The notes under the pieces: model-generated
The model's database searches: none
Told to the model about the DNA's origin: nothing
Seen by the model: the letters and a program-made list of their open reading frames with translations, nothing else
NCBI GenBank assembly: GCA_029261715.1
Contig: JAJDAT010000032.1
Span: 10,575 to 74,574 of the forward strand
Direction: 5' to 3'
Source of the DNA: Nitrospinia bacterium
Lineage (GTDB): Bacteria > Nitrospinota > Nitrospinia > Nitrospinales > JAJDAT01
DNA: 64,000 nt
Part shown: positions 1 to 64,000 of the stretch, in pieces
Layout of the letters: every line of letters begins with the position of its first letter
Position numbering within the stretch: the first letter of the stretch is position 1
Translations under genes and position numbers: made by a program

Positions 1-75
1 GAAACCTGAAAATCCATAATTGGGAAACTATTGAAGGGGAAAACTAAAAGGAAATTTTGACTAATAAAATCTAAA

Positions 76-188
76 GGCAGAATTGCTGGGGGATCTCACA
101 GCGCACAAAACGTATTGCTGCCGCTGCTTCCTTCCGGACCTGACGGAGTCCACAAAGGTCTCGCCGCGCGAGGCCCAACAAAACTGCC
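76..188 (-). ncRNA. ffs: Signal recognition particle RNA (small bacterial SRP, 4.5S type)
   Basis: Reverse complement contains GUCAGGUCCGGAAGGAAGCAGC, the conserved SRP domain IV core as in E. coli 4.5S RNA. The 5' GGCAGUUUUGUUGGG and 3' CCCAGCAAUUCUGCC ends pair into a terminal helix. About 113 nt. Confidence 0.9.
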
Positions 189-539
189 AAATACAGTCAG
201 TCGATTGAATTAGAGACAAATTATCATATCCCGCATCCACAATCTACATAAAATATTTAGCATTAGAACTAATCAAAAATAAGATCGAACTCATGAGCTT
301 GTACCTTTTTTTATTTTTCAGGTGTCTTATTTGATATTTTTATATGCCAAAATTTTATTGGTGCGTTAAAATTACTTAATAACTTATTTATGAGGTAATA
401 AATGGCCACCTAAGAATTTATAAGAAGTTTTTTAAATGAAGCTGAAGATTATCGCGCAAACCTTAATGTTACAGCACTTACAAAACTTCCTAAAGATTTT
501 CATGAGATAGCTGATCGTGTAAAAATAACCATTTCTCGG

Positions 540-1577
540 TTGGAAGGTTTACCAATAGAAAACCTTACAGACCCAGCAATAGCGGAACTAACAAGTGATC
601 TAGTTGATTGGAAAATAATTACTGATCCACAAAAAATAAATCTAAAGCAAGACCAAATGGGCAGATTAAAAAAAACGGGAAATTTATTTATAAGTAAAGC
701 TTGTATTTTAATTCCCTATTTATTATTTGAAGAATTCAGGGGTGAAATAGACTTCCAATCAAAAAAAAGTTTTAATGAAAAAATGAATTCAATTGTTGAG
801 GGATTAGAAGAAAAAAAAGAACAAACTAAATTTCATTTAAACAATTTAGAAGACGAAACTTCTAATGAGGTAGATTCTTTTAAAAATCAAATTGTAAATT
901 TACACGAAGAGTTAAAAAACAATGCAGAAAACTTTATAAAAGAAACTAATAAAAAAGCAGAAACACTGAGCCTAGTTTTAACTGAAGCAGTAACAGATAA
1001 TGAGAAGTTGAGAAAGAACCTCGATGAGTTTAAACAATACGCGGAATCTCAAAAAGAAGAAGTTAACAGGGCAGTCCAAGCAACTCGCGATGCTGCTGCA
1101 AAAACTGTTGCAGTTAAATTTTCAAAAGATTTTAAAAGACAATCAAAGGAAAATAGCCAAACCGCTATAATTTGGCTTACATTTACAATAGGGTTTTTTA
1201 TTGGTTCATTAGCTTATATGTTTTGGTTATATAACGAGGAACTACAAACAAAAATTGAAACCGCCCAAGTAATCCGAGATTTTGGCCTTAGGTTCATAAC
1301 GCTTAGCCTATTCTTGGGAGCAATGGCATGGTGCGCTAACCAGTTCAAGATTTTAAAAAATCTAGAAACATTAAATAACCATCGGGCATTGAGTTTGGAA
1401 AGTTTAGAAGCATTTTTAGCTGGAGTAGAAGATCCCCAAGCAAAAGATGCGGTGGTAATGGAAACAGCTAGAGCAATTTTTCAAAATGCAAATACCGGCT
1501 ATTTAGATGGCAATCAAACTCCAATTATAACGCCAACACAAGTAATGGAAATTTCTAAAACTTTTAAAAAAACCTAG
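540..1577 (+). CDS. Hypothetical coiled-coil membrane protein
   Basis: 345-aa ORF with a TTG start in the track. Long Lys/Glu-rich coiled-coil-like stretch and two hydrophobic helices (IIWLTFTIGFFIGSLAYMFWLY; FITLSLFLGAMAWCANQF). No family recognised. The frame stays open upstream to 414 (see finding on 392-542). Confidence 0.5.
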   Translation: MEGLPIENLTDPAIAELTSDLVDWKIITDPQKINLKQDQMGRLKKTGNLFISKACILIPYLLFEEFRGEIDFQSKKSFNEKMNSIVEGLEEKKEQTKFHLNNLEDETSNEVDSFKNQIVNLHEELKNNAENFIKETNKKAETLSLVLTEAVTDNEKLRKNLDEFKQYAESQKEEVNRAVQATRDAAAKTVAVKFSKDFKRQSKENSQTAIIWLTFTIGFFIGSLAYMFWLYNEELQTKIETAQVIRDFGLRFITLSLFLGAMAWCANQFKILKNLETLNNHRALSLESLEAFLAGVEDPQAKDAVVMETARAIFQNANTGYLDGNQTPIITPTQVMEISKTFKKT

Positions 1578-1594
1578 TGATAATATATTAAAAA

Positions 1595-1867
1595 CTATTT
1601 CTTGCGCCAACCTTTGCGGTACATGCATTGTTCATAATGACGGGTTTCTTTATCGCCAGGGGTGGTTCCGGTATAAGTTAAATTGTTGAATACTCCAGAA
1701 CGTTTTTTAGCAACTGCATCGCAAGTGGCTTTATCTTTTCGAAACGACGCTGTCCTTTTCTTGGAGCTCGTATTTTTCAAATATTTGTATTCGTAAAAAT
1801 TCGCGCAATTGGCCAAAAATAATACGGCCATGATACATGCAATAATCCATTTTATATTTTTGACCAT
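1595..1867 (-). CDS. Small exported or membrane-anchored protein, unknown function
   Basis: 90-aa ORF with an N-terminal hydrophobic signal-like segment (WIIACIMAVLFLANC) and a basic C-terminal part. The lipobox is imperfect (LANC). Confidence 0.4.
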   Translation of the reverse strand: MVKNIKWIIACIMAVLFLANCANFYEYKYLKNTSSKKRTASFRKDKATCDAVAKKRSGVFNNLTYTGTTPGDKETRHYEQCMYRKGWRKK

Positions 1868-2326
1868 TCTAAATACTCCACAACCTAAAAACGTGATTTC
1901 TGGACAGAATTTATTCTGAGTTCAACCGAAGAACCTGAATAACGGCCACAGAGACAGTTTTAAGCTAATAAAATTTAACTTAACGCGTACCCTTAATAAA
2001 CCTATTTCTCACCCAAATGACACCAATGAGAAACTCGCTTTTAATAGGATATCCGAAAAAAAATTAATCTGATATTTCACACCTTTTTCTACTGAAAGAA
2101 TACCACATCTTCTAAAAAAAGAGCAGGGCTGCCTAAACCCATTTAGTTAAATCACATCTTATTCCCAAATCGGATATTTTAATAAAGGACAACGCTCTTA
2201 ATAATCCACCTGTTTTTCAAAAATTCCGTAAAGTGATACTCAATAATTTATCGCGAGTAAATTTGTTTTAAGCTCGTTATGCTATTATGTATAATAATCT
2301 TAAAGATCACTCATACGGTATTAGCT

Positions 2327-2827
2327 ATGCTAGATAACATTGGAAATCTAAGCAAAATTCTAAATTCGGTTTCTCAACCAAACAAAGCCAAACCGACTTC
2401 GACCACAGAAAACGCTCCGACCAATACAAACGATAACGTTAGCTTATCTTCGGACGCGATTGATTTGGTTAAAAAGCAAGCCGAAACATTACGCACTAAT
2501 TTATCATCGATCATTGCCGGTTTTATTTTGCAACCGGTTTCAGATGGCGTCGCTGCTATCGACCCTACGCAAGCTCTACTGAACCAAGTGACTAATCCTG
2601 GAACAACGATATTGCAAAACTCTCAATTATCCCCAGAACAATTGACTGGATTTAAAGATGAAGTGAAACGGTTGGAAGCGGAGCTACCAAGAATAATTTC
2701 GAGCGATTTACTCGCTCCAATTAACTCGGACTCTACGAAAAGAAACGCTTTAAACGGTATTCTGCAAGATCTATCTTCACAATTGACTGGATTATCCAGC
2801 CTCATAGCGCAAAAAGAAGTCAGCTAA
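2327..2827 (+). CDS. Hypothetical Ser/Thr/Asn-rich protein
   Basis: ORF 2279-2827. The internal ATG at 2327 (MLDNIGNL...) is more plausible than the hydrophobic 16-aa extension. No recognisable domain. Confidence 0.4.
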   Translation: MLDNIGNLSKILNSVSQPNKAKPTSTTENAPTNTNDNVSLSSDAIDLVKKQAETLRTNLSSIIAGFILQPVSDGVAAIDPTQALLNQVTNPGTTILQNSQLSPEQLTGFKDEVKRLEAELPRIISSDLLAPINSDSTKRNALNGILQDLSSQLTGLSSLIAQKEVS

Positions 2828-2878
2828 TCTAAAGCTTTTAAAATTTAACTATACATTATATATAAGCGATAAAATCTC

Positions 2879-3865
2879 ATGGGAATAGGATCCAATCTAA
2901 TTTCGATTGTCGAGCTCGACTCAAATGGTTTTAAACATTCAAGTTTCGAAACCATCCACGCCGCAAAACAACTTTCTAACGCTGGCTGGGGTCCCGTAAC
3001 CGCTATTGCGTTTACAAACAACAATAGTCTAGATACAAAAGAACTATTTCAATATCGGGCGGATAAGGTTTTATTGCTCGTTCATCCCAGTTTCGAAACT
3101 TATAACCGATGGGCCATGACCAAAGCCTTGGAATCCCTTATCGAACCAAACTCGACTATTTTAATGGGGGCCACGATTCACGGAAAAGAATTGGCCGCTA
3201 GCCTATCAGCAACCTTGGACGCTGGGCTGGCCTCCGATTGCATCGCATTGGAGCCCGGAGAAAATGGAGCTTTAACTGCGCGTCGACCCGTTTATGCAGG
3301 AAAAGCTTATTCGTCTTTAACTCTAGAAGGCGATAAACATAAAATTTGCACTCTACGGACTAATGTCTTTCGTCCTGAAGGTCCCGACACATCACTAAGT
3401 GGCGACCCCGAAGTTTTGGAAGTTTCTCCAGCAAGTAATTTAATAGAGAAAATTTTAGAAGTCTCTAAAAGCGGGGCTAAAAAAGATATTACCGAAGCCC
3501 GCATTGTTGTCTCCGGTGGAATGGGCCTTGGCGAACCAGCAAACTTTAAGTTGGTAGAAGATTTAGCCGAAGTTTTAGACGCCGCTGTTGGAGCCAGTCG
3601 AAATGTAGTAGACGAGGGCTGGAGACCTTATTCCAACCAAGTGGGGCAAACTGGAAGAACGGTTTCTCCCGACTTATACATCGCTTGCGGAATTTCTGGA
3701 GCTATTCAGCATATAGCGGGTATGTCTTCGTCTAAATGTATTGTCGCGATCAACAAAGATCCCTACGCACCTATTTTTTCCATAGCCGACTATGGAATCG
3801 TTGGCGACGTATTAGAAATTCTACCCCTCCTTACCGAAGAATTTCGTAGTCTGCTGAAACCCTAA
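2879..3865 (+). CDS. etfA: Electron transfer flavoprotein alpha subunit
   Basis: 328 aa. The C-terminal FAD-binding region VSGGMGLG...VGASRNVVDEGWRPYSNQVGQTGRTVSPDLYIACGISGAIQHIAGM...IVAINKD is typical of EtfA. Confidence 0.85.
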   Translation: MGIGSNLISIVELDSNGFKHSSFETIHAAKQLSNAGWGPVTAIAFTNNNSLDTKELFQYRADKVLLLVHPSFETYNRWAMTKALESLIEPNSTILMGATIHGKELAASLSATLDAGLASDCIALEPGENGALTARRPVYAGKAYSSLTLEGDKHKICTLRTNVFRPEGPDTSLSGDPEVLEVSPASNLIEKILEVSKSGAKKDITEARIVVSGGMGLGEPANFKLVEDLAEVLDAAVGASRNVVDEGWRPYSNQVGQTGRTVSPDLYIACGISGAIQHIAGMSSSKCIVAINKDPYAPIFSIADYGIVGDVLEILPLLTEEFRSLLKP

Positions 3866-3918
3866 AGATTCCAGTTTCAAAGCGTAGTAATCATTAAAAA
3901 TCACAAACGACCTATCTT

Positions 3919-4560
3919 GTGGAAGAAAAAATTCTAAAAATCTTTGAAGAAGCGGGTCTCGCTCTTACTGAAGAAAAGACCAAAAGCTTTGTAGTCGAAA
4001 AAACTCTTATCTTTTTAAAAGAATTAGATAAGTGGAGCGCTCGGATAAGCCTTATTTCTAAGGGCGATCAAGGACATATCCTGGAACGGCACTTTGTTGA
4101 GTCACTACAATACTTAAAAGGAATCAAAAACACTAATCAGTTGATTGACATTGGAAGCGGAGCAGGATTCCCTGGAGTTCCTTTAAAAATATGCTTTCCA
4201 GAAATGAAAATTGTTTTTGTTGAGAGCCAGAGGAAACGCGCAGGATTCCTCGGCTCATTGTTAAGAACAATGAATTTACAGCGCTATGAAGTGATTAATG
4301 AACGAGCCGAAGAATTAAGCGCAAAAAAAGAGTACCAGCAAGCCTTCGACGTGGCAACATTTCGCTCTGTCGCTTCTTTAGAGGAATGTTTGAGTCTGGG
4401 AGCCCCATTTTTGAAAAATGAAGGACATATCCTGGTAAAAAAGGAACCCGACTTTAACTCGCAAGGACTTGACCCCATGTTTTTTTCCGAAGAATTCTAT
4501 TTTGATGCCAATGATCACCGAAAATCAAAGCTGATGGTCTTTCAAAAACGTTCCACGTGA
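3919..4560 (+). CDS. rsmG: 16S rRNA (guanine527-N7)-methyltransferase RsmG/GidB
   Basis: 213 aa with a GTG start. SAM-binding motif IDIGSGAGFPGVPLKI, plus the classical position upstream of parAB. Confidence 0.85.
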   Translation: MEEKILKIFEEAGLALTEEKTKSFVVEKTLIFLKELDKWSARISLISKGDQGHILERHFVESLQYLKGIKNTNQLIDIGSGAGFPGVPLKICFPEMKIVFVESQRKRAGFLGSLLRTMNLQRYEVINERAEELSAKKEYQQAFDVATFRSVASLEECLSLGAPFLKNEGHILVKKEPDFNSQGLDPMFFSEEFYFDANDHRKSKLMVFQKRST

Positions 4561-4564
4561 AACA
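4549..4564. promoter_or_regulatory. parS: parS centromere-like site (15/16 match to TGTTCCACGTGAAACA)
   Basis: CGTTCCACGTGAAACA overlaps the rsmG stop codon, about 135 nt upstream of parA. Confidence 0.8.
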
Positions 4565-4587
4565 TTCACAAGTTTAGTTCTGATATT

Positions 4588-4603
4588 TGTTCCACGTGGA
4601 ACA
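4588..4603. promoter_or_regulatory. parS: parS centromere-like site (perfect palindrome)
   Basis: TGTTCCACGTGGAACA, a perfect 16-bp palindrome of the parS family, 24 nt downstream of the first site. Confidence 0.85.
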
Positions 4604-4698
4604 TTTATTTTAGTTTGATCATCATAAACTGTTGGCCCAGCCGTTATTTTTATATACAATGCGATATACCAAAATTTCACGAAAACAAAAAATAAAAC

Positions 4699-5469
4699 AT
4701 GCCTAAAATAATAGCCGTGGCAAACCAAAAGGGTGGGGTGGGAAAAACCACAACATCAGTCAACTTAGCGGCAGGATTGTCCTGGATTCATAAGAAAAAG
4801 GTTTTATTGATCGATCTTGACCCACAAAGTAATGCTTCTTCTGGGGTTGGAGTCACGATTCAAGATGACGATTCGTCCGTTTATGATGTTTTATTAGGTC
4901 ACGAACCCATCGAAAACGTAATAACAAAGACTGAGATAGAAGGATTATCAGTTTTACCGGCTTCTCCTGACCTAGCTGGCGCTGAAATAGAACTGGTCCC
5001 GTTAGAAAATCGTGAAAAAAGATTGCTCCCCATACTAAACGGAGCATTTGAGAGTTACGACTTCATTGTTATTGATTGCCCGCCTTCTTTAGGCCTTTTA
5101 ACTCTCAACGCACTAACGGTAGCAAACTCAGTCCTCATTCCAATGCAATGCGAGTACTACGCTCTCCAAGGTTTACGCCATCTCTTAAAGACATTAAAAC
5201 TTGTTAAACAATCACTTAATACCGGATTAACGGTTGAAGGGATTTTATTGACAATGTATGATGGTAGAACGCTTTTGACAGCGCAAGTAAAAGACCAAAT
5301 TATGAAGTATTTCAAAGATTACTTATTGAATACCGTTATACCAAGGAACGTGCGCTTGAGCGAAGCTCCTAGTCATGGAAAACCTGTATTTTTATACGCC
5401 GAGAAGTGTAAAGGGGCAGATTGTTACGCTGAATTAGCAAAAGAGATCATTGAAAAAAATGAAAACTAA
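4699..5469 (+). CDS. parA: Chromosome partitioning ATPase ParA/Soj
   Basis: 256 aa. Deviant Walker A NQKGGVGKTT; IDCPPSLG; strong overall ParA/Soj character. Confidence 0.9.
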   Translation: MPKIIAVANQKGGVGKTTTSVNLAAGLSWIHKKKVLLIDLDPQSNASSGVGVTIQDDDSSVYDVLLGHEPIENVITKTEIEGLSVLPASPDLAGAEIELVPLENREKRLLPILNGAFESYDFIVIDCPPSLGLLTLNALTVANSVLIPMQCEYYALQGLRHLLKTLKLVKQSLNTGLTVEGILLTMYDGRTLLTAQVKDQIMKYFKDYLLNTVIPRNVRLSEAPSHGKPVFLYAEKCKGADCYAELAKEIIEKNEN

Positions 5470-5560
5470 AATTGTTTAAGTTTTCATGTCGTAGCTGCCG
5501 ACAAGGTATCTATCTGCAAAACAGTAATAAAAAATAAGCAAACACTAGAGACAAGTTAAT

Positions 5561-6442
5561 ATGGCTAAAAAAGGGTTGGGAGGAAAAGGGTTAAGCGCGT
5601 TAATCCCAGATTTTGAAATGGGGGTTCCCGAAGTTAATTCTAACGAGAGTATGCGAGAATTGTTACTCGATGAAATCGTTCCAAACAAAAACCAACCAAG
5701 AAAATTCTTTGACGACGCTAAACTGCAAGAGCTTGTCGATTCAATCACAGAAAAAGGCGTATTGCAGCCTATTGTGGTCCAAAAAAGCGATGAGGGGTAT
5801 GAAATCATTGTTGGAGAGCGTCGATGGCGGGCTTCAAAAAAAGCGGGACTAAAAAAGATCCCCGCAGTTATAAAAGAGACTACCGATACAGAATCTTTAG
5901 AATTAGCTATTATTGAGAATATTCATCGCCATGATTTAAATCCTATCGAAGAAGGAATGGCTTATTCGCGGTTGGCGGTGGATTTTGGGATGAAACAAGA
6001 GCAAATAGCAAAAAAAGTGGGTAAGAATCGAGCCTCGGTCGCTAACTACATGCGTTTATTAAAATTATCGCGACCTGTGCAGGAAGACATCGTAACGGGC
6101 AAACTCTCCATGGGCCATGCGCGTGCATTACTGGGGCTTGAAAGAGAAAAGGAAATTGAAATTTTACGGCAAAAAATATTAAAAGACGGGTTAAACGTCC
6201 GACAAACTGAAAACTTAGTAAAGCAAACTGAAAATAAAAGCACTTCAAGAACTCCAAAGTCAGGCGAGAGTTCATCAAAATCAAAAAACGTCTTTTTAAA
6301 AACGATGGAAGACAGTTTACAACGCCAGCTTGGAACAAAAGTCGAAATACTTCCTGGTAAAAAAGGGGGCAAGCTCGTCATTTCATATTACTCTAACGAA
6401 GATTTGGAACGACTCCAGGAATGTTTTTTTTCTAAGACTTAA
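5561..6442 (+). CDS. parB: Chromosome partitioning protein ParB/Spo0J
   Basis: 293 aa. ParB box GERRWRA, an HTH region (QEQIAKKVGKNRASVANYMRLL), and a position immediately after parA. Confidence 0.9.
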   Translation: MAKKGLGGKGLSALIPDFEMGVPEVNSNESMRELLLDEIVPNKNQPRKFFDDAKLQELVDSITEKGVLQPIVVQKSDEGYEIIVGERRWRASKKAGLKKIPAVIKETTDTESLELAIIENIHRHDLNPIEEGMAYSRLAVDFGMKQEQIAKKVGKNRASVANYMRLLKLSRPVQEDIVTGKLSMGHARALLGLEREKEIEILRQKILKDGLNVRQTENLVKQTENKSTSRTPKSGESSSKSKNVFLKTMEDSLQRQLGTKVEILPGKKGGKLVISYYSNEDLERLQECFFSKT

Positions 6443-6678
6443 TTTTTGACAAAGTAATTACTCTTAAACTTTTTATCAGTTTAAAGGAGCCTCTAAAGCT
6501 TTTAATAGTTTTTAATTGAATATATTCGTAAACTTTTTATATTCTAGTTTGAATTATTAATTAACTCATTATTATATTTTTGGTTTGCTATCGCCTAGCC
6601 TCTTGGCAAATCTGGATTTTTAGAGACCACCTTAAAATTAAGTTCAAAATTTACCTTTTTATTTAGAAAGCGGGACCC

Positions 6679-7074
6679 ATGAAAAAACAATCAGGCGATT
6701 TAAAAGCCTATCTTGGGGAAGACGCTGCCTTTCAAGGCACTCTCAATTTCGAAGGAGTGGTTCGAATTGATGGAAAATTCGAGGGCAAAGTAATAACCAA
6801 CGATACATTAATTGTCGGAGAAACTGGCCAGTTAATCGCCGAAATAAATGCTGGAACGGTGATCAATAAAGGACGAATCGAAGGAACCATACACGCTTCG
6901 AAACGAATTGAAATTCATTCAAAAAGCCATCTTCTTGGTAATATTAAAACCCCTTCTTTTTTTGTAGAAGTTGGAGCGGTTTTTGACGGAAATTGCGACA
7001 TGACCGGAAAAGAGGACAAGGTTCTGCATTTAGTGCCAAATGAAGAAAACAAGGAAACAGAGACAGCAAGTTGA
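6679..7074 (+). CDS. Bactofilin (polymer-forming cytoskeletal protein)
   Basis: 131 aa. Repetitive beta-helix pattern F.G.L.F.G.V.IDG.F.G...... typical of the bactofilin domain. Confidence 0.85.
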   Translation: MKKQSGDLKAYLGEDAAFQGTLNFEGVVRIDGKFEGKVITNDTLIVGETGQLIAEINAGTVINKGRIEGTIHASKRIEIHSKSHLLGNIKTPSFFVEVGAVFDGNCDMTGKEDKVLHLVPNEENKETETAS

Positions 7075-7126
7075 TTTTTTTAGCTTTAAAACTCCTACTT
7101 TTCGCTGATTTTCGTTGTAAATAAGG

Positions 7127-7840
7127 ATGACCCCGTTTAAAATAAACACCGAGGAAGAAGAAATTACAGTGGGAAAGCTATCTATTGTTGGCACCCCCAT
7201 TGGCAACCTGGGAGACTTCACGTTTCGGGCTGCGGAAATCCTCGGAGGAGCCTATCTAATAGCTGCAGAAGACACGCGTCGCACACGAATTCTACTTAAT
7301 CATTACGATATAAAAACACCGCTTACAAGTTACAATAGTTATAACAAGGAGAAAAAAGGCCGAGAATTACTGAAACTGATGAAAAACGGTCATGAAATCG
7401 CCCTCGTTTCCGATGCTGGAATGCCGGGAATTTCCGACCCTTTATATCATCTAGTAAGAGGAGCCATTGAAGAAGAACTCACTATTCAAACCATTCCCGG
7501 TCCCTCGGCCACATTAGCCGCTTTAGTTGTTTCTGGTCTTCCAATGGACCGATTTTCATTCGAAGGTTTTTTACCAAGAAAGAAAAGAAGAACTCAGACT
7601 CTTAAAAACTTAGCAGAAGACCCAAGGACGGTAATTATATTTGAATCTCCAAAGCGTCTCAACAAAACGCTTAAAGATTTATTAGAAGCTTTTGGCGATC
7701 GAGAAATCGCAATCGCTAGAGAATTGACAAAGATGCATGAAGAAATCATTCGCGGTAAAATATCAGAGATAGCAAACCAAACCGAAAACAAAGTATGGAA
7801 AGGGGAGGTTACCCTTGTTTTGGCTGGCCGACCTAAATAA
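7127..7840 (+). CDS. rsmI: 16S rRNA (cytidine1402-2'-O)-methyltransferase RsmI
   Basis: 237 aa. Tetrapyrrole-methylase-fold motifs IVGTPIGNLGD, AAEDTRRT and VSDAGMPGISDP. Confidence 0.85.
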   Translation: MTPFKINTEEEEITVGKLSIVGTPIGNLGDFTFRAAEILGGAYLIAAEDTRRTRILLNHYDIKTPLTSYNSYNKEKKGRELLKLMKNGHEIALVSDAGMPGISDPLYHLVRGAIEEELTIQTIPGPSATLAALVVSGLPMDRFSFEGFLPRKKRRTQTLKNLAEDPRTVIIFESPKRLNKTLKDLLEAFGDREIAIARELTKMHEEIIRGKISEIANQTENKVWKGEVTLVLAGRPK

Positions 7841-7994
7841 ATATTAACCCTATACTTATATTTCAAAATAACTATCTAAATCATCTCTAACAAGACACAT
7901 ATAAATCAAGGACGATTTAGAAGCGTCATCTTGCATGTTTAATTGTCCTCATAAAATTAAAAGCTTCGCTATTAAATTTAACTAGGAAAATTTC

Positions 7995-9365
7995 ATGGCG
8001 GTAATATCCGTAATTGGCCCCAAAGGTGGCATTGGAAAAACTACTTTATCGATCAACGCCGCTTCCGCGTTGACGAAAGCTTTAGCCGCTAGCGCTGAAA
8101 ATAACCAAGTTTGCTTGGTAGATCTGGACTTACGACTTCCCACCATTTCCAGTTTACTAGACAGTCATCCACCAAAAACATTTTTTGATCTTTTTGAAAC
8201 GCTCGAAAATAAAACGTTTCAAATCGATACGCTCAGGAACTTTTATCAAATCGTCACCTGGTTTCAAGCATATCTGAATAAGGATATTAAGGAAACTGAT
8301 AAAAGCCTAGCAAAATCTTTTTCTATTTTTAAAAATATTAACACCGACTACTTTCGGTTTACGGATTATGAGTTTGGCGGCGCTCTTTACGAATTAATAC
8401 TCAATAGAAGCAAAGTTGTTTTGCCCAAAGACATAAAATCCCAAAAAGAATTAATTATGCAAATAGACGCCAGCTCTATTCGCAAGGTATTAAAGGAATG
8501 TGAAGGAAACTCCAGGCCTTTGCCAGAAGATTATATTAACTACATTGAAGAATACGGCCTTTCCATAATTGGAGGAGAAGTTCCAATTTTGGGCAAAAGA
8601 CAACATCGCAAACGAATTAACGAGCCAGAGTTTCTTCTTTTATTTTTAGATTTTTTGCAAGACATCGTCGGACGTTTTGACAACGTCATATTGGACACTC
8701 CCGCTGGCGGCGTGAATCATTTATCCTCCGTTATGAATTCCATAGACGAAGTCCTATTCGTTTTCGATTTAAGCAATCAAATTGCCATTAACGGTAGCAT
8801 CGATGCGCTACATTCGTTTATCGATTATTACGAAGATTTTTTAGACGATTTTATGAATGGTCGGTTGAAAGGTCTAGATAAAGCTTTTGCCGATAAACTG
8901 GTGGCGGAACGAGGCGAAAAAGCGGTTATAGATTCTCTGCGCAATAAAAAATTTGGAATTGTTTTTAATCGCTTTCAAGATGAAGGGGAAATCATTTCCT
9001 GTCTAACTCAAATGAGAGAATATCTCGATATTCTAGATAAGTTGGACGAATATAAAGACAGAATACATATTATGGGTATGGTCCCATTTTGCAAAATTAT
9101 TAATATCACAAACAATCGTGGCGTGATATTCTACGAAAAGGATCGAGATCTTTCCGGAAAGATGGATTTAATCTCGCGAAATATTCTTTCAAAGAATAAA
9201 TCTTGTCCAACGTTGTCTTGGCGAAACCAAGAAATTTTGCGTTATTTAAATAAAAACGGAAATACCGGCGCTTCCGGAAAAATGAATTGGTTTTCAAAAA
9301 TTGTAACGAACGATACATCAAATGGTAGAGAAAAAACTAAAAAACCTTACTTTGAGCGAATATAA
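7995..9365 (+). CDS. Orphan ParA/MinD-like P-loop ATPase with a large insertion
   Basis: 456 aa. Deviant Walker A GPKGGIGKTT and Walker B-like NVILDTPAGG. Much longer than canonical ParA/MinD. Confidence 0.75.
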   Translation: MAVISVIGPKGGIGKTTLSINAASALTKALAASAENNQVCLVDLDLRLPTISSLLDSHPPKTFFDLFETLENKTFQIDTLRNFYQIVTWFQAYLNKDIKETDKSLAKSFSIFKNINTDYFRFTDYEFGGALYELILNRSKVVLPKDIKSQKELIMQIDASSIRKVLKECEGNSRPLPEDYINYIEEYGLSIIGGEVPILGKRQHRKRINEPEFLLLFLDFLQDIVGRFDNVILDTPAGGVNHLSSVMNSIDEVLFVFDLSNQIAINGSIDALHSFIDYYEDFLDDFMNGRLKGLDKAFADKLVAERGEKAVIDSLRNKKFGIVFNRFQDEGEIISCLTQMREYLDILDKLDEYKDRIHIMGMVPFCKIINITNNRGVIFYEKDRDLSGKMDLISRNILSKNKSCPTLSWRNQEILRYLNKNGNTGASGKMNWFSKIVTNDTSNGREKTKKPYFERI

Positions 9366-9882
9366 TTTCCTAGAAGGTAAAGACCCCAAGGGTATTTACG
9401 ATAGGGAAACGCGAGAAAGGTTATACTGGATTATCGCCAAGCTGGAAAAAGATAATGGCCGTAAATCCAGTATCGAGAAAAAAATACTAAAAAAGTTTAA
9501 AAAAGCCGATTTTGGTTTTTTAATACCTAAGGATTCAGAATCGAACGGCATTCTTAATTTTGATTCCGTATTAAAAATCGAAGGAAAATTCCAAGGCGAG
9601 ATTCGAGGACCCCGGGTTTTAATTGTTGGACCCGAAGCCACTATTGAAGCAAGAATTACCGCCGAAAATATTATTTGCCATGGTTCAATAATCGGGGATA
9701 TTATCGGTCTTGATAAAGTTGAAATTTTAAAGACTGGCCGTTTGATAGGCGACGTAAAATCGCCTTCTCTCCATATCGAACAAGGAGCGCTATTCAAGGG
9801 AAAGTGCCACATGCCAATCAATATTGAAAAAATGAATAGCAGTCCCCAAAAAAGAAAAAGGCTATTTTTTTTAGCGGGTTAA
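9322..9882 (+). CDS. Bactofilin with an N-terminal extension domain
   Basis: 186 aa. The C-terminal bactofilin repeat runs LKIEGKFQGEIRG...GDVKSPSLHIEQGALFKGKCHM. The roughly 65-aa N-terminal domain is shared with the next gene. The 5' end overlaps the ParA-like gene by 44 nt. Confidence 0.8.
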   Translation: MVEKKLKNLTLSEYNFLEGKDPKGIYDRETRERLYWIIAKLEKDNGRKSSIEKKILKKFKKADFGFLIPKDSESNGILNFDSVLKIEGKFQGEIRGPRVLIVGPEATIEARITAENIICHGSIIGDIIGLDKVEILKTGRLIGDVKSPSLHIEQGALFKGKCHMPINIEKMNSSPQKRKRLFFLAG

Positions 9883-9894
9883 TAAATATCGCTT

Positions 9895-11040
9895 ATGGAA
9901 CGAAGCAAGCTCGAAATATTAAACGTCACTGAATACAATTTACTAGCCACAAAAGACCCCAACGGTAGCTACGACCGAAAAACCCGAGAAAATTTATATT
10001 GGGTAATCGAAAAACTCCGCCAAAACGCTTCAAATCTTTCCCCTCTAGAAAATAAAATTTTTTTCAAATTCAAGAACGCTCAGTTCGAAGCGCTTGGAGA
10101 AAAAGAAAAAAAAGTAAAAATTGAAATCGCTCGATATCGTTTTTCCAATAACTTCAAACAAACTCTCAAAGTAGTCGGCGCAGGGCTTGGAGCCTTTATA
10201 TTGATCGCGGGATTTGTTTACCAATTCATTTTAGACGACGCAACCCAACAAAAAGTCGAAGTCGCTTACTATCAAGGGTTGAATGAAGTTGGCTTAGTTT
10301 CCAAAGAAGATTTTGAACAAATTCGGGCCGATCTAGACTTAACGTTTACCGAACTAGAAAAAGCAAAAAAACAATCGAAAGAATTAAATCAAACTGTCGA
10401 AAGGATGATAGCCAATAATAAGGTTACTGAAAACCTCAGATACATCGTTAAGCAGATCTATAGGAACCCCAGAGCAAAATACATAAAAAGCGAAAAAGAA
10501 GTCGCTTTAAATTTTGATGGAAAACCTATCGCTAAATATCTAAGAGATCCTAGCCTCTGGTATATCATTGGAGTCATCGAAACAGGGGTAATTCGTTTGT
10601 ATTATGACAACGAAGAAGTTTTAGAATTCCGCACAATTTTCGGACGAAAAGGCGAAGAAACCCCTTTAGGGGAATACAAAATTAAAAATAGAGTGTATAA
10701 ACCCACGTGGTATAAAAAAGAAATAAAAGAAGGTAAAACTCGCGTTCGAGCCATTCCATTTGGTCACCCGGAACATGAAATTGGTTTTTGGTGGTTAGGA
10801 TTAAAAAGGTTGGGCGATCCCGTTCCCGGGAGTTATGGAATCCATGGAGTTAACGTAACAAAAGTTAATGAATTTTATAAAAAGAACTTCGACTGGCGGA
10901 ATGGAAGCGCTGGTTGTCCTAATGTTCAAGATTGGCATTTAAATTTTATCGCGGAAGTTGTGCCCGTCGGAACCAATGTAAATATTGTCCTTAAAGACAA
11001 ATGGGCAAATGAAAGAAACACTCCTCCTTCAGCAGCATAA
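9895..11040 (+). CDS. Membrane-anchored L,D-transpeptidase (YkuD-domain) protein
   Basis: 381 aa. N-terminal domain homologous to that of the preceding bactofilin, a TM helix (VVGAGLGAFILIAGFVYQFIL), and a C-terminal YkuD signature YGIHGVN...GSAGCPNV. Confidence 0.8.
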   Translation: MERSKLEILNVTEYNLLATKDPNGSYDRKTRENLYWVIEKLRQNASNLSPLENKIFFKFKNAQFEALGEKEKKVKIEIARYRFSNNFKQTLKVVGAGLGAFILIAGFVYQFILDDATQQKVEVAYYQGLNEVGLVSKEDFEQIRADLDLTFTELEKAKKQSKELNQTVERMIANNKVTENLRYIVKQIYRNPRAKYIKSEKEVALNFDGKPIAKYLRDPSLWYIIGVIETGVIRLYYDNEEVLEFRTIFGRKGEETPLGEYKIKNRVYKPTWYKKEIKEGKTRVRAIPFGHPEHEIGFWWLGLKRLGDPVPGSYGIHGVNVTKVNEFYKKNFDWRNGSAGCPNVQDWHLNFIAEVVPVGTNVNIVLKDKWANERNTPPSAA

Positions 11041-11103
11041 TTCCCAACAGTTTGAATATATATCAGATCATAAGTCCATGACTCTAAAGGCTAGGGTCTT
11101 CAG

Positions 11104-11136
11104 AACTTTAAATTTTTAGAAGTTCCCTTAATTTAG
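11104..11136 (+). repeat. 33-nt upstream motif, copy 1
   Basis: AACTTTAAATTTTTAGAAGTTCCCTTAATTTAG lies 22 nt upstream of argH. 30/33 identical to 16232-16264. Confidence 0.6.
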
Positions 11137-11157
11137 AAAATTTGAAAGGAATATTAA

Positions 11158-12540
11158 ATGAAAAAGCCTTGGGGCGGAAGATTTAAGGAATCGACCGATC
11201 AACTAATGGAACGGTTCAATGCCTCTATCGGCTTTGACAAAAAGCTATACGCTTATGATATTCAGGGAAGTATCGCTCATTGTAAAATGTTAGCGAAATG
11301 CAAAATCATTTCTGTACCGGAATCAAAAAAGATCATTTCAGGTTTACAACAAATATTGGGGGAATTTGAATCCGGAAAATTTCAGTGTAGCGACGCATTA
11401 GAAGACATACACATGAATATCGAACGGAGACTATTAGATATAATCGGTCCCGTAGGCGGAAAACTTCACACGGCTAGAAGCCGTAACGATCAAGTCTGTT
11501 TAGACGTTCGCCTTTATTTACGGGCCGAAGCGAAAGAAATATTGAGCCGCTTGCACGAAGTGGAGAAAACATTACTTGCAGTGGCCAAAGACACCATAGA
11601 TTTTATTATGCCTGGCTACACTCATTTACAACGCGCGCAACCCATTTCATTATCTCACCACATATTGGCCTACCTTGAAATGTTGCATCGAGATCGAGAT
11701 CGAATTTCCGATAATTTAAAAAGAATCGATATCATGCCCTTAGGTTCCGCCGCCTTAGCCGGCACCAATTTTCCCATAGACAGAAGCTACGTCGCCAAAT
11801 TATTAAATTTCTCCGTCGTTTCCAATAACAGTATGGATTCTGTCGCCGATCGTGATTTTATGATCGAGTTTTGTTCCGCCGCGTCAATTTTAATGATGCA
11901 TTTGAGTCGGTTTTGCGAAGAGATAGTCTTATGGTCTTCCAGCGAATTTGACTTTATAGAATTGTCAGACGCATTTTCTACGGGTAGCAGCATTATGCCG
12001 CAGAAAAAAAACCCAGACGCCGCTGAACTAATCAGAGGTAAATCCGGAAGAATATACGGTAATTTAATGGCGTTACTGACTTTGATGAAATCTTTACCCA
12101 TGGCATACAACAAAGATCTTCAGGAAGATAAAGAACCTCTATTTGACACTGTCGATACCGTAAAAATCTGCTTAGATGTTTTTAACGGGATGATTAAAAC
12201 CGCAACATTTAAAAAAATTCCCGAAAAAAATATGAAATCATCAGGATTTCTTACCGCTACCGATTTAGCCGATTATCTTGTATTACGAGACGTTCCATTC
12301 CGTGAGGCTCATGAGATTACTGGAAAAACGGTAGCTTATTGTTTGGATAAAGGAAAAAATTTAGAGGAACTCAAACTCAAAGAGTTATCAAAAATTTCTT
12401 CAAAATTTGACTCAAAAGTTTTTGAGTATATTTCTCTGGAAAATTCAGTCGATAGAAAAAATGTATACGGTGGAACCGCTAGGAACCAAATTAAAAAACA
12501 AATGCGTCGATGGCAAAAAATCTTAAAGGAAGAAAAATGA
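11158..12540 (+). CDS. argH: Argininosuccinate lyase
   Basis: 460 aa. The fumarate-lyase signature GSSIMPQKKNPD and the N-terminus KPWGGRF are typical of ArgH. Confidence 0.93.
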   Translation: MKKPWGGRFKESTDQLMERFNASIGFDKKLYAYDIQGSIAHCKMLAKCKIISVPESKKIISGLQQILGEFESGKFQCSDALEDIHMNIERRLLDIIGPVGGKLHTARSRNDQVCLDVRLYLRAEAKEILSRLHEVEKTLLAVAKDTIDFIMPGYTHLQRAQPISLSHHILAYLEMLHRDRDRISDNLKRIDIMPLGSAALAGTNFPIDRSYVAKLLNFSVVSNNSMDSVADRDFMIEFCSAASILMMHLSRFCEEIVLWSSSEFDFIELSDAFSTGSSIMPQKKNPDAAELIRGKSGRIYGNLMALLTLMKSLPMAYNKDLQEDKEPLFDTVDTVKICLDVFNGMIKTATFKKIPEKNMKSSGFLTATDLADYLVLRDVPFREAHEITGKTVAYCLDKGKNLEELKLKELSKISSKFDSKVFEYISLENSVDRKNVYGGTARNQIKKQMRRWQKILKEEK

Positions 12541-12665
12541 AAATTCAACAATACGTAGTTTTAGTTTTATTTTTTTGCATCTTAACAGTCAGTTTAGGTT
12601 GCGGAAAAAAGGCTCCCCCAAAACCTCCAGAAGAGATATTGAATCTCAGTCCTCTTTTCAAATAA
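12537..12665 (+). CDS. Small lipoprotein (LptM/YifL-like candidate)
   Basis: 42-aa ORF not in the track (MKIQQYVVLVLFFCILTVSLGCGKKAPPKPPEEILNLSPLFK). ATGA overlap with the argH stop, lipobox SLGC followed by GKK. Similar tiny lipoprotein genes commonly follow argH. Confidence 0.5.
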   Translation: MKIQQYVVLVLFFCILTVSLGCGKKAPPKPPEEILNLSPLFK

Positions 12666-13090
12666 TCCTCTCAAGGAACTAAAAAAATCTTATCTATAAT
12701 CTTTGTCTTCTCAATAGAATTCCTCCAGAAAAATTCGTGAATAATTTAACAATAAAAAATTGGGTTTCGGTTTTCTAAATAACCATTATTGTCAAATAAC
12801 GCGTAAAGAGAACTCTGGGTTCACAATAAGTTTACGATATTAGTTCAACGCCGAACAAACTTCTCAAAAGCGACTCAAAGATCTAATTTTCTGTTTAAAT
12901 TATTGATTTTTAATGATATATTTGAATTCGTTGCAAGCTCTAAACGCTCTAAATCACCAGAGTTTTTTCTACCCAAGCTTAATAGACGTCTCAAAATTTG
13001 ATGTTTTTGCGATGCCCCGTCAGTCAAACTAGAAACTCGAGTTTTTGAGATTTTCCATCAATTTCGATCTATCTAAACTATTCCTAGGCT

Positions 13091-14353
13091 ATGGAACCCA
13101 AGTATTTTAAAGAAAAAGTCGCTATATTTTTAAATGATCACCCAGAGTTTTTCAATTTTTACCCTGATCTTTTAAAAAAAATCAAAACCATCGAAGTTGA
13201 CGATCTTCCTTTAGCTCCAGCTCATTCAATGAGTGTTGCTAACAAGATAATCCAAACTGTTCGCGACGACCGCGAACATTACAAAGGCAAACTTGAATGG
13301 TTTCTTGAAATCGCTAATAAAAACGAGATTATTCATAATCATCTATATGAAATCGAGAGATTGACTTTATCCAATTCAGATCTTCCGACCATGTTAACCC
13401 AGCTCAAAAGGGAAATCGTGAACCGTTTTGATATTCAATTTGTTGCGGTTTGGTTAGCGGACGATCTAGGGGATTCATCAAATTTAGGCGTTGAAGACAG
13501 GTATCCAGAACCTATCGACGGTAGTTTCCGTTTCGTCGATAGAGATATTCTTGAAGCCTGGTTTGGAGACAATTGTGAACCACAATTGAGAAGCGAAATT
13601 ACAGAGGATTCTAGAGGGTTTTATTCTCCCCGCGATCGTGATCGGGTTCAATCAGAAGCTTTAATTCCAATTATGATGCGCAATGAACTCTCAGGGTTTT
13701 TAGCTCTCGGTAGCGAAAACCCGTTTCACTTTTATGAAGAATTGGATTCTAGCTTTTTAACAAAAATGGCCGGTAAACTTGCTATATCGCTTGAAAACAT
13801 TTTTTTATGGGACCGTCTCAAAGAATTATCTTATACAAACCCAATAACCGGCTTCTATGACAGAACTTATTTAGAAATAGCTCTTTCAAGGGAGTTTGAA
13901 CGAAGTAAACGATATCGAAATTTTTTAACCTGCGCCATTATGTGCATTGACTATTTTGATAATCTCGATAATACTGAAGATATCTCAAGGGAATTATTCG
14001 AAGAACTAACGCCTATTTTGAACGAAGCGTGCCGGTCCATGGATATAGTCTTGCACTATGACGAACGGAAATTCTTTTTTATATTTCCTGAAGCATCGTT
14101 GGAAAGCGGAAATCAAATAGCCGAACGGATCAGAAACCGCATTGAAAATGCCAAACTGGAGATACCGGGATTAGAATCGGTAACTGCTAGCTTAGGAGTT
14201 TCTTCTTTCCCAAATGCCGCAGTAAAAAGTTGGAAAGATCTCATTCAAAATGCTCTTAAAGGGTTAACAAAAGCCAATGAAAATGGCGGAAATCAAGCGG
14301 TTGCTTATTCCCGGTTTTTTAACGGCAAGCTTGTTTCAGAATCTCATATTTAA
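13091..14353 (+). CDS. DUF484/GAF-like sensor protein with a degenerate GGDEF domain
   Basis: 420 aa. The N-terminus FLNDHPEFFNFYPDLL is DUF484-like. The C-terminal GGDEF fold has the signature replaced by DERKF (VLHYDERKFFFIFPE). Confidence 0.7.
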   Translation: MEPKYFKEKVAIFLNDHPEFFNFYPDLLKKIKTIEVDDLPLAPAHSMSVANKIIQTVRDDREHYKGKLEWFLEIANKNEIIHNHLYEIERLTLSNSDLPTMLTQLKREIVNRFDIQFVAVWLADDLGDSSNLGVEDRYPEPIDGSFRFVDRDILEAWFGDNCEPQLRSEITEDSRGFYSPRDRDRVQSEALIPIMMRNELSGFLALGSENPFHFYEELDSSFLTKMAGKLAISLENIFLWDRLKELSYTNPITGFYDRTYLEIALSREFERSKRYRNFLTCAIMCIDYFDNLDNTEDISRELFEELTPILNEACRSMDIVLHYDERKFFFIFPEASLESGNQIAERIRNRIENAKLEIPGLESVTASLGVSSFPNAAVKSWKDLIQNALKGLTKANENGGNQAVAYSRFFNGKLVSESHI

Positions 14354-14364
14354 AATAGATTAAA

Positions 14365-14883
14365 ATGTTTCGCAAAGCGCACGAAAAAGATATCGACGCC
14401 GTTTTCGGTTTAATCGATCAGTACGCTCAACAAATGTTAATGTTGCCAAGATCCCGATTAGATATTCGAGAGAATATCAACGAGTTCTTTGTCTTCGAAG
14501 AGGCGGGAGAAATAGTTGGAACGGCAGCGTTAAAATTTGGCTGGGACTTATTAGCCGAAGTTCGGTCTCTAGCAGTTCGTTCAGACAAATATCGAAACCG
14601 AATAGGACTCCAGTTAGTAATCGGTTGCATTGAACAAGCAAAAACCGCCCAAATGGAGAAAATTTTCGTATTAACTTACGTAAGTCCTTTTTTCGAAAAA
14701 CTAGGATTCGAAGTTATAAATAAAAGCGCATTACCTCTAAAAGTTTGGGAAGATTGCATGGGTTGCACCCATCGACATGCTTGTGATGAAATAGCATTGA
14801 TTAGGGAACTAAAATCGGTAGAATTGTCTCCTTTAGTTTCCACCGGAACCCCTGGACATCCCGAGAAACCCATCGAATATTAG
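14365..14883 (+). CDS. GNAT N-acetyltransferase, short ArgA-like (N-acetylglutamate synthase-like)
   Basis: 172 aa. FVFEEAGEIVGTAAL...EVRSLAVRSDKYRNRIGLQLV...FVLTY...FFEKLGF resembles the acetyltransferase domain of ArgA. Confidence 0.6.
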   Translation: MFRKAHEKDIDAVFGLIDQYAQQMLMLPRSRLDIRENINEFFVFEEAGEIVGTAALKFGWDLLAEVRSLAVRSDKYRNRIGLQLVIGCIEQAKTAQMEKIFVLTYVSPFFEKLGFEVINKSALPLKVWEDCMGCTHRHACDEIALIRELKSVELSPLVSTGTPGHPEKPIEY

Positions 14884-14887
14884 TATA

Positions 14888-14974
14888 ATTAACCCGACAC
14901 TTAAATAGATGACATCAATCTAGACACATCATACGGAAATAAGGCTTTAAATGGATGTATTTTGATTGCTTCAT
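14888..14974. repeat. Intergenic repeat, copy 1 of 2 (about 87 nt)
   Basis: ATTAACCCGACACTTAAATAGATGACA... aligns without gaps to 17584-17670. About 68 of 87 positions match by manual alignment, and the first 27 nt differ at one base. Confidence 0.7.
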
Positions 14975-15432
14975 GTCAGGTATTTAATCCTCCCCGTAAT
15001 ACCCACCAACTTAGATTTCTAAAAAATCTTCTATAAGAACTGGCTTGACGGTTAATTGAAAAGCGAGACTTATCCTTGATCCGCCAGTTCAAACCAGAGG
15101 AGGTAGGGATTATTTTAAATCGAGGTGAGATATAACTCCTTAATTTAGGCTTAGCGTCTTCAAATAGGAGTCGCTAGATACAACAATTTAATCTTGCACT
15201 AGAATCGTTACCCTCGCTTCGCTCCTCAAAAAGACACACGAGAGGGACTTTCTTAAATTTAGTCAACTTCAACTTAACGCTTCTCTTAGAAACTAATTCC
15301 TCAATCAACGCGCAAAACCAATCTGCTACCCCTAATTTAGTCTATACCTCATGTCGCAATCACAAAAAAAATAATGCCAATTATTCTTTAAAGCGTTAAA
15401 ATAGGGTATTAATAGTTTACATGTGAGTCAAC

Positions 15433-16146
15433 ATGATTAACGGTTTATCCAACGCATTATCGGGACTGAAAACAGCTTCAAAAAAGTTAGCCAATAGCGC
15501 TAACAATGTGGCTAATGTTCGAACTCCTGGGTTTAAAGCGTCGCGCGCCGATTCTGTTTCTATAGAATCCGGCGGCTCAAAGGTTTCTTCGATCTCTCGT
15601 TCCAACACTCAAGGATCAGTGATCCCCACCTCCAATCCACTAGACTTAGCTATCGCAGGAAACGGATTATTCCAAATAACTAACTCTGGAGGCGGAACTT
15701 CTTTCACTAGAGGGGGAAGCTTCAAAACTGACGGTAATGGACGATTAACCTCAAGTAACGGGGAACCGTTAACCCCAGAGATCCAGATACCTGAAAATGC
15801 CACTAATATTTCAATTTCTCAAACGGGAGAAGTCTCAGCCCAAATAGATGGTCAAAGCCAAAATCTAGGGCAAATACAATTGGCCTCTTTTGCAAATCCC
15901 GCTGGATTGACTGCTGAAGGTAATGGTTCATTTAACGAATCTGCCAGCTCCGGCGCTGCGGTTACAGGCAACCCAGGAAATGGCGAATTAGGAAGTGTAT
16001 TATCTGGTTTTTTAGAAGAATCCAACGTCGATATCGCTAGCGAAGTGGTGGGGCAAATTGCCGATGTTGCCGCATTCAAAGCCAACGCCGTAGTTATAAA
16101 AGCAATTGACGAAGCAACCGGCTCTATCCTTGACATCAAAGCCTAG
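15433..16146 (+). CDS. Flagellar basal-body rod/hook family protein (FlgF/FlgG-like), orphan
   Basis: 237 aa. N-terminal rod motif SANNVANVRTPGFK and C-terminal LEESNVDIASEVVGQIADVAAFKANAVVIKAIDE. No other flagellar genes in the window. Confidence 0.7.
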   Translation: MINGLSNALSGLKTASKKLANSANNVANVRTPGFKASRADSVSIESGGSKVSSISRSNTQGSVIPTSNPLDLAIAGNGLFQITNSGGGTSFTRGGSFKTDGNGRLTSSNGEPLTPEIQIPENATNISISQTGEVSAQIDGQSQNLGQIQLASFANPAGLTAEGNGSFNESASSGAAVTGNPGNGELGSVLSGFLEESNVDIASEVVGQIADVAAFKANAVVIKAIDEATGSILDIKA

Positions 16147-16231
16147 CTCGTAAGTTTTTAAGTTCTCTTTCTTTTTATTTTTCTCGATTCTCTCCTTCCT
16201 AATCATTGGTTCTAGCCATTAAATCCCTGGT

Positions 16232-16264
16232 AACTTTAAATTTTTAGAAATTCCCTTAATTAAA
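16232..16264 (+). repeat. 33-nt upstream motif, copy 2
   Basis: AACTTTAAATTTTTAGAAATTCCCTTAATTAAA lies 85 nt upstream of the DnaD-like ORF. Confidence 0.6.
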
Positions 16265-16348
16265 CGCTTCCCTCATTGTAATATTCCATTTATTATTGGA
16301 CAACAAACCGTCAATCGATTTTTAAATCTCTAACTTAAGTTTTAATAA

Positions 16349-16609
16349 ATGAGTTTCATCGAAGAAAGCAATTTAAATTATCTTGCCCAGGTTGAGCAAT
16401 TTTTTCTTTCATTAAAAGATTCCGGGCTTTCGCTTTCCGCCGTCGATTATCATTTAATTTCCGACTGGGAGGACCGAGGGATACCCGTAGAAGCTCTCTG
16501 CTTGGCCATTGAAAAAGGAACTCGCCAATTCTATAAATCGTCTAAATTTGGCAGAATATCTCTATCGTACCTAAAGGAATTTATCGAGGAGGAAATAGGT
16601 TCTCGATGA
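16349..16609 (+). CDS. DnaD/DnaB_2-domain-like small protein (putative helicase-loading accessory)
   Basis: 86 aa. LSAVDYHLISDWEDRGIPVEALCLAIEKG resembles the DnaD C-terminal repeat. Its stop overlaps the start of the DnaC-like gene by 4 nt. Confidence 0.45.
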   Translation: MSFIEESNLNYLAQVEQFFLSLKDSGLSLSAVDYHLISDWEDRGIPVEALCLAIEKGTRQFYKSSKFGRISLSYLKEFIEEEIGSR

Positions 16610-17460
16610 CAATAAAAGAAAAAAATGACGCTGAAGATCGACCCTATTTATTAAAAAACGTTCGCGGCATTGTGCAGGCAAAATTAGCCAAAAGCGATGA
16701 CTGTGAATTGTGCGGAGGCGAGGGTCGCATATATCGAGACGACGAACAAGGGCGTTCGTTTGTCAATATTTGCGAATGTATCCAAAATCAAAAACGGTTA
16801 GAAATTTTGAATGGAGCGGGAATTCCAGGCAAATTTCTAGACGCCACTTTTGCCACCTTTGAGACGGGCAATCGACAAAACGCATCCGTATTCGCAAAAG
16901 CTGTCGCAGAAGATTTTGTCAAAGACTTTGGGAAAACTAATAAGGGATTGTTATTTTATGGAAATCCCGGTTTAGGAAAAACTCACCTTGCCATATCCAT
17001 CCTTAAAGAACTAATTTTACGAAAAAGTATCGATTGTAAGTTCGTGGACTTTTTTCAATTATTGTCGGATGTTCGTCACGGCTATTCCGAAGAACGATCC
17101 GATAGAGAAATGATCGATCCCTATATCAAAGCTAAAGTTTTGGTCATTGACGAGCTGGCCAAAGGACGTAATACAGAATGGGAATTAAATGTTCTTGATC
17201 AATTTATCTCATGCCGGTATAACGACGCCAACAAAGTGACCATCATCACAACCAATTTTCGCCCTCCCGCCAAAAACGAAAACAGAAAATCAGGCTCTAA
17301 AAAAATGGATACCTCTGTACGAAGTTATCGAGACATGCTAACGGAAGAAACCTTGAGCGACAGAGTAGGCCCAAGAATTTATTCGCGTTTGCTAGAAATG
17401 TGCGCCCTTGTAGAACTTGAGGGAGATGATCACCGTGGGCAAAACGCCGTTATCTATTAA
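16606..17460 (+). CDS. DnaC/DnaI/IstB-like AAA+ ATPase (putative helicase loader)
   Basis: 284 aa. N-terminal Cys cluster (CELCGGEG...CEC), Walker A GNPGLGKTHLA and Walker B VLVIDELAKG. Confidence 0.7.
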   Translation: MTIKEKNDAEDRPYLLKNVRGIVQAKLAKSDDCELCGGEGRIYRDDEQGRSFVNICECIQNQKRLEILNGAGIPGKFLDATFATFETGNRQNASVFAKAVAEDFVKDFGKTNKGLLFYGNPGLGKTHLAISILKELILRKSIDCKFVDFFQLLSDVRHGYSEERSDREMIDPYIKAKVLVIDELAKGRNTEWELNVLDQFISCRYNDANKVTIITTNFRPPAKNENRKSGSKKMDTSVRSYRDMLTEETLSDRVGPRIYSRLLEMCALVELEGDDHRGQNAVIY

Positions 17461-17583
17461 TTGATAATGGCGCTTCAGTTTCGCTAATCTGCGTAGACTC
17501 TAAGTTAAATTTTTGTTTTATAACTAAATTTTCCTTTCTGATTAACTCCAACACAAGTTTAAAAATTAGACCTCTCATTAATT

Positions 17584-17670
17584 ATTAACCCGTCACTTAA
17601 ATAGATGACAACTGTATAGAGACATCCTACGAGGAAAAGGCTTCAAATAAATATGTTTTGATCGCTTATT
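17584..17670. repeat. Intergenic repeat, copy 2 of 2 (about 87 nt)
   Basis: ATTAACCCGTCACTTAAATAGATGACA... matches 14888-14974. It overlaps the TTG-start extension of ORF 17658. Confidence 0.7.
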
Positions 17671-17708
17671 CTCGCCTATTTAGTCATCCGCTTAATAATA
17701 ATTGCTTC

Positions 17709-18887
17709 ATGGCGCCTTCTAATAAAAATCGCTTTTTTAACTCAAAAAAATTATTTGGAAGTGTAATTATCTTTTTGGGGTCTGTTCTTTTTTCAATCGT
17801 ACTGGTTGAATTTATTCTTGGATTTTTAAAAACAAGCGGAGGCAAATCTTTTCCTCAAACTCCAGAATTTTTAAAATTCTATAAAAACAATCCTCATCGC
17901 CTAATAAATGGAAATATCTTTTACGTTGCTCCGGCTAAAAAAGAATTTCGAAATTTTGGGTACAAATTTAGCACAAACAGTTGGGGGTTTAGGGAAAGAG
18001 AATTTACAGAAGAAAAAAAGAAAGACGTATTTAGAATTCTAGTTTTTGGAGATAGTTTTACTTTTGGCGTTGGTATCGATAACGATCACAGATACACCAA
18101 CGTATTAGAAGAAACGTTAAAGATTGAGAATATAAACTCTGAAGTATTAAACTTTGGAATGGGAGGATACTCCACAGATCAAGAGCATGATTTAATGAAA
18201 TTAGTATTAAAAACTGTTGAATGCGACCTAATCATAATTGGGTTTTGTTGCGACGATCTAAAAATGACCACAAAAAAAACGTTATTGGACTACACCAATA
18301 TAGGCAGAATCGAAAAAGATTATAAAAATAGTGAATTAAGCCAAAATAAAAAATTTGCTTTAAACCATCTCAGAAACTTTACAAATATTCCCCATAACGA
18401 ACCCAAAGAATTTCTAAACATTAAGAAATGGTATCAAAATACAAATCTATACAAATTTTTTGAGCTTAGAACCAACCTTAATATAGAAGGAATATTGCCA
18501 AATTCAGCTCGCTGGAAAAATTCTTTGAACGAGTTTAGAGGCATTAAAACATTAACTCAAAAATACAATCTACCTCCTCCCTTAGGCCTTCTTCTTCATT
18601 ATGGATCTGTAGACCCTAAAAAAAATAACTTCAATAATCCCAAAGGACAGCTCGCTCAAAATATCCATTTATATAAATTTGTTGGGAGGGAGCTAAAAAA
18701 AGAAGGTTTTCATATAGTGGATACTTTACCTCTATTTAAGAAATATAGCGGAATGACAATGGCCACTTCAGAATGGGAACACCATCCTAATTACCTGGGA
18801 CATTATATTTATGCAAAATCCATTAAGGACTACTTATTGGCTAACAATTTGATTCCAAATCGTTTTAAAAAAAATAAATCAAACTAA
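17709..18887 (+). CDS. Membrane-anchored SGNH/GDSL-like hydrolase
   Basis: Track ORF is 17658-18887. ATG 17709 (MAPSNKNRFF) is preferred because the upstream extension lies in the intergenic repeat. N-terminal TM helix, then FRILVFGDSFTFGVG (SGNH block I). Confidence 0.6.
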   Translation: MAPSNKNRFFNSKKLFGSVIIFLGSVLFSIVLVEFILGFLKTSGGKSFPQTPEFLKFYKNNPHRLINGNIFYVAPAKKEFRNFGYKFSTNSWGFREREFTEEKKKDVFRILVFGDSFTFGVGIDNDHRYTNVLEETLKIENINSEVLNFGMGGYSTDQEHDLMKLVLKTVECDLIIIGFCCDDLKMTTKKTLLDYTNIGRIEKDYKNSELSQNKKFALNHLRNFTNIPHNEPKEFLNIKKWYQNTNLYKFFELRTNLNIEGILPNSARWKNSLNEFRGIKTLTQKYNLPPPLGLLLHYGSVDPKKNNFNNPKGQLAQNIHLYKFVGRELKKEGFHIVDTLPLFKKYSGMTMATSEWEHHPNYLGHYIYAKSIKDYLLANNLIPNRFKKNKSN

Positions 18888-18896
18888 TTTTTTTAC

Positions 18897-19976
18897 GTGT
18901 CGCTAAAAAAAATAATCCTATTTTCAACTTTATTATTGTTTGTTCTCTTTTCTGATATTGCTCTAGTTTTTAGTTTTACTCAGCAAACGATAAAACATCC
19001 AATAATTTTCTCCAACATCCACAGCGATGACCGTATGCTGATAGTAATATCGGCTCCAACGGCAGATAATGAATATTACGCGAATGTGTACGACGATATA
19101 ATCGCATTTGATATTGCATACGCAAAAGCTGTTATGGGAAACGATAACATTATTATCTTGGGCGATAATAAGGCGCTGGAAAAACTCAAAAAAGAACTTC
19201 CGGAAGATATTTTATTACATGCTTCAATGCGCGATATATGGATGCGCGACTTTACTACAATCCACCCTTATAGACCGATTCAGTTTCGCTATTCCGCAGC
19301 GGCACAATCTGGAAACCAAGGAAACGCTGACTGGGTCCAAGACAGATTCAACACTTTTACAGAAAAAAACGGTATTGATTATCCATACACAGATCTAATT
19401 TTAGATGGCGGAAACGTGGTGGATAATCATAAAGGTAAAGTCGTGATTACAGACCGTTTTCTAATAGATAACAATTTAAATAAAAACCAAGCCAAACAAA
19501 TTCTCAATAAGACGCTTCATGCACAAGAAATCGCTATTATTCCCGCAGACGATCCTAAAGGTCTAGCTCATGCCGATGGCATGGTAATGTTTATCGATGA
19601 AAATACTCTTGTGTTAAATCAATATGAGGAACCATTCCGGACGGACATCATTCAAGAATTAAAAACATCCTTCCCGTCTATCACCATTATTGAAATAAAC
19701 GCAGAATGGAACGATTCAATTTGGGATAAAAAGTTTAGCTCTGCATGCGGTGTTTATGTCAATTCTCTAATGACTAAACGAAATATCTATTTGCCAACCT
19801 TTGGAAACAATTTAGACCATGCAATCCGTGAACAAATAATCCCTTACACGTCTAAAAAAATCATTTCTATACCCTCAGAACGAGTGTGTTTTATGGGAGG
19901 TAACGTTCGGTGTTTAGGTTGGCAACTTCATGGCAACCGAGCTAAAATTTTAATTGAAGCTGCGCGTAATCAATAA
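18897..19976 (+). CDS. Exported agmatine deiminase / Porphyromonas-type peptidylarginine deiminase family protein
   Basis: 359 aa with a GTG start and an N-terminal signal/TM segment. Motifs MRDFTT, LDGGNV, HADGMVMF and the catalytic-Cys region GGNVRCLGWQ. Confidence 0.7.
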   Translation: MSLKKIILFSTLLLFVLFSDIALVFSFTQQTIKHPIIFSNIHSDDRMLIVISAPTADNEYYANVYDDIIAFDIAYAKAVMGNDNIIILGDNKALEKLKKELPEDILLHASMRDIWMRDFTTIHPYRPIQFRYSAAAQSGNQGNADWVQDRFNTFTEKNGIDYPYTDLILDGGNVVDNHKGKVVITDRFLIDNNLNKNQAKQILNKTLHAQEIAIIPADDPKGLAHADGMVMFIDENTLVLNQYEEPFRTDIIQELKTSFPSITIIEINAEWNDSIWDKKFSSACGVYVNSLMTKRNIYLPTFGNNLDHAIREQIIPYTSKKIISIPSERVCFMGGNVRCLGWQLHGNRAKILIEAARNQ

Positions 19977-20228
19977 AACTTAAACATTCCAGCTCATCAA
20001 AGAAATTAAAAGAAGATTTTATTTTTAAATAGGAGTTGGTGGAGAAGCTAGAGAAACTAGAGGAATTTGAAGTTTACGATTTAGCGCTATGGAAACTATT
20101 ATGGTGCGGATCGCAGGAGACTCTGCAAATCAGCTTTTCAAGACATTAGAGGAATGGAACGCCATACTCAAGGACTCTTCCATTGATAGCACCTCTTCAA
20201 CATAACCCATAATATCACAACAAAAATC

Positions 20229-20266
20229 AGCCTTCGAAGGTTTTCCTTCGGAGGCTTTTCTTTTTT
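20229..20266 (+). terminator. Rho-independent terminator
   Basis: AGCCTTCGAAGG-TTTT-CCTTCGGAGGCT stem-loop followed by TTTCTTTTTT. Confidence 0.6.
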
Positions 20267-20295
20267 GAACTCACAAAATTTTTAACGCTTCCGTT

Positions 20296-20310
20296 TCCCG
20301 GATATCGGGA
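20296..20310. promoter_or_regulatory. Inverted repeat upstream of mobC (candidate oriT-associated hairpin)
   Basis: TCCCG-GATAT-CGGGA lies 30 nt upstream of mobC. oriT commonly sits upstream of mob genes, but I identified no nic-site consensus. Confidence 0.25.
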
Positions 20311-20340
20311 GATGAGGACGTATCCTATGGAACAGATAAA

Positions 20341-20793
20341 ATGAAAAATCCTACTAAAAATAAAACACCGCCATTTTCTTTGCGTTTAACGGAAGAAGAA
20401 CGGGCGCAACTGGATATTGATGCTGCTGGAATGTCTTTAGGGGCCTATATCCGCTCGCGCCTGTTTGATGCCTCCTTGCAGAAACGCAAAACGCGCGGGA
20501 AGTTTCCTGTTAAAGACCATATAGCTCTGGCAAAAATTCTCAGTGAGCTGGGACGCTCAAACATATCTGAAAATTTAAACCACCTCGCCAAGGCCGTGAA
20601 AACAGGTTCTCTCCCTGTCTCGCCCGAAACGGAACAGAAAATTTCCGATTGTTGCCGCGACATTAAACACATCCGCTTCATCTTGATTTCTGCCCTCGGT
20701 CTAACCCCGGAGAATGACTATGATACTGAAAGCCTCTCAACGCTCCGGGGCGTTGAGGCTGGCAAACCATTTGCTGAATACGGAAGACAATGA
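20341..20793 (+). CDS. mobC: MobC-like relaxosome accessory protein
   Basis: 150 aa. FSLRLTEEERAQLDIDAAGMSLGAYIRSRLF is typical of the MobC family. Directly precedes and overlaps the relaxase gene. Confidence 0.7.
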   Translation: MKNPTKNKTPPFSLRLTEEERAQLDIDAAGMSLGAYIRSRLFDASLQKRKTRGKFPVKDHIALAKILSELGRSNISENLNHLAKAVKTGSLPVSPETEQKISDCCRDIKHIRFILISALGLTPENDYDTESLSTLRGVEAGKPFAEYGRQ

Positions 20794-21913
20794 CCATGTG
20801 GAAGTTCACGAAATAAAGGGATTTTTGTCCGATACCGTGCATGGTGCTTTAAAAGAAATTGAGGCAGTTAGCCATGGAACACGCTGCAAACAATATTTAT
20901 TTTCCCTAAACTTAAGCCCTCCCGCACAAAAAATTGCTCCTGTGGAGTATTTCGAAAATGCGCTTTCAAAAATTGAAAAAGAATTGAATTTGGAAGGCCA
21001 ACCACGCGTGGTTGTATTTCACGAAAAGGGTGGGCGCAGACATGCACATTGTGTGTGGTCACGGATCAGGTCGAAAGAAATGAAGGCAATTAATTTGCCT
21101 TTTTATAAAAAAGCTTGCAAAAAAATTGGAAAGGAACTTTATTTAAAATATGGCTGGGAACCGCCCCCCGGCTTGATAGATAGTAAAAAAAGTTCCCCTC
21201 TAAACTTCACTCTTTCAGAGTGGCAACAATCCGAACGCATAAAGGAAAATCCGCAAACCCTCAAAGTCTTATTTCAGGATTGTTGGGCCATATCGGCCAA
21301 TAAAAACACCTTTGAGAAGGCTCTAAAAGACCAAGGTTTTATACTCGCACAAGGCAAGAAACGCGGTTTTGTCGCTGTGGATTATAGTGGAGAAATTTTT
21401 TCTTTAAGCCGCTGGTTGAACGTTAAAAGCAAAGATTTAAAAACCCGTCTGGGCGATCCCGAAGAATTGCCAAGTGTAGAAGAAGTTAAAGCCGATATTA
21501 CCGAACGGAATAATAAAAAACCCAAAGAAATTATTCGGCAAACTGAAATCAAAGCAGGAAAGGAAAAAGAACTTTTAATCCGCAAAAGACAAGCTCTTCG
21601 AAACCTTCACCATAAACAAAGAAAGGTTTTGAAAGAACGACAGGAAAACCGATGGAAGTATGAAGAAATTTTCCGTTCCGAGCGATTACCAACGGGACTA
21701 AAAGCTGTCTGGTACCGGATCACAGGTCAGTACCAGAAAATCCGAAAACAAAATGAACGTGAAACGAAAGTATGCCGCATACGAGATAGAGGCGAAAAAC
21801 AAACTCTTGTCAATCATCAGCTAGAAAAATGGTTGCAATTACAAACCTTTATAGAAGATTTTGAAGGATACTATAATGAACCACTCTCCACCGAAAGTAT
21901 TAGGGTATTATGA
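20720..21913 (+). CDS. MobA/VirD2-family relaxase (mobilization nuclease)
   Basis: The N-terminus MILKASQRSGALRLANHLLNTEDNDHVEVHEIKGF...GTRCKQYLFSLNLSP and the histidine motif RRHAHCVWSRI match the relaxase/mobilization nuclease domain. Track start is 20714; ATG 20720 fits the family N-terminus. Confidence 0.8.
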   Translation: MILKASQRSGALRLANHLLNTEDNDHVEVHEIKGFLSDTVHGALKEIEAVSHGTRCKQYLFSLNLSPPAQKIAPVEYFENALSKIEKELNLEGQPRVVVFHEKGGRRHAHCVWSRIRSKEMKAINLPFYKKACKKIGKELYLKYGWEPPPGLIDSKKSSPLNFTLSEWQQSERIKENPQTLKVLFQDCWAISANKNTFEKALKDQGFILAQGKKRGFVAVDYSGEIFSLSRWLNVKSKDLKTRLGDPEELPSVEEVKADITERNNKKPKEIIRQTEIKAGKEKELLIRKRQALRNLHHKQRKVLKERQENRWKYEEIFRSERLPTGLKAVWYRITGQYQKIRKQNERETKVCRIRDRGEKQTLVNHQLEKWLQLQTFIEDFEGYYNEPLSTESIRVL

Positions 21914-22112
21914 GTCGGCGAATAACTTCCCAAGGAGCGGGGAATTTGTATCTTGAGAGATTAAAAACTAGGATTTAAACAGGATAAGGCATATAATATG
22001 GATACAAACTGTAAATCTTAAAACTAAATATAAATGGGCTATTTAGCCTCTGAGGGCTGTTGATTCTTTAAATTGACAGTGCCTATAAATTTGGTATAAT
22101 TATTCTCACTTT

Positions 22113-23015
22113 TTGAATGCGAAAAATTTATCAAATTCTCTTGAGGCCACAGTGCCAGTTAATTTTATTCCCAAAAATGATCGTCGGTTGAAAGTAAGAA
22201 GAGTAAATAATGAAGGTTCTTCTAATGATCAAAGGCTCTCAGACCGAAGAGACCTTAATAATGAAAAGTTTGCTAAATTAAAAAGTGGGTTAAATATCAA
22301 TGGGATTAATTTAATACCTTACTTTAATGAAATTCCACAATCTGCTCAGTCTATATATGAAAAGGATTGGCAATTTCATTGTGAAAGCTTACTCTCAGCT
22401 AGTGTTGCTGATACCCAACGGGAGGGTGATAACGTTCTACAGCAACCGCTAAAGCGTTTCTGGAAAATGAAATTTGACGAAAGCGCGTTATTAAGTGGGC
22501 ATAGCTCATTTGAATTAAAAAGTGCTAGCTCCAAGATTTTTGTATTAGCTAAATCCGAAAAAACTAAAGAACCGGTTGGTATTATGAATCTCGGCCTCAA
22601 CAAAGAGTGGAGCAGATTATCTAAAGATAATAATGAAAATAGAAATCCTGCACTTTTACTTGAATTAGTTGAATCAAACCCAATGTTAAGCTATTTTTCT
22701 CGGTCACTACCTCAAATTGGAAAATTTAAGCCAATTGAACCTTTTGTTAAAAGTAGTATTGGAACAACTTTATTAAGTTACGCTATATTTCTGAGCTTTC
22801 GACTCGGTTACTTTGGGCGAGTTATTCTTTTTCCGTTAAGAGCAAATGAGATTGATGATTCATCCTTTCAATCGCCCTTAATTCCACAAAGCTATGTAAA
22901 TAAACTGTTGTCTTTTTATAAAAAATTTGGTTTTATTGAGGTCGACGATAATATTTTCGAAATTCCTGAAAAGAATTCCCTAGACCACGTGCTTAACTTA
23001 GCTTACTTTAATTAA
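22113..23015 (+). CDS. Hypothetical protein with a GNAT-like C-terminal region
   Basis: 300 aa with a TTG start. The C-terminus TTLLSYAIFLSFRLGYFGRVILFPL...LLSFYKKFGFIEV resembles an acetyltransferase core. AT-rich cargo. Confidence 0.4.
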   Translation: MNAKNLSNSLEATVPVNFIPKNDRRLKVRRVNNEGSSNDQRLSDRRDLNNEKFAKLKSGLNINGINLIPYFNEIPQSAQSIYEKDWQFHCESLLSASVADTQREGDNVLQQPLKRFWKMKFDESALLSGHSSFELKSASSKIFVLAKSEKTKEPVGIMNLGLNKEWSRLSKDNNENRNPALLLELVESNPMLSYFSRSLPQIGKFKPIEPFVKSSIGTTLLSYAIFLSFRLGYFGRVILFPLRANEIDDSSFQSPLIPQSYVNKLLSFYKKFGFIEVDDNIFEIPEKNSLDHVLNLAYFN

Positions 23016-23039
23016 GTTTTATAGAGAATAAACATTACG

Positions 23040-23510
23040 ATGCCAAAGAACAAAGTACAATTCTATCCAGGAGAAACCACCTCTTTAAATAACTTTTTAG
23101 GGCAAGCTTTAGAATATATTCGTGTTAAAGAAAATATAGACAAGAACATTTTGGCAAAAAAGCTTCATCTAAAACACGAAGATTTAGATATAGTTTTTTA
23201 TAAGCATACCAACGAACACCCTAAAGCCCCTGAGGCGGTACAAGAAAAAGTCATAGCTTTCATTGCTAAATACAAAAATAAAGAGGGCACAATAAATTTA
23301 GAGGGTAAAAAAGATTGCATAGAGCAAATATGCAAAAATAAAAAGAACATCGGTTGTGAGATCCCTAAAGAACTTTTAAAAGAAACTTTTCAAAAATTTC
23401 AGCATGATGAAAATTCTAAAACGGCTGTAGAAGAAACCTTAAAAGAAATAACCACCAGTTCTCGCTGCAGAGTGATTAGTAATTGTGATCTAGAGCCATC
23501 CATCGATTAA
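23040..23510 (+). CDS. Hypothetical protein with a possible N-terminal HTH
   Basis: 156 aa. LGQALEYIRVKENIDKNILAKKLHLKHEDL is Xre-like. Confidence 0.4.
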   Translation: MPKNKVQFYPGETTSLNNFLGQALEYIRVKENIDKNILAKKLHLKHEDLDIVFYKHTNEHPKAPEAVQEKVIAFIAKYKNKEGTINLEGKKDCIEQICKNKKNIGCEIPKELLKETFQKFQHDENSKTAVEETLKEITTSSRCRVISNCDLEPSID

Positions 23511-23530
23511 TTAATTTGTACCCTCCTAAG

Positions 23531-24661
23531 TCAAACCAAAATCTTTAAAACGCTTTTATAGTTTTTTATTCCTTCAAAAATTTCGGCATCAAAAGTTCCA
23601 ATTTCTTTGAATTTAAATTTTTTATGCAACTTTAAAGATGGGATATTGTTAAAAGGGGCAATAGTTATAAATGAAGAAAAAGTACTTCCTTTATAAAATG
23701 CAAAAAGCTCTTTGAATACTTCTTCGCCAACTCCTCTCCTTTCAAATTTTTTTCTTAATACCAAGCATCCAATATACCAATGATTTGAATTATCTAATAA
23801 ATCTGGTTTTTCTGTTTTCCACTTAGTTTTTTCTAAAACGTTTGCATCTATTTTCTTTGCTAACTTTATAAAAGCTATAATGTTATCTTGGTAAATAGCT
23901 TTAAAAAACTTATTGTTTTCATTTAGATATTCAGCTTTTAAATTTTGTAGAGTTGTTCCTTTTAAAAGAAATCCATTTTTTATATTACCTTCTAGATTAG
24001 TTAGAGCTTGTTGGTTATGAATTACCACTAACTCTTCTAAATCATCAGCTTCCACTTCTTTAAAAGAAATCCCCCTTATTCTTCTAATATCAACAAAACA
24101 AAACCTGCGAACAAATAAATAAGCAAAAATCAAAACCAAAATTTGCCAAAGTTCGGCAAAAATAGGGGAAGAGAAAATAGGGGATTGGTATAGTATTTCA
24201 AAAAAAAATTTTATTGAATCTTTTTCCTCTAAGACTTGCCATAAAATTGGACCAAACAAAACTGCAACAAAAAAGTAAACAGCAATAGCTGATACTTTTT
24301 CAAAAAGCCAAAAAAACCTTCTCTTATGACAGCGGCCTTTTTCCTTTCGATAATCCCAGCTATGATTAATTACCCAGAGCAAGTCACAGACACCTAGGTA
24401 AAAAAAGAACCAGGGTAACAATTCTAAATCTTTATAATGAGCAAGTAAAAAAGTCAGATTTAGTATAATCAAAAGATCAAAAACCAATTCAGAAAATGTT
24501 GGAGTAATTACTTCCTCAACCCCTTCGGCCCAATTCCACCAATAGTCAACTACGACTCCAACAACAAATAAACTCGATAAAATCTCCTTGTAATCTGTAA
24601 GCTTTAACTCATTTTCAAAAATTACTTTTCCAATTCCTAAAGCTAATAGGATTACATACAT
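23531..24661 (-). CDS. Polytopic membrane domain fused to a GNAT acetyltransferase domain
   Basis: 376 aa. About 190 aa of hydrophobic helices, then a GNAT core (WYIGCLVLRKKFERRGVGEEVFKELFAF...LHKKFKFKEIG). Confidence 0.55.
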   Translation of the reverse strand: MYVILLALGIGKVIFENELKLTDYKEILSSLFVVGVVVDYWWNWAEGVEEVITPTFSELVFDLLIILNLTFLLAHYKDLELLPWFFFYLGVCDLLWVINHSWDYRKEKGRCHKRRFFWLFEKVSAIAVYFFVAVLFGPILWQVLEEKDSIKFFFEILYQSPIFSSPIFAELWQILVLIFAYLFVRRFCFVDIRRIRGISFKEVEADDLEELVVIHNQQALTNLEGNIKNGFLLKGTTLQNLKAEYLNENNKFFKAIYQDNIIAFIKLAKKIDANVLEKTKWKTEKPDLLDNSNHWYIGCLVLRKKFERRGVGEEVFKELFAFYKGSTFSSFITIAPFNNIPSLKLHKKFKFKEIGTFDAEIFEGIKNYKSVLKILV

Positions 24662-24899
24662 TTCAGTTACAAAACGAGGGATAAAACTAATTTCTCTTTT
24701 TTCGCCTAGTACAGAAATAATGAATCCCTCCTAATTAATGTTTTGCTTTTGAAAAAGAAAAACCTATAAATAAGTATAATAAAGTTATTATGAATATCCT
24801 TATTATACTTGATTTTTTTGGCTATGGAATTTCAGAAATAAATATATTTCTTTACAAAAAACTCATAACAGATTGCTCCTATAGCCCTGCTGCTGCTCT

Positions 24900-25540
24900 A
24901 AGTTAGCAAGAAAAAAGAAGCTTCGTATACTCAAATTCCTTTGGAAGACAGGAAGAGAGACATTCCTTCGGAGCCGACACTTTCAGAATATCGGCGGGGG
25001 AAAGCGACAGGCAAAAATGCTTTTGAGCAGGACCGGAGCCACGCGCAGTTTTTGAAAAAAACGAGCATGGCGAGGACCCGCTTTTTGCCGACAGCGCGCC
25101 CGTTGATATAATCAAGTCGGTTAAAGAGGAAAAAATAAAACATACCGGGTCCAGCGTTACGCTGGCCGTGATCCAACGGCGGGACGTTTGGTCGAAGGGT
25201 CGCGGGGGTAATGAAATACCCCTGTGCTGAAGGGGTGGGGGGAAACAGAGTTTCCCCACTCGTGATGAAACGGCGAAACGTTTCACTGGCGTGTTTGGCT
25301 CGATGCCAAAATGCGCCACAGCCCAGAGGGATACAACGGGAGAGCGGCAGCGTCTCCCTTGTCAAGATCGTGGTGTAGTACACCACACATCTTGCGGTCA
25401 GTCTTAAGTCTTTAGTATTTTCATATCTACATTAGACCGGATTACTGGTTCATTAATGCGTCACGTGAACCGTATGTGATACGCCATTGTTTCCACGTAA
25501 AAATATTAATGTTTCAGTTCAAAACATTAAGCGCGGTTTA
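24900..25540. other. ORF-poor, G+C-rich, hairpin-dense segment (structured RNA, origin-like region or decayed gene)
   Basis: No credible ORF. Many perfect short hairpins, for example CCAGCG-TTA-CGCTGG, GGGGAAAC-AGA-GTTTCCCC, TGAAACG-GCGAAA-CGTTTCA, GGGAGA-N9-TCTCCC and TTAATGTTT-N7-AAACATTAA. Confidence 0.3.
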
Positions 25541-25653
25541 ATTTTTCATTTTGGACGCAAAGCAAAATCACTTCACGATAGTTTTGAAATAAAGCCAACG
25601 CCCTGACTTTGCCAAATTTGCGCAATGATTCCGGTTTCTGATACGGTGGGAAC

Positions 25654-25950
25654 ATGGACAAAGAAACCGACCCTGCCAACCAGAATATTTCCTTTACGCA
25701 GATGACGCGCAATCCTCAGCGTGAGCTGGCCAATCATATTTTAGCCGTTACGTTGGAAGAACTGGAAGCGGAAGGCGTACATCACCAATTACTGGCCGAA
25801 GTGCTTTTTGATTTTACGATGATAGAAATGGAGCCGGATTCTCCGGTTACAACAGAAACGGGTATGACTTGGATGTCTCAACTTCACCGCTTTCGAGATC
25901 GGCTGCAATCGCAAATTGATGATATAAAGGCTGTGTACAGCGAAGTTTAA
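25654..25950 (+). CDS. Hypothetical acidic protein
   Basis: 98-aa ORF with no recognised family. Confidence 0.4.
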   Translation: MDKETDPANQNISFTQMTRNPQRELANHILAVTLEELEAEGVHHQLLAEVLFDFTMIEMEPDSPVTTETGMTWMSQLHRFRDRLQSQIDDIKAVYSEV

Positions 25951-25973
25951 AATTAAAACCGGAGAAAACATTT

Positions 25974-26129
25974 ATGAGCGATCCAGCTAAAAACAACCAT
26001 AAGAAAATGGAAAGTAAAGAGCAGGAAGCCAAGCTACAAAACTTAAAAAACCATATTGATGAAGCTATTGACCGTGGCGGTTCTCACAGTGATGAGGAAA
26101 TAGCGGAGCTTCTCGAACCCCATAAATAG
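25974..26129 (+). CDS. Small hypothetical protein
   Basis: 51-aa ORF not in the track (MSDPAKNNHKKMESKEQEAKLQNLKNHIDEAIDRGGSHSDEEIAELLEPHK). GGAGA lies 9 nt upstream of the ATG. Confidence 0.3.
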   Translation: MSDPAKNNHKKMESKEQEAKLQNLKNHIDEAIDRGGSHSDEEIAELLEPHK

Positions 26130-26162
26130 AAAGTTTTTTGATTAAGCCGGACTGCCAGACAT

Positions 26163-26453
26163 TCAAAAATGCTGTTTATGGTCCATGCTTTTGTGAAGGA
26201 TATGGGCAACAAAGATTCCCGGTGTTCTGATGACATAGAAAATCGTATGGCTGGCATATTCATATCTAAACATGCCTTCTTCAATCTCATTGGCCATGCG
26301 GCCTTGTAAAGAATGATTAGCAAGACTTTCTAAACACCGCTCAAGGTCTTGAAAATACTTATCCGCTTGATTCTCTCCAAAAGTCTTATACGAATATCGG
26401 TAAATATTCGCTAAATCCTGATCGGCCTTTTGGGATAATTCATAACTCGCCAT
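26163..26453 (-). CDS. parE: Type II toxin ParE/RelE family
   Basis: 96 aa. YELSQKADQDLANIYRYSYKTFGENQADKY...SHTIFYV...ILHKSMD is typical of ParE. Overlaps the upstream antitoxin gene. Confidence 0.8.
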   Translation of the reverse strand: MASYELSQKADQDLANIYRYSYKTFGENQADKYFQDLERCLESLANHSLQGRMANEIEEGMFRYEYASHTIFYVIRTPGIFVAHILHKSMDHKQHF

Positions 26454-26679
26454 TTTTAATCTTGGCTTTTGTGTCTTTTACGATGTCCTGAACCGTCCGA
26501 GGGCTGGTCCCACTGTGTAAGCCTTCTAATACGGCGGCCTTCAAACTTTCGCGCTTTCTTTGGTCCATACGGATCAGATCACGAATATAATCGCTTGCGT
26601 TAGCAAACTCACCGCCCTTAACCTGCATATCAACCCATTGCCGGATGGAATCAGGTAAGGAAACATTCAAACTAGGCAT
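26440..26679 (-). CDS. parD: Type II antitoxin ParD (ribbon-helix-helix)
   Basis: MPSLNVSLPDSIRQWVDMQVKGGEFANASDYIRDLIRMDQ is a ParD/CopG-like N-terminus. The internal ATG at 26679 is preferred over the track start at 26712. Confidence 0.75.
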   Translation of the reverse strand: MPSLNVSLPDSIRQWVDMQVKGGEFANASDYIRDLIRMDQRKRESLKAAVLEGLHSGTSPRTVQDIVKDTKAKIKNGEL

Positions 26680-26760
26680 ATCAAAATCTCCAAAAACAAC
26701 AATATATGCCATTATATGCCAATATTCGCATCTTGTGCAAGTTAAGGCGCTCTCTTTTGG

Positions 26761-27321
26761 TCAGCGTTCCAATCCCAACCGCCTGAATGATTCCGTTAAA
26801 GTTGAGGGGGCACAATTCATTTTTTGGGCTAGTTTTGAGAGGGTGATTTTTCCCTGTGCAAGTTCAGCGTGGGCGTTTCTGATTTCTTCGTCCGAGAATT
26901 TTAAAGGCCGGCCGACATGCACACCACGCCGCCTTGCGGCTTCCATACCTTCTTTCGTGCGTTTGATGAGGTTCTTCCGCTCGAACTGCGCGAACGCGGC
27001 CATGACGGTATAGAGCAATTCTCCTGCCGGGGTGGCGGTATCCACATTAAGGGTCACGATTTGAAAATTTACGCCGCGTTCGCGTAATTTTTCTGCCTCT
27101 AATAACGCATCTAATGTAGAGCGGAAGGCGCGGTCTAAATCCCACACCACCAGAGTATCGCCCCGTTTTAGCTTCCTGATAATCTTTTGAAAGACGGGCT
27201 TTTTTTTGGCCGTCGCAGAAAGCCTCTCTATATGAATTTCATCACAGAGAGATTTTAAACCGTCAATTTGACGGTCCGGCTTTTGTTCTTCGGTCGATAC
27301 GCGCAAATACCCTATTTTCAT
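26761..27321 (-). CDS. Small serine recombinase (resolvase/invertase family)
   Basis: 186 aa. MKIGYLRVSTEEQKPDRQ contains the catalytic Ser motif. C-terminal HTH. Confidence 0.88.
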   Translation of the reverse strand: MKIGYLRVSTEEQKPDRQIDGLKSLCDEIHIERLSATAKKKPVFQKIIRKLKRGDTLVVWDLDRAFRSTLDALLEAEKLRERGVNFQIVTLNVDTATPAGELLYTVMAAFAQFERKNLIKRTKEGMEAARRRGVHVGRPLKFSDEEIRNAHAELAQGKITLSKLAQKMNCAPSTLTESFRRLGLER

Positions 27322-27381
27322 CGAACCCCCTTTTTAAACACCAACAGCTTTTTTCAAGAAAAAAGCCGCCAAAATGATAAA

Positions 27382-27395
27382 AAAGGGAGCCCTTT
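27382..27395. repeat. Palindromic recombinase-type site, left (AAAGGG-AG-CCCTTT)
   Basis: Inverted half-sites flank a central AG, 61 nt upstream of the serine recombinase start. Confidence 0.5.
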
Positions 27396-27500
27396 AAAAA
27401 AGGCTCAAAATTATTAAAAAATCCTCAATCCCAACACTATAATGACGTGAAAACATTAGTATTTCCTTAATTAACCATATTATTATGGGAATAACAAGAG

Positions 27501-27512
27501 AAGGGCTCCCTT
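27501..27512. repeat. Palindromic recombinase-type site, right (AAGGG-CT-CCCTT)
   Basis: Exact reverse complement of the 12-nt core at 27383-27394, with the central dinucleotide inverted (CT versus AG). About 20 nt upstream of ATG 27532. Confidence 0.5.
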
Positions 27513-27531
27513 GTCCGTAGGGGGTTTTCTC

Positions 27532-27909
27532 ATGTTCAACAAAGTTTTAACACCGTTTGTTTCCTACTTTTGTAGCGCAGTATTGAGCTTGTGTTTTATT
27601 GTCTTTCCTCTATCCGCTCATGCGGAAAATCAACCTCAAAATTTTCATACCGACTGGTTTTTAAAAAGCTCAGAGTCTGCCAGAACATGGTGGTATATGG
27701 GCGCGTTTTCTCTCATGGGTTTCATTGTTTCCCAAAGCGATGAGAAACGCGGGGCGTGTATTTTGGATTGGTATTTCAAGGAGCCGCAGAAAAAAGAAAA
27801 AATCCTTTTAAAGGCCATGAAAGATAATCCCCGCTTTCCTCCTCCAGCCATTATTACGGGTTTACTTTTTAAAGACTGTGGGAAATTTTCATTGCATGCA
27901 GGGGGTTAG
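27532..27909 (+). CDS. Small secreted hypothetical protein
   Basis: ATG 27532 follows a GGGGG SD-like run. Signal peptide MFNKVLTPFVSYFCSAVLSLCFIVFPLSAHA. Confidence 0.5.
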   Translation: MFNKVLTPFVSYFCSAVLSLCFIVFPLSAHAENQPQNFHTDWFLKSSESARTWWYMGAFSLMGFIVSQSDEKRGACILDWYFKEPQKKEKILLKAMKDNPRFPPPAIITGLLFKDCGKFSLHAGG

Positions 27910-27912
27910 ATT

Positions 27913-28728
27913 TTGAGCAAAGATAAAGAATCCAAAAGACAAACAGATTTTAACCATCTGCAACGCGAGCTTTCGGGGGATGAGGTAAGCCACATTCGCC
28001 GTTTTTTGCCTGAATCAACAACGAAGAAAATGAAACAAAAAAAGAAGCGCGAAGAAGAACGCCGCCTTAGCTTGCTCCGAGCCATGTTGATGAATGATCC
28101 CGAGTATGCCGCGCTGTATTATCAGGTTCAGGACGCTATCATCAAAGCTGAACAAATTGTAAATGAAGCTCTCGCCGATATCGAAAACCGGATTGAAGCG
28201 GCTGAAAATCATCTTGAAAAACTTAAAAGTAAAGCGTCCGTTTTACCCGATGGAAGCCAAGCCTTTCTCTCAAAAGATGGAAAGACAGCCTTCAGAGAAA
28301 ACGGATATCCTCTATCTCAGGAAGAAATCTTATCGGTTCAATGGAACGAAAACAGCCCTGCATGGGAAGACTATAAACAGGCAAATGATGATGTAAACAC
28401 AGCGCATCAAGACAAAATAGCGGCAGAAGATTACCGCGACAACGTTTTGAAACCTATAAAACAAAAGACCAATGATGAAGAAAATCCACCAACAAAAGAG
28501 GAGTTATCGGGGTTTCTTGATGCCTTAAAAATAGATAGAAATTTCTTTAAGAATAAAGCCGATCATGCAAAAACGCCTGAAATACCTTTAAAAACATCGG
28601 CGGCGCAAGAGAGTATGAACGATAGAGATAAAAACACGCTGAATATGACAGCGCATTTTAATATCGCACGAATAGACACGGTAAAACCAACGGGGGATTT
28701 GAACGCTATTCCAAAGCTCGAAGGATAA
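27913..28728 (+). CDS. Hypothetical charged/coiled-coil protein
   Basis: 271-aa ORF with a TTG start. No family recognised. Confidence 0.45.
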   Translation: MSKDKESKRQTDFNHLQRELSGDEVSHIRRFLPESTTKKMKQKKKREEERRLSLLRAMLMNDPEYAALYYQVQDAIIKAEQIVNEALADIENRIEAAENHLEKLKSKASVLPDGSQAFLSKDGKTAFRENGYPLSQEEILSVQWNENSPAWEDYKQANDDVNTAHQDKIAAEDYRDNVLKPIKQKTNDEENPPTKEELSGFLDALKIDRNFFKNKADHAKTPEIPLKTSAAQESMNDRDKNTLNMTAHFNIARIDTVKPTGDLNAIPKLEG

Positions 28729-28955
28729 ATTTTAAATTAAGACTCCACAAAAGGATAGTAATCCTATATGGTGCGTTGAAACTCTCCCCATCTATACCGA
28801 TATTTAATTATTACGAAAACAAATGCAAGGCTTACGTCTTACATTTCTTCACGCTTGTTTCCCGGAATGGAAACGCGCGGGTGATATATATAAGGAAAGT
28901 TTTTATCGCAATTCAAAACGTCCGTGATTATTCACGGCGAGAAAGAAACACGCCT

Positions 28956-29225
28956 ATGCGCTTAGACATTGAAAAATACCGCAAATATGTTGAGGGGTTT
29001 GACCTCACGGAAGAACAAAAAACAGAATTGATAAAATCTGTTTGGACCATCATGGAAAGTTTTGTAGACCGGGCCTTTGGTTTGCACCCGGCGCAACAAT
29101 GCCGGGAGTATTCCCAGCGCGATACTTTACACGCTCGCCGTAAAGCGCCAGAATCAAAGAAGTACCGCGCCCGTCATTCTTTTGAAATCAAAATCGTGCC
29201 TGACGATAAAGAACGGATTCATTAG
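28956..29225 (+). CDS. Small protein immediately upstream of the large serine recombinase (possible regulator/RDF)
   Basis: Track ORF is 28776-29225. ATG 28956 (MRLDIEKYRKYVEGFDLTEEQK...) is preferred. The palindrome CCGTGA-TTAT-TCACGG at 28922-28937 lies just upstream. Confidence 0.4.
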   Translation: MRLDIEKYRKYVEGFDLTEEQKTELIKSVWTIMESFVDRAFGLHPAQQCREYSQRDTLHARRKAPESKKYRARHSFEIKIVPDDKERIH

Positions 29226-29250
29226 CCAAAGCGGCAGGAAGGAAAAAACC

Positions 29251-30864
29251 ATGACAGATACTACACAACAAAGGGCCGTGATTTACTGCCGTGTTTCCAG
29301 CCCATCCCAAGTAGAAAAAGGGGACGGGTTAGGCTCGCAAGAAACGCGGTGTAGAGAATTTGCGAAGCATAAAGGCCACGATATCGTGGAAGTCTTCCGC
29401 GATGAAGGGGCCAGCGGCGGGATGATTGACCGCCCTGCCATGCAGGACATGTTACGGTTTCTTAAAAAGAAAAATCACGAACAAACCGTTGTTATCATCG
29501 ATGATATCAGCCGCCTTGCGCGGGGGTTGGAGGCGCATATACAATTGCGCTATGCCATTAATGATGCGGGAGGTAAGCTGGAATCGCCTTCTATTGAGTT
29601 TGGCGAAGACTCCGACAGTCAGCTCGTAGAAAATTTACTCGCCAGTGTCTCCCAGCATCAACGCCAGAAAAACGCCGAGCAAACAAAGAACCGTATGCGC
29701 TCGCGTATGTTAAATGGCTACTGGGTCTTTCATCCTCCTTTAGGCTATCACTATAAAGACAAGGTGGAAGGGCATGTGGGTAAGCTTCTAGTGAAGAAAG
29801 AGCCTGTGGCCTCGATTGTTCAGGAAGCCTTGGAAGGCTTCGCCTCGGGCCGTTTCGAAAGTCAAAGTGAAGTGGTGCGTTTTCTGGAATCGCAAGCCGC
29901 TTATCCTAAAAACCCTAAAGGCGGCGTTTATATACAGCGTATTATTGAACTCTTCTCACAGCCTTTATACGCTGGTTATATAGATGTTCCCGGTTGGGGC
30001 ATTAATTTCCAGCCCGGCAAGCATGAACCGCTTATCAGCTTTGAAACATGGACTGCGCTGCAAGAACGGCTTAAAACAAAAGCCAAAGCCCCTACACGCA
30101 AAGACATCCATGAAGACTTTCCTTTGCGCGGCTTTGTGACCTGTGTGTGCTGCGATACCCCTATGACCGCTAATTGGTCCACGGGGCGTAAAGTCAAATA
30201 TCCGTATTATCTGTGCCGCACAAGGGACTGCCCCGAAAACGGCAAGTCCATACGCAAAGAAAAGATAGAAGCTGACTTTGAGGCGTTATTAATGCAATTG
30301 CGCCCTTCGCAAAATTTGTTCTTCCTTGCGCTCGAAATGTTTCGGGAGCTATGGGATTCGCGTGCGCAAGGGTCCAAACAAAATACTTTGGCGGCCAAAA
30401 ACAAAATCGTACAAATAGAAAAGAAAGTCGGGCAATTTCTTGATAGGCTTGTCGATACCCAAAGCACGACTTTGGTAAACACGTACGAGAATAAAATCAG
30501 AACGCTGGAAGAAGAAAAAGCGCTTTTGCAGGAAAAAGTAAGGAATTGTGGGCGGCCACTGGATCGTTTTGACGAGACGTTTCGAACCGCTATAACATTC
30601 CTTGCAAACCCGCATCAGCTTTGGGTTTCTGATAGAATGGAAGATAAGCGAGCGGCGTTGAAACTGGTTTTTGCAACCAAATTACCCTATGATCGGAATC
30701 AGGGTTTTCGAACCGCCCAAACCTCGCTCCCCTTCTCACTTTTAAGCGACTTAGAGGGGGGCAAGTCCGAAATGGTGCCGAAGAGAGGACTCGAACCTCC
30801 ACAGGATTGCTCCCACATGAACCTGAATCATGCGCGTCTACCAATTCCGCCACTTCGGCAATAA
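29251..30864 (+). CDS. Large serine recombinase (integrase)
   Basis: ATG 29251 follows AGGAAGGA. Catalytic N-terminus AVIYCRVSSPSQ, recombinase domain, zinc-ribbon CVCCDTPM...YYLCRTRDC, and a coiled-coil-like region. The last roughly 31 codons are antisense to tRNA-Leu. Confidence 0.85.
   Translation: MTDTTQQRAVIYCRVSSPSQVEKGDGLGSQETRCREFAKHKGHDIVEVFRDEGASGGMIDRPAMQDMLRFLKKKNHEQTVVIIDDISRLARGLEAHIQLRYAINDAGGKLESPSIEFGEDSDSQLVENLLASVSQHQRQKNAEQTKNRMRSRMLNGYWVFHPPLGYHYKDKVEGHVGKLLVKKEPVASIVQEALEGFASGRFESQSEVVRFLESQAAYPKNPKGGVYIQRIIELFSQPLYAGYIDVPGWGINFQPGKHEPLISFETWTALQERLKTKAKAPTRKDIHEDFPLRGFVTCVCCDTPMTANWSTGRKVKYPYYLCRTRDCPENGKSIRKEKIEADFEALLMQLRPSQNLFFLALEMFRELWDSRAQGSKQNTLAAKNKIVQIEKKVGQFLDRLVDTQSTTLVNTYENKIRTLEEEKALLQEKVRNCGRPLDRFDETFRTAITFLANPHQLWVSDRMEDKRAALKLVFATKLPYDRNQGFRTAQTSLPFSLLSDLEGGKSEMVPKRGLEPPQDCSHMNLNHARLPIPPLRQ
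30773..30859 (-). tRNA. tRNA-Leu (anticodon CAG), CCA encoded
   Basis: Reverse complement is GCCGAAGTGGCGGAATTGGTAGACGCGCATGATTCAGGTTCATGTGGGAGCAATCCTGTGGAGGTTCGAGTCCTCTCTTCGGCACCA. It has a 7-bp acceptor stem, anticodon loop TTCAGGT, a long variable arm and a T-loop TTCGAGT. Confidence 0.93.
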
Positions 30865-31174
30865 CAATTTCTACAAAAAATTCAAAAAGAATAGGGATTT
30901 TAAACTATTTAGGTCATTTGAAAAAATTAATCTATAATTTTTCAGAATAGTAATTAAAATTTAATATTTTTTCAACCGCTTAAAATGTCTAAGCGCTCTA
31001 CCAATAATTATTACAATATATACCAAAAACGTTTCTGATCTATTTTCTATTCTTAACCAATTTAAATTCCTTCTAAATAATTTAGAAAAATTCAAAACTA
31101 CAACCCAATACAGGGTTAAAAATCCAAAAATATATACATAGTTATTTTCCTCTCGCTGATTTGAAAGCGCTTCT

Positions 31175-33115
31175 ATGTTTGAACTAAAAAATATTTTCAG
31201 ATTCTTAAAATTATCAATTGGTAGTTTTATACTTTCATTTCTATTTTTTGAGATATTTGTCAGAATTTTTTTACCACAAAAAATTGAACCCAGTTTATAT
31301 ACTTATAAATTTGGGACTTTCATTAATCAACATAAAGCAAATATTCAGGAAAAATTATTTTATGAAGGTGTTCCTTATCATTTAAAAATTGATGAACATC
31401 ATTTAAGAAACTTTAAAAAAATTCCATACAAAAAACCTAAGAACACTTTCCGTATTTTATCTCTGGGAGACTCAATATTAAAAGGACCTGGATTAGAAGT
31501 TGAGGAAACTTTTGCATTTTATTTAGACAAAACCCTTAATAGCCAAGAATCCAAGATAAAATATGACGTCGTTAACGCCGCGATGGGGGGAGCAAATTTC
31601 TTAGACTATATTTTGTTTTTGAAAAACGAAGGCTATAAATACTCGCCCGACCTTATTCTACTGACTCTTTCAAATTATGATTTTGGCCCTGGGAATTGGG
31701 ATAGCTTTGAGTTTGAAACCATTTCGGCAAAAAAAATACCTCCTAAGGAAATACAAATTACGCTGACTAATCCAAAAATCATCGTTCCCAGGCATTTTTT
31801 TAATAAGCTCATGTTATCGGTTGGTGAAATTTCTTTCTATACTGAGCTCTCTAAAGTTTCACACTTTTTAAATCTAATTCGATTAAAGGCAAACTTTCTA
31901 TCATTAAAAAAGAAAAAAAAACCGTTAGACGATCTGGATCAATTTTTAACAAATTACAACCTATTAAAGGAAGGAGAAAAAGTAAAAGACTTTCGATTAA
32001 AGTGGGTATTTGAGGATCATCAATTTTATGAAAATCATCTTCGTTCTAAACCTTTAACTTCGGCCCTATTTTCCAAAGCAGCGACAATCTTATCCGAAAC
32101 GGCAAATCAAACTGGAGCAAAATTAGCGATACTGGATTTACCAGAGGACGAGGAGGTTTTTGGGGAACCTAGTCTAACAACAACTATTAAATTTCCAAAT
32201 AAATTAAGTAATAATCAGTTAAATCTCCTAGATCCCATACGAAGGTTTTTGACAAAAAACCAGTTTCCTTTAAATATTCCAAACGACCCGCATTGGAGTC
32301 CAGCAGGGCATTATCTAGCGGCATTGTTAACTTATAATTTTCTTTTAGAAAACAAACTCATTCCTGAAGAAGATTTATTACAAAAAACAAAGATAGATTT
32401 AAACGATCCTAAAATCATTGAACGAATTGAAAATTCAAACAAGCGAGTAGATCCCTATGTTAATAATCTTAAAGATCAATTTTATCTAAAGGGATTTATA
32501 GCCAAAAACCAAGGTCTAACGGAATCCGCTATACAAAATTTTAAGCGGTATCTGGAGCTTAAAAACGATGAACAAATTGAATATTTACTAGCAACCTTAT
32601 ATTTAAAAAAAGGCGAACCAAATAACGCTTACCTTCATTTTAAAAAAATGGAACAGTCAAATAATCCCTCGCACCTTGAGAAATTAGGATTAACCTTTTA
32701 TGCATTAAAAAATTACAAAAAAGCTATACAAGTTCTTCAAAGAGCACAAAGTATGGGAAATACATCTACGGAAGTAATTAACATGATTGGTCTTTGCTTT
32801 TATTATCTCAAGAATTTTTTGGAATCGGAGAGGTACTTATTAGAGGCGGTAAGAAAAGACCCTTTTTATTCGGGAAATTTAGCTAGTCTTTACTTCGACA
32901 ACGGATATTTTGAAAAGGCAATCAATCAATATAAACAGGCGCTAATCCAAAATCCCAATAGCTTTAAAATGCATTATGTAGCTGGACTTGCTTATTTAAA
33001 ATTAGATGATTTGGAACGAGCGGAGAAAATGTTTTTAAACGCCCAACAAATTCAACCAGAAAATAAAGACGCCCAATCAATTCTGGATCAACTACAAGCT
33101 CGGAAAAAGAAATAA
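31175..33115 (+). CDS. Membrane-anchored SGNH-like hydrolase fused to TPR repeats
   Basis: 646 aa. N-terminal TM helix, FRILSLGDSILKG (SGNH block I), and C-terminal TPR-like repeats (YLKGFIAKNQG...AINQYKQALIQNPN...). Confidence 0.6.
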   Translation: MFELKNIFRFLKLSIGSFILSFLFFEIFVRIFLPQKIEPSLYTYKFGTFINQHKANIQEKLFYEGVPYHLKIDEHHLRNFKKIPYKKPKNTFRILSLGDSILKGPGLEVEETFAFYLDKTLNSQESKIKYDVVNAAMGGANFLDYILFLKNEGYKYSPDLILLTLSNYDFGPGNWDSFEFETISAKKIPPKEIQITLTNPKIIVPRHFFNKLMLSVGEISFYTELSKVSHFLNLIRLKANFLSLKKKKKPLDDLDQFLTNYNLLKEGEKVKDFRLKWVFEDHQFYENHLRSKPLTSALFSKAATILSETANQTGAKLAILDLPEDEEVFGEPSLTTTIKFPNKLSNNQLNLLDPIRRFLTKNQFPLNIPNDPHWSPAGHYLAALLTYNFLLENKLIPEEDLLQKTKIDLNDPKIIERIENSNKRVDPYVNNLKDQFYLKGFIAKNQGLTESAIQNFKRYLELKNDEQIEYLLATLYLKKGEPNNAYLHFKKMEQSNNPSHLEKLGLTFYALKNYKKAIQVLQRAQSMGNTSTEVINMIGLCFYYLKNFLESERYLLEAVRKDPFYSGNLASLYFDNGYFEKAINQYKQALIQNPNSFKMHYVAGLAYLKLDDLERAEKMFLNAQQIQPENKDAQSILDQLQARKKK

Positions 33116-33142
33116 AATATTGAGTTTCAATTTTTTATCGAA

Positions 33143-35980
33143 TCAACAATTTGGTTTATTAAATCCGCCATTATCCAGAAAATCGCCTAAAACTGACGCC
33201 TGATTTCCTTGATCGCGATTTACAGCTATTCTAACTAGCTCTAAAGGAGTAGCATCCGGAAAAGCGCCGGGAAGTGCCCTATTCCTTGGAAGATCGGGTA
33301 ATTCATCAGGAAGCTCTCCAGGTTCCTCTTGTTCTGGAACACCTGGAAGATCGTCATTAAAAAGCTTTGGAAACAAAGTCTCAAGTAATTCTTCTAAACT
33401 AGTGAAGGTTGTTGTTCGAGTAGTGGGATTATAATTTCCACCATTGGTAATAATATTACTTGGACTGGCGCCTGAGGGAGAAATAGTATTTCCTGTTATA
33501 TTTACGTTACCACCTTGCGTTCTAATAAAACTATCAGAGCTTAAATTAAACCCTCCGCCATTAAGTCGATCAGAGTCGGCGAGAGCGGTAAATGTTGCAT
33601 TAAATCCAGAAACGTGGGCTTCTATACTGGAACCTGAAGTGAGACTGATATTTTCTTTTGCCGCTAATGAAAAATCATTATGAAAAACAATATTGGAGCC
33701 AATACCGAAGATATCGTCGCCGGACACAAAATTAGTTTTTTTATGTCCTAAATCAAGGTCGCCAAATTTAATGAAACCCGAGTTGAGAGCTCCCACATTT
33801 AACATTTTTCCCTTTAATGAAATAATTTCAGCTTGAGAGAGATTAATGTTACATCCTGGGGTCGCTATACATATCGTTTTGCCAGGAGTTTTTGGCAATA
33901 AAGAAATCGTTCCGCCACTTGGACCGTTTATGAAAGAAAAAGTACCAGTCACAATGGAAGTCGGAACGCCAAAAATATTACCGCCACTAGGAGTAAAACC
34001 AAATAATAAATTAAAACCATCAGCCGTAACCGTAGCGTTGCCGCCTGCGGTTGCTACGGTAACATTTGAACTTTGGTTGTAAGTTCCCGTTCCTGCATCG
34101 GCCGAAAATTTCTTGCCGCCAGTTGCGATATCTCCAAGAACGTTTATTCCAACACCTGTCAAACTAATTGCGGCGCCTCCTGAATTCATAGGACCCGTGG
34201 ACAAAGTACTTCCCGCAGCAAAGCTAATCGTCCCGCCTCTCGACATAATCTGTTGAGATGCAGTGAGAGTGGAACCTGCCGTTAAGCTAATATTACCGCC
34301 ATTAGAATCCAGTTTACCTAAGGTCAAAGCGCCGCCAGCAATAAAATTAATCGCCCCGCCCTGAGTTCGAAGCAGGTCGTTGGTGTCGTTAAAAGTAATG
34401 GCTCCATTTGTTGTTCGAAAGGTAGCTGAATTATTCGAAGTTGTTTGTAGATCAAATACATTGTCGGCTAAATCTTGAAAGGTGATTGTATTATTAGCTT
34501 GCAATACAATGTCATTAGTTGCATTCAATGCTTCTAAGGCCGCTACGGATATATTAAAAGTTCCCGATCCATCGGCAAAAAGAATCACATGATCTCCGGA
34601 AATTTGGGTATCTCCGGGATCTGACAGTGCATCTTTAATGACGATATTGTCCGGATCTAGAAGCAAAGTTCCCGTTTTACCATTAACGGCAGTGGTTATA
34701 ACCTCACCGTTAAAATCTAAAAATTGTTTACCAGATACTTCTACAAAACCTCCGTCTCCAGAATTGGCGCCGCCTTTCGCTTCGATAGCTCCAAAAAATC
34801 GTGTTGTATCGTCGGCCCAGTAAATTACCCGACCGCCATTGCCGCTGGTAATAGCGTTAGCTTTAACGATTGTGCCTGAACCAGCAGCCGTAATCGAAGC
34901 ATTTTGAACCGATCCTTTTCCCTGATAATCTCCGCCGATCAAAACCTCGCCACCACCTTGATCGCCAGAAACATCTATCATAGCGGTTCCAAATTGCCCT
35001 ACCTTATCGCCTAAGATATGAACGGTACCTCCGGTTTCTCCTGAGTCAGTTCCTGAAGCGTCTAAAGTTCCTTCGTTAGTCGCGGTTCCATTCGGTCCTG
35101 CTTCCAAATAAATAGCGCCATTTCTTTTAGAAACCGATTGCGCTCGAATAACACCCGTATTATTAACCACCGACCGAATCATTTTTTGCGCCGTATGCGC
35201 AGTCAACAGAACCTTTCCGCCATCTGCTTGGATTGTTCCGGAATTGAAAGCGCCATTCTCTATAGTATTTCCATCCTTATCCACAAACGAACCATCCACC
35301 GATTCCGTGATTGCAAAGTTGATCAAACCGTCACCTGAGAAATCCATGGTCGCCGCTTTACCTGAACCCAATGCAATCGATCCTAGGTTTGCCATCAACA
35401 TGCCTCGGTTTTCGGCGCGTGGCCCTAACAACCCGATATAACCGGAAGCGTTTATTTGTCCTTCGTTTATCACAGAAGCTAAAGGTTTAGACGGGTCTTG
35501 AGTAAAGCGATAATTACGATTCAAAAAATCTTGATCGGAAATTTGCAACGACGTTGCCATCAAGCTGCCAACATTAATGATAGAGTTTGGACCAAAAAAC
35601 ACTCCCGAGGGATTGGTTATAAAAATTTGTCCGTTGGCATTGAGCTTCCCTAAGATCGCTGTCGGGTCTTGACCAATCACTCTATTCAACGCAACCGAAT
35701 TAGAATTTGGTTGATTGAACTGCACCGATTCAGATTGACCAATATTAAACCCCTGCCAATTGGTTATCATTTGATTCGACGATTGATTTATCACCATATT
35801 TTGGGCGTTTGGTTGTTGGATATTTCCATTTCCCGCTACGATTTGGCCGTCTTGCGGCAACGCAAACAGCAAAGCTGGAAAATAACTCATCAAGAAAATC
35901 AAAAACCCAACCCAAAATGGAACCAAATAAGTTGGTAATGGCTTAATAAATTTAGAATCGTTTTTAATATTCATAGTCAA
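33143..35980 (-). CDS. TpsA-like exoprotein (filamentous haemagglutinin N-terminal/TPS domain), 945 aa
   Basis: Extended signal peptide. TPS domain NQMITNWQGFNIGQSESVQFNQPNSNSVALNRVIG...NGQIFITNPSGVFFG, a beta-helical Gly/Asn/Thr-rich body, and a GDGGFVEVSGK module. Confidence 0.9.
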   Translation of the reverse strand: MTMNIKNDSKFIKPLPTYLVPFWVGFLIFLMSYFPALLFALPQDGQIVAGNGNIQQPNAQNMVINQSSNQMITNWQGFNIGQSESVQFNQPNSNSVALNRVIGQDPTAILGKLNANGQIFITNPSGVFFGPNSIINVGSLMATSLQISDQDFLNRNYRFTQDPSKPLASVINEGQINASGYIGLLGPRAENRGMLMANLGSIALGSGKAATMDFSGDGLINFAITESVDGSFVDKDGNTIENGAFNSGTIQADGGKVLLTAHTAQKMIRSVVNNTGVIRAQSVSKRNGAIYLEAGPNGTATNEGTLDASGTDSGETGGTVHILGDKVGQFGTAMIDVSGDQGGGEVLIGGDYQGKGSVQNASITAAGSGTIVKANAITSGNGGRVIYWADDTTRFFGAIEAKGGANSGDGGFVEVSGKQFLDFNGEVITTAVNGKTGTLLLDPDNIVIKDALSDPGDTQISGDHVILFADGSGTFNISVAALEALNATNDIVLQANNTITFQDLADNVFDLQTTSNNSATFRTTNGAITFNDTNDLLRTQGGAINFIAGGALTLGKLDSNGGNISLTAGSTLTASQQIMSRGGTISFAAGSTLSTGPMNSGGAAISLTGVGINVLGDIATGGKKFSADAGTGTYNQSSNVTVATAGGNATVTADGFNLLFGFTPSGGNIFGVPTSIVTGTFSFINGPSGGTISLLPKTPGKTICIATPGCNINLSQAEIISLKGKMLNVGALNSGFIKFGDLDLGHKKTNFVSGDDIFGIGSNIVFHNDFSLAAKENISLTSGSSIEAHVSGFNATFTALADSDRLNGGGFNLSSDSFIRTQGGNVNITGNTISPSGASPSNIITNGGNYNPTTRTTTFTSLEELLETLFPKLFNDDLPGVPEQEEPGELPDELPDLPRNRALPGAFPDATPLELVRIAVNRDQGNQASVLGDFLDNGGFNKPNC

Positions 35981-36007
35981 AACCCAAAGGGTTAAAGTTT
36001 TTATTTT

Positions 36008-38935
36008 TTAACATCCTGTCTCAGAACTCCCATTATCCAGAAAATCTCCCAAAACAGTCGATTGAATCGCATTCTCTTTATCTTCAATTCTATCTATAAT
36101 TTGCTCCACTGTATCATCGGGAAATTCACGAAAAAAATCTACGTTTGTATCTCCTGGACCACTCGGAATATCGAAGTCTTCTTCTAATTGATCAACTAAT
36201 ATTTCGAATAAAGCAGGCTCTAAAGTCTGAGCTAACGGACCAAATTGAGTCTCTGGCGTTACTCCCAATAGAATGACATCATTATTTATAAATATAAATG
36301 AATCCAATGCTGCGTCACTTGTAGAACCCAATAAAGGATCAAAAAATGGATCTCCTATAGAATCTAAAAACGGATCAAAAAACGGGTCAAAAAATGGATC
36401 ATCTGCAGCGTCACTTGTAGGTTCGGTGGCGCTTGTTGAATTCCCACCATTTGTATTAACTTGCCCAAAAGTATTTACAGTGTTGCCAACTAATGTCACA
36501 GCGCCGCCTCTTGTCGTGATGGAACTGTCTGTGCTCAATGTAAAATCCCCGCCATCAAATTGATCAAAGTCAGCCGTTGCGGTAAGAGTCTTACCAAAAC
36601 CCGAGATATGAGCTTCAATCCTTGTACCCGAAGTAAAACTAACATCGCCTAGAGCCTTAAAGCTAATATCCTCGTGAAATACAATCTTGGACGCGATACC
36701 TTCTATATTTTTACGAGAAATAAAATTAGTCTTCTTATGCCCTAAATCAATTTCTCCAAATGAAATAGTTCCCGAAAAAATATCGCCAATATTTAACGTA
36801 GTAGTTCTTAACGAATTTATCTCGTTTTGGCTTAAATCGATTGTACATCCCGTTGTTCCTACGCAAATCGTTTCGTCAACAACCGATGAAGCGATAGTAA
36901 TGCTATCGCTAGACCCAGATCCATTTATAAGCGAAAGTGGATTGGTAACTATGGAAGAAGGAAGTCCAAAAATATCTTCTCTATTGCCAGTAAGGCCGCT
37001 TTGAAATTCAAAACCAGAAGCAAATAAAGCCGCAGGCCCACCGCTGGTAGTGATTACAAAAGGGGCAAATTGAGTATAAGTTCCGCTACGATTGAGATCG
37101 AAATCGGCATTAGCAAAAAACGCCCCACCCCCTGTCATGATATTTCCTTTCACGTTTATTCCAGAGTGGGCATTTAAACTAACAGAACCTCCTGATGAAT
37201 TTATTGTACCGTGCGTACTAATAGAGGAACCGGCAACTAAATCAATATCGCCGCCATTAGACTCAATTTTTCCGACCGTCAATGTGAGTCCTGCTATGAG
37301 GTTAATAAAGCCACCCTGTGTCCGAATCATATCGTTGGTGTCATTAAAGGTAATGGGTCCACTGAATGTTTGAAATATAACTGAATTGTTTGAGGTTGTT
37401 TGTAAATCTAATACGTTGTCGCTTAAATCATTAATCGTAATTGATGTATTAGCTTCTAAAATAATATTATTAACTGCATTTAAATCTTCTAAGGCTTTCT
37501 CTGAAATAGTAAAAGTCCCAGATCCATCGGTAAAAAGGACCTCATGGTCCCCAGAAATTTCAGGATCAAAGTCGCTAGATAATTTATCCTCAATAACAAT
37601 ATCGTCAGGATCTAAAAGTAACGTACCAGTTTTGCCATTAGCCGCAGTAGTTACGACCTCGCCATTGAAATCCAAAAATTGTTTACCCGATACTTCCACA
37701 AAACCGCCGTCGCCTGAGTTGGTTCCACCTTTGGCTTCAATCGCTCCATAAAATCGAGTGGTGTCGTCGGCCCAGTAAATAACTCTACCACCGTTACCAT
37801 TGTTTATTGCGTTAGCTTTTACCGTGGTGTTAGAACCGCCAAAAGTCACCGCAGCATTTTGTACTGATCCTTTGCCTTGGTAATCGCCGCCAATTAAAAC
37901 TTCACCACCACCTTGATCACCGGAAACATCGACGATTGCTGTGCCTAATTGACCTACCTTATGACCTAAAATTCGAACGCTACCGCCGATCTCTCCAGAG
38001 CCGGTTCCTGAAGCGTCAAGCGTACCTTCGTTTGTCGCGGTTCCATTTGGTCCCGCTTCTAAATAGATGGCTCCATTTCTTTTAGAAACTGATTGCGCTC
38101 GAATAACCCCCGTATTATTAACCACCGAACGAACCATCTTTTGCGCGGTATGCGCGGTTAACAAAACTTTGCCACCATCGGCTTGGATTGTTCCTGAATT
38201 GAAGACTCCGTTGTCTACAGTCTTTCCGTCTTTATCCACAAACGAACCATCCACCGGTTCGGTGATTGCAAAGTTAATCAACCCGTCGCCGGAAAAATCC
38301 ATGGTTGCCGCTTTGCCCGAACCCAATGCAATCGAACCCAAATTTGCCATTAACATGCCGCGGTTTTCGGCGCGTGGTCCTAACAACCCGATATAACCAG
38401 AAGCGTTTATTTGACCTTCATTTATAACAGCGGCTAAAGGTTTTGATGGATCTTGCGTAAAGCGATAATTACGATTTAAAAAATCTTGATTGGAAATTTG
38501 CAACGACGTCGCCATCAAACTAGCTACATTGATTATTGAGTTCGGACCAAAAAACACTCCCGACGGATTGGTAATAAAAATTTGTCCGTTAGCGTTAAGC
38601 TTTCCTAAGATAGCTGTTGGGTCTTGCCCAATCACTCTATTCAGCGCAACTGAATTAGAATTTGGTTGATTGAACTGCACAGATTCGGATTGACCAATAT
38701 CAAACCCCTGCCAATTAGTAATCATCTGATTCGACGATTGGTTGATCACCATATTTTGGGCGTTTGGTTGTTGGATATTTCCGTTTCCCGCTACTATTTG
38801 GCCGTCTTGCGGCAACGCAAACAGTAGAGCGGGAAAATAACTCATCAAGAAAATCAAAAACCCGACCCAAAAAGGAACCAAATAATAGGGCAATAGTTTC
38901 ACCGGTTTAATATCGTTTTTTCTATTCACAGTCAA
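36008..38935 (-). CDS. TpsA-like exoprotein (TPS domain), 975 aa, tandem paralog
   Basis: The N-terminal roughly 445 aa are near-identical to the 945-aa paralog and the rest is collinear but diverged. Acidic DPFF repeats lie near the C-terminus. Confidence 0.9.
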   Translation of the reverse strand: MTVNRKNDIKPVKLLPYYLVPFWVGFLIFLMSYFPALLFALPQDGQIVAGNGNIQQPNAQNMVINQSSNQMITNWQGFDIGQSESVQFNQPNSNSVALNRVIGQDPTAILGKLNANGQIFITNPSGVFFGPNSIINVASLMATSLQISNQDFLNRNYRFTQDPSKPLAAVINEGQINASGYIGLLGPRAENRGMLMANLGSIALGSGKAATMDFSGDGLINFAITEPVDGSFVDKDGKTVDNGVFNSGTIQADGGKVLLTAHTAQKMVRSVVNNTGVIRAQSVSKRNGAIYLEAGPNGTATNEGTLDASGTGSGEIGGSVRILGHKVGQLGTAIVDVSGDQGGGEVLIGGDYQGKGSVQNAAVTFGGSNTTVKANAINNGNGGRVIYWADDTTRFYGAIEAKGGTNSGDGGFVEVSGKQFLDFNGEVVTTAANGKTGTLLLDPDDIVIEDKLSSDFDPEISGDHEVLFTDGSGTFTISEKALEDLNAVNNIILEANTSITINDLSDNVLDLQTTSNNSVIFQTFSGPITFNDTNDMIRTQGGFINLIAGLTLTVGKIESNGGDIDLVAGSSISTHGTINSSGGSVSLNAHSGINVKGNIMTGGGAFFANADFDLNRSGTYTQFAPFVITTSGGPAALFASGFEFQSGLTGNREDIFGLPSSIVTNPLSLINGSGSSDSITIASSVVDETICVGTTGCTIDLSQNEINSLRTTTLNIGDIFSGTISFGEIDLGHKKTNFISRKNIEGIASKIVFHEDISFKALGDVSFTSGTRIEAHISGFGKTLTATADFDQFDGGDFTLSTDSSITTRGGAVTLVGNTVNTFGQVNTNGGNSTSATEPTSDAADDPFFDPFFDPFLDSIGDPFFDPLLGSTSDAALDSFIFINNDVILLGVTPETQFGPLAQTLEPALFEILVDQLEEDFDIPSGPGDTNVDFFREFPDDTVEQIIDRIEDKENAIQSTVLGDFLDNGSSETGC

Positions 38936-38952
38936 AAGCTATAAAGATAAGT

Positions 38953-40026
38953 TTAAGGAGTGCATCCTTGCGCTACTGCAGCAAAAGGAACATTAACAGG
39001 AGTATTAAACGCAACTGCTATATCTGGTCCTGCTGCGCTTACGAAATCGGATACGATAGAATCTCCTCCTCCCACATTGGAGTTTGATGCAGGTTGGGAA
39101 TCTTGTGAACTTGAAGTAGAGTCACCACTATCAGAAGAACTCGTGTCTCCAGAACTGGTACTCGAACTTGAATCAGAATCGGAACTACTGTCAGACTGTG
39201 AAGTCGATTGTTGAGTTGAGCCTGAGTCTTGTTTAAACATGGACGAAGGCAAACTGGTTCCAATCCGTCCCAGAACAACAGTACTGATGGAATTAAAATT
39301 ACTATTAGACATGGTCTGAGGAACTGATGGGGCTTGTCCCTGCGGAATTGTGCTCACGCTATTGGCTCCCACCAACTGGCTACCCGCAACATTAGGATCG
39401 ACATTGGAAGCGCTCATAGCTCCTGTTTTATTAGCCACAATCGTTTTTGTTGGAGAGGAGCTAATAAACCCAAAGGTACCTCTGGACGATAAGTTTGCAG
39501 TTGGCGTAACGACGCGAAAATTAGAATCTTTATTTTTTTGGCTTTTGTTAATGATGTACATAGAAAGACCACTAGCTACATTGATCAATCCTTGTCTTAG
39601 TTTTTTCCCCTTATTAACCTTGTAGGAACCAATTGACATTTTAGAATTTGGACCCAAAGCCAAAAGACTATTGTCTTTAAATTTTATTTTTAGCCGGCTC
39701 CCTCTTTTTGTGCGGAATCGGTCGGATGCATAAACTTCTTGTTTGAATTTGGCGCTTTTCCAGACAGCATTTGGATCGAATGAAACTGGTTTTATACTTA
39801 ATTTACCTGGAGTGGACTTGGCTACTGGTTCCGAACCTCCCGCCATCATTTCTACAGTTCCAATTATTCCAATAATCGTCCCAACCGGTTTTTCCTCAGC
39901 GGCCCAAGCAACAGATCCGAAATGTGAAGCTACAGACCCAAAATGTGAAATAACAAGCACAAAAATTGCCGACCAAAAAATACCGGGACCAGGGTTTGGA
40001 CGCGAAAAATTTATAGAGTCCGCCAT
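38953..40026 (-). CDS. Secreted FecR-domain protein (357 aa)
   Basis: Signal peptide, FecR-like core (DRFRTKRGSRLKIKFKDNSLLALGPNSKMSI...RGTFGF), and a Ser/Asp-rich tail ending AVAQGCTP. It is the first gene of the minus-strand operon, with a 17-nt gap to the tpsA gene. Confidence 0.75.
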   Translation of the reverse strand: MADSINFSRPNPGPGIFWSAIFVLVISHFGSVASHFGSVAWAAEEKPVGTIIGIIGTVEMMAGGSEPVAKSTPGKLSIKPVSFDPNAVWKSAKFKQEVYASDRFRTKRGSRLKIKFKDNSLLALGPNSKMSIGSYKVNKGKKLRQGLINVASGLSMYIINKSQKNKDSNFRVVTPTANLSSRGTFGFISSSPTKTIVANKTGAMSASNVDPNVAGSQLVGANSVSTIPQGQAPSVPQTMSNSNFNSISTVVLGRIGTSLPSSMFKQDSGSTQQSTSQSDSSSDSDSSSSTSSGDTSSSDSGDSTSSSQDSQPASNSNVGGGDSIVSDFVSAAGPDIAVAFNTPVNVPFAAVAQGCTP

Positions 40027-40175
40027 TTTTCTCCCTCTTTTAAAGAATAATGTCCAATATGAATATTTATTTAATTAAATTATTGTAAATTTAAACAAAA
40101 AAATCAAACTTATTATTTACGGATAAACCGCTTTTATAGTTTTATATTCATTAATGATACCATTTCCTCCAAAAA

Positions 40176-40193
40176 GTAAGGAGATGGGTCACA
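40176..40193 (-). promoter_or_regulatory. Conserved 18-nt motif TGTGACCCATCTCCTTAC (copy c)
   Basis: Third copy of the TGTGA-N6-TCCTT motif, about 150 nt upstream of the FecR-like gene start (40026) on the minus strand. Confidence 0.55.
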
Positions 40194-40392
40194 TTTCTAA
40201 AGATTTGTCTTAATAAATTTCAATTCCTAAGTGATTTTCAGGTTTATTTCTGCCCCGTGGAGAAGGGGATCTCAAAGAATTTTCGTCTAAGTCCCGCAAC
40301 TAAAATCAGAAATAAAGAAAGAGCTTGAAAAAGACCCGTTCTATATGCTAATTTCTCCCTCTTTATCCATATTTTATAATGGGTTTCAGGTT

Positions 40393-40407
40393 TGTGACAA
40401 TTTCACA
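40393..40407. promoter_or_regulatory. Palindrome TGTGA-CAATT-TCACA upstream of the KAS gene
   Basis: CRP/FNR-family-like half-sites with a 5-nt rather than 6-nt spacer, 45 nt upstream of ATG 40452. Confidence 0.35.
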
Positions 40408-40451
40408 CTTGTTTCCTAATGGGACGTTTGGCATTTTTACTTCGAAACTGA

Positions 40452-41702
40452 ATGGTTGACCAAAAAAACCCAGACTGGCGGATTGTCATCACGGGTGTTG
40501 GGCTGACCTCTCCCAATGGCAATAATCTAGCGGAATACCGAGAGAATCTGCTTCAAGGAAAATCGGGTATTGAAAAAATTGATATCCGATACATGGGAGA
40601 AGTTTTAGCCGGAGTTTGCAATTTTGACGAATTCAAATACCAGAAAAAGAAAGAACGAAGAAGAGGAACCCGGGCAGGTTCGGTTGGTATTTATTGCGCT
40701 CATGAAGCTATTACCGATTGCGGAATAGAATTAGACTCCTTCGATAAATCCAGAATAGGTATTTATTGTGGCGTTACGGAGCACGGCAACGTTGAAACGG
40801 AAAACGAAGTTTTCAACATAAGCCAATATGGTTACGACGTTAAATATTGGTCGCATCATCACAACCCGCGAACGGTAGCCAATAATCCTGCGGGAGAAAT
40901 TTCTCTCAATTTAAAAATTACCGGTCCACATTATTCAATTGGGGCGGCTTGTGCAGCCGGTAATTTAGGAGTGATTCAGGGATGCCAAATGTTGAGGCTA
41001 AAAGAAGTCGATATGGCTTTAGCCGGGGGTATTTCAGAAAGTATCCACACATTCGGTATTTTTGCTAGTTTTAAAAGCCAAGGGGCTTTGGCCTGGCACG
41101 AAGATCCAGAAAAAGCCAGCCGTCCTTTTGATTCAAGCCGAAATGGCATTGTTTGTTCCGAGGGTGGTTGTTTATATACATTAGAAAGATTATCAGACGC
41201 TCAAAAAAGAGGAGCCAAAATTTACGGGGAAATTGTTGGATACGGTGTTAACTCCGACGCTTTTGATTTTGTACTACCTCAACCCAAAGGCCAAACAGAC
41301 TGTTTAAATATGGCTTTGAATAATGCGGGTTTGAAAGCGGACGACATTGACATAGTAAATACCCATGCAACTTCAACCCCACAGGGCGACATCCAAGAAT
41401 GCATCGCAATTCGCAACGTTTTTGGTAATAGTAAAAATACTTGGATTAATAACACAAAAAGCTATATAGGACATGCAATGGGCGCTGCAGGAGCGCTAGA
41501 ATTAGCGGGAAATTTACCGGCATTTGACGATAAAATCGTCCATCCCACTATAAATATTGATCAGTTGGACCCAGAATGCGCTTTAGACAACTTGGTAATT
41601 AACCAACCGAAGCCGGTTGACCAGGTAAATTACATATTAAATAACTCATTTGGCATGCTTGGCATCAATTCCGCTTTGATCGTGAAACGGTTTGAAATAT
41701 AA
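40452..41702 (+). CDS. Beta-ketoacyl-ACP synthase (FabF/FabB-type KAS)
   Basis: 416 aa. Active-site Cys in YSIGAACAAG, and His motifs NTHATSTPQGD and SYIGHAMGAAG. Confidence 0.88.
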   Translation: MVDQKNPDWRIVITGVGLTSPNGNNLAEYRENLLQGKSGIEKIDIRYMGEVLAGVCNFDEFKYQKKKERRRGTRAGSVGIYCAHEAITDCGIELDSFDKSRIGIYCGVTEHGNVETENEVFNISQYGYDVKYWSHHHNPRTVANNPAGEISLNLKITGPHYSIGAACAAGNLGVIQGCQMLRLKEVDMALAGGISESIHTFGIFASFKSQGALAWHEDPEKASRPFDSSRNGIVCSEGGCLYTLERLSDAQKRGAKIYGEIVGYGVNSDAFDFVLPQPKGQTDCLNMALNNAGLKADDIDIVNTHATSTPQGDIQECIAIRNVFGNSKNTWINNTKSYIGHAMGAAGALELAGNLPAFDDKIVHPTINIDQLDPECALDNLVINQPKPVDQVNYILNNSFGMLGINSALIVKRFEI

Positions 41703-41752
41703 TAGGCGGTAGACTTAGGTAGGGAATCATAGAGGAGAGGAGTATTACTATA

Positions 41753-42016
41753 ATGACGAGAGACGACGTTAGAAATGCGGTTATTGGAATTTTGACCGAT
41801 ATTGCGCCGGACGAAGATTTTGATGCATTGAAGGACGAAGAGAAGTTGCGAGACCAGTTTGATTTAGATTCGATGGATTTTCTAGATATCGTTATGGAAT
41901 TGAGGAAGCGATACAACATCGAGGTTCCAGAAGCTGATTACGAACAACTCGTTACTATGACAAGCTGTATCGATTATTTGCAGCCTCTTTTAAAAAACCA
42001 GCAAATGGCTAGTTAA
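41753..42016 (+). CDS. Acyl carrier protein
   Basis: 87 aa. The phosphopantetheine attachment motif is FDLDSMDFLDIVMEL. Confidence 0.8.
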   Translation: MTRDDVRNAVIGILTDIAPDEDFDALKDEEKLRDQFDLDSMDFLDIVMELRKRYNIEVPEADYEQLVTMTSCIDYLQPLLKNQQMAS

Positions 42017-42141
42017 GCAAGGTTAAATACTCGGCTGTTCTTTCCCCCTATTAGAACAGCCTCGTCACAATAGACTCAATACCTAGCCAGTATAATTTTA
42101 CCCCTCCTCAAAGAATTATTACTGAAAGTTCATACCAAAAT

Positions 42142-43527
42142 ATGAAATACGACGCCATTATTCTAGGCGCCGGACTATCCGGCTTAGCTGCTGGAATTCG
42201 ACTTGCCTGCTTCGATAAGAAAGTATGCATCGTAGAAAAACATGTCGAAATTGGCGGATTAAACTCTTTCTACCAAATGAAAGACCGATGGTTTGACGTT
42301 GGACTTCACGCCATGACAAACTATTCACCGAAGGGAGTCCGCTCTTCTCCACTTGGAAAACTTTTAAAGCAACTTCGGTTCAAACATGAAGATTTTCAAC
42401 TATGCCAGCAAAAAGAATCAGAAATCAGCTTTCCTGGAGTTTCCCTAAGGTTTTCTAATGATTTTGAACTTTTTAGGCAAGAAATATCAGAAAAGTTTCC
42501 AAACCAAATCGATGGTTTTGACCAATTAACTCAAAGAATTCGCGACCATGACGATCTATCGCTTAAAAGCGGTTTCCTATCGTCTCGATCTGTTTTGGCG
42601 GAATACCTCACGGAGCCCAAACTTGCGGAAATGTTATTTTGTCCCCTGATGTTTTATGGCAATCCCCAAGCGGACGATATGGATTTCACTCAATTCACCA
42701 TCATGTTTAAAGCTATATTTCTTGAAGGCTTCGCTAAACCTTTGGGGGGAATGCGTCACATTCTTAAACTGATGGTGGACAAATATAAAAGCTATGGAGG
42801 CGAACTGAGGCTAGGACGAGCCGTAAAATCCCTTAATTTATCAAGCGAAGAAGTTAACTCCGTAACGTTGTCTAAGGGTGAAGAGCTACAAGCGGAAACT
42901 GTAATTTCGTCAATCGGATATGCAGAAACTATGCGACTTTGCGCGCCTGAAAAATTTCCCGAGGACTCTCTACAAGATGGGGAAATTTCTTTTGTAGAAT
43001 CTCAATATGTTTTAAACGTCCAACCTTCCGAAATTGGATACGACAAAAGTATCGTTTTTTTTAATACCAAGGACGAATTTAGTTATCGTAAACCCAAAGA
43101 AATGGTAGATTTAGCTTCAGGAATAGTTTGCTGCGCTAATAATTTCGATTACCCTAAAGAACAAGAAGGCCTCATTCGATTTACTTTTTTGGCTAATCCA
43201 GACCTTTGGTTTGGGCTTTCACGAACAGAATATAAGGAAGCAAAGTCTTATTGGCAGAAAAAAACTTTGGAAGCGGTAGTCGGTTTTTTGCCCGATTTTC
43301 GCGATTCTGTGGTATTTTTAGATACTTTCACCCCAAAAACTATTAAAAAATTTACCGGTCACGCAAACGGAGCCGTTTATGGATCGCCTGTTAAAATCCG
43401 TGATGGAAAAACTCCGGTAAAAAATCTATTTATTTGTGGCACCGATCAGGGTTTTTTAGGTATTATTGGAGCCACTTTAAGCGGCGTTACAGTTGCGAAT
43501 ATTTACGGGTTAAAAGCATCTTATTAA
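42142..43527 (+). CDS. FAD/NAD(P)-dependent oxidoreductase, phytoene-desaturase (CrtI)-like family
   Basis: 461 aa. N-terminal dinucleotide fold YDAIILGAGLSGLAAGIRLA...VEKHVEIGG, and a C-terminal FICGTDQGFLGIIGATLSG. Confidence 0.7.
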   Translation: MKYDAIILGAGLSGLAAGIRLACFDKKVCIVEKHVEIGGLNSFYQMKDRWFDVGLHAMTNYSPKGVRSSPLGKLLKQLRFKHEDFQLCQQKESEISFPGVSLRFSNDFELFRQEISEKFPNQIDGFDQLTQRIRDHDDLSLKSGFLSSRSVLAEYLTEPKLAEMLFCPLMFYGNPQADDMDFTQFTIMFKAIFLEGFAKPLGGMRHILKLMVDKYKSYGGELRLGRAVKSLNLSSEEVNSVTLSKGEELQAETVISSIGYAETMRLCAPEKFPEDSLQDGEISFVESQYVLNVQPSEIGYDKSIVFFNTKDEFSYRKPKEMVDLASGIVCCANNFDYPKEQEGLIRFTFLANPDLWFGLSRTEYKEAKSYWQKKTLEAVVGFLPDFRDSVVFLDTFTPKTIKKFTGHANGAVYGSPVKIRDGKTPVKNLFICGTDQGFLGIIGATLSGVTVANIYGLKASY

Positions 43528-43596
43528 AGAATACCTTTAGATAAGTCGAAATAATAAAATAAAATTAGCTTTTAAAAATTTACTGTTGGAAAAATT

Positions 43597-45039
43597 ATGG
43601 CAAGGAATTGGTTAAAAGGAGCACAAACTCGTTACGATAGCGTTGTAATAGGCAGTGGCCTGGCAGGGATGACGGCTGCAAATATGCTCGCTAAAGCCGG
43701 TCATTCGGTTTTACTGCTAGAGCAGCATTACAATTTTGGCGGACTAGCTACCTGGTTTAAACGCAAAGGTGGGCACATCCTAGATATTTCTCTTCACGGA
43801 TTTCCTATCGGGATGATAAAAACCTGCCGAAAATACTGGAGCAAAGAGATCGCCGATTCCATTGTTAGACTCCAAGGAGTTCGCTTCGACAATCCCCAAT
43901 TCACTTTTTCCACCACCTTTGACAAAATTGATTTTACTAATATCATGCGCGAAAGATTTGGCGTCTTGAAGGAAGTGATTGACGACTTTTTTGTGACAGC
44001 CCGAGAAATGAATTTCTACGATAATCTTTCCATGACCACCCGGGATTTATTCGAAAAGTTTTTCCCTGGAAGAACCGATATTCACCGGCTCTTAATGGAA
44101 CCAATCACTTATGCAAATGGTTCTACTTTGGACGATCCAGCCGTAACCTACGGCATTGTATTTTCTAACTTCATGGACAAAGGAGTTTATACCTTTAAAG
44201 GCGGCACTGACGCGCTGGTCAAAAAAATGAAAAAAGAAATGCTAAAAAATGGCGTGGATATCCGGAACCATTGCTTGGTCGATAAAATTTTAGTAGAAGA
44301 TAAAAAAACCCGAGGAGTTCGCGTCAATGGTCGCGAAATTGAATCAGATGTTGTGCTCTCGAACTCTAGCTTACCGGCTACAATTCACAAATTAACCGGC
44401 GATGAACATTTTTCTCCAGAATTTTTAGAAGAAGCGAGAAAAGTGAGAATGAATAACAGCAGTTGCCAGGTTTATATGGGAATAAAAAAAGGCGAAAAGA
44501 TCGATTACACTGGGGACTTGTTGTTTACCTCCGTAACCGACGAGTTTAGCGCAAAAAAGTTATGCGATAAAAATGTTACCAGCAGAACATTTTCATTTTA
44601 TTATCCAGAAATCAGGCCAGGTACTAACCAATACTCAATAGTTTCTTCTACAAACGCTAATTTTGAAGACTGGGCGAATCTAACTGAAGAAGAATACCTC
44701 AAAGAAAAAGATAAGTTGATCGAATCCACCTTAACTGCGCTTGAAAAGTACGTTCCCGATATTCGCAGTAAAGTCGACCATGTGGAAGCCTCAACTCCGA
44801 AAACGTTTAAGCGTTACACTATGCATACACGCGGTTCTTCGTTCGGCACTAAATTTGAGGGACTGAAAATTAGCAAAGAATTGCCCGAACAAATTGCGGG
44901 CTTATTTCATACGGGATCGGTCGGCATCATAATGTCGGGTTGGCTCGGAGCCGCCAACTACGGAGTTATCGTTTCAAATGAAGTGGATCGCTTTCTTAGA
45001 AAAGTAAAATCCGAAAGATTAGAAACGGTAAGCGTCTAA
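43597..45039 (+). CDS. FAD/NAD(P)-dependent oxidoreductase, phytoene-desaturase (CrtI)-like family (second copy)
   Basis: 480 aa. [20 protein letters not shown]...LEQHYNFGG, and a C-terminal [21 protein letters not shown]. Confidence 0.7.
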
Positions 45040-45098
45040 TACTTCAGCGAAAGATCTTGTTTTGAGCAGAACTTTTTTCCTTCCTTTTAGTTATCCTT

Positions 45099-45842
45099 AT
45101 GCAATTTGATTTTTCCGACCAAACCGCTATCGTCACTGGAGGAACCCGAGGCATTGGTAGAAGCGTTTCAGAAGCTTTTTTAAAAGCGGGCGCTAAAGTC
45201 GTGGCAACTTATAAAAGCAACCACGATGCCGCCGAATCTTTTTGCAAAGACAACTCTCAATACAATTCCCAAATACAACTTGCACAGTTTGACGTATCCG
45301 ATAGCGAAGGAGTCGAAGGATTCTACAAACTTGTAGAAGAACGATATGGACCATTCCAAATTTTGGTTAATAATTCGGGAATTCGCAAAGATTCCGTTGT
45401 GGGAATGATGAAGGAAGAAGATTGGCGAGACGTTATTGACGCAAATTTGACCGGAACTTTTTTAATGAGCAAATTGGCGGTTCATCATCTCATGCGCCAA
45501 AGGTATGGCCGAATCATAACCATCACCTCCCCTATTGGCCGGATGGGTTTTGCCGGGCAATCTAATTACGCCGCTTCCAAAGCTGCGCAAGTCGCTTTCA
45601 CTCAATCGTTAGCAAAAGAAGTCGCCAGCCGCGGAATCACCGCTAATTGTATTTCGCCGGGTTTTATCGAAACGGATTTCATATCCGATCTATCCGACAA
45701 ACAGCGGGATGGCTATAAAGCTTTAGTTCCACTCAAACGATTTGGCAAACCTGAAGAAGTCGCCAATGCGGTATTGTTTCTCGCCTCCAAAGAAACCGCT
45801 TATATTACGGGAACCACCCTAGAAATTTCCGGCGGACTTTAA
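45099..45842 (+). CDS. fabG: 3-oxoacyl-ACP reductase (SDR family, FabG-like)
   Basis: 247 aa. TGGTRGIGRS, NNSGI and the YAASKAA (YxxxK) motif. Confidence 0.85.
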   Translation: MQFDFSDQTAIVTGGTRGIGRSVSEAFLKAGAKVVATYKSNHDAAESFCKDNSQYNSQIQLAQFDVSDSEGVEGFYKLVEERYGPFQILVNNSGIRKDSVVGMMKEEDWRDVIDANLTGTFLMSKLAVHHLMRQRYGRIITITSPIGRMGFAGQSNYAASKAAQVAFTQSLAKEVASRGITANCISPGFIETDFISDLSDKQRDGYKALVPLKRFGKPEEVANAVLFLASKETAYITGTTLEISGGL

Positions 45843-45850
45843 AAAACCAA

Positions 45851-46609
45851 TCAAATAATCAACGAAAGACAGGTTACGCCGCCATCGGCTTTTTCAAATT
45901 CACTCATTGGAATTTGAATAACTTGAAAACCGCATTCGCGTATCTTAGCAGCTAGCTTTGGGTATCCTTGTGGAGCAATCACATAACTACCCACTACCAA
46001 ACAATTAGCGGAATAACTTTCCTTCGTGGATACCTCAATAATTTGAAATTTTTTAAACGCTGTTGCCTCTATTTTGGAACAGTCCAAAATAATTCTTCCG
46101 TCTCCCAGATAAGTCGCCGCGCTTTTCAAATGAAGCCCATCCAAAACAGGGACAACAGTAATTGGTTTTTTGGTAAAGGTCTTTAAAAACTCAACGCCTT
46201 CCAAATTCGTGCGCGTAGATTCTCCAATAAAAATTTCATCTTCCGTTTGCAACACGTCTCCGCCATCCAGTGTCGCCGGAGGCAACATGTAAATAATGGA
46301 AGTGTAGCGTTCAAGCTCGGAAACAATAGATTCGCCTTCACCGCGACGAGTTTCAGCCTTCATAGAACAAAGAACCGCTTTATCTTCTAACATGACAACG
46401 GGATCTTCGACAAAAGGAGCGTCTGGAAAATTTTCCTGGGGATCTAGGTGGATTACCGAAAGACCGGCGCGCGTCAAAGCGTTTGCGTACTGACGGTGTT
46501 GATTAAGGGCTTTGCCAAAATCAATAGAATCGCTCTGGGGATGATTAGAAATAGCGTCTGCAAAACCGGGGGTGGGTTCGCGCACTAAAGCCATCGAACG
46601 ATTCATCAA
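45851..46609 (-). CDS. Dimethylarginine dimethylaminohydrolase (DDAH)/amidinotransferase-fold protein
   Basis: 252 aa. DDAH-like N-terminus (ALVREPTPGFADAIS...QHRQYANAL) and a C-terminal catalytic-Cys region ADGGVTCLSLI. Confidence 0.7.
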   Translation of the reverse strand: MMNRSMALVREPTPGFADAISNHPQSDSIDFGKALNQHRQYANALTRAGLSVIHLDPQENFPDAPFVEDPVVMLEDKAVLCSMKAETRRGEGESIVSELERYTSIIYMLPPATLDGGDVLQTEDEIFIGESTRTNLEGVEFLKTFTKKPITVVPVLDGLHLKSAATYLGDGRIILDCSKIEATAFKKFQIIEVSTKESYSANCLVVGSYVIAPQGYPKLAAKIRECGFQVIQIPMSEFEKADGGVTCLSLII

Positions 46610-46635
46610 TAACCCCCATTCCGTTTTACAAAAAC

Positions 46636-47109
46636 CTAATCAATGGTGGGAGTATTCATAAGCCGGGAGAAATTCAACATTTGAAAATGTTTCTTGGCGC
46701 CGCGATATTTTTTCATCATCGCTTTGGATGGTTTAAGACCTTCTTCGACTTTGTTCTTCTGAGCGATATAAATATAACCCTTTGTTTCAGAAAAGTCGTG
46801 GCGCGTTAGAGACATGATTTTTCTATCGTATTCATCCGGATATTGATAATGACGATCAAGCCCTGCAAGCTTTTCTTCTTCCATTTCATAAATCATCCCG
46901 ATCATCATTCCCAAATTATCGTGTGTGGGCTCAATATTAGCGTGACCCAGCCCTTCAATTCCTTCATTATCCACCGGGACTTTATTAAAAACGCGCTTCC
47001 AGGCAGAAAGAGTAACTGAATACTTGGTTGTAAAAGAAAATCCCAGCTCTTTATAAACCTTTTCGTTGATCAACTCATCATAAATAAATACACGGACAAT
47101 ATTTGACAT
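46636..47109 (-). CDS. Gamma-glutamylcyclotransferase-like (AIG2/GGCT fold) protein
   Basis: 157 aa. The N-terminal VFIYDELINEKVYKELG resembles the GGCT YGTL-type start. This is a weak assignment. Confidence 0.4.
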   Translation of the reverse strand: MSNIVRVFIYDELINEKVYKELGFSFTTKYSVTLSAWKRVFNKVPVDNEGIEGLGHANIEPTHDNLGMMIGMIYEMEEEKLAGLDRHYQYPDEYDRKIMSLTRHDFSETKGYIYIAQKNKVEEGLKPSKAMMKKYRGAKKHFQMLNFSRLMNTPTID

Positions 47110-47285
47110 TCTAGTCTCTATAGAAAGTAATTTAAAAATACAAAAAATTACGAGGTTATTTTAATCTGTGTTAGGATGCTATATTAGCAAAATAACGCGA
47201 TCAAAGCTGTTTATATTTGCGTTTATAAAGGATTTATACATCCTTTTTTCAATAAAGTTAAAGTTACCTGGAAAGGAGTGAACTC

Positions 47286-47612
47286 ATGGCCGGCAATGTA
47301 GTTGAAATCTCCGACGCCGAATTTGAATCGTCAATTATTCAAAGTGATAAGCCCGCTTTAGTGGATTTCTGGGCAGAATGGTGTCAACCCTGTAAAATGC
47401 TTGCCCCTACTGTGGAAGAAATCGCAGGCGAGTACATCGATAAAGTCAAAGTCGCCAAAGTTAATGTAGACGACAACCCAGCAATCGCTACCAAGTTTGG
47501 TATTCGCGGTATCCCTACTCTTTTGCTTTTTAAAGAAGGAAAAGTAGTTCAGCAAATGGTAGGCGTTAAGCCTAAGAGTGATATCACAAAAGCTATCGAA
47601 GAAGTTCTATGA
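47286..47612 (+). CDS. trxA: Thioredoxin
   Basis: 108 aa. LVDFWAEWCQPCKMLAP...GIRGIPTLLLFKEG. The active site reads CQPC rather than CGPC. Confidence 0.88.
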   Translation: MAGNVVEISDAEFESSIIQSDKPALVDFWAEWCQPCKMLAPTVEEIAGEYIDKVKVAKVNVDDNPAIATKFGIRGIPTLLLFKEGKVVQQMVGVKPKSDITKAIEEVL

Positions 47613-47623
47613 AATTGGTTTCC

Positions 47624-47653
47624 CCGGCTTAATGGCCAGTAGCCTTAAGCCGG
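47624..47653 (+). terminator. Candidate terminator hairpin after trxA
   Basis: CCGGCTTAA-N11-TTAAGCCGG, a 9-bp stem, followed by a weak T-tract. Confidence 0.4.
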
Positions 47654-47726
47654 TTGATTCAATTCGTTAGTCTTCAATAATCTGACCACTCTGGTCCTCA
47701 AAGGCCTTCATCCTCTGGAGCTTGCG

Positions 47727-48431
47727 ATGTCGAAAAAACTGGAATGCCTCAAAAACGTTTCTATTTTTTCGGGAATGAACGACACCCACCTTGAAGAAAT
47801 CGCCTCGATCACCATAGAGAATAAGTTCAAAAAAAATAAAGTCATTTTTAGTAAAGGCGACCGAGGAAACGTTTTATTCATTCTCACCTCAGGTACCGTA
47901 AAATTATCTCTTTTTGACCAATCCGGTAAAGAAATGATTTTAAAAATGCTTTATAAAAACGACTTCTTTGGTGAAATGTCGTTACTAGACGAATTCTTTC
48001 GTTCCGCAACCGTTACTGCCGTTGAAGATTCACAAGCTCTTCTTATTTATAGAAACGAATTTATGCGATTAATTCACCAATTTCCAGGAATCGCTTTGGA
48101 AATGTTGAAAGTCTTCATACACCGTTTAAAAACGAGCGACAAAAAAATCGTTAGTCTTACTTTTTTCGACGCGTTCCGAAAAGTAAGTTCTACTGTCATC
48201 GATTTAGCGGAGAAAACCGGACGTCAGGAAGGAAAATACACCGCTATCGACTTAACGTTAACCCGCCAGGACCTAGCCAATATGATCGGCATGAGCCGAG
48301 AAACGTTAACTCGCATTTTGCAAGAATTACACTTTCGAGAAATTTTAAACGTTAGTAGAAAAAAAATAATCATTCTCGATCAAAAAGCTCTGGAAAATGA
48401 AATTGAAAACGCGCGAGTCCCAAAACTTTAG
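47727..48431 (+). CDS. Crp/Fnr-family transcriptional regulator
   Basis: 234 aa. cNMP-binding domain (FGEMSLLDEFFRSATVTA) and C-terminal HTH (RQDLANMIGMSRETLTRIL). No N-terminal Cys cluster. Confidence 0.8.
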   Translation: MSKKLECLKNVSIFSGMNDTHLEEIASITIENKFKKNKVIFSKGDRGNVLFILTSGTVKLSLFDQSGKEMILKMLYKNDFFGEMSLLDEFFRSATVTAVEDSQALLIYRNEFMRLIHQFPGIALEMLKVFIHRLKTSDKKIVSLTFFDAFRKVSSTVIDLAEKTGRQEGKYTAIDLTLTRQDLANMIGMSRETLTRILQELHFREILNVSRKKIIILDQKALENEIENARVPKL

Positions 48432-48496
48432 CGCTTTTTTAAAATACCGTCTAACCTGCCCTTTTTGAACAAATTCCATCCTTCAGTTTTAAAAAA

Positions 48497-48514
48497 TGTG
48501 ATCTACTTCCTTTT
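48497..48514 (+). promoter_or_regulatory. Conserved 18-nt motif TGTGATCTACTTCCTTTT (copy a)
   Basis: Lies 64 nt upstream of the FecR-like ATG 48578. A TATATT -10-like hexamer at 48535-48540 places the motif centre near -42. Confidence 0.55.
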
Positions 48515-48577
48515 CTTATATAGCCATCTTGTCGTATATTAAAATAAGAGAACAAAAAAAATCATTCATAAGGCGAT

Positions 48578-49675
48578 ATGTTTTCAAATATTTCCCGGAC
48601 CTTAAATTCAAATAAATATAAAAAGTGGACTTTGCTTTCCTTTTGGATGTTAGTTCTTTCGCTCAGTTGGCTAGTTGAAGCAAAGGCGGAAGAAGAACCC
48701 GTGGGAACAATCATTGGCGTGTCTGGGGAAATTTTATACAGAACTGCGGGTGACGATCCCGTCGCAAGTAAGGATAAACCTGGCGAGACTAAACTTGCTT
48801 CTTTTACGCCCTGGGAGAAAGTTAAGTTTAAACAACCTGTCTACGCTAAAGACGAATTCAAAACCTCAAAACGCAGTCGGCTCAAAATAAAATTTAACGA
48901 CAATAGCCTCATGGCGCTAGGCCCAAACTCAAAAATGCAAGTGGGCTCATATGTTTTCAGTAAAAAAAAGAAGCTGCGTCAGGGAGTGATGAAGATTTCG
49001 TATGGGTTATCTATGTACATCGTCAACAAAACCCAACGTAATAAAAATTCCAGTTTTAGAATCGTTTCGCCTACCGCAAATTTAGCGGCGCGCGGTACCC
49101 AGGGATATGTAAGTTCTTCCGATAAGATTACTTACCTGGCAAACCAAGCCGGAGCAATGGACTCCTCCAGCAGCGATCCAAATATCAAAGGGAATCAACT
49201 GGTCGGCGCGATGAAAAAAAATTCAATTCCGGCAGGACAACCGCCAACCCCCCCGACAAACTTGACAAATAACGACCTAAGCGCCGTTAGAAACGTTGTG
49301 ATGGGACCGATAGGTATTAATCCTAACAACCCAATAATTAAAGATTTAACTCAAACTGCCCCGGTTCAAAAGAAAAAAGCTGCAAAATCCAAAACAAGCG
49401 ATAAAAGCGGAGGTACAAAAGGCGACTCCAGCGAAGAAGGCGATAGCGAGAGTTCAGAATCTAGCGAAGGTGGGGATAGCGGTGATTCCGGTGGCGATAG
49501 CGCAGATTCTGGAGGCGACTCTGGAGGCGGAGATAGCGGCGGCGGAGATGGCGGAGGCTTTGCCGACAGTTTTACATCCACCGGTAGTTCCGGAGGCGGT
49601 GGTAGTGGCGGTGGCGACTTTGCTCCTGTTAACAATCCTTTTTCACCGGCTGCTCTAAGTTCCTGTTCCGGCTAA
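48578..49675 (+). CDS. Secreted FecR-domain protein (365 aa)
   Basis: Paralog of 38953-40026, with the same core (KRSRLKIKFNDNSLMALGPNSKMQV...RGTQGY). Gly/Ser/Asp-rich tail ending ALSSCSG. Confidence 0.75.
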   Translation: MFSNISRTLNSNKYKKWTLLSFWMLVLSLSWLVEAKAEEEPVGTIIGVSGEILYRTAGDDPVASKDKPGETKLASFTPWEKVKFKQPVYAKDEFKTSKRSRLKIKFNDNSLMALGPNSKMQVGSYVFSKKKKLRQGVMKISYGLSMYIVNKTQRNKNSSFRIVSPTANLAARGTQGYVSSSDKITYLANQAGAMDSSSSDPNIKGNQLVGAMKKNSIPAGQPPTPPTNLTNNDLSAVRNVVMGPIGINPNNPIIKDLTQTAPVQKKKAAKSKTSDKSGGTKGDSSEEGDSESSESSEGGDSGDSGGDSADSGGDSGGGDSGGGDGGGFADSFTSTGSSGGGGSGGGDFAPVNNPFSPAALSSCSG

Positions 49676-50013
49676 TGGGCTCTAAAATGCTACACATGTT
49701 AAAAAAACTCACATTACTTATCGTTTTTTCGGCCCTTTTTGCGCTAAATTTTGCTTCCGCTCAAACAAAGATTCCTCCTGCCGCCGAATCGGGCCTTGCG
49801 CTCAAAATGCTTAAAAAATCGCAACCCGGCCGTTGGGACCCTCCCCCACAGGCTATACCAGAAGATCTGATCGTTCGGGAAGATGAAATTCCTGCAAAAC
49901 CCCCTACCTCGTCCGAAATTAATAAAACTATCGAGCTAGAAGTAACCTCTCCAGACAAAAACCCTACCAAAATCTCACCCGTAGAAATATTAAGAGATAA
50001 TATTCCTCACTGA
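49675..50013 (+). CDS. Small secreted Pro-rich protein
   Basis: 112 aa. TAATG overlap with the preceding stop. Signal peptide LTLLIVFSALFALNFASA. Confidence 0.5.
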   Translation: MGSKMLHMLKKLTLLIVFSALFALNFASAQTKIPPAAESGLALKMLKKSQPGRWDPPPQAIPEDLIVREDEIPAKPPTSSEINKTIELEVTSPDKNPTKISPVEILRDNIPH

Positions 50014-50070
50014 ATTTATTAAAAAAAAACAGCCAAGCTATTGAAATTACCTAAGAAAAATTATTAATTT

Positions 50071-50088
50071 TGTGATGTAGCTCCTTAC
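50071..50088 (+). promoter_or_regulatory. Conserved 18-nt motif TGTGATGTAGCTCCTTAC (copy b)
   Basis: Upstream of the giant tpsA. A TACAAT -10-like hexamer at 50108-50113 places the motif centre near -41.5. Confidence 0.55.
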
Positions 50089-50175
50089 CTTTTTCCAAAA
50101 AAAATCGTACAATTACATATAAGATCAATCTTTTCTCAAATTGAGATTTACTAATCAGTTTCAGAGGAAACGCTT

Positions 50176-53100
50176 TTGCAACGCCAACCCAACAATTTAT
50201 CCGTAAGCCGTGTTTTGAAAAACCGTTTTAATAAAATTTTAGCGGTTTTCCTTATTTATATGATCGGCGGATTTCCGACGTTAGTGTTTGCCCTACCGCA
50301 AGACGGGCAAATTGTTTCGGGACAAGGAACCATTGGTCTGCCTTCTTCAAACCAAATGGTTATCAACCAAAATACTAACCAGTTGATAACCAACTGGAAC
50401 AGTTTCAATATAGGTCAATCCGAACACGTTCAGTTTAACCAACCCAATGCAAATTCGACGGCTCTCAATCGAGTTATGGGACAAGACCCCAGCTCTATCA
50501 TGGGTAGGCTGTCAGCTAACGGTCAGGTCTTTTTATCCAATTCGTCTGGAATCATTTTTGGGCAAAACTCTAGGGTGAATGTTGGCGGCTTGATGGCCAC
50601 AACCTTAGGGATATCTAACGAAGATTTCCTCAATCGCAATTATCACTTCACACAAGACGAATCGAAACCGCTCGCGGCCATCCTCAATCAAGGAATTATC
50701 GAAGCAGGTCAAGTGGGACTGCTCGCTCCTAGAGTCGAAAACCAAGGAAAAATAATCGCCAGCTTAGGCAATGTCGCTCTGTCTTCCGGAGAAGCGGCTA
50801 TTCTCGATTTTGACGGCAGCGGATTGATCAATTTCGAAATCACCGAACCGGTTAACGGCGAAGTAAAAGACACGGATGGCAACGTTGTCGAAAGCGGCGT
50901 GATCAACTCAGGATTTGTTAAAGCGCATAACGGTAACGTAATCCTATCGGCGCATCAAGCGCGCGGTATGGTAAGAAGCGTTGTCAATAATACGGGAATC
51001 ATTGAAGCAAATAACGTCGTCAAAAAAGGCGGTCGGGTTTTTCTAATAGGCGACCGCGTTAAAAACTCCGGAAGCATAAACGTTACCGGAACGGAATCCG
51101 GACAAACCGGCGGTACCGTTCATATATTAGGAAACGAAGTCAATATTTCTGGCGGAACCATTGACGCATCCGGCGAGGCTGGCGGCGGAACGATTTTAAT
51201 TGGCGGCGACAAACAAGGTCAAAATCCAAATATACAAAACGCAACTAACACGACTGTTAGCGAGTCTGCGGTCATTAAAGCTGACGCCATCAATAATGGC
51301 GATGGCGGTAAAGTCATCATTTGGGCAGAAAACTCAACCAAAGTTTACGCGGTAATCTCCGCACGCGGCGGCGCCAACGGCGGCGATGGCGGATTTGTAG
51401 AGACTTCCGGTAAAAAGTTTCTAGACGTCACCAAAGCGGCAGACGTTTCCTCTCCTAAAGGAAAAGCCGGAACCTGGTTACTCGATCCGACCAATATAGA
51501 AATCGTCAGCGGTCCCGGTAACGGCGACGGCTCGCAAGTATCCGTAACGACTATCGAGACAGCGCTCAACGCAGGCACCAGCGTTCACATCGTTACCAGC
51601 GGCCAAGGATTGGAAGAAGGAAGCATCACCGTTTCGACAGCCATCTTGAAATCGTCTGGCGGTAACACGTCATTAACTATGACAGCGCATGGCGATATCA
51701 TCGTCAATCAATCGATCACTTCCACAAACGGAACATTAGACGTCAACCTCATCGCGGGATCAAATGTTCTCATCAACGCAGCTATTGCCACAAACGGCGG
51801 TAACTTATTAGCCGATGCAGGAGCGACCAATCTCCCGGCAAATATCTCGGGATCTTACACACCAGCGGCGCGTATTAGTGGAGCGGCAGTTGAATTACCT
51901 AAAATTGAAGTTAAGGCCGATATCACTACAGGGGGGGGCGACGTAACCCTTGGACAGTTTAAAACAAAAAGTCATTCTTTAATCGGCGGCGGAACTTATA
52001 CAAAAGAAAACGTGGCGAAAGCCGATATCCTTATTGAAAACGCATCCATCAGCACTGGTGGTGGAGATTTCAAAACCAACGGCGCTACCGTTAATTTAAA
52101 TCAAACGGTTATCAATACAGACGTGGGAAATATTAACCTGGATTCCAACATCGGTACTCCAACGTTAACATTATCTGCGAATCCTGATTTTAATCCGATT
52201 TTACTTTCAATTCCATCCATTAATATTGGTTCGAATTCTTCTCTCACCTCTCTTGGCGGGGACATTACCCTCTCCTCCAATGCAGCGGAACTCATAATTG
52301 TCGAAGAGCCTGTTTTAACCATTAATATTGAAGGCAATGCCTCCATCACAACAGAAGGCGGAAATATTCTTATTGACGGCGGCGATAACTCTATTGTCCT
52401 TGTAGCTGGAAACTTGAGCGTAGCCAATCCAAATGGAGTGGGCGGAACCATTCAAGTTCTAGGAACCTACGTAGGGATTACGGGTGATGCTGAACTCGAC
52501 GCTTCCGGCGACGAAGGCGGTGGAATCATTTTGGTTGGTGGCGATTATCAAGGCAAAAACGAAGACGTTCGCAACGCAGATAGAGCCTTCATAGCAAGTA
52601 ACGCTTCCCTGAAAGCCGACGCTTTAAGAATCGGAAACGGCGGTAAGGTCATTTTATGGGCCAACGACGTGGCGCGTTTCTATGGTTCCATTTCAGCAAA
52701 GGGCGGCGCCACTTCCGGCGACGGAGGATTTGTCGAAACATCCGGTAAAAACACCTTAGAGTTTCGTGGTGACGTAGATATCACGGCGGCGAACGGAGAT
52801 TTAGGAACCCTGGTTTTAGACCCACAAGACATCACCATCGCCGACGGATCTGGCGGCGCGGACGACACGCAAGTATCGGGCGATTCCACAGCCCTATTTG
52901 CGGATGGGGGAGCGGTTACTTTCACTATCTCAGAGCAAACTTTGGAAGGGTTAACCGGAAACATCATCCTGCAAGCAACCCAAGACATTATCATCAACGA
53001 CCTGACAACCGATGGCGTTTTAAATTTATCCAATCTGACGTCGGGCGAGTCCTTTGTCTTACAAGCCGGACGGCATATAACATTTAATAACACGGCCAAC

Positions 53101-56100
53101 ACTATTTCCACTAGTGGCGGCAACATTCATTTAGAAGCGGATTCGGTACACAGTTCAGCGGGAGCCGCAGACGGAACCGGAGCTCTCACTACGGGGATTT
53201 TATCCACCAGCGGCGGCGCGATAACCTTGATCGGAACCGGTTTTACTCTGGGCGGAGCTATCAATTCCGGAAGCGGCAATATCAATATTGCCGAAGCCGT
53301 CAATGGAGGAGCCTTTAGCTTGGGTTCCCTGGATCTTAGCGACGCTGAGGCGGATTTAATCACCACTACGGGTACTTTAACAATTGGTCAAGCCACAACA
53401 GCAGGAACCGATGGAGCCGGAACGGGCGCAACAACCCTCAATGCTTCGGTAGTTACCATAAACACTATTTCCAATACTACGGCAAGCAATGTTGCCATTT
53501 CAGCCACAAGCAACATCACTTTTACGGGCGGGGCATCTACCTTCACCGGGAACCTTACCGTAAGTACCACCACCGGCGCCATCGCGGTTAATGTCGATGC
53601 CCGGTCAAATGGCGCCGTGACCATGACCTCTACGAGTTCAACTATAACCGTGGCAGCCGACGCTCAAATCGTTGCCGAAGACGACGCTACCGGATCAAGC
53701 GCATTGACTCTTACCGCTTCAGGCGCGGTAACACTGGGCGGAACCACCGGCGGTAATGGTACGGAGAACCTTGAAAATGAAGGAACCGGCAACGTTTCGG
53801 TGACGTCAGGCGGTCTTGTTCTTAGTGGAGTAAAAACCATCGGTACCGGAACTGGATCAATTATTATCGATGTTGGTAGTAACGACATCACCGACAACGA
53901 CTCCGCAGATAACGATTTCTTTTCAAATGGGGACGTTACCCTTACCATGGGCAATGTCGGCGCCAACACTGGCAACAACGCGCTCCGCTTAGCAAGCTCC
54001 GGTGGCGAATTAGGCAATACTTTGACCGTCAATATTAACGGAACCGGAAAAACCGCGTATATTTCGACGCACTCTACCGATGATCCGTTTAATACTATCA
54101 ACGTCACTTTGGCTGACGATCAAAGTGGTTTTAACTATGTCACCAGTCCAGCTGTGGGAACCGACACAATTAGCGGCGCGGCAGGAGCAAGTAAACACGA
54201 CCTTTCCTTTGATCTGAGCGATACCAACACGACCCTAAATTACACAATCACTGAAGCGGCCGCCAAAATGGATATCGTGTTGGGGTCCGGGGCCGGGACA
54301 GGAGCGATTACTCTCACCGCCGACGATATAGACATTAACGCCGTTTTGGGCGTTTCGGGCGGGTCTGTGACTCTTAAACCTAACGACACCACAAGAACCA
54401 TTGGTCTCGGCGGTGGAACCGGAGACTTCAATTTGTCCGACGCCGACATTGCCAACATTACCGACGGTCAAACCTCTATCACAATTGGCGCGGTCGGTGG
54501 CACTGGCGCGGTAGGTATCACTTCAGCTACATTCACCGATCCTATTACCATTCGTGGCGGGGCAATGACGGTCGAAGGTATCAGCGCGGCAGCTAATAAC
54601 GTCACATTAACCTCAACCAGTACCATTGCCGATACAGCAGGCGACGACACAACTGTCGACATCACAACCTCGGGAACATTAACGCTGACCAGTTCTGGAG
54701 CGATCGGGTCCACTGCTTCGAATTCGCTCAATCTTGATATAGGCAATTTGGCGATTACTTCCACGGGAGGAAGTGGGGCCGTTTTCATAACAGAAGCGGA
54801 CGCGCTCACCTTGGGAACAGTCAACGCCGGAACCGGCGCCATAACCCTATCAGCTGGAGGAAGTATTACCGATAACACCTCAGCAATCACTGCGGGGAAC
54901 CTAACTATCACGACGACAGCTTCTGGTGGCGCCATTGGCGCATCGGGAACAGCGCTTAATACGACGCTTTCGGGAACCTTGACGGCAACGGCGTCAACAG
55001 GTACAGGCGGCGGAATCTTTATAAGCAATACAGGTAATCTACTCATCGGGGCCGTCAACGCAGGCTCAACTTCCGGCGATACGGTAGAATTAATCTCAAC
55101 CACTGGTATGACCAACTCCAGTTCTGCGATCACGGCAGAAGATTTAACCTTAACGGTTTCCGGAGCAGGCGCTGCTATCGGCGCTTCCGGAACTAGCAAC
55201 GATATCAACATAACGTTGACCGGAACTTTAACGGCAACCGCTTCAAATGGAGCAGGAGGAATCTTCGTTGGCGAAACCGGAGCCATGCTGGTAGGAGCCG
55301 TTAACTCCGGTACCGGCAATATGGAGTTCACCACGACTACTACCTGGGACAACACATCCGGTCTCACTGTAACGGGCGCGGCGTTAACCATCACCGCCGA
55401 TACTGGCGTTGGTCTTAACGAGAGCATAACAACTACCGGAGCGGTTATCATCGACGCTGACTCAGGCGGCGAGGGGGACGGCAATTTCGATATTGCTACT
55501 ACCAAGACATTAAACAGTGGTGGTAATACCATGTCGATTACATCCGCCAACATCATCCTGACTGGTAATCTTAATTCCGGAGCGGCCGCTACAACCTTGT
55601 TAGTTTCCGATGGGGGAACCATGGGGCTAGGCGGAGGCGCAGGCACTTGGTCCTTAGATGATGCAGAGCTTGGACGAATCACCGCCACAGGTTTAACTAT
55701 AGGTGACGCCACCAACGGCAACATAACAGTAGACGGTATCACTACCGGCAATAGCGACCAAATTACCGGAACGGTAACTTTAAATGCTACAACGGCTGCA
55801 GGGACGATCACGTTCAACGGGGGCACTTCAACATTTAATGCCTTAACCGCCAATGCCGGAAATGGGATTAACGTTAATATCGACCTTGATACCATTGTCG
55901 GAGCTCTCACCTTCGACGCCGATAGCGATAACAACCAGAGCGGAGCTTTTTCAGTCGCTACATTGACAACGGTCGCCACTAACAATAGCGCTATCAATGT
56001 CACGGCTCACACCTTTGATCTTAGCACTGCAACCTCCACTCTTGACGCCGGGTCGGGCGATGTTACCCTATTACAATCTTTGGGAGGGAATACCATTAGC

Positions 56101-59100
56101 GTAGGTTCCGCTGCTGGAACTTTTAACGTAGACGATACGGAATTAGGCGCTATTACCACTACCGGAACCTTAATCATTGGCGACTCAAGTTTATCCAGTG
56201 CGATTACCGTGGATACGGTAGCCGGCGGGGCCAAAAACTTCTCTTTGCGAACCGCCAGTACGATTGATGACGCTGGCGATGCTGGGTCACATTTAACAAC
56301 TACTGGAACATTGTCATTGACTTCTAGCGGAGTGATTGGTTCTTCGGGGCAGGGATTGAACATCGATGTCGCTTCGGTCACGGTGACGCGTACCGGAGGC
56401 AATCACGTAACCTTAAGAGACGCTGGAACCAGCGACACGACTTATAACATAACAACCGACGGCGCAGGAAATATTTCCGTAACCCAAACCGCTAACAACA
56501 TGATCCTCGCCGGGTTATCTACTACTGGAACTTTTTCAAGTATTGCCAATACTGGATCAATTTCTGAGACGGCAACTTTAACTGTTGGCGGTCAAGCGAC
56601 TTTCAATACTACCACTGTGGGCCAGTCGACTACACTCAACACCAGTACTCATGCGTTTACCGGAACCATAATATTTAACACTACAAACGCGGCGATTGAC
56701 AATGGAACAAACGCCATTAGCTTTGGAACGTCCTCTATCGGCGGAACTTTAACTGCAACCACGGGTGGAACCATAAGTCAATCTGGCGCGTTAACCGTTT
56801 CAGGAACGAGTTCGTTCATTACCGACGTTGACGATCAAGCAATTACTTTAAGCAACACATCCAATGCTCTCACGGGAGCGGTTAGCTTTACCACTCAAAC
56901 AGCGGGCGGCAGTACCGGAAACGTTACTATCGATAACGGAACGACTAATTTAATTTTAGGCGCTTCTACGGTTCGTGGAACGTTGACAACCACTTCGGGC
57001 GGAACGATTACCCAATCGGGAGCTTTGACCGTCGACTCCACGTCTTCTTTCACCACCGACGTTGCAGGTCAATCAATCACTTTAAGCAATACGTCTAATG
57101 CCCTAGCTGGCGCAGTGAGTCTTTCCACCACCGGAGTGGGCGACGCGACACTGGATAATGGAACAACGGCATTAATATTAGGAACCCTGGGAATCGGTCA
57201 AAACTTAGCGGTCACGGCGGGTAACGCTATTACCGACACAGGCATTATAACGGTTGGCGGCACAGCCAGTTTTACAACAGACGTCGCAGGTAATAACATC
57301 ACTCTCGATTCCGGCAACCTCGTTACCGGAGCGGTTAGTTTTACCACAACAGGAGCGGGTACTGCCTCGTTTACGAGCAATACCACTCTCAATTTAGGTA
57401 CTGTTAGCACGGGAAGTTCTTTCACCGCCACTTCAGTTTCTGTCATTAATACCACAGCCGATATTAATACCGGAGGAGCATTGACATTAAACGCTTCTAC
57501 AGGAGTCAATCTAAGCAATAACGCCACTGCGGCTGGAACAATTACTATCGACACGGATACCGATAATAATGGCAATGGAGATTTTACGATAAGTTCATCA
57601 GCGGCTCTTTCTTCCGGCGGTAACACGATCTCAATTACGGCAAATGATATTGATTTAAGTACCTCGGCAAGCGCTGCAATCAACAGCGGAGCAGCCGCGA
57701 CAACCTTATTAGTGTCCGATGGAGGAACGATTGGATTAGGTGGTACTGCGGGCGACTGGACGTTAAGCGGCTCAGAATTAGAAAAAATTACTGCGACTGG
57801 TTTGACCATTGGCGGAACCACGAATGGCGACATCACGATCAACGGCATCACTGCGGCTAATAGCAATAATATTTCGGGAACGTTGACATTAAACGCAACT
57901 GGAGGCGCTGGCAGCGCCACGTTCGACACAACCGCTTCGACTTTTAACGCCTTAGCGGTCAATACCACCGACGAAATAGTAAACAATGTAGCCGTAACCA
58001 CCGATACAGGCGATCTCTCTTTAATCTCCACCGGGCAAGTTTTTGATGTATTTATTCAAGGAGCCTTGACTTCTGCTGGAGCCACAACGATCAGCGCTGC
58101 GGAAGCGGTCTTTTTCTCGGCTGCGGGGAGCATTACTGGAACGGGTTCCGGGGCAGTATCGCTTACTGCAAATAGCGATAATTTGAACGGCGATGGCACT
58201 CCTGGCGCCGGAGATACGGTCTTTATGACGTCGGGTTCTTCCATCAACGCTGGCAGCGGAACCATTACCATAACCGCGACGGGAGCCAACGCTGACGCGA
58301 TGACCCTCGATACTATTACGACTACCAATTCAAGCGGGTCGGCGATCACAATCAACAGTCGCACCAGTGTGACCTTAAACGGCAACGTTACTGCATCTGG
58401 CGGAGTAACCATAGATACCGACGTTAACGCCAATGGAGTCGGAGATTTCACAATTGCCTCTGGTCAAACTCTTAACACCAACGGCGGCGCTCTATCTATC
58501 ACTGCCAACGACGTAACGATCACCGGTAATTTGAATTCTGGTTCCGGCGCAACAACTTTCTTAGTATCTGATAGCGGAACTATAGGATTAGGCGGCACAG
58601 CCGGAAATTGGACGTTAGACGCCGCCGAGTTGGGAAGGATAACGGCAACAGGACTCAACATTGGCGACAACAACGACGGTGATATTACTGTTAATGGTAT
58701 TACAGCAACCAACAGCAACGGTATTTCCGGAACTCTTTCGCTAACAACGGGTGGATCGACTACCTTTGCGACAGGCGAATCCATATTCAATGCGCTTTCG
58801 GTCAGCGCTGTAAACGGAATCAATATAAATATCGATGTCGGGGCAGATACCGGAGCCATCACGTTGAACGCAGATAGCGACAACGATGGAACTGGCGCCT
58901 TCACAATGACGGCTAATACCGACTTAGAAACGATCAATCAAAATATTTCTATCACATCCTCAACATTCGTCATCGATACAACAGGAACCGACGCTTCTAT
59001 AATAGCCGGTAGCGGCACAGTTTCAATTAAAGCCAGTAATTCGAGAACTATCGGTTTAGGCAGTGGGTCCGGCAATTTAAGAGTCGACCAATTAGAATTA

Positions 59101-61533
59101 CAAAAAATCAACGCATCGGCTTTAACAATTGGAGACGCAACTTCCGGAGGTAACGTTAGAGTAAACGGTATCACTGCTACAAACAGCGATACCATTGCGG
59201 GCGATATCACTTTATTGTCCAACGGATCTATTACTTTTGCGGGGACAAGCGAGTTTTATAACAACGTAATCGCACAAGGCGATTCTGTAATCGTTGACGG
59301 TAGTTTAACCACCACTCAAAAATCTGGAAATTTAATATTAGGCGTTTCTGAACTTGCTGGCACCTTTGGCGACAACTCAGGAAGCTTCACCGTCGATATC
59401 ACAGTCAACGGAGTTTTAGTGTCCAACGATTTCTCAGTTTCGTCGACTACGGCTTGGGTTGATACAGGAATCACGATCAATGCAGGGGATTCAATTGTAA
59501 TCACCGCTACGGGTACGGTCGATTTAGGTGGAGGCAACATTCTTCCCAACGGTCCTGATGGCAGCCAACAGGGAGAAGATTTAATTGACGCCCTCAATGA
59601 TGCAGCATCTGTTCAAGCTGACTACACGACTCTTGGAGCATTGGTCGGTAAAATCGGCGGCACCGGCACTACAGCCGACGGCACCGGATTTTACATAGGT
59701 TCCAGTTACAGTTCGACTGGAAATATCAGCTTGAGCGGTAAAACTGGAGTGACTTTGAACGAAAGCGTTACCGCAAACGGCGCCGCATCTATTGACGCCG
59801 ATTCCGACAATAGTGGAGCAGGAACCTTTACGATTGCAGACAGTAAATCATTATCGACCGTTAACGACACTATCGGCATCGTAGCAGCCGATATAGATTT
59901 ATCAACCAGCGGAACCATCAGCGCTGGCACCTCTTCGGTAAGCATCGACACATCTACCGTTACAACCTTAGGACTCGGCGATACGGCCGGAGTCATGACC
60001 ATTTCTGGATCGGAACTTGGAAGAATCACTGCCAACACCATGACCATCGGCACAACGACAACATTGGGAGCCGTAACCGTTGACAATATTACAGCCGCTA
60101 ACAGTAATAATATTGCAAGCACGTTATTAATCAATTCTAGCAGCTCAGTAACCTTTGATACCGCCGCCTCTACATTTAATGTTTTATCTGTAGACGCACT
60201 CGGGGGCATCACGGTCAATCAAGCATTGACATCCGATACCGGCGATTTAACCTTAGACGCCAATACCGGAACGTTAACTACAAACGCAAGCGGAACACTG
60301 AGCGCAACTGGAGCATCGACCAACGTAACTTTGACCGCTGACGCAATCGTTTTGGGAGCGGCAATAACCGGTTCAGATACTTTTACGCTTCAAGCTTCGA
60401 CAGCAGGCAGGACTATTGGTATTGGCGCTGGCGCCACAGGACTGGTGAACTTGGACGCAACAGAGTTCGCTTTTGTTACTGCGGCTAGTTTTACTTCCGT
60501 AGTAATTGGAGCCAGTGGAGCTACTGGAGATATCGATTTTAATACCACAACAATTTCCAAAAACCTGACGGTACGCGGCGGGGCTTTTGACAACAGTAGC
60601 GGATTGAGCAACGTTACGGGAACTTTTTCGGCAGAATTGACCGCTACTTCGACGATTAGCGCTTTAACTTCTTCCTCAACTATTTCCATCGACATGGCGG
60701 GTAACGCGCAAGTACTGAATATCGGCGGCGCATTAATGGCTTCCGCCGCTATTAACATAGCTTCCGACGACGACATTATTTTTACTGTCGTCACAGCAGA
60801 TATCACTTCCACGACTGGAGGCATCAATTTAACGGCAGACAGCGACTCCAATTCCGATGCTGGAAGCGGCGGAGCCATCACTTTAATTGATAACGGAACC
60901 GACGGCATCATCATCGACGCTGGCGATGGTGACATTGCATTGAAGGCTGATGAGGATATCCGTTTGGGAAGATTGGTCACAACCAGTAGCACCGACACAG
61001 CGGTTGTATTGACCTCGGCGAGTGGAAGCATCATTGATGACGGCGACTCCGGTAGTCCAGATATTGAAGCTAAAACCGGACGATTGGTGATCGACGCAGC
61101 AACCGGTATCGGTTCCTCAGGAACCAAAGGGGCCAATGCTCTTGAAGACGGCATCGACATAGAAGTCGCTTCTCTAGATGTTGATAACACGACATCTGGT
61201 GATATCCTTTTAAATGAAACCGACGACGTGTTTCAATTCAATCTAACCAATTCTGGGGGTGGAAGCACTACACTAAATACCGATGGCATTATAACGGTGC
61301 CAACTACAACCACCGAAACCACGACTACTACGGAAACGACGACTGAAACAACTACAACTGAAACTACAACAACGACTACTACGGAAACTACAACAACGAC
61401 TACTGGAACTCAAATTGACCCAGCAGTATTGACTTCTTTAGGCGTAACTCAAGACACGGTAAACAATGCCGTTCAAAGTACCTTTGTGACCAGTTTTGGA
61501 GACAATGGCGGAGCTGGTGGTGGTGGTTGTTAG
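50176..61533 (+). CDS. Giant TpsA-like exoprotein/adhesin (3785 aa)
   Basis: TTG start after AGAGGA. Extended signal peptide, TPS domain (NQLITNWNSFNIGQSEHVQFNQPNANSTALNRVMG), two GDGGFVETSGK modules, a long Gly/Thr/Asn/Ala-rich repetitive body, a LecA-like insert, a Thr/Glu tract and a terminal Cys. Confidence 0.92.
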   Translation: MQRQPNNLSVSRVLKNRFNKILAVFLIYMIGGFPTLVFALPQDGQIVSGQGTIGLPSSNQMVINQNTNQLITNWNSFNIGQSEHVQFNQPNANSTALNRVMGQDPSSIMGRLSANGQVFLSNSSGIIFGQNSRVNVGGLMATTLGISNEDFLNRNYHFTQDESKPLAAILNQGIIEAGQVGLLAPRVENQGKIIASLGNVALSSGEAAILDFDGSGLINFEITEPVNGEVKDTDGNVVESGVINSGFVKAHNGNVILSAHQARGMVRSVVNNTGIIEANNVVKKGGRVFLIGDRVKNSGSINVTGTESGQTGGTVHILGNEVNISGGTIDASGEAGGGTILIGGDKQGQNPNIQNATNTTVSESAVIKADAINNGDGGKVIIWAENSTKVYAVISARGGANGGDGGFVETSGKKFLDVTKAADVSSPKGKAGTWLLDPTNIEIVSGPGNGDGSQVSVTTIETALNAGTSVHIVTSGQGLEEGSITVSTAILKSSGGNTSLTMTAHGDIIVNQSITSTNGTLDVNLIAGSNVLINAAIATNGGNLLADAGATNLPANISGSYTPAARISGAAVELPKIEVKADITTGGGDVTLGQFKTKSHSLIGGGTYTKENVAKADILIENASISTGGGDFKTNGATVNLNQTVINTDVGNINLDSNIGTPTLTLSANPDFNPILLSIPSINIGSNSSLTSLGGDITLSSNAAELIIVEEPVLTINIEGNASITTEGGNILIDGGDNSIVLVAGNLSVANPNGVGGTIQVLGTYVGITGDAELDASGDEGGGIILVGGDYQGKNEDVRNADRAFIASNASLKADALRIGNGGKVILWANDVARFYGSISAKGGATSGDGGFVETSGKNTLEFRGDVDITAANGDLGTLVLDPQDITIADGSGGADDTQVSGDSTALFADGGAVTFTISEQTLEGLTGNIILQATQDIIINDLTTDGVLNLSNLTSGESFVLQAGRHITFNNTANTISTSGGNIHLEADSVHSSAGAADGTGALTTGILSTSGGAITLIGTGFTLGGAINSGSGNINIAEAVNGGAFSLGSLDLSDAEADLITTTGTLTIGQATTAGTDGAGTGATTLNASVVTINTISNTTASNVAISATSNITFTGGASTFTGNLTVSTTTGAIAVNVDARSNGAVTMTSTSSTITVAADAQIVAEDDATGSSALTLTASGAVTLGGTTGGNGTENLENEGTGNVSVTSGGLVLSGVKTIGTGTGSIIIDVGSNDITDNDSADNDFFSNGDVTLTMGNVGANTGNNALRLASSGGELGNTLTVNINGTGKTAYISTHSTDDPFNTINVTLADDQSGFNYVTSPAVGTDTISGAAGASKHDLSFDLSDTNTTLNYTITEAAAKMDIVLGSGAGTGAITLTADDIDINAVLGVSGGSVTLKPNDTTRTIGLGGGTGDFNLSDADIANITDGQTSITIGAVGGTGAVGITSATFTDPITIRGGAMTVEGISAAANNVTLTSTSTIADTAGDDTTVDITTSGTLTLTSSGAIGSTASNSLNLDIGNLAITSTGGSGAVFITEADALTLGTVNAGTGAITLSAGGSITDNTSAITAGNLTITTTASGGAIGASGTALNTTLSGTLTATASTGTGGGIFISNTGNLLIGAVNAGSTSGDTVELISTTGMTNSSSAITAEDLTLTVSGAGAAIGASGTSNDINITLTGTLTATASNGAGGIFVGETGAMLVGAVNSGTGNMEFTTTTTWDNTSGLTVTGAALTITADTGVGLNESITTTGAVIIDADSGGEGDGNFDIATTKTLNSGGNTMSITSANIILTGNLNSGAAATTLLVSDGGTMGLGGGAGTWSLDDAELGRITATGLTIGDATNGNITVDGITTGNSDQITGTVTLNATTAAGTITFNGGTSTFNALTANAGNGINVNIDLDTIVGALTFDADSDNNQSGAFSVATLTTVATNNSAINVTAHTFDLSTATSTLDAGSGDVTLLQSLGGNTISVGSAAGTFNVDDTELGAITTTGTLIIGDSSLSSAITVDTVAGGAKNFSLRTASTIDDAGDAGSHLTTTGTLSLTSSGVIGSSGQGLNIDVASVTVTRTGGNHVTLRDAGTSDTTYNITTDGAGNISVTQTANNMILAGLSTTGTFSSIANTGSISETATLTVGGQATFNTTTVGQSTTLNTSTHAFTGTIIFNTTNAAIDNGTNAISFGTSSIGGTLTATTGGTISQSGALTVSGTSSFITDVDDQAITLSNTSNALTGAVSFTTQTAGGSTGNVTIDNGTTNLILGASTVRGTLTTTSGGTITQSGALTVDSTSSFTTDVAGQSITLSNTSNALAGAVSLSTTGVGDATLDNGTTALILGTLGIGQNLAVTAGNAITDTGIITVGGTASFTTDVAGNNITLDSGNLVTGAVSFTTTGAGTASFTSNTTLNLGTVSTGSSFTATSVSVINTTADINTGGALTLNASTGVNLSNNATAAGTITIDTDTDNNGNGDFTISSSAALSSGGNTISITANDIDLSTSASAAINSGAAATTLLVSDGGTIGLGGTAGDWTLSGSELEKITATGLTIGGTTNGDITINGITAANSNNISGTLTLNATGGAGSATFDTTASTFNALAVNTTDEIVNNVAVTTDTGDLSLISTGQVFDVFIQGALTSAGATTISAAEAVFFSAAGSITGTGSGAVSLTANSDNLNGDGTPGAGDTVFMTSGSSINAGSGTITITATGANADAMTLDTITTTNSSGSAITINSRTSVTLNGNVTASGGVTIDTDVNANGVGDFTIASGQTLNTNGGALSITANDVTITGNLNSGSGATTFLVSDSGTIGLGGTAGNWTLDAAELGRITATGLNIGDNNDGDITVNGITATNSNGISGTLSLTTGGSTTFATGESIFNALSVSAVNGININIDVGADTGAITLNADSDNDGTGAFTMTANTDLETINQNISITSSTFVIDTTGTDASIIAGSGTVSIKASNSRTIGLGSGSGNLRVDQLELQKINASALTIGDATSGGNVRVNGITATNSDTIAGDITLLSNGSITFAGTSEFYNNVIAQGDSVIVDGSLTTTQKSGNLILGVSELAGTFGDNSGSFTVDITVNGVLVSNDFSVSSTTAWVDTGITINAGDSIVITATGTVDLGGGNILPNGPDGSQQGEDLIDALNDAASVQADYTTLGALVGKIGGTGTTADGTGFYIGSSYSSTGNISLSGKTGVTLNESVTANGAASIDADSDNSGAGTFTIADSKSLSTVNDTIGIVAADIDLSTSGTISAGTSSVSIDTSTVTTLGLGDTAGVMTISGSELGRITANTMTIGTTTTLGAVTVDNITAANSNNIASTLLINSSSSVTFDTAASTFNVLSVDALGGITVNQALTSDTGDLTLDANTGTLTTNASGTLSATGASTNVTLTADAIVLGAAITGSDTFTLQASTAGRTIGIGAGATGLVNLDATEFAFVTAASFTSVVIGASGATGDIDFNTTTISKNLTVRGGAFDNSSGLSNVTGTFSAELTATSTISALTSSSTISIDMAGNAQVLNIGGALMASAAINIASDDDIIFTVVTADITSTTGGINLTADSDSNSDAGSGGAITLIDNGTDGIIIDAGDGDIALKADEDIRLGRLVTTSSTDTAVVLTSASGSIIDDGDSGSPDIEAKTGRLVIDAATGIGSSGTKGANALEDGIDIEVASLDVDNTTSGDILLNETDDVFQFNLTNSGGGSTTLNTDGIITVPTTTTETTTTTETTTETTTTETTTTTTTETTTTTTGTQIDPAVLTSLGVTQDTVNNAVQSTFVTSFGDNGGAGGGGC

Positions 61534-61566
61534 AGGTGGTCGTGCTTCGAGAGCCTCAGCATGACA
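61534..61566 (+). repeat. 33-nt hairpin-forming repeat, copy A
   Basis: AGGTGGTCGTGCTTCGAGAGCCTCAGCATGACA starts immediately after the giant-gene stop. 27/33 identical to copy C by manual count. Confidence 0.7.
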
Positions 61567-61636
61567 TTTTTATTAAATCTCAAAACCCTTATCCCGCACA
61601 CTTCATATCCTTCAGCCTGCGATTATTTTATATAAT

Positions 61637-61669
61637 TGTCACCCTGAGGTTCTCGAAGGGCGACTACCT
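61637..61669 (-). repeat. 33-nt hairpin-forming repeat, copy B (inverted)
   Basis: TGTCACCCTGAGGTTCTCGAAGGGCGACTACCT is the reverse complement of copy C with 2 mismatches over the 31-nt core. It abuts the GIY-YIG stop codon. Confidence 0.75.
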
Positions 61670-61974
61670 TATTCTTTAATTTTATTTGGTGTATATCTAA
61701 GAGAAAGCTTTGGCAAATCTTTATAAAGCTTTTTTATCAGCGCTTCTTTTTTATCTCGTTTCCATCCTTTGATTTGTTTTTCCCTAGCAATGGCGTCACG
61801 GATATCGAGAAAGTTTTCGATACAAACTAACTTTACTGGCCTGCGACCGTGCGTGTAACAATTATCAACCAAACCGTTTTGATGCTCATAAAATCTCTTT
61901 TCGACGCTATTGGTAACGCCAGTGTAGTAGCTATCGTCATTACACTGTAAAATGTAAACATAGTAGTTTTTCAT
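61669..61974 (-). CDS. GIY-YIG nuclease family protein (small, URI-domain only)
   Basis: 101 aa. YYVYILQCNDDSYYTGVTNSVEKRFYEHQNG is a classic GIY-YIG N-terminus. Confidence 0.85.
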   Translation of the reverse strand: MKNYYVYILQCNDDSYYTGVTNSVEKRFYEHQNGLVDNCYTHGRRPVKLVCIENFLDIRDAIAREKQIKGWKRDKKEALIKKLYKDLPKLSLRYTPNKIKE

Positions 61975-62054
61975 AAGAAACTCTAATAGTTTATAAAATT
62001 ATCATTTTAGGGTAATTTGAAAACAAAATTTAGCGTCTACGCTGAATTATTGAA

Positions 62055-62087
62055 AGGTGGTCGCCCTTCGAGAACTTCAGGGTGACA
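62055..62087 (+). repeat. 33-nt hairpin-forming repeat, copy C
   Basis: AGGTGGTCGCCCTTCGAGAACTTCAGGGTGACA lies 80 nt upstream of the GIY-YIG start. Together with copy B it forms inverted repeats bracketing the gene. Confidence 0.75.
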
Positions 62088-62515
62088 TTTTTTATTTTTT
62101 TGATTTTAGTTCCTTGTTCAATCAACAGAGACACCCCGTCTAGGTCTGACGCTCACCATGACAATTTTTTAATTCGACTTTGACCTTTCTTTCTTTGCGC
62201 TCTCTGCGTTCTTCTCGGTAAATAGGGTTTGCCATACAAAATTAGATTAACACCTACCAAGTATTTGTTGTATATATCCTTCAGGAATGTTATTAAATAG
62301 ACGGTCTTGTTCTTTTCCTTTGAACCCCCTCAAAAGGATTCCCCATCTTGAAACCTGTCTTTTTTCTTTTAAATAACAAACCCTCTTCTGACCCTCCTTC
62401 GTAAGAAAAACCCTAGCGAAATTTATTCATACCTCTAAAATATTTCGCTTTATTTTTTACCCTCAAATTTAACTCGTTTCTTCCAAAACCATCGCTCATT
62501 TACTGCTTGTAAAAG

Positions 62516-62524
62516 TGGTATACT
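62516..62524 (+). promoter_or_regulatory. Extended -10-like element TGGTATACT upstream of tpsB
   Basis: TGnTATACT lies 50 nt upstream of ATG 62574. No clear -35. Confidence 0.3.
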
Positions 62525-62573
62525 GTGTAGATTTGCTAAATTGGCCAATCTATGTCCATATTTTGAGTGATTG

Positions 62574-64000
62574 ATGATACTTTTCGTTTTAACATTTTTG
62601 CTTTTCTTCGGATGGAGCCCTCTCAGCGAGGCTCAGATCACCATTCCGCCCGCCGGAGAAGCCGGTATTGCCGAAAAATCTTTGCGGCAATCTCAACAAA
62701 AACCATTCAATCCTCTGCTGCAAGAAAAAGCGGAAATCATCACCATTGAAGACAGTAGAGAATTAGTCGATCCCGGCGCCGGTCCTTCGTTTTTTGTGAA
62801 AGAAGTAAAAATCGAAGGGAACACTTTATTCGATAACGAGATCTTAGATCCCATTGTCGATTTAGGCGGCGAGGGATTAGAATTAACTTTGGGTATCCTG
62901 TCTCTAATGGCGCAAGAGGTTTCCGCCCACTATTCACAAGCGGGTTATTTTTTAGCCAAAGCCTATATCCCAGAACAAGAGTTGATCGACGATACCGTCG
63001 TTATGAAAATCGATGAAGGAAAAGTTGGCAAAATCTCGGTCGAAAAAAACAAAAGAACCAATGCAAAAGATCTATTAAAACGAATGCAACCGGTTGCGGA
63101 CGAAGATATTCTTAGAGAAGAAACTTTGGAACGCACTCTTCTGGAAATCAATAGCTTAGCCGGTATCAAAGCGCGATCAATTTTACGCCCTGGGAAATTG
63201 CCTGGCACGTCGGACTTGGTTCTTGAAGTTACCGAAACAAGCCCTTATTCATTCAGCTTTGACGTGGATAACTTTGGTTCCGCATTTACCGGTGAAAACC
63301 GAGCGGGAATTACAGCCACGGCTGGCAGTACTTTAGTTTTGGGCGACTTTTTCCTTTTCCGAGGCGTGGCTTCTGAATTGGATCAACAATCATATACTGT
63401 TTCTTATCAATATCCACTGACCGATTTGGGAAGAAAAACCCTCAAATTTTCTTATACCTACTCAGAACAAACGTTGGGAGCCAGTTTGGTCGCGTTAAGA
63501 GGCGGTGGTCGCACACGACTTTTCAATATGGAATATGGTCAAACTTTATTTCGAGACAAATCTTCGGGACTCAATTTTCGAATGGGTTTCGATCATAAAA
63601 AGTTCGTTAACTTTGCATTGGGTAGCACCACTAGTAACGACGTTATTCGCGACGTTTATGCCGGGATTAGCGGTAATTTTAGCGACTCTTTTTTAGGGAA
63701 TAATATTTTCGATTGGAAAGTTCAATATGGAATTTTTGCAAACGATAGCGCATCTCTTCCTTCTCGCGTTGACGGTAATGCCGATATCTTTTTAACTTCG
63801 TTAAATCTAACTAGATACCAGGGAACGCCATTTTTAAACAGTTACTTTATTTGGAAAGCAAATACACAACTCGTCAGTAGCCGCACTCTATCTCCCGATC
63901 AATACGCAGTCGGCGGTTATGGCACGGTGCGTGGATTCCCATTAGCGGAACAATCTGGCGACTGGGGATATAATCTAGCCAGTGAATACGTATTGCCCTT
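62574..64000 (+). CDS. TpsB transporter (ShlB/FhaC/HecB family, POTRA + beta-barrel), 3'-truncated by the window end
   Basis: Not in the track because no stop codon is reached. Manual translation from ATG 62574 gives MILFVLTFLLFFGWSPLSEAQ...FFVKEVKIEGNTLF...VVMKIDEGKVGKISVEKN...LERTLLEINSLAGIKARSILRPGKLPGTSDLVLEV...QYAVGGYGTVRGFPL, which stays open to 64000. Confidence 0.88.
   Translation, partial: MILFVLTFLLFFGWSPLSEAQITIPPAGEAGIAEKSLRQSQQKPFNPLLQEKAEIITIEDSRELVDPGAGPSFFVKEVKIEGNTLFDNEILDPIVDLGGEGLELTLGILSLMAQEVSAHYSQAGYFLAKAYIPEQELIDDTVVMKIDEGKVGKISVEKNKRTNAKDLLKRMQPVADEDILREETLERTLLEINSLAGIKARSILRPGKLPGTSDLVLEVTETSPYSFSFDVDNFGSAFTGENRAGITATAGSTLVLGDFFLFRGVASELDQQSYTVSYQYPLTDLGRKTLKFSYTYSEQTLGASLVALRGGGRTRLFNMEYGQTLFRDKSSGLNFRMGFDHKKFVNFALGSTTSNDVIRDVYAGISGNFSDSFLGNNIFDWKVQYGIFANDSASLPSRVDGNADIFLTSLNLTRYQGTPFLNSYFIWKANTQLVSSRTLSPDQYAVGGYGTVRGFPLAEQSGDWGYNLASEYVLP

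Follow-up and report, generated by a model that had tools for sequence, protein, structure and literature searches.

Organization of the TpsA loci

The window, that is, the whole stretch of 64,000 nucleotides of Nitrospinia DNA that was analysed, carried three TpsA ORFs in two clusters, and each cluster adjoined a FecR-domain gene (Table 1). The canonical gene order in relatives was TpsB-FecR-TpsA; the TpsA pair on the minus strand had no TpsB of its own.

Table 1. Features of the two TpsA clusters (positions in the window)
Feature	Position	Strand	Description
TpsA paralog A	33143..35980	-	945 aa from TTG; 943 aa from likely ATG at 35974; signal peptide, TPS domain, beta-helix, Pro/acidic linker, conserved tail
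Terminal Cys945 codon of paralog A	33146-33148	-
TpsA paralog B	36008..38935	-	975 aa; terminal Cys975 codon 36011-36013
FecR-like protein 1 (candidate periplasmic partner)	38953..40026	-	357 aa; signal peptide, FecR/PupR-type beta-sandwich, ~100-aa Ser/Asp-rich disordered linker, tail …VNVPFAAVAQGC-TP; Cys355 codon 38962-38964
Crp/Fnr-type cyclic-nucleotide-binding transcription regulator	47727..48431	+	147 bp upstream of FecR-like protein 2
FecR-like protein 2 (candidate periplasmic partner)	48578..49675	+	365 aa; tail …DFAPVNNPFSPAALSSC-SG; Cys363 codon 49664-49666
Giant TpsA	50176..61533	+	3785 aa; TPS domain, long beta-helix with DUF5649 repeats, Thr/Glu-rich linker, tail …NNAVQSTFVTSFGDNGGAGGGGC; sole Cys3785 codon 61528-61530
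TpsB transporter	62571..64000	+	POTRA_2 and ShlB barrel; runs past the window end; sole TpsB in the window

All three ORFs encode exoproteins of a two-partner secretion (TPS) subfamily that is centred on Nitrospinota. Pfam TPS (PF05860) matched paralog A (E = 2.7e-33), paralog B (E = 3.2e-32) and the N-terminal 408 aa of the giant TpsA (E = 6e-37); TIGR01901 of NCBIfam matched the window TpsAs at E ~1e-21 to 1e-23, and the giant also matched DUF5649. The hallmarks of type Vb secretion were present: a TPS secretion domain after a Sec signal peptide, a beta-helical passenger in the AF2 model and in the PDB sequence matches, and a nearby cognate TpsB with POTRA domain and ShlB/FhaC barrel. This TpsB shared 46% identity with that of locus L003 (tblastn, E = 3e-103) and had no Cys in its 476 visible aa. 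The identity as TpsA, assigned earlier in a sequence-only reading of this DNA, was thus borne out by the TPS-domain E values and by the TpsB at the window end.

The PDB sequence search with TpsA returned EtpA (8vba), the Adhesin chain 2odl (E = 2e-40), which we take to be the HMW1 pro-piece, and the heme/hemopexin-binding protein (4i84, 4rm6). The AF2 model of paralog B showed a confident, high-pLDDT beta-helix (44-835), a disordered segment (840-908) and a low-confidence helical tail (905-965), followed by a coil ending in Cys. Paralogs A and B were 65% identical over their full length (BLAST), whereas the giant shared ~40% identity with them over the first ~800 aa; BLAST gave no alignment to the C-terminal ends, although the tail was conserved nonetheless. 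The description of strongly diverged bodies behind a retained tail therefore held for the giant against the short paralogs but not for paralogs A and B.

The C-terminal cysteine of TpsA

Recounting of the translations located Cys at 704, 710 and 945 only in paralog A, at 691, 697 and 975 in paralog B, and at 3785 alone in the 3785 aa of the giant. The sequence-only reading had claimed that all three proteins end in Cys-stop, that the giant has no other Cys and that each short paralog has one extra C-x5-C pair; all of this agreed with the recount, and the pair contexts (TICIATPGC and TICVGTTGC) and the three quoted tails (…LGDFLDNGGFNKPNC, …LGDFLDNGSSETGC and …SFGDNGGAGGGGC) were exact on re-checking. 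The terminal Cys codon was TGT in all three ORFs, followed by TGA, TAA and TAG, respectively; with all three stop codons occurring, nothing suggested recoding, and selenocysteine or other stop-codon recoding after the Cys was rejected.

Terminal Cys recurred in about 70 distinct tails of homologs, drawn from independent assemblies of Nitrospinota, so that the ORF ends, which the earlier reading had wished to see checked for artefacts, are real. In members of the subfamily, the TPS domain was followed by a beta-helix and then by a disordered linker, and the protein closed with a conserved tail of ~35 aa, in which an obligatory unpaired Cys is terminal; the overall Cys frequency of the family was 0.23%. 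TpsAs as short as about 530-565 aa occurred. The terminal Cys was invariant in alignment A3 (C973, listed for paralog B), and the residue preceding it was G, N or D in 67/70 tails. P0006, a 943-aa database protein on the same 75,045-bp contig as P0001, had a tail identical to that of paralog A. Among the terminal-Cys TpsAs, 14 had one Cys and 38 had three; in the latter the internal pair lay 5-6 positions apart (C-x4-C or C-x5-C) and would be expected to form a local disulfide of its own, with the terminal Cys left unpaired. Among the other ORFs of the collected loci, 22/1598 (~1%) ended in Cys, and six of these 22 were C-terminal pieces of frameshifted TpsAs. In the frameshifted TpsAs (L040/L022, L041, L043 and L046), the continuation ORF ended in …QSTFVQDFTSP[TA]E[AS]GC.

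No known sorting signal was detected in the TpsA tail, with no match in Pfam and no C-terminal domain match in NCBIfam at E <= 0.1; the Cys is the final residue, with no hydrophobic helix beyond the tail, as the sequence-only reading had stated. Signals of the LPXTG, PEP-CTERM, GlyGly-CTERM or MYXO-CTERM type (motif, hydrophobic helix and basic cluster, with a cognate sortase, exosortase or rhombosortase) were rejected for this tail, and no sortase-type gene was found among the ORFs scanned at 26.7-64 kb of the window. CaaX-type prenylation, in which exactly three residues follow the Cys, was rejected as well: the TpsA Cys is the last residue, and the FecR-like Cys is followed by two residues, rarely by one or by three to five.

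FecR-like proteins with a near-terminal cysteine

The two FecR-like proteins of the window, which shared 45% identity, matched Pfam FecR (E = 4e-10 for protein 1 and E = 1e-9 for protein 2); each had a signal peptide and a single Cys, at -3, which was also the sole Cys of the mature protein. C355 was invariant across 19 homologs, in an alignment of FecR-like proteins with 41 invariant columns overall, and Cys was present at -3 or -4 in 26/29 close homologs, the exceptions being mostly fragments. When 1.84 billion representative proteins were searched exhaustively with a profile, 44 reached the threshold of E <= 1e-30; of these, ~35 had Cys within the last 2-10 residues and the rest were mostly fragment-like. 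Weaker, generic FecR-domain matches in this search had no near-terminal Cys; the Cys-tailed FecR-like proteins therefore form a discrete subfamily. Their best NCBIfam matches were LipL45, Lsa33 and the FecR equivalog, all far below the curated cut-offs.

The PupR domain docks onto an outer-membrane receptor, at the signalling domain that the receptor exposes to the periplasm. A crystal structure shows the PupR domain in a complex (6ovk). The globular domain of FecR-like protein 1 resembled in fold the C-terminal cell-surface signalling domain of PupR (6ovk_R) and BDI_1681 (4m0n, 4m0h), with Foldseek E values of ~1e-7. Unlike FecR and PupR, the FecR-like proteins had no cytoplasmic anti-sigma domain, their signal peptide starting from about residue 14, and they carried a long disordered C-terminal linker ending in Cys. 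An assignment as FecR-type anti-sigma factors was rejected, the FecR domain standing alone after the signal peptide. No ECF sigma factor or TonB-dependent receptor gene was found near the FecR-like genes, where the scanned neighbours were the Crp regulator, TpsA and lipid-type enzymes.

Another FecR-like subfamily, larger than the first, ended in …FCI[QNG] and kept the near-terminal Cys in 86/108 members. Its modules (FCIQ modules) combined the FecR-like gene with a CHASE2 cyclase gene and with one or two TpsB genes, and a TPS-domain TpsA was usually not among the adjacent genes; an adhesin fragment neighbouring one of the modules had no Cys. TpsA was present at two loci of this lineage, L083 and L091, and both contigs ended inside the TpsA gene. 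The trio of FecR-like protein, CHASE2 cyclase and TpsB without TpsA was also observed in Gammaproteobacteria-type genomes. Since the FCIQ family keeps its Cys with no TpsA adjacent, the FecR-like Cys has, or had, a role independent of a neighbouring Cys-tailed TpsA, and its role may thus be a wider one.

Co-occurrence of the two cysteine tails

In a deduplicated set of 54 complete TpsAs, a terminal Cys was strongly associated with a FecR-like neighbour (2x2 counts 27/3/3/21, Fisher p = 6e-9, a value that overstates the number of independent events because the Nitrospinota sample, a comparative set of uncultured-organism assemblies, is phylogenetically clustered). The co-occurrence with FecR-domain neighbours that the sequence-only reading had proposed to check was therefore strongly positive, and the neighbour proved to have a near-terminal Cys of its own. 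All six off-diagonal cases traced to a frameshift, a contig end or a different gene arrangement. Apparent absence of Cys was due to frameshifts at L022/L040, L041, L043 and L046; L039 and L016 stopped at contig ends; the contigs of L056 and L057 began at TpsA, with the upstream region uncovered; and at L083 the complete TpsA lay on the opposite strand in another arrangement, the main TpsA being cut by the contig end.

Where TpsB-TpsA operons lacked a FecR-like gene (e.g., L033 and L034), the encoded TpsAs had K-rich tails and no Cys. P0144 (locus L119), a FecR-like protein without Cys, was encoded in a polysaccharide locus with no TPS genes. One FecR-like gene could precede two TpsA genes (window, L001 and L037); the stoichiometry is thus not simply 1:1.

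TpsB, CHASE2 cyclase and Crp-type regulator

No conserved mature Cys was found in the TpsBs of the collected loci, and several of these TpsBs had no Cys at all; TpsB was thereby ruled out as the disulfide partner of TpsA. The periplasmic CHASE2 domain was likewise ruled out, the Cys of this protein being confined to the cytoplasmic cyclase part.

The frequent presence in the module of a CHASE2 class III nucleotide cyclase and of a Crp-type regulator hints at a signalling role. The Crp/Fnr-type regulator of the window matched Pfam cNMP_binding (E = 4e-23) and HTH_Crp_2, and the gene was kept beside the FecR-like gene at L004, L006, L009 and L035 (>90% identity) and at L008 and L019 (46-51%). 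TpsB barrel, FecR-like protein, CHASE2 cyclase and Crp stood together in one operon in L008. No CHASE2 cyclase was found in the 64-kb window, and neither LapG nor LapD was found in the module.

A proposed tail-to-tail disulfide and its alternatives

The comparative data suggest that TpsA is tethered to the periplasmic FecR-like protein, acting as stopper or adaptor, by an intermolecular tail-to-tail disulfide; we infer this as a serious possibility that falls slightly short of an even chance. The disulfide between the two C-terminal Cys would arise either in the periplasm, an oxidising compartment, or at the TpsB pore, and with both thiols at the extreme C-termini, the joined TpsA and FecR-like protein would make an almost unbranched tail-to-tail chain. 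The disordered linker of this chain would occupy the TpsB channel, and the folded FecR-like domain, unable to pass TpsB, would act as the periplasmic stopper or adaptor. With this stopper below the pore, the filament would be held at the cell surface, and release would be possible by reduction or proteolysis.

For both partners, the AF2 models combined a confidently predicted globular part with a disordered linker and a tail of low confidence, a build that fits threading. There was no alternative Cys partner in the operon, neither in TpsB nor in the periplasmic part of CHASE2. Among the options that the sequence-only reading had named for covalent capture, a disulfide to a partner was the one best backed by the comparative data. 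Points against the proposal include the low AF2 confidence in both tails, a stoichiometry that is not simply 1:1 and the asymmetry of the association, since the FCIQ family keeps its Cys with no adjacent TpsA.

This asymmetry, together with the single unpaired Cys in each protein and the succession of several TpsA genes after one FecR-like gene, would suit homotypic disulfides, in which TpsAs (or paralogs) form tail-to-tail dimers or bridges on the surface and the FecR-like protein dimerises separately, the FecR-like Cys of modules without adjacent TpsA fitting a FecR-FecR role. We consider this rather improbable, as it leaves unexplained why the TpsA terminal Cys occurs only beside a Cys-tailed FecR-like gene and why related TpsAs of plain TpsB-TpsA operons have none.

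About equally improbable is that the two Cys are attachment or ligand sites, with a lipid, thioether or thioester link to an envelope component or a shared metal or cofactor site, the enzyme being encoded elsewhere. Both tails have their Cys after small residues, as seen in the residue preceding that of TpsA, and follow flexible linkers like many modification sites, and the FCIQ family has a very stereotyped motif around its Cys without an obvious protein partner. However, no modifying enzyme was conserved in the neighbourhood, the tail matched no known sorting or modification motif, and the oxidising periplasm by default favours disulfide formation.

A classical cysteine hook of the HMW1/CdrA type, in which TpsA would be anchored through its C-terminal Cys, directly in or to TpsB, is very improbable. 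EtpA and 2odl are the closest solved relatives, and HMW1 and CdrA are tethered by C-terminal cysteines (PMC7616799; for HMW1, PMC13192263), but the giant TpsA has one Cys, which makes an intramolecular loop impossible; the C-x5-C pair of the short paralogs lies 236-285 residues from the end and is missing in many homologs; and the Cys content of the TpsBs refutes a disulfide to TpsB. Chance, or an assembly or annotation artefact, was refuted: metagenome assemblies frequently introduce frameshifts into long, repetitive TpsA genes, but the ~70 Cys-ended tails were distinct and independently assembled, frameshifted TpsAs regained the tail in the shifted frame and the background of Cys-ended ORFs was ~1%.

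Comparison with known systems

The C-terminal cysteines of HMW1 are a pair within the last ~20 residues that forms an intramolecular disulfide, and such a hook is recognised by two Cys within about 20-30 residues. The window TpsA tail, with a single Cys as the very last residue, offered no second C-terminal Cys able to close a loop. HMW1 and HMW2 of Haemophilus influenzae are tethered to their TpsBs (HMW1B/HMW2B) by C-terminal cysteines, plural, and no third protein is needed (PMC13192263, citing Buscher 2006). They resemble the window TpsAs as surface-retained TPS exoproteins with C-terminal Cys, the retention of the latter being proposed, and in the relatedness to 2odl; a dedicated FecR-like protein with a matching Cys is found on the Nitrospinota side.

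CdrA of Pseudomonas aeruginosa, likewise a fibrillar TpsA, is retained at the outer membrane in CdrB by a C-terminal "cysteine hook" (PMC7616799; bioRxiv 10.64898/2026.07.13.738186), and its retention is linked to a second messenger of the cyclic-nucleotide type (c-di-GMP), which we count as a likeness. In contrast, the hook lies inside CdrA and the LapG protease, controlled by LapD and c-di-GMP, releases the protein, whereas the Nitrospinota module has the FecR-like protein, often with the CHASE2 class III cyclase and Crp-type regulator, in place of LapG/LapD. The statement of the sequence-only reading that a role of this kind lies outside the TPS model was overstated, given the C-terminal Cys of HMW1/HMW2 (PMC13192263) and of CdrA (PMC7616799). 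From sequence comparison, we infer that the proposed tether would be an intermolecular version of the HMW1/HMW2 and CdrA anchor. What is new here is the Cys-tailed FecR-like partner beside a terminal-Cys TpsA, C-terminal Cys tethering of TpsAs being already known; no description of the pairing was found in the TPS, FecR, CHASE2 and Nitrospina literature.

In Sinorhizobium meliloti, the outer-membrane beta-barrel NsrA feeds the CHASE2 adenylate cyclases CyaD1/CyaD2/CyaK, cAMP and the Crp-type regulator Clr, whose targets include the periplasmic FecR-domain protein SMc02177 and a TPR protein (PMC5498481, PMC7529298, PMC13001267). The parts list of barrel, FecR-domain protein, CHASE2 cyclase and Crp recurs in the L008 operon; however, neither TpsA nor a terminal Cys is reported for the NsrA pathway, and the window has no CHASE2 cyclase. 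The Burkholderia "BiofilmReg" operon (response regulator, LysM/FecR protein, CHASE2 histidine kinase) also encodes a secreted FecR-domain protein beside a CHASE2 sensor (PMC5192318), but it differs in its LysM domain and histidine kinase output, and TPS components or a C-terminal Cys are not reported.

A joint signalling reading, which we regard as unlikely, would make the TpsA-FecR-like disulfide pair the input arm to the CHASE2 cyclase and Crp, in a novel type of signalling from the cell surface. The filament, covalently tethered through the TpsB pore to the periplasmic FecR-like adaptor, would transmit binding or pulling through this adaptor to the periplasmic CHASE2 domain of the class III nucleotide cyclase, and the resulting cAMP or cGMP would act via the Crp-type regulator encoded beside the operon. 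FecR-like protein, CHASE2 cyclase and TpsB would then be the ancient core, and the Cys-tailed TpsA a Nitrospinota add-on.

Significance

To our knowledge, retention and release of TPS exoproteins have been described for few pathogens only (HMW1, FhaB and CdrA), little is known of what CHASE2 sensors bind or act with, and the surface biology of Nitrospinota, which are major marine nitrite oxidisers, is essentially unstudied. If true, the tail-to-tail disulfide would be a third, genetically separable anchoring solution, consisting of a single terminal Cys and a Cys-tailed periplasmic partner, and it would tie the exoprotein covalently, in a redox-reversible way, to a dedicated stopper protein. 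The proposal also gives a candidate role to the widespread but uncharacterised proteins with a FecR domain that are found alongside TpsB-type transporters and CHASE2 sensors.

Cysteines of the three TpsA proteins

Cysteine positions in the three TpsA proteins were taken from the ORF listing and recounted by script. The recount bore out the sequence-only reading that all three proteins terminate in Cys and that Cys3785 is the sole cysteine of the 3785-aa (giant) TpsA; the tails quoted in that reading and both C-x5-C contexts matched the ORF translations exactly. The terminal Cys codon was TGT in all three genes, followed by TGA, TAA, and TAG, respectively; since a different stop follows each TGT, no recoding is indicated.

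Features of the window and of one related locus
Feature	Position	Strand	Remarks
Resolvase	26761-27321	minus	Just upstream of first TPS cluster
Large serine recombinase	29077-30864	plus	Just upstream of first TPS cluster
646-aa protein, C-terminal TPR repeats	31175-33115	plus	Convergent to 945-aa TpsA
TpsA, 945 aa	33143-35980	minus	Cys at 704, 710, 945
TpsA, 975 aa	36008-38935	minus	Cys at 691, 697, 975
FecR-domain ORF (partner 1)	38953-40026	minus	Directly upstream of short-TpsA cluster; single Cys, …AQGC-TP
Beta-ketoacyl synthase, two FAD/amine-oxidase-type oxidoreductases, SDR	40452-45842	plus	Between the two TPS clusters
Crp/Fnr-type cNMP-binding regulator	47727-48431	plus	147 bp upstream of second FecR-like gene
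FecR-domain ORF (partner 2)	48578-49675	plus	Directly upstream of giant TpsA; single Cys, …LSSC-SG
TpsA, 3785 aa (giant)	50176-61533	plus	Sole Cys at 3785
Thr/Glu-rich low-complexity run	~61380-61460	plus	Giant TpsA residues ~3703-3745; immediately before conserved tail
Small ORF, GIY-YIG nuclease domain	61669-61974	minus	Between giant TpsA and TpsB, opposite strand
TpsB (POTRA_2 + ShlB)	from ~62.6 kb		Runs past window end; sole TpsB in window
CHASE2-cyclase-TPR gene	L041:18492-20756		Recurrent neighbour of TpsB, FecR-like, TpsA(Cys) module

The protein bodies had been described as strongly diverged. This held for the giant TpsA, to whose first ~800 aa the short paralogs (945 and 975 aa) were ~40% identical, and failed for the short paralogs themselves, which were 65% identical throughout. 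The C-terminal ends of the short TpsAs lay outside every BLAST alignment with the giant; despite this, the tail motif first quoted was common to all three.

The TPS secretion domain PF05860 was detected in all three ORFs (E = 3e-33 to 6e-37), as was TIGR01901, and the giant also carried DUF5649 repeats. Sequence search gave three closest solved relatives: EtpA, the heme/hemopexin-binding protein HxuA (4i84/4rm6), and the Adhesin chain 2odl, which is the pro-piece of HMW1. The nearest relatives were MAGs carrying the label Nitrospinota, Nitrospinales, Nitrospinaceae, or Nitrospina. In the AF2 TpsA model, a confident beta-helix reached residue 835 and was followed by ~70 disordered residues and by a helical tail of low confidence with Cys at its end.

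In the giant TpsA, the post-TPS module was duplicated internally (residues ~25-790 and ~686-1315); the short paralogs matched the first segment at 40% identity and the second at 32%, and two copies of the GDGGFVETSGK motif were present. At the position of its Thr/Glu-rich run (TTTTETTTTTETTTETTTTE…), other TpsA homologs had Pro-, Ser-, or Thr-rich runs.

Terminal cysteine across the TpsA family

Of the 120 highest-ranked homologs of the 975-aa TpsA, ~65 ended in Cys; the remainder were mostly truncated or had a different, K-rich tail. Short Cys-tailed TpsAs of 530-565 aa were present in L053 and L059. Pooling of all sets gave 70 distinct Cys-ended tails, with G, N, or D preceding Cys in 67 and a hydrophobic F/L-x-x-F/L patch usually 11-16 residues before it. 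The terminal Cys column was invariant in an alignment of 18 full-length TpsAs, and Cys made up 0.23% of TpsA family residues. Among the other stop-terminated ORFs of the collected loci, 22 of 1598 ended in Cys, six of these being frameshifted TpsA C-terminal pieces. The terminal Cys is genuine, far from random, and a trait of the whole family.

Fourteen terminal-Cys TpsAs had one cysteine and 38 had three, the internal pair of the latter being almost always 5-6 positions apart (C-x4-C or C-x5-C). This pair is expected to close locally, which would leave the terminal thiol without an intramolecular partner.

Long TpsA genes were frequently split by frameshifts in metagenome assemblies (L022/L040, L041, L043, L046, and L004 among the collected loci). 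Because single frameshifts split these genes, called products seem to have no Cys tail, which can mislead automated censuses.

The FecR-like protein, a candidate partner

Both FecR-like ORFs of the window had their only Cys three residues from the end. Cys was at position -3 or -4 in 26 of 29 close homologs, the exceptions being mostly fragments, and any extra Cys lay in the signal-peptide region. The tail Cys was invariant in a 19-sequence alignment, and the tail had the form [DE]F-x-x-V-N-x-P-F-x7-C-x-x. Exhaustive profile search over 1.84 billion representative proteins revealed 4713 FecR-type matches, only 44 of them at E <= 1e-30; the last 2-10 residues included a Cys in ~35 of these 44, and the rest mostly looked like fragments. 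The generic, lower-scoring FecR proteins in the same search lacked a near-terminal Cys.

In the AF2 FecR-like model, a signal helix preceded a confidently predicted beta-sandwich (49-252), after which came a disordered linker rich in Ser/Asp (267-337) and a tail of low confidence, a layout parallel to that of the TpsA model; linkers across the FecR-like proteins were Ser/Asp/Gly-rich. The domain resembled the PupR periplasmic cell-surface-signalling domain (6ovk_R) and BDI_1681 (4m0n, 4m0h), with E ~1e-7. The cytoplasmic anti-sigma part was absent from the FecR-like ORFs, and no ECF sigma factor was found nearby.

Co-occurrence and gene order

Loci were collected around FecR-like homologs in species genomes (29) and around TPS domains in metagenomes (79); ORFs were called and their products classified with HMMs. 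The canonical gene order was TpsB, FecR-like, and one or more TpsAs. Among deduplicated complete TpsAs with a FecR-like neighbour, 27 ended in Cys and three did not; without such a neighbour, three ended in Cys and 21 did not. The tail thus co-occurred with FecR-domain neighbours, an association raised from the sequence alone (Fisher's exact test, p = 6e-9, a value that exaggerates independence because the samples are phylogenetically clustered). The pattern was kept across at least seven tail classes, and in our reading of the loci a terminal-Cys TpsA was always co-encoded with a FecR-like protein. K-rich, Cys-free tails belonged to related Nitrospinaceae TpsAs in plain TpsB-TpsA operons, and the wholly Cys-free FecR-like homolog P0144 and its paralog belonged to a polysaccharide locus without TPS genes.

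The off-diagonal cases vanished when inspected. The seemingly Cys-less TpsAs of L022/L040, L041, L043, and L046 were frameshifted, the continuation ending in …QSTFVQDFTSP[TA]E[AS]GC. In L016 and L039 the sequence stops at contig ends, in L043 the contig start cuts the FecR-like gene, the contigs of L056 and L057 open with the TpsA, and in L083 the gene arrangement differs.

No conserved mature Cys was found in the TpsBs examined from the window and the collected loci, several of which were Cys-free. One TpsB clade of ~780 aa (L003, L012, L017, L021) had an N-terminal ~200-aa extension before POTRA, with no Pfam match.

Past the TpsAs of the syntenic relatives L001 and L002 lay phage-integrase and D5-primase genes; together with the window recombinases, these suggest that the TPS region is mobile or island-like. 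The ketoacyl-synthase cluster of the window recurred in L001, where an ACP gene was called within it and it adjoined the FecR-like gene in opposite orientation.

Proposed TpsA/FecR-like disulfide and its alternatives

TpsA and the FecR-like partner each had one obligatory C-terminal thiol, placed after a disordered linker, and both were Sec-exported. We tentatively propose that the two thiols join as an intermolecular disulfide. With both thiols at chain ends, their joining would give a tail-to-tail chain with almost no branching, and its linker could occupy the TpsB channel; the folded FecR-like domain would be retained in the periplasm, serving there as stopper or adaptor. Covalent capture, suggested from the sequence alone, is the best-supported reading, and the FecR-like protein can now be named as the candidate partner.

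When a distant FecR-like protein of L091 was used as the query, a larger subfamily with the ending FCI[QNG] came to light; 86 of its 108 proteins had Cys among their final six residues. Its motif was stereotyped, …[ST]xFCI[QNG] (L114-L118, also L083 and L091), and a few members were labelled Gammaproteobacteria by source. One sub-variant had ~16 residues added past the Cys (…FCVGLLKxxxxxxxxxFG). In these contexts, the FecR-like gene was accompanied by a CHASE2 cyclase transcribed in the divergent direction and by one or two ShlB-type barrels; a TPS-domain TpsA was usually not nearby, and one adhesin fragment adjoining an FCI[QNG] gene was Cys-free. No candidate partner Cys was found in the barrels or the CHASE2 periplasmic part. 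Because the Cys is kept without a nearby TpsA, the FecR-like Cys predates that of TpsA and is more widespread, and it may have another use, such as homodimerisation, other attachment, or capture of partners encoded elsewhere. This evidence keeps two rivals to the TpsA/FecR-like disulfide live, both of them improbable: homotypic disulfides (TpsA-TpsA and FecR-like-FecR-like), and a non-protein modification carried by the cysteines.

Signalling-type neighbours and relation to known systems

A gene encoding ~755 aa (CHASE2, class III nucleotide cyclase, and TPR repeats) followed TpsA in many Nitrospinota loci and was absent within the window. Besides L041, this gene lay beside the module in L008, L019, L022/L040, L023, L043, L046, L053, L059, L062, and L064/L065. 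The Crp/Fnr-type regulator was kept at its window position in L004, L006, L009, and L035, and in L008 a Crp regulator was inside one operon (TpsB, Crp, FecR-like, TpsA(Cys), CHASE2-cyclase). TPR proteins, like the 646-aa protein of the window, accompanied the module in other settings too, either as a fusion with the CHASE2 cyclase or as the SMb20495 target in S. meliloti.

A Burkholderia operon joins a LysM/FecR protein and a CHASE2-kinase (PMC5192318). In S. meliloti, outer-membrane NsrA acts through CHASE2 cyclases and cAMP on Clr, and a periplasmic FecR-domain protein is among the targets of the pathway (PMC5498481, PMC7529298, PMC13001267). Both cases pair the same kinds of components as the module. 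This wider context lends support to a signalling role of the proposed tethered TpsA/FecR-like pair and does not establish it.

HMW1/HMW2 are tethered through C-terminal cysteines (PMC13192263) and CdrA has a "cysteine hook" (PMC7616799; bioRxiv 10.64898/2026.07.13.738186), so the initial view of cysteine-based capture as foreign to TPS biology was wrong. The proposed TpsA/FecR-like tether would function alike. The window TpsAs are not members of this hook class, because its defining loop-forming C-terminal cysteine set is absent from them. No description of TpsA/FecR-like cysteine pairing was found in the literature searched. C-terminal cysteine anchoring of TpsA is already known, and pairing with a FecR-like Cys would be a variation on it, in which Nitrospinota TpsAs may later have exploited a pre-existing FecR-like Cys chemistry.

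Follow-up and report, generated by a model that had tools for sequence, protein, structure and literature searches.

Genes of the window

The window, a stretch of 64 kb from a Nitrospinota genome, encodes two FecR-domain proteins that lie beside genes for TpsA proteins, the giant secreted surface proteins of this genome. FecR-like protein 1 (357 aa) is encoded at 38953..40026 on the minus strand and FecR-like protein 2 (365 aa) at 48578..49675 on the plus strand. Both belong to the FecR domain family by sequence and by fold. Their translations match Pfam FecR (PF04773) with E-values of 4e-10 and 1e-9 (40.5 and 39.1 bits, where the cut-off is 24), and the AlphaFold2 (AF2) model of FecR-like 1 matches the C-terminal signalling domain of PupR (6ovk_R; Foldseek E=1.7e-7). 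BDI_1681 (4m0h) also matches the FecR-like AF2 model, with an E-value of ~2e-7 in Foldseek. Membership of the Leptospira LipL45 and Lsa33 families (NCBIfam NF033165 and NF047849) was rejected, because scores of 21-30 bits fall far short of the curated cut-offs (350 and 420); the likeness to them is that of the shared FecR domain only.

FecR-like 1 begins with a signal peptide (approximately residues 1-44), followed by the FecR beta-sandwich (residues 45-252, nt 39271-39894, pLDDT >90) and a disordered Ser/Asp linker (residues 255-320, nt 39067-39264, pLDDT <50) that contains 29 Ser, 8 Asp, 6 Gly and 6 Thr and has a net charge of -7. The tail, residues 321-357, carries TPVNVPF and Cys355, and the protein ends in ...NTPVNVPFAAVAQGCTP. 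The order is the same in FecR-like 2: a signal peptide, the FecR domain, a linker (residues 262-345) that is Lys-rich and then Gly/Ser/Asp-rich (27 Gly, 21 Ser, 11 Asp; net charge -9), and the tail GDFAPVNNPFSPAALSSCSG, with ...FAPVNNPFSPAALSSCSG at the C-terminal end. Cleavage of the signal peptides was deduced from AxA-type sites; the N-terminus may instead stay uncleaved and serve as an anchor. The sole cysteine is Cys355 in FecR-like 1 (codon TGC, 38962-38964, minus strand) and Cys363 in FecR-like 2 (codon TGT, 49664-49666, plus strand). The original prediction had assigned each protein one cysteine, three residues from the end and preceded by a Ser/Asp or Gly/Ser/Asp-rich linker; the cysteine counts of both translations agree, and the linker strings that it quoted are found in the proteins.

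Downstream of FecR-like 1 on the minus strand lie TpsA1 (975 aa, 36008..38935) and its paralogue TpsA2 (945 aa, 33143..35980), while TpsA3 (3785 aa, TTG start) is encoded at 50176..61533 on the plus strand. The N-terminal TPS secretion domain expected of a type Vb exoprotein is present: Pfam TPS (PF05860) matches TpsA1 (E=3e-32) and TpsA2 (E=3e-33), and TIGR01901 matches all three, TpsA3 included (E=1e-21 to 7e-24). In TpsA3 the TPS domain is accompanied by DUF5649 repeats. The AF2 model of TpsA1 consists of the TPS domain, a beta-helix that stops near residue 840, a C691-x5-C697 loop (C704-x5-C710 in TpsA2) and a flexible, low-confidence C-terminal tail of ~130 aa. A terminal cysteine had been proposed for every TpsA, and this is true of all three in the window. 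The last residue is Cys975 in TpsA1 (codon 36011-36013) and Cys945 in TpsA2 (codon 33146-33148); in TpsA3, with the tail ...QSTFVTSFGDNGGAGGGGC, the last residue (codon 61528-61530) is the only cysteine of the protein. The operon of FecR-like 1, TpsA1 and TpsA2 combines a single FecR-like gene with two TpsA genes and lacks a TpsB.

The sole TpsB transporter gene within the window is found at 62574..64000 on the plus strand, where it is cut by the window end. It has the POTRA and Omp85-type barrel regions expected of a type Vb transporter (62574-63998; POTRA_2, E=3e-12; ShlB, E=4e-21) and is matched by the TpsBs of related loci in tblastn. A 112-aa open reading frame without cysteine (49675..50013, plus strand) overlaps the stop codon of FecR-like 2 and resembles a TpsB N-terminus, with a signal peptide and an AQ..IPPA.E.G.A.K.L..SQ segment (tblastn to the TpsB of locus L008, 3e-6). 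Its counterpart follows the orthologous FecR-like gene in locus L006 (2514-2840; phmmer 1.5e-33).

Immediately upstream of FecR-like 2 is a gene for a Crp-family cNMP-binding transcription factor (47727..48431, plus strand; Pfam cNMP_binding and HTH_Crp_2), which occupies the same position in loci L001, L003, L005, L006 and L016. A TPR-repeat protein of 646 aa (31175..33115, plus strand; Pfam TPR families) is encoded convergently with the end of the FecR-like 1 operon, and its synteny extends to L001 and L003. It may be an associate of the FecR-like/TpsA system; TPR proteins are found alongside FecR/CHASE2 clusters in other bacteria (PMC9239204, PMC5498481). There is no CHASE2 gene within the 64-kb window. 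CHASE2 cyclases are encoded in the related loci L005, L016, L019, L020, L033 and L044, and the sensory proteins associated with the module comprise the CHASE2 cyclase, Crp and cNMP-binding kinases.

Conservation and co-variation of the end cysteines

The Cys355 column is invariant among 26 aligned FecR-like sequences with identity down to 39% (alignment A1), and beyond residue 253, in the C-terminal third, it is the only invariant residue. Of the 58 homologues with a length of 250 aa or more, 51 keep the tail cysteine, and 46 of these 51 have no second cysteine after residue 45. The examined members that seem to lack it are artefacts: the DNA of P0163 encodes the end ...GESCAP, so that the cysteine is present, and truncation or chimerism explains P0162 and P0029. 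The distant FecR-like homologues found in the analysis are without the cysteine, and a TTPVNVNIVF-type strand is often their last element. The predicted conservation within the family is borne out, but the fixed place third from the end is not: this is the commonest position, and homologues range from the 2nd to the 6th and once reach the 10th, leaving 1 to 9 residues after the cysteine. A CaaX-type prenylation signal, with the cysteine at -4 before aaX and its own transferase, protease and methyltransferase, was rejected, as the TpsA cysteine is last and the FecR-like cysteine mostly third from the end.

Unlike the variable FecR-like position, the TpsA tail cysteine is always at the very last position. 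When the 120 best TpsA homologues are compared, 65 have it as the exact last residue, with 57 different tail sequences among these 65; two seeming exceptions are due to frameshifts, since another frame just downstream encodes ...KDGC* and ...EAGC*. The total number of cysteines is odd in 64 of the 65, which leaves the terminal cysteine without a partner in its own chain. Where a TpsA has three cysteines, the two internal ones are always 4-8 residues apart and form a local loop, in the beta-helix and ~200-280 residues upstream of the terminal cysteine. A cis two-cysteine tail of the HMW1/HxuA/CdrA type was considered and rejected, since the tail has one cysteine and TpsA3 has no other. The pattern of end cysteines in FecR-like and TpsA proteins is far from chance.

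Do the two cysteines occur together? In raw counts that ignore kinship, a Cys-tailed FecR-like gene and a terminal-Cys TpsA are combined in 18 clusters, related TpsA proteins without the terminal cysteine are found in six plain TpsB-TpsA clusters that all lack a FecR-like gene, and none of these 18 and six clusters is discordant. Two of the six FecR-less TpsA proteins have a cis cysteine pair near the C-terminus (P0148, ...CTPTGAC...; P0054, ...DDCPEGDDSC...). In most related loci TpsB is encoded immediately upstream of the FecR-like gene, and in a neighbour-joining tree the FecR-associated TpsBs group together, separate from five of the six plain TpsBs. In two lineages (L020 and L043/L044) CHASE2-p221-TpsB-FecR-like(Cys) modules have no TpsA within 6-10 kb; here either the TpsA partner is encoded elsewhere or the FecR-like cysteine has a role independent of TpsA. 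Across the genome collection scanned, the three-part system occurs in Nitrospinota or Nitrospinota-like contigs only. The FecR-like pre-tail is weakly similar to the tail of the cognate TpsA (permutation p=0.006), a result driven by two Gly-rich pairs.

The other proteins of the module are excluded as cysteine partners, since they have no conserved extracytoplasmic or periplasmic cysteine. TpsB has no cysteine at all in several loci, the periplasmic domain of CHASE2 has no conserved cysteine in the related loci, and p221 has no extracytoplasmic cysteine in seven of nine loci.

A possible disulfide between TpsA and the FecR-like protein

The most likely mechanism, judged from these sequence patterns, is a tail-to-tail intermolecular disulfide between TpsA and the FecR-like protein. 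The system would have three parts: the outer-membrane transporter TpsB, the beta-helical exoprotein TpsA with its unpaired end cysteine, and a periplasmic FecR-domain protein, which is predicted to be exported via Sec. In the latter, the long disordered acidic linker leads to a short putative docking motif, (D/E)F-x-x-V-N-x-P-F, and then to the single cysteine, which could join the terminal cysteine of TpsA in the periplasm. Because both cysteines are at chain ends, the product would be an almost linear chain. The C-terminus of TpsA, possibly with part of the flexible linker, would lie inside the TpsB channel, and the folded FecR beta-sandwich of ~200 residues would be unable to pass it, so that TpsA would stay tethered to the cell. 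We consider it an even chance that the locus encodes such a split (trans) version of the HMW1/HxuA/CdrA-type C-terminal disulfide anchor, with the FecR-like domain as periplasmic stopper. The earlier idea of paired thiols is partly supported, as a functional pairing, by the conservation of both cysteines, the odd count in 64 of 65 TpsA proteins, the 18 and six concordant clusters, the lack of a conserved extracytoplasmic cysteine in the other module proteins and the precedent of known anchors; the disulfide itself we infer. The modules without a nearby TpsA, the make-up of the FecR-like 1 operon and the weakness of the similarity between pre-tail and TpsA tail speak against it.

How well do other roles for the two cysteines fit? 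It is rather unlikely that each cysteine forms homodimers (TpsA-S-S-TpsA and FecR-like-S-S-FecR-like), or that a mixed disulfide is a transient secretion intermediate, with the FecR-like protein as a periplasmic pilot or chaperone holding the TpsA C-terminus until release. The two terminal-Cys TpsA paralogues per FecR-like protein in the FecR-like 1 operon would suit such a role, and FecR-like homodimers would explain why FecR-like proteins keep the cysteine in modules without TpsA. Pure homodimers, however, leave unexplained that a terminal-Cys TpsA never occurs without a Cys-tailed FecR-like gene and that a TpsA lacking the cysteine never occurs with one. The same retention where no TpsA adjoins, together with the single conserved cysteine in flexible tails and the sensory proteins that accompany the module, is consistent with free thiols or ligands: the two tails might bind a metal ion (Cu, Zn or Fe) together, or the thiols might serve redox or nitrosative sensing linked to CHASE2/cAMP signalling. 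The setting for such sensing would be the periplasm of a nitrite oxidiser. Both versions are distinctly improbable: around either cysteine there is no other conserved His, Cys or Met, the tails being Gly/Ser/Asp-rich, in aerobes thiols left unpaired in the periplasm usually become oxidised, and the exact end position in TpsA and the co-variation with the FecR-like gene fit pairing at least equally well.

The strict terminal place of the TpsA cysteine also looks like a processing signal, and a gene for a PEMT/ICMT-family methyltransferase lies 1 kb upstream in L032. That a putative enzyme covalently attaches a non-protein group (lipid, peptidoglycan, polysaccharide or cofactor) to the cysteines, as in C-terminal sorting or CaaX lipidation, is nevertheless very unlikely. 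The loci have no enzyme gene in common, the ICMT-like gene being found in L032 only; the 1 to 9 residues after the FecR-like cysteine differ from CaaX; beyond the cysteine there is neither a transmembrane nor a sorting-domain segment; and the tails match no NCBIfam sorting-signal model.

The intermolecular disulfide may also be connected with signalling. The CHASE2 and/or Crp genes of many related loci and the Crp gene upstream of FecR-like 2 suggest that the FecR-like domain may also inform cAMP signalling, through the CHASE2 cyclase and Crp, of whether the tether is intact. An unlikely extension of this idea is that the TpsA filament is a surface antenna, leashed by the disulfide through the outer membrane to a FecR-domain transducer that relays to the CHASE2 cyclase and Crp. 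The acidic linker would then thread or approach the TpsB pore, and loss of the filament, binding, tension or reduction of the bond would be relayed by the FecR domain. If true, this would be a previously undescribed, type Vb-based kind of cell-surface signalling.

Surface retention of TPS proteins is understood in few pathogens only, where one protein bears both cysteines. If the disulfide exists, the periplasmic "knot" would be shared by two proteins, the one that is secreted and a third partner dedicated to it, adding a FecR-domain component to type Vb secretion. This would give a function to the widespread orphan FecR-domain proteins beside CHASE2 sensors and would suggest a physical route from surface-filament events to cAMP signalling, in marine nitrite oxidisers whose cell-surface biology is almost unexplored.

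Comparison with known systems

Clusters of a CHASE2 cyclase, a FecR-domain protein, a TPR protein and a Crp-like regulator are known from S. meliloti (CyaD1-CyaK-Clr-SMc02177; PMC5498481, PMC13001267) and from Campylobacterota (PMC9239204). There the genes for the cyclase, the Crp-family regulator and the TPR protein accompany that of a periplasmic FecR-domain protein. The Nitrospinota loci may be comparable: Crp adjoins FecR-like 2 in the window, and CHASE2 is found only in the related loci. No TpsA or terminal cysteine has been reported for the S. meliloti and Campylobacterota clusters.

The FecR/PupR anti-sigma regulators (PDB 6ovk) have the same periplasmic beta-sandwich fold; in FecR and PupR this domain touches a beta-barrel protein of the outer membrane on its periplasmic side. 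The proteins of the window were rejected as regulators of this type, since only a signal-peptide-like N-terminus, and no cytoplasmic anti-sigma domain with a transmembrane helix, precedes the FecR domain. Nearby there are no genes for an ECF sigma factor (fecI) or a TonB-dependent transducer (fecA); the neighbours encode TpsA, TpsB, Crp and TPR proteins. Unlike FecR/PupR, the FecR-like protein, with its disordered linker and Cys tail, would be periplasmic and either secreted or anchored.

The closest parallels to the proposed anchor are type Vb exoproteins. In HMW1 and HxuA of Haemophilus influenzae a C-terminal disulfide anchor locks TpsA in the TpsB pore (PMC5422565), as described by Buscher et al. 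2006 in the account given by that review. An extreme C-terminal cysteine is likewise proposed here to hold the C-terminus in the periplasm and the protein on the cell. HMW1 and HxuA, however, have two cysteines in their own tail, which form an intramolecular loop, whereas the Nitrospinota TpsA tail has one, as the last residue, and the second would come from a separate FecR-domain protein. The two related FecR-less TpsA proteins of the Nitrospinota type with a cis cysteine pair resemble HMW1 and HxuA. In Pseudomonas aeruginosa a cysteine hook anchors CdrA to CdrB (Cooley et al. 2016, as cited in bioRxiv 10.64898/2026.07.13.738186), and CdrA is released by LapG proteolysis under the control of c-di-GMP. 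CdrA is a fibrillar TpsA adhesin kept in its TpsB pore by C-terminal cysteines, and the Nitrospinota TpsA would be retained in a similar way, although the hook proposed here, unlike that of CdrA, would be intermolecular. Retention of CdrA is tied to a second messenger, c-di-GMP acting through LapG; in Nitrospinota it may be tied to cAMP acting through Crp.

Organization of the two operons

The FecR-like and TpsA genes of the window lie in two divergent groups. Operon A, on the reverse strand, comprises FecR-like 1 (357 aa, 40026..38953) and the two-partner-secretion (TPS) exoproteins TpsA1 (975 aa, 38935..36008) and TpsA2 (945 aa, 35980..33143); it has two TpsA genes per FecR-like gene and no gene of its own for TpsB, the outer-membrane transporter. 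Operon B, on the forward strand, consists of a Crp-family regulator (47727..48431), FecR-like 2 (365 aa, 48578..49675), a 112-aa ORF (49675..50013), and TpsA3 (3785 aa, 50176..61533). After operon B, a TpsB gene starts at about 62574 and continues past the window end. Between TpsA3 and TpsB there is a GIY-YIG domain gene on the reverse strand (61669-61974), and a second GIY-YIG gene is found upstream of a TpsB in the related locus L039. The 112-aa ORF overlaps the FecR-like 2 stop codon (ATGA) and resembles a stand-alone TpsB N-terminus, with a signal peptide and AQTKIPPAAESGLALKMLKKSQP to compare with AQITIPPAGEAGIAEKSLRQSQ in the window TpsB; a counterpart follows the orthologous FecR-like gene in L006 (2514-2840). 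It could be a TpsB gene remnant or a free plug-helix-like peptide.

The genes separating the operons look unrelated to them, including an ordinary-looking thioredoxin (47286-47612) with its CxxC at residues 33/36. A block at 40452-47109 encodes a beta-ketoacyl synthase (KAS), two FAD amine-oxidase-like proteins, an SDR, and DDAH/amidinotransferase-like and GGACT-like proteins; its synteny is kept in L001 and L003, and its genes may form a small cluster for lipids or secondary metabolites. The region 16606-30864, which borders the TPR/TpsA operon on the upstream side, has the look of a mobile element: it encodes an IstB-like ATPase (16606-17460), a NikA-like protein (20341-20793), a MobA/VirD2 relaxase (20714-21913), a small resolvase (26761-27321, reverse strand), and, at 29077-30864, a large serine recombinase. 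At 3919-6442 are gidB (rsmG), parA, and parB, followed by bactofilin genes (6679-7074 and 9322-9882), an arrangement typical of an origin-proximal chromosome region.

Cysteines at the chain ends

All three TpsA proteins of the window end in Cys, exactly as the original prediction had it, and in TpsA3 this is the sole Cys among 3785 residues. The structural model of TpsA1 is a beta-helix to about residue 840, followed by some 130 low-confidence helix/coil residues up to the terminal Cys. An exact C-terminal Cys is present in 65 of the 120 best TpsA homologues, with 57 different tail sequences; the remainder are mostly fragments or belong to other classes. With the signal peptide excluded, the Cys count is odd in 64 of these 65 proteins, and where there are three, the internal pair is always 4-8 residues apart. 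This leaves the terminal Cys without a partner in its own chain. Two apparent exceptions, L013 and L019, were ruled out: in these two MAGs the genes are frameshifted near the 3' end (about 14400-14520 and about 11300-12700, respectively), the called products lack the terminal Cys, and ...KDGC and ...EAGC are encoded just downstream in another frame. The frameshifts may reflect faulty assembly or genuine pseudogenisation. In TpsA3, a Thr/Glu low-complexity run, TTETTTTTETTTETTTTETTTTTTTETTTTTT (about 61380-61470), stands just before the conserved C-terminal tail; it might serve as a spacer or be of a glycosylation type.

Each FecR-like protein likewise proved to have a single Cys, the third-last residue (in CTP and CSG), and the acidic linkers expected before it are present, one Ser/Asp-rich and one Gly/Ser/Asp-rich, with net charges of -7 and -9. 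In AlphaFold2 models, residues 45-252 form a confident beta-sandwich, whose top PDB matches are the C-terminal cell-surface-signalling domain of PupR and a Bacteroidales anti-sigma factor, and the linkers are predicted to be disordered, with pLDDT below 50 for residues 255-320. In an alignment of 26 homologues, with identity down to 39%, the tail Cys is the sole invariant position past residue 253, and a (D/E)F-x-x-V-N-x-P-F motif stands before it.

How widely is this tail conserved? A HMMER scan of 1.8 billion representative proteins delimited a discrete tail-bearing subfamily that comprises about 40 clusters (50% identity); beyond it, the matches change abruptly to generic FecR-domain proteins lacking the tail. 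The tail Cys is found in 51 of the 58 family members of at least 250 aa, in 46 of them as the sole Cys beyond residue 45. Its distance from the C-terminus is not constant, ranging from second to sixth from the end, with one case at tenth. Where the Cys-less exceptions could be examined, they are truncations. Replacement by selenocysteine was ruled out, as the DNA of one apparent exception, P0163, reads TGC GCT CCC TGA and encodes ...GESCAP. Another, P0029 (303 aa, from a JGI contig), is uninformative: it is a deletion or assembly artefact in which about 95 FecR-domain residues are fused to the last 200 or so residues of a TpsA. This chimeric ORF terminates ...DFLDSGGINKPNC.

In many distant Cys-less FecR-domain proteins (P0189-P0288), a linker rich in Pro and Thr leads into a terminal strand of the TTPVNVNIVF/TPVxVxIxF(P) type. 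On sequence likeness, the Nitrospinota TPVNVPF...C tail may be derived from such a terminal strand, and the resemblance suggests a family-wide C-terminal docking strand. Two of the distant proteins, P0236 and P0253, are on short contigs and fell outside the neighbourhood comparison.

Co-occurrence and possible alternative roles of the thiols

Do the two kinds of Cys occur together? The related loci are almost all from Nitrospinota MAGs, which places the window in this phylum. The order that recurs in them is (p221)-TpsB-FecR-like (Cys tail)-TpsA (terminal Cys); optional members are a Crp regulator and a CHASE2 adenylate cyclase. Three further terminal-Cys TpsA proteins, picked from the homologue list, all have a Cys-tailed FecR-like gene immediately upstream. 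Conversely, six related complete TpsA proteins lacking the terminal Cys are all encoded in plain TpsB-TpsA pairs that lack a FecR gene. Overall, both features were present in 18 clusters and neither in 6, with none discordant, in clusters that are not phylogenetically independent. In an NJ tree without support values, the FecR-associated TpsBs form one group, which also takes in the TpsB of P0054 (L041); the other plain TpsBs fall outside. When the pre-tail of FecR-like proteins was compared with TpsA tails, cognate pairs outscored non-cognate ones (permutation p=0.006), two Gly-rich pairs being responsible; this sequence similarity is suggestive only.

Two of the six FecR-less TpsA proteins, P0148 (L038; ...PPCTPTGACAP...) and P0054 (...DDCPEGDDSCRSQ), have a cis Cys-x5/6-Cys pair near the C-terminus, the same arrangement as the HMW1-type anchor loop.

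No conserved candidate partner thiol was found in TpsB, CHASE2, or p221 across the examined loci. TpsB was ruled out as a disulfide partner by its 0-4 non-conserved Cys residues (zero in several loci), CHASE2 by the confinement of its conserved Cys to the cytoplasmic cyclase domain, with none in the periplasmic domain, and p221 by the lack of Cys in seven of nine loci. The p221-type proteins are conserved secreted proteins of about 215-235 aa, whose genes immediately precede TpsB in many of the FecR-like modules (L004, L012, L016, L017, L019, L020, L022, L023, and L030; for example L020 7168-7833). They end in ...LSYIEKPxxPDVFRIKEGDF, have no Pfam match, and are absent from the window.

The Cys of the FecR-like protein might have a role independent of TpsA, for example in a homodimer, and two lineages (L020; L043/L044) do carry CHASE2-p221-TpsB-FecR-like (Cys) modules that lack a TpsA gene for 6-10 kb around. 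A partial TpsA, P0080, bears the label of a Nitrospinae CG11 MAG, possibly the one with the L016 module; a TpsA partner could therefore be encoded elsewhere. Homodimers or a transient mixed disulfide are judged unlikely, and a metal-binding or redox thiol in place of a disulfide somewhat more so. Attachment of the Cys to a non-protein moiety is the least likely of the rivals and highly improbable: the loci have no conserved modifying enzyme in common. CaaX-like or prenyl processing was ruled out by the wrong and variable position of the Cys and by the presence of an ICMT/PEMT gene in a single locus. This gene, of the PEMT/ICMT (isoprenylcysteine carboxyl methyltransferase-like) family, maps to L032 (2661-3371), at 1 kb upstream from a FecR-like gene paired with a terminal-Cys TpsA, a placement that is probably coincidental because it is seen in that locus only.

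A proposed split disulfide anchor

The comparative pattern is clean, and from it we infer the chemistry. The simplest would be a tail-to-tail intermolecular disulfide between the terminal Cys of TpsA and the tail Cys of the FecR-like protein, because the two co-conserved, co-varying residues are unpaired in their own chains, both are at chain ends, and cis-pair relatives without a FecR partner exist. TpsA crosses the inner membrane by the Sec route and its C-terminus stays longest in the periplasm (PMC5422565). The FecR-like N-termini resemble signal peptides, and their AxA-type sites are closely followed by a conserved EEKPVG motif; thus, both thiols should meet in the periplasm. There, the folded FecR domain would act as a stopper. 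Speculatively, end-to-end linkage would leave the two proteins as one almost linear chain that could fit the narrow channel of TpsB, with the acidic linker of 60-150 residues as a leash.

A signalling role for the FecR-like domain is also plausible from its gene neighbourhood, since CHASE2 cyclases, Crp regulators, or cNMP-binding kinases are found in about half of the related loci, and FecR-domain/CHASE2/TPR/Crp clusters also exist in other phyla (PMC5498481, PMC9239204, PMC13001267).

Full-text literature searches returned no description of a terminal-Cys TpsA, of a FecR-domain third TPS partner, or of this Cys tail, and NCBIfam has no model for the FecR-like or TpsA tail. The family appears to be confined to one phylum. 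Anchoring of TpsA by a C-terminal disulfide is a known class of mechanism, to which an anchor split between two proteins, with the FecR domain as stopper, would add a variant not seen before. The Nitrospinota pair would be the trans counterpart of the HMW1/HxuA anchor (PMC5422565) and of the CdrA cysteine hook (bioRxiv 10.64898/2026.07.13.738186).

Follow-up and report, generated by a model that had tools for sequence, protein, structure and literature searches.

The question raised by this locus is what controls the FecR/TpsA transcription units of a marine Nitrospinia bacterium, three of which lie within 64,000 nucleotides (the whole stretch of DNA analysed, hereafter the window) and are preceded by the motif TGTGA-N6-TCCTT, with a gene for a Crp-family regulator directly before one of the copies. 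A sequence-only reading had taken the ensemble for a small regulon of the adjacent regulator. Sequence comparison supports this view, since the conservation of the boxes, the CRP-type helix of the protein and the palindromes linked to crp genes in relatives together make a local Crp regulon at the FecR/TpsA genes probable.

All three copies (boxes a, b and c; Table 1) are present on the strands and at the positions originally reported, and each is intergenic, sense-oriented and faces one FecR/TpsA unit located 81-152 nt downstream. The window holds no further exact match to TGTGA-N6-TCCTT (three found, versus 0.11 expected from shuffles), and tolerating one mismatch adds merely three unrelated matches, two of them inside coding sequence. 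No box was seen in the sequence upstream of tpsB. The invariant positions had been counted as 12 of 18, but a recount gives 11/18 (positions 1-5, 9 and 12-16). The left half is, as first described, the CRP consensus half-site followed by a 6-bp spacer in every copy. The right half TCCTT agrees with TCACA at two of five positions, the T and the C, and is not symmetry-related to the left; the boxes score 7/10 against the symmetric consensus, which is common by chance, and do not appear among the sites scoring at least 8/10. Among the genes downstream, the two FecR-domain proteins are paralogues (47-52% identity), and the N-terminus of the giant open reading frame matches the first 400 residues of the 975-aa TpsA, a carrier of the TPS domain, at 54% identity. 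The tpsB gene is seen at full length in L114.

Table 1. Genes, boxes and putative promoter elements of the locus, in window coordinates
Feature	Coordinates	Strand	Remarks
crp-like gene, 234 aa, proposed regulator	47727..48431	+	Pfam cNMP_binding and HTH_Crp_2
FecR-domain secreted protein, 365 aa (FecR-365)	48578..49675	+	Pfam FecR 1e-09
Small ORF, 112 aa, signal-peptide-like N-terminus	49675..50013	+	56-74% identity in L001, L011, L012
Giant TpsA-like exoprotein, 3785 aa	50176..61533	+	N-terminus similar to TpsA; DUF5649 repeats
tpsB (ShlB/POTRA transporter)	62574..64000	+	Runs off window end; tblastn 52% identity to L004 TpsB
FecR-domain secreted protein, 357 aa (FecR-357)	38953..40026	-	Pfam FecR 4e-10
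Tandem pair of TpsA genes (975 and 945 aa)	33143..38935	-	Downstream of FecR-357; 36008-38935(-) and 33143-35980(-); Pfam TPS 3.2e-32, 2.7e-33
Box a, TGTGATCTACTTCCTT	48497..48512	+	66 nt past crp stop codon; 81 nt ahead of FecR-365 start codon
Box b, TGTGATGTAGCTCCTT	50071..50086	+	105 nt ahead of giant tpsA start
Box c, TGTGACCCATCTCCTT	40178..40193	-	FecR-357 start codon 152 nt downstream
Putative -10 TATATT, box a	48535..48540	+	Begins 38 nt after box start; block CGTATATTA invariant in five lineages
Putative -10 TACAAT, box b	50108..50113	+	Begins 37 nt after box start; CGTACAAT invariant in four lineages
Candidate extended -10 TGgTATCAT, box c	40154..40159	-	Begins 34 nt after box start

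The gene before box a had been assigned to the Crp/Fnr family at large. Family and position stand, and the assignment can be narrowed to the CRP type as opposed to the FNR type. The protein combines a cNMP-binding beta-roll domain (PF00027, E = 4.4e-23, residues 33-118) with a C-terminal Crp-type helix-turn-helix (PF13545, HTH_Crp_2, 9.6e-16; PF00325, 4.2e-07), and its nearest solved relatives in the PDB are GlxR (E = 4e-29) and the Mycobacterium tuberculosis CRP (3e-27), alongside the E. coli CAP; FNR-type matches are much weaker (E about 1e-14), and the N-terminal cysteine cluster of FNR is absent, the sole cysteine being at position 7. Overall identity to CAP is 30%. In the alignment, for which the CAP sequence was checked against 1g6n, the recognition helix SRETLTR falls on SRETVGR of CAP, that is R180/E181/R185 in CAP numbering, and 17 of the 18 subfamily members aligned keep R-E-T-x-x-R, whose E, T and last R are invariant throughout. 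The contacts to the cyclic nucleotide phosphate, GE (G71/E72) and RS (R82/S83), are likewise kept. CAP residues T127/S128 align with S137/D138, so that the ligand may be cAMP or cGMP.

The association between regulator and box extends well beyond the window. The metagenomic crp loci examined (475 kb) contain 13 perfect TGTGA-N6-TCACA sites. Every one falls in a crp flank, such flanks amounting to 11% of the sequence, and about 0.45 would be expected by chance anywhere in it; by comparative inference, this palindrome is what the regulator's subfamily would recognise. Boxes follow straight after crp in seven other Nitrospinota loci (L004, L005, L006, L008, L115, L116 and L117). In the distant locus of the relative L004 (51% identical) crp again directly precedes FecR-TpsA, and the gap holds two near-palindromic boxes, TGTGACGCGGATCACT and CGTGATCTACGTCATA. 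The proximal sites of L004 and L008 come nearer to the consensus right half (TCATA and TCATT, respectively). The asymmetric motif itself travels with crp across the Nitrospinota whatever gene comes after: in addition to the clade of the window, L005 and L115 carry TGTGA-N6-TCCTTTTCTT, the same as box a, and the right half in L117 reads TCCTG. More distant FecR/TpsA cassettes that lack an adjacent crp gene show no CRP-like box, which indicates that Crp control is lineage-specific.

These neighbourhoods bear on the possibility that the boxes do bind a protein, though a different one whose gene lies elsewhere in the genome, either another Crp/Fnr paralogue or some unrelated factor, the adjacency of crp being coincidental. 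The TCCTT half is conserved yet asymmetric, unlike the expected preference of a symmetric CRP dimer, and a Nitrospinota genome may hold several Crp paralogues, as the tandem pair in L008 illustrates. Against this, similar boxes follow crp in many divergent relatives regardless of the next gene, the distal half, AAA flank included, is identical to the consensus arm for CRP, and a matching helix is found in the regulator. A different regulator is thus improbable, and the adjacent Crp is the better candidate for the protein that would read the boxes.

Among close relatives, the phylogenetic footprint advocated by the sequence-only reading shows TGTGA unchanged in 12 of the 13 orthologous promoters and the -10 blocks invariant, while the 6-nt spacer varies. 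Box a is kept in L001, L003, L011 and L012, box b in L001, L011 and L012 (right half TCCTA in L012), and box c in L011 and, with TCTTT as its right half, in L001; L019 lacks box c. The distal half AAATGTGA is found in boxes a and c and in all nine orthologous sites. Because these spacers have diverged by only 70-83% in the close relatives, the footprint is shallow.

The -10 hexamers proposed for boxes a and b sit where they had been placed, and a search for a -35/-10 pair at these two promoters detected no -35 element. The putative -10 begins 30.5 nt (a), 29.5 nt (b) and 26.5 nt (c) beyond the centre of the box. Promoters with a conserved -10 and no -35 fit activator-dependent class II promoters, and the class II-like geometry predicted for a and b agrees with the observed spacing. 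In L004, L006, L008 and L115 a -10-like hexamer likewise starts 37 nt after the box start; the one at the proximal L004 box is GATAAT. Box c is different. Its candidate -10, kept in the window and in L001 and present as TGGCATCAT in L011, is spaced 3 nt shorter than at a and b, and complete sigma-70-like promoters lie downstream at 40107-40062 on the minus strand. The adjacent Crp might bind the boxes and yet repress, or only modulate, by occluding the promoter. Such a role could draw on the overlap of the boxes with the -35 position, where RNA polymerase can be blocked, and on the location of box c about 110 bp before complete promoters, which is atypical for activation; it is nonetheless quite unlikely, considering that the absence of a recognisable -35 at a and b is typical of activator-dependent promoters and that the class II spacing recurs in the four relatives. 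Activation by the adjacent Crp remains our preferred reading for a and b.

A further concern is that the boxes have no regulatory role and resemble one another either because the FecR/TpsA units were duplicated or because the motif recurred by chance. The window contains 77 TGTGA in total and the right half TCCTT was picked after the data had been seen; when any right 5-mer was allowed to count, some 5-mer recurred at least three times after TGTGA-N6 in 71 of 300 first-order Markov simulations (~24%). Given this frequency and the post hoc choice, the recurrence of the right half is unremarkable by itself, and the case for the boxes rests on position, orientation and conservation instead. A matrix built from the nine orthologous sites of relatives, with the window sites left out, places boxes c, a and b first, second and third among 128,000 window positions (scores 29.6, 28.9 and 17.0, respectively), and the next-best match, at 11.0, lies inside coding sequence. 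This matrix is independent of the window and selects exactly the three boxes. Chance is disfavoured because all three are intergenic, correctly placed and oriented before FecR/TpsA units, and conserved in relatives. Common descent could appeal to the paralogy of FecR-365 and FecR-357, but with proteins about 50% identical, any neutral DNA upstream would have been randomised. In addition, box b sits before tpsA and not before a FecR paralogue, no alignment is seen between the flanks, and the half-sites are fixed while the spacer changes across lineages. Duplication or chance is therefore very improbable as an explanation. Hardly credible is the idea that CUCCUU acts in RNA, as an anti-Shine-Dalgarno-like stretch of a long leader: the minimum-energy fold of copy c does pair UCUCCUU with the ribosome-binding site AGAGGGAGA (z-score -2.07), but this pairing is not seen in copies a and b, whose folds are on a par with shuffled sequences (z = 0.02 and -1.03), the idea does not account for the invariant TGTGA half, Rfam gives no match, and the boxes lie upstream of conserved -10 hexamers.

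The predicted arrangement has a close counterpart in the class II promoters of E. coli CRP such as galP1, which carry a 22-bp site, AAATGTGATCTAGATCACATTT. Shared features are a two-domain regulator with an R-E-x-x-x-R helix, the 6-bp spacer, the distal arm of box a (AAATGTGATCTA), which is identical to the consensus arm, and putative sites centred about 29.5-30.5 bp before a -10 that lacks a -35 element. The pairing of one good and one poor half is likewise frequent in natural class II sites. The proximal half here differs in being a conserved TCCTT, not a degenerate TCACA. The adenine-contact residues also differ (S/D in place of T127/S128, at 30% identity), as does the host, a chemolithoautotrophic member of the Nitrospinota, and the regulon appears to be local, beside the regulator gene, while that of E. 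coli is global. GlxR of Corynebacterium and the M. tuberculosis CRP (Rv3676), the closest solved structures by sequence, bind TGTGA-N6-TCACA-type sites; they are global regulators of Actinobacteria, and their helix ends in K (RETVNK) where the protein described here has R.

Two further systems provide precedents on the side of the target genes. In Pseudomonas aeruginosa cAMP-Vfr directly activates the two-partner secretion operon exlBA (PMC7049718). As predicted for the window, a CRP-family activator there uses a CRP-type box just before the core promoter that drives a TpsB/TpsA system, and the box is confined to one lineage and missing from other species with the same operon (PMC7049718), comparable to the FecR/TpsA cassettes without crp. 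Unlike the regulator considered here Vfr is global and encoded elsewhere, exlBA includes neither a FecR-domain gene nor a CHASE2 cyclase, and it is the transporter gene tpsB that has no box in the window. In Sinorhizobium meliloti the CHASE2 adenylate cyclases CyaD1/CyaD2/CyaK act through the Crp-like Clr on smc02178/smc02177 (PMC5498481, PMC4222275, PMC13001267), and CHASE2 cyclases and Clr thereby control the FecR-domain gene smc02177 (PMC5498481). The combination of a Crp-like cNMP receptor, a CHASE2 cyclase and a FecR-domain protein (the periplasmic SMc02177 in that case) is also encountered in Nitrospinota cassettes. The S. meliloti cascade differs in having no two-partner secretion component and in its Clr box, TGTT-N8-AACA (PMC5498481), which the TGTGA-N6-type boxes do not match; in our case, moreover, the window has no cyclase gene.

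It is likely that the three boxes are asymmetric sites for the Crp encoded at 47727-48431, which would activate from a class II position at a and b. A Crp dimer loaded with cyclic nucleotide would read the distal half through its R-E-x-x-x-R helix, and the proximal TCCTT, in which the inner T and C of TCACA are preserved, would provide a weaker contact. Boxes a and b would be centred about 41-42 bp before the deduced transcription start, in place of the missing -35, so that Crp, acting as a class II activator, would recruit RNA polymerase. Box c probably serves an additional promoter under Crp control, with a constitutive promoter downstream of it. The gene order in relatives suggests where the signal may originate. 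No cyclase gene lies within the 64-kb window, but the TpsB-FecR-TpsA cassette of relatives carries a CHASE2-domain nucleotide cyclase: L004 has the order TpsB-Crp-FecR-TpsA-CHASE2 cyclase and L014 the order Crp-cyclase...TpsB-FecR, and cassettes with a cyclase occur in eight further Nitrospinota loci (L023-L025, L029-L033). A circuit in which an envelope signal acts through the CHASE2 cyclase, cNMP and Crp on FecR/TpsA expression is therefore likely, and positive feedback would arise in L004, where the cyclase is in the same apparent operon.

As a regulatory prediction this is sound but fairly ordinary, with Vfr-exlBA and the cascade of Clr, CHASE2 cyclases and a FecR-domain protein as precedents. 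A bolder and rather doubtful proposition is that TGTGA-N6-TCCTT(TTCTT) is not a degraded palindrome but a dedicated hybrid promoter element, a Crp half-site joined to a conserved promoter-proximal TCCT, embedded in a cNMP circuit. If this were true, the hybrid element, the CHASE2 cyclase, the periplasmic FecR-domain partner and the giant TpsA would form a self-contained, feedback-wired cNMP circuit that would serve marine nitrite oxidisers in surface or contact signalling.

The pattern TGTGA-N6-TCCTT occurs exactly three times in the window against 0.11 occurrences expected in shuffles, and the copies (boxes a, b and c) lie upstream of FecR-365, the giant tpsA and FecR-357, respectively. No further exact match exists in the window, and allowing one mismatch adds three unrelated matches, which is not above chance. 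Read off the window sequence, the three 18-mers occupy precisely the positions given in the sequence-only reading; their invariant positions number 11 of 18 (1-5, 9 and 12-16) rather than the twelve it had counted.

Genes and boxes of the window, the gene map being based on Pfam and tblastn
Feature	Coordinates	Strand	Basis or sequence
tpsA (945 aa)	33143-35980	-	Pfam/tblastn map
tpsA (975 aa)	36008-38935	-	Pfam/tblastn map
FecR-357	38953-40026	-	Pfam/tblastn map
box c	40178-40193	-	TGTGA-N6-TCCTT match
box c, 18-mer	40176-40193	-	TGTGACCCATCTCCTTAC
fabF/ACP/desaturase/SDR cluster	from 40452, between box c and thioredoxin	+	gene map
thioredoxin	47286-47612	+	Pfam/tblastn map
crp-like	47727-48431	+	Pfam/tblastn map
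box a	48497-48512	+	TGTGA-N6-TCCTT match
box a, 18-mer	48497-48514	+	TGTGATCTACTTCCTTTT
FecR-365	48578-49675	+	Pfam/tblastn map
orf112	49675-50013	+	gene map
box b	50071-50086	+	TGTGA-N6-TCCTT match
box b, 18-mer	50071-50088	+	TGTGATGTAGCTCCTTAC
giant tpsA	50176-61533	+	Pfam/tblastn map
GIY-YIG ORF	61669-61974	-	gene map
tpsB, cut by window end	about 62574 onward	+	tblastn map

The GIY-YIG ORF separates the giant tpsA from tpsB and is surrounded by 37-nt inverted repeats (61634-61670 and 62054-62090, 92% complementary), a third copy of which follows in direct orientation immediately 3' of the tpsA stop codon (61534-61571); the window holds no others. The ensemble (61534-62092) resembles a small mobile or REP-like element, which would have separated tpsA from tpsB. 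To look for a cyclase beyond the 3' end of the window, the GIY-YIG protein was searched by exact match; the sole contig retrieved stops 53 nt past tpsB. From about 15400 to 31000 the window carries mobile-element genes, namely those of an IstB-like ATPase (16606-17460), a MobA/VirD2-type relaxase (20714-21913) and a large serine recombinase (29077-30864); the region, directly upstream of the TPR gene and the tpsA genes, probably represents an integrated element. By the homologues of its Crp protein, the organism belongs to the Nitrospinota.

The Crp/Fnr-family gene that had been noticed directly upstream of box a encodes a 234-aa protein with cNMP_binding and HTH_Crp_2 domains. Its closest solved structures are Corynebacterium GlxR, M. 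tuberculosis CRP, E. coli CAP, T. thermophilus Crp and Vfr, with FNR-type proteins scoring far lower. In the alignment with CAP (reference verified against 1g6n) the helix SRETLTR corresponds to CAP SRETVGR, whose residues R180, E181 and R185 read the TGTGA half-site; the cyclic nucleotide phosphate contacts GE and RS are retained, and CAP T127/S128 align with S/D. SRET-x-x-R is present in 17 of 18 aligned subfamily members, the E, T and last R being invariant. Across 80 metagenomic loci with homologues 33-47% identical (475 kb), where about 0.45 perfect TGTGA-N6-TCACA palindromes would be expected by chance, 13 were found, and all 13 fall into the crp flanks, which account for 11% of the sequence. 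These palindromes usually lie 10-20 bp downstream of crp or about 90-110 bp upstream, the latter position suggesting autoregulation; unlike many of these distant homologues, the crp gene of the window has no box upstream. The comparison provides strong evidence for the classical CRP box as the predicted target of the subfamily.

Boxes also follow crp in other Nitrospinota, often in tandem.

Boxes downstream of crp in other Nitrospinota (L numbers denote loci)
Locus	Crp identity	First box	Second box	Next gene(s)
L004	51%	TGTGACGCGGATCACT	CGTGATCTACGTCATA, 23 bp on	FecR-TpsA-CHASE2 cyclase
L005	50%	TGTGCCGTGGATCACA	TGTGACCTGTTTCCTTTTCTT	HU
L115	52%	TGTGTCGAAGATCACG	TGTGACATGGTTCCTTTTCTT	HU
L006	48%	TGTGACTCACGTCACG		77-aa ORF
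L008	44%	TGTGATAAAGATCACA	TGTGACGTAGATCATT	a second crp
L117	about 50%	TGTGATATTTATCACA	TGTGATCTAGATCCTG	
L116	about 50%	TGTGATACATGCGCCA		

The weaker right half (TCATA, TCATT, TCCTT or TCCTG) is regularly that of the promoter-proximal box, and in L004, L006, L008 and L115 the start of this box precedes that of a -10-like hexamer (GATAAT, TATCAT, TATAAT and GATAAT, respectively) by 37 nt; the corresponding distance in the window is 38 nt for box a and 37 nt for box b. The extended string TGTGA-N6-TCCTTTTCTT is common to box a, L005 and L115. Of the tandem boxes, the window clade retains only the proximal one. It is possible that a different regulator binds the boxes, but their adjacency to crp across many lineages favours this Crp.

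The promoter geometry bears on the direction of control by Crp. The distance from the box centre to the first base of the putative -10 is 30.5 nt (a) and 29.5 nt (b), which would put the centres near -42.5 and -41.5 if transcription starts 6-7 nt after the hexamer, in keeping with the value of about -42 proposed from the sequence alone. A consensus scan found no -35/-10 pair at promoters a and b, as expected where an activator would replace the -35 contact, and the missing -35 makes repression by Crp, though possible, less likely than activation. The proposed mechanism would be a textbook case of E. coli-type CRP class II activation. At box c the best -10 is of the extended type (TGgTATCAT) and starts 34 nt after the box start. 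FecR-357 is in addition preceded, downstream of box c, by a block of about 60 nt (40050-40110, minus strand) that is 100% identical in four lineages and holds complete sigma-70-like promoters, TTGATT-17-AATAAT and TTTACA-16-AATATT, so that it probably has an extra, constitutive promoter independent of box c and of any Crp-dependent one.

Two palindromes lie in the same intergenic regions. The leader of the giant tpsA contains the perfect palindrome TCTCAAATTGAGA (50134-50146), about 14-27 nt past the inferred transcription start and 100% conserved in 4/4 lineages between variable flanks, which could be the operator of a second regulator or a leader hairpin. The divergent region that includes box c holds TGTGA-CAATT-TCACA (40393-40407), with a 5-nt instead of a 6-nt spacer, 45-59 nt upstream of the fabF start codon; since it is not conserved in the close relatives L001 or L003, it is probably no Crp site.

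The right half TCCTT was picked after seeing the data, and a correction was therefore applied. TGTGA occurs 77 times on both strands of the window (18 intergenic), and 71 of 300 first-order Markov simulations produce some 5-mer that follows TGTGA-N6 at least three times; with a post hoc right half, recurrence alone is thus no evidence. A scan for symmetric TGTGA-N6-TCACA with up to two mismatches missed all three boxes and, with 16 sites against 18.4 expected, did not exceed chance in the window. Boxes a, b and c are all intergenic and in sense orientation, and each precedes one of the three FecR/TpsA units by 81-152 nt. A matrix built from nine orthologous sites on the contigs of four close relatives (L001, L003, L011 and L012), the window excluded, ranks c (29.6), a (28.9) and b (17.0) as the top three of about 128,000 window positions, the fourth-best match (11.0) lying inside a gene; in these relatives the relaxed pattern occurs at orthologous promoters only. 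Of the four, L011 is JAYOZP010000008.1, from a MAG of the window's clade. Phylogenetic footprinting of the orthologous FecR/TpsA promoters, a check proposed with the sequence-only reading, shows TGTGA and the right half kept and the spacer variable. TGTGA is retained in 5/5 (a), 4/4 (b) and 3/4 (c) related lineages, the exception being box c of locus L019; the right half is TCCTT with the single variants TCCTA and TCTTT, and the spacer reads TCTACT, CCTATC, TCTACC, CCTAGC, TGTAGC, CGTATC, CCCATC, CTTGTT or TCTATC. Across the lineages compared, no substitution affects the putative -10 blocks, CGTATATTA at a and CGTACAAT at b. The footprint is supportive but shallow, as the intergenic spacers of the relatives have diverged by only 17-30% overall. 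Sense-strand intergenic placement, the window-independent matrix rank and the footprint together disfavour a duplication remnant or chance recurrence.

An RNA-level role of the boxes as anti-Shine-Dalgarno elements was rejected: copy c pairs with its own ribosome-binding site (z = -2.07), which neither a (z = 0.02) nor b (z = -1.03) does, and no Rfam family matches. For an opposite-strand Shine-Dalgarno (GTAAGGAG, the reverse complement of CTCCTTAC), a and b offer no start codon within a usable distance, and c offers only a 9-codon ORF. An ECF-sigma promoter, prompted by the FecR name, was discarded too: besides the signal peptide, the FecR proteins have only the FecR domain and no anti-sigma domain, no ECF sigma gene is nearby, and the box has no AAC-type -35.

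A FecR-based scan with one genome per species yielded 23 loci, all in Nitrospinota, and revealed a conserved cassette of the transporter TpsB, FecR, the exoprotein TpsA and a CHASE2-domain nucleotide cyclase (L023, L025 and L029-L033 among others). The FecR-domain proteins (FecR-365, FecR-357 and L004 5867-7183) have long C-terminal Ser/Asp/Gly-rich low-complexity tails, followed by a conserved motif, D-F/I-A...VN-x-P...C, with an invariant cysteine in the penultimate region. The crp gene adjoins the cassette in the window clade, in L004 (TpsB-Crp-FecR-TpsA-cyclase) and in L014 (Crp-cyclase...TpsB-FecR). FecR, TpsA and cyclase of L004 are co-directional, with a 10-nt overlap and a 48-nt gap, so the boxed promoter would also drive the cyclase and could thereby establish positive feedback. 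The window contains no cyclase gene and no box upstream of tpsB. In 18 distant Nitrospinota cassettes without adjacent crp, no convincing CRP-like box precedes tpsB, FecR, tpsA or the cyclase, which argues that the Crp wiring is lineage-specific. Three distant Nitrospinaceae loci (L022, L026 and L031) share instead, upstream of FecR, a different conserved block reading roughly CCTCTGTATAAyCGyAACTAAyTGwAACTAAAAGA...ACCTAACATACAATT with no CRP-like box, and a different regulator may control FecR/TpsA there. Near the TpsB-FecR-TpsA cassettes of L016 (1434-3915) and L018 (3658-6149), two tandem genes encode ATPase/kinase-like proteins with a cNMP-binding domain and a HATPase_c domain, putative cyclic-nucleotide receptors of a second kind, distinct from Crp, that go with the same cassette.

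Direct activation of a two-partner secretion operon by a CRP homologue is known from exlBA and cAMP-Vfr, where the box is likewise confined to one lineage (PMC7049718). S. meliloti combines the CHASE2 cyclases CyaD1/D2/K, the Crp-like receptor Clr and the periplasmic FecR-domain target SMc02177 (PMC5498481, PMC4222275, PMC13001267), though the Clr box, TGTT-N8-AACA, differs from the TGTGA-N6-type boxes described here. No publication on Crp regulation in Nitrospinota, or on CHASE2 together with two-partner secretion, turned up in the literature searches. The small regulon first proposed for this locus remains a supported prediction of local Crp control over the three FecR/TpsA units, to which the comparison adds the cyclase context and a tandem-box ancestry; its mechanism would stay within textbook CRP behaviour.

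Nitrite oxidation in the ocean is mainly the work of Nitrospinota, a group whose gene regulation and cell-surface biology are, to our knowledge, almost uncharted. If the prediction is true, the very large exoproteins of two-partner secretion, together with the FecR-domain proteins that accompany them, would be switched on by a cyclic-nucleotide signal, providing a concrete and testable regulator-operator-target set for an uncultivated lineage, and the module of CHASE2 cyclase, Crp-like regulator and FecR-domain protein, so far studied in rhizobia, would reach a distant phylum and two-partner secretion.
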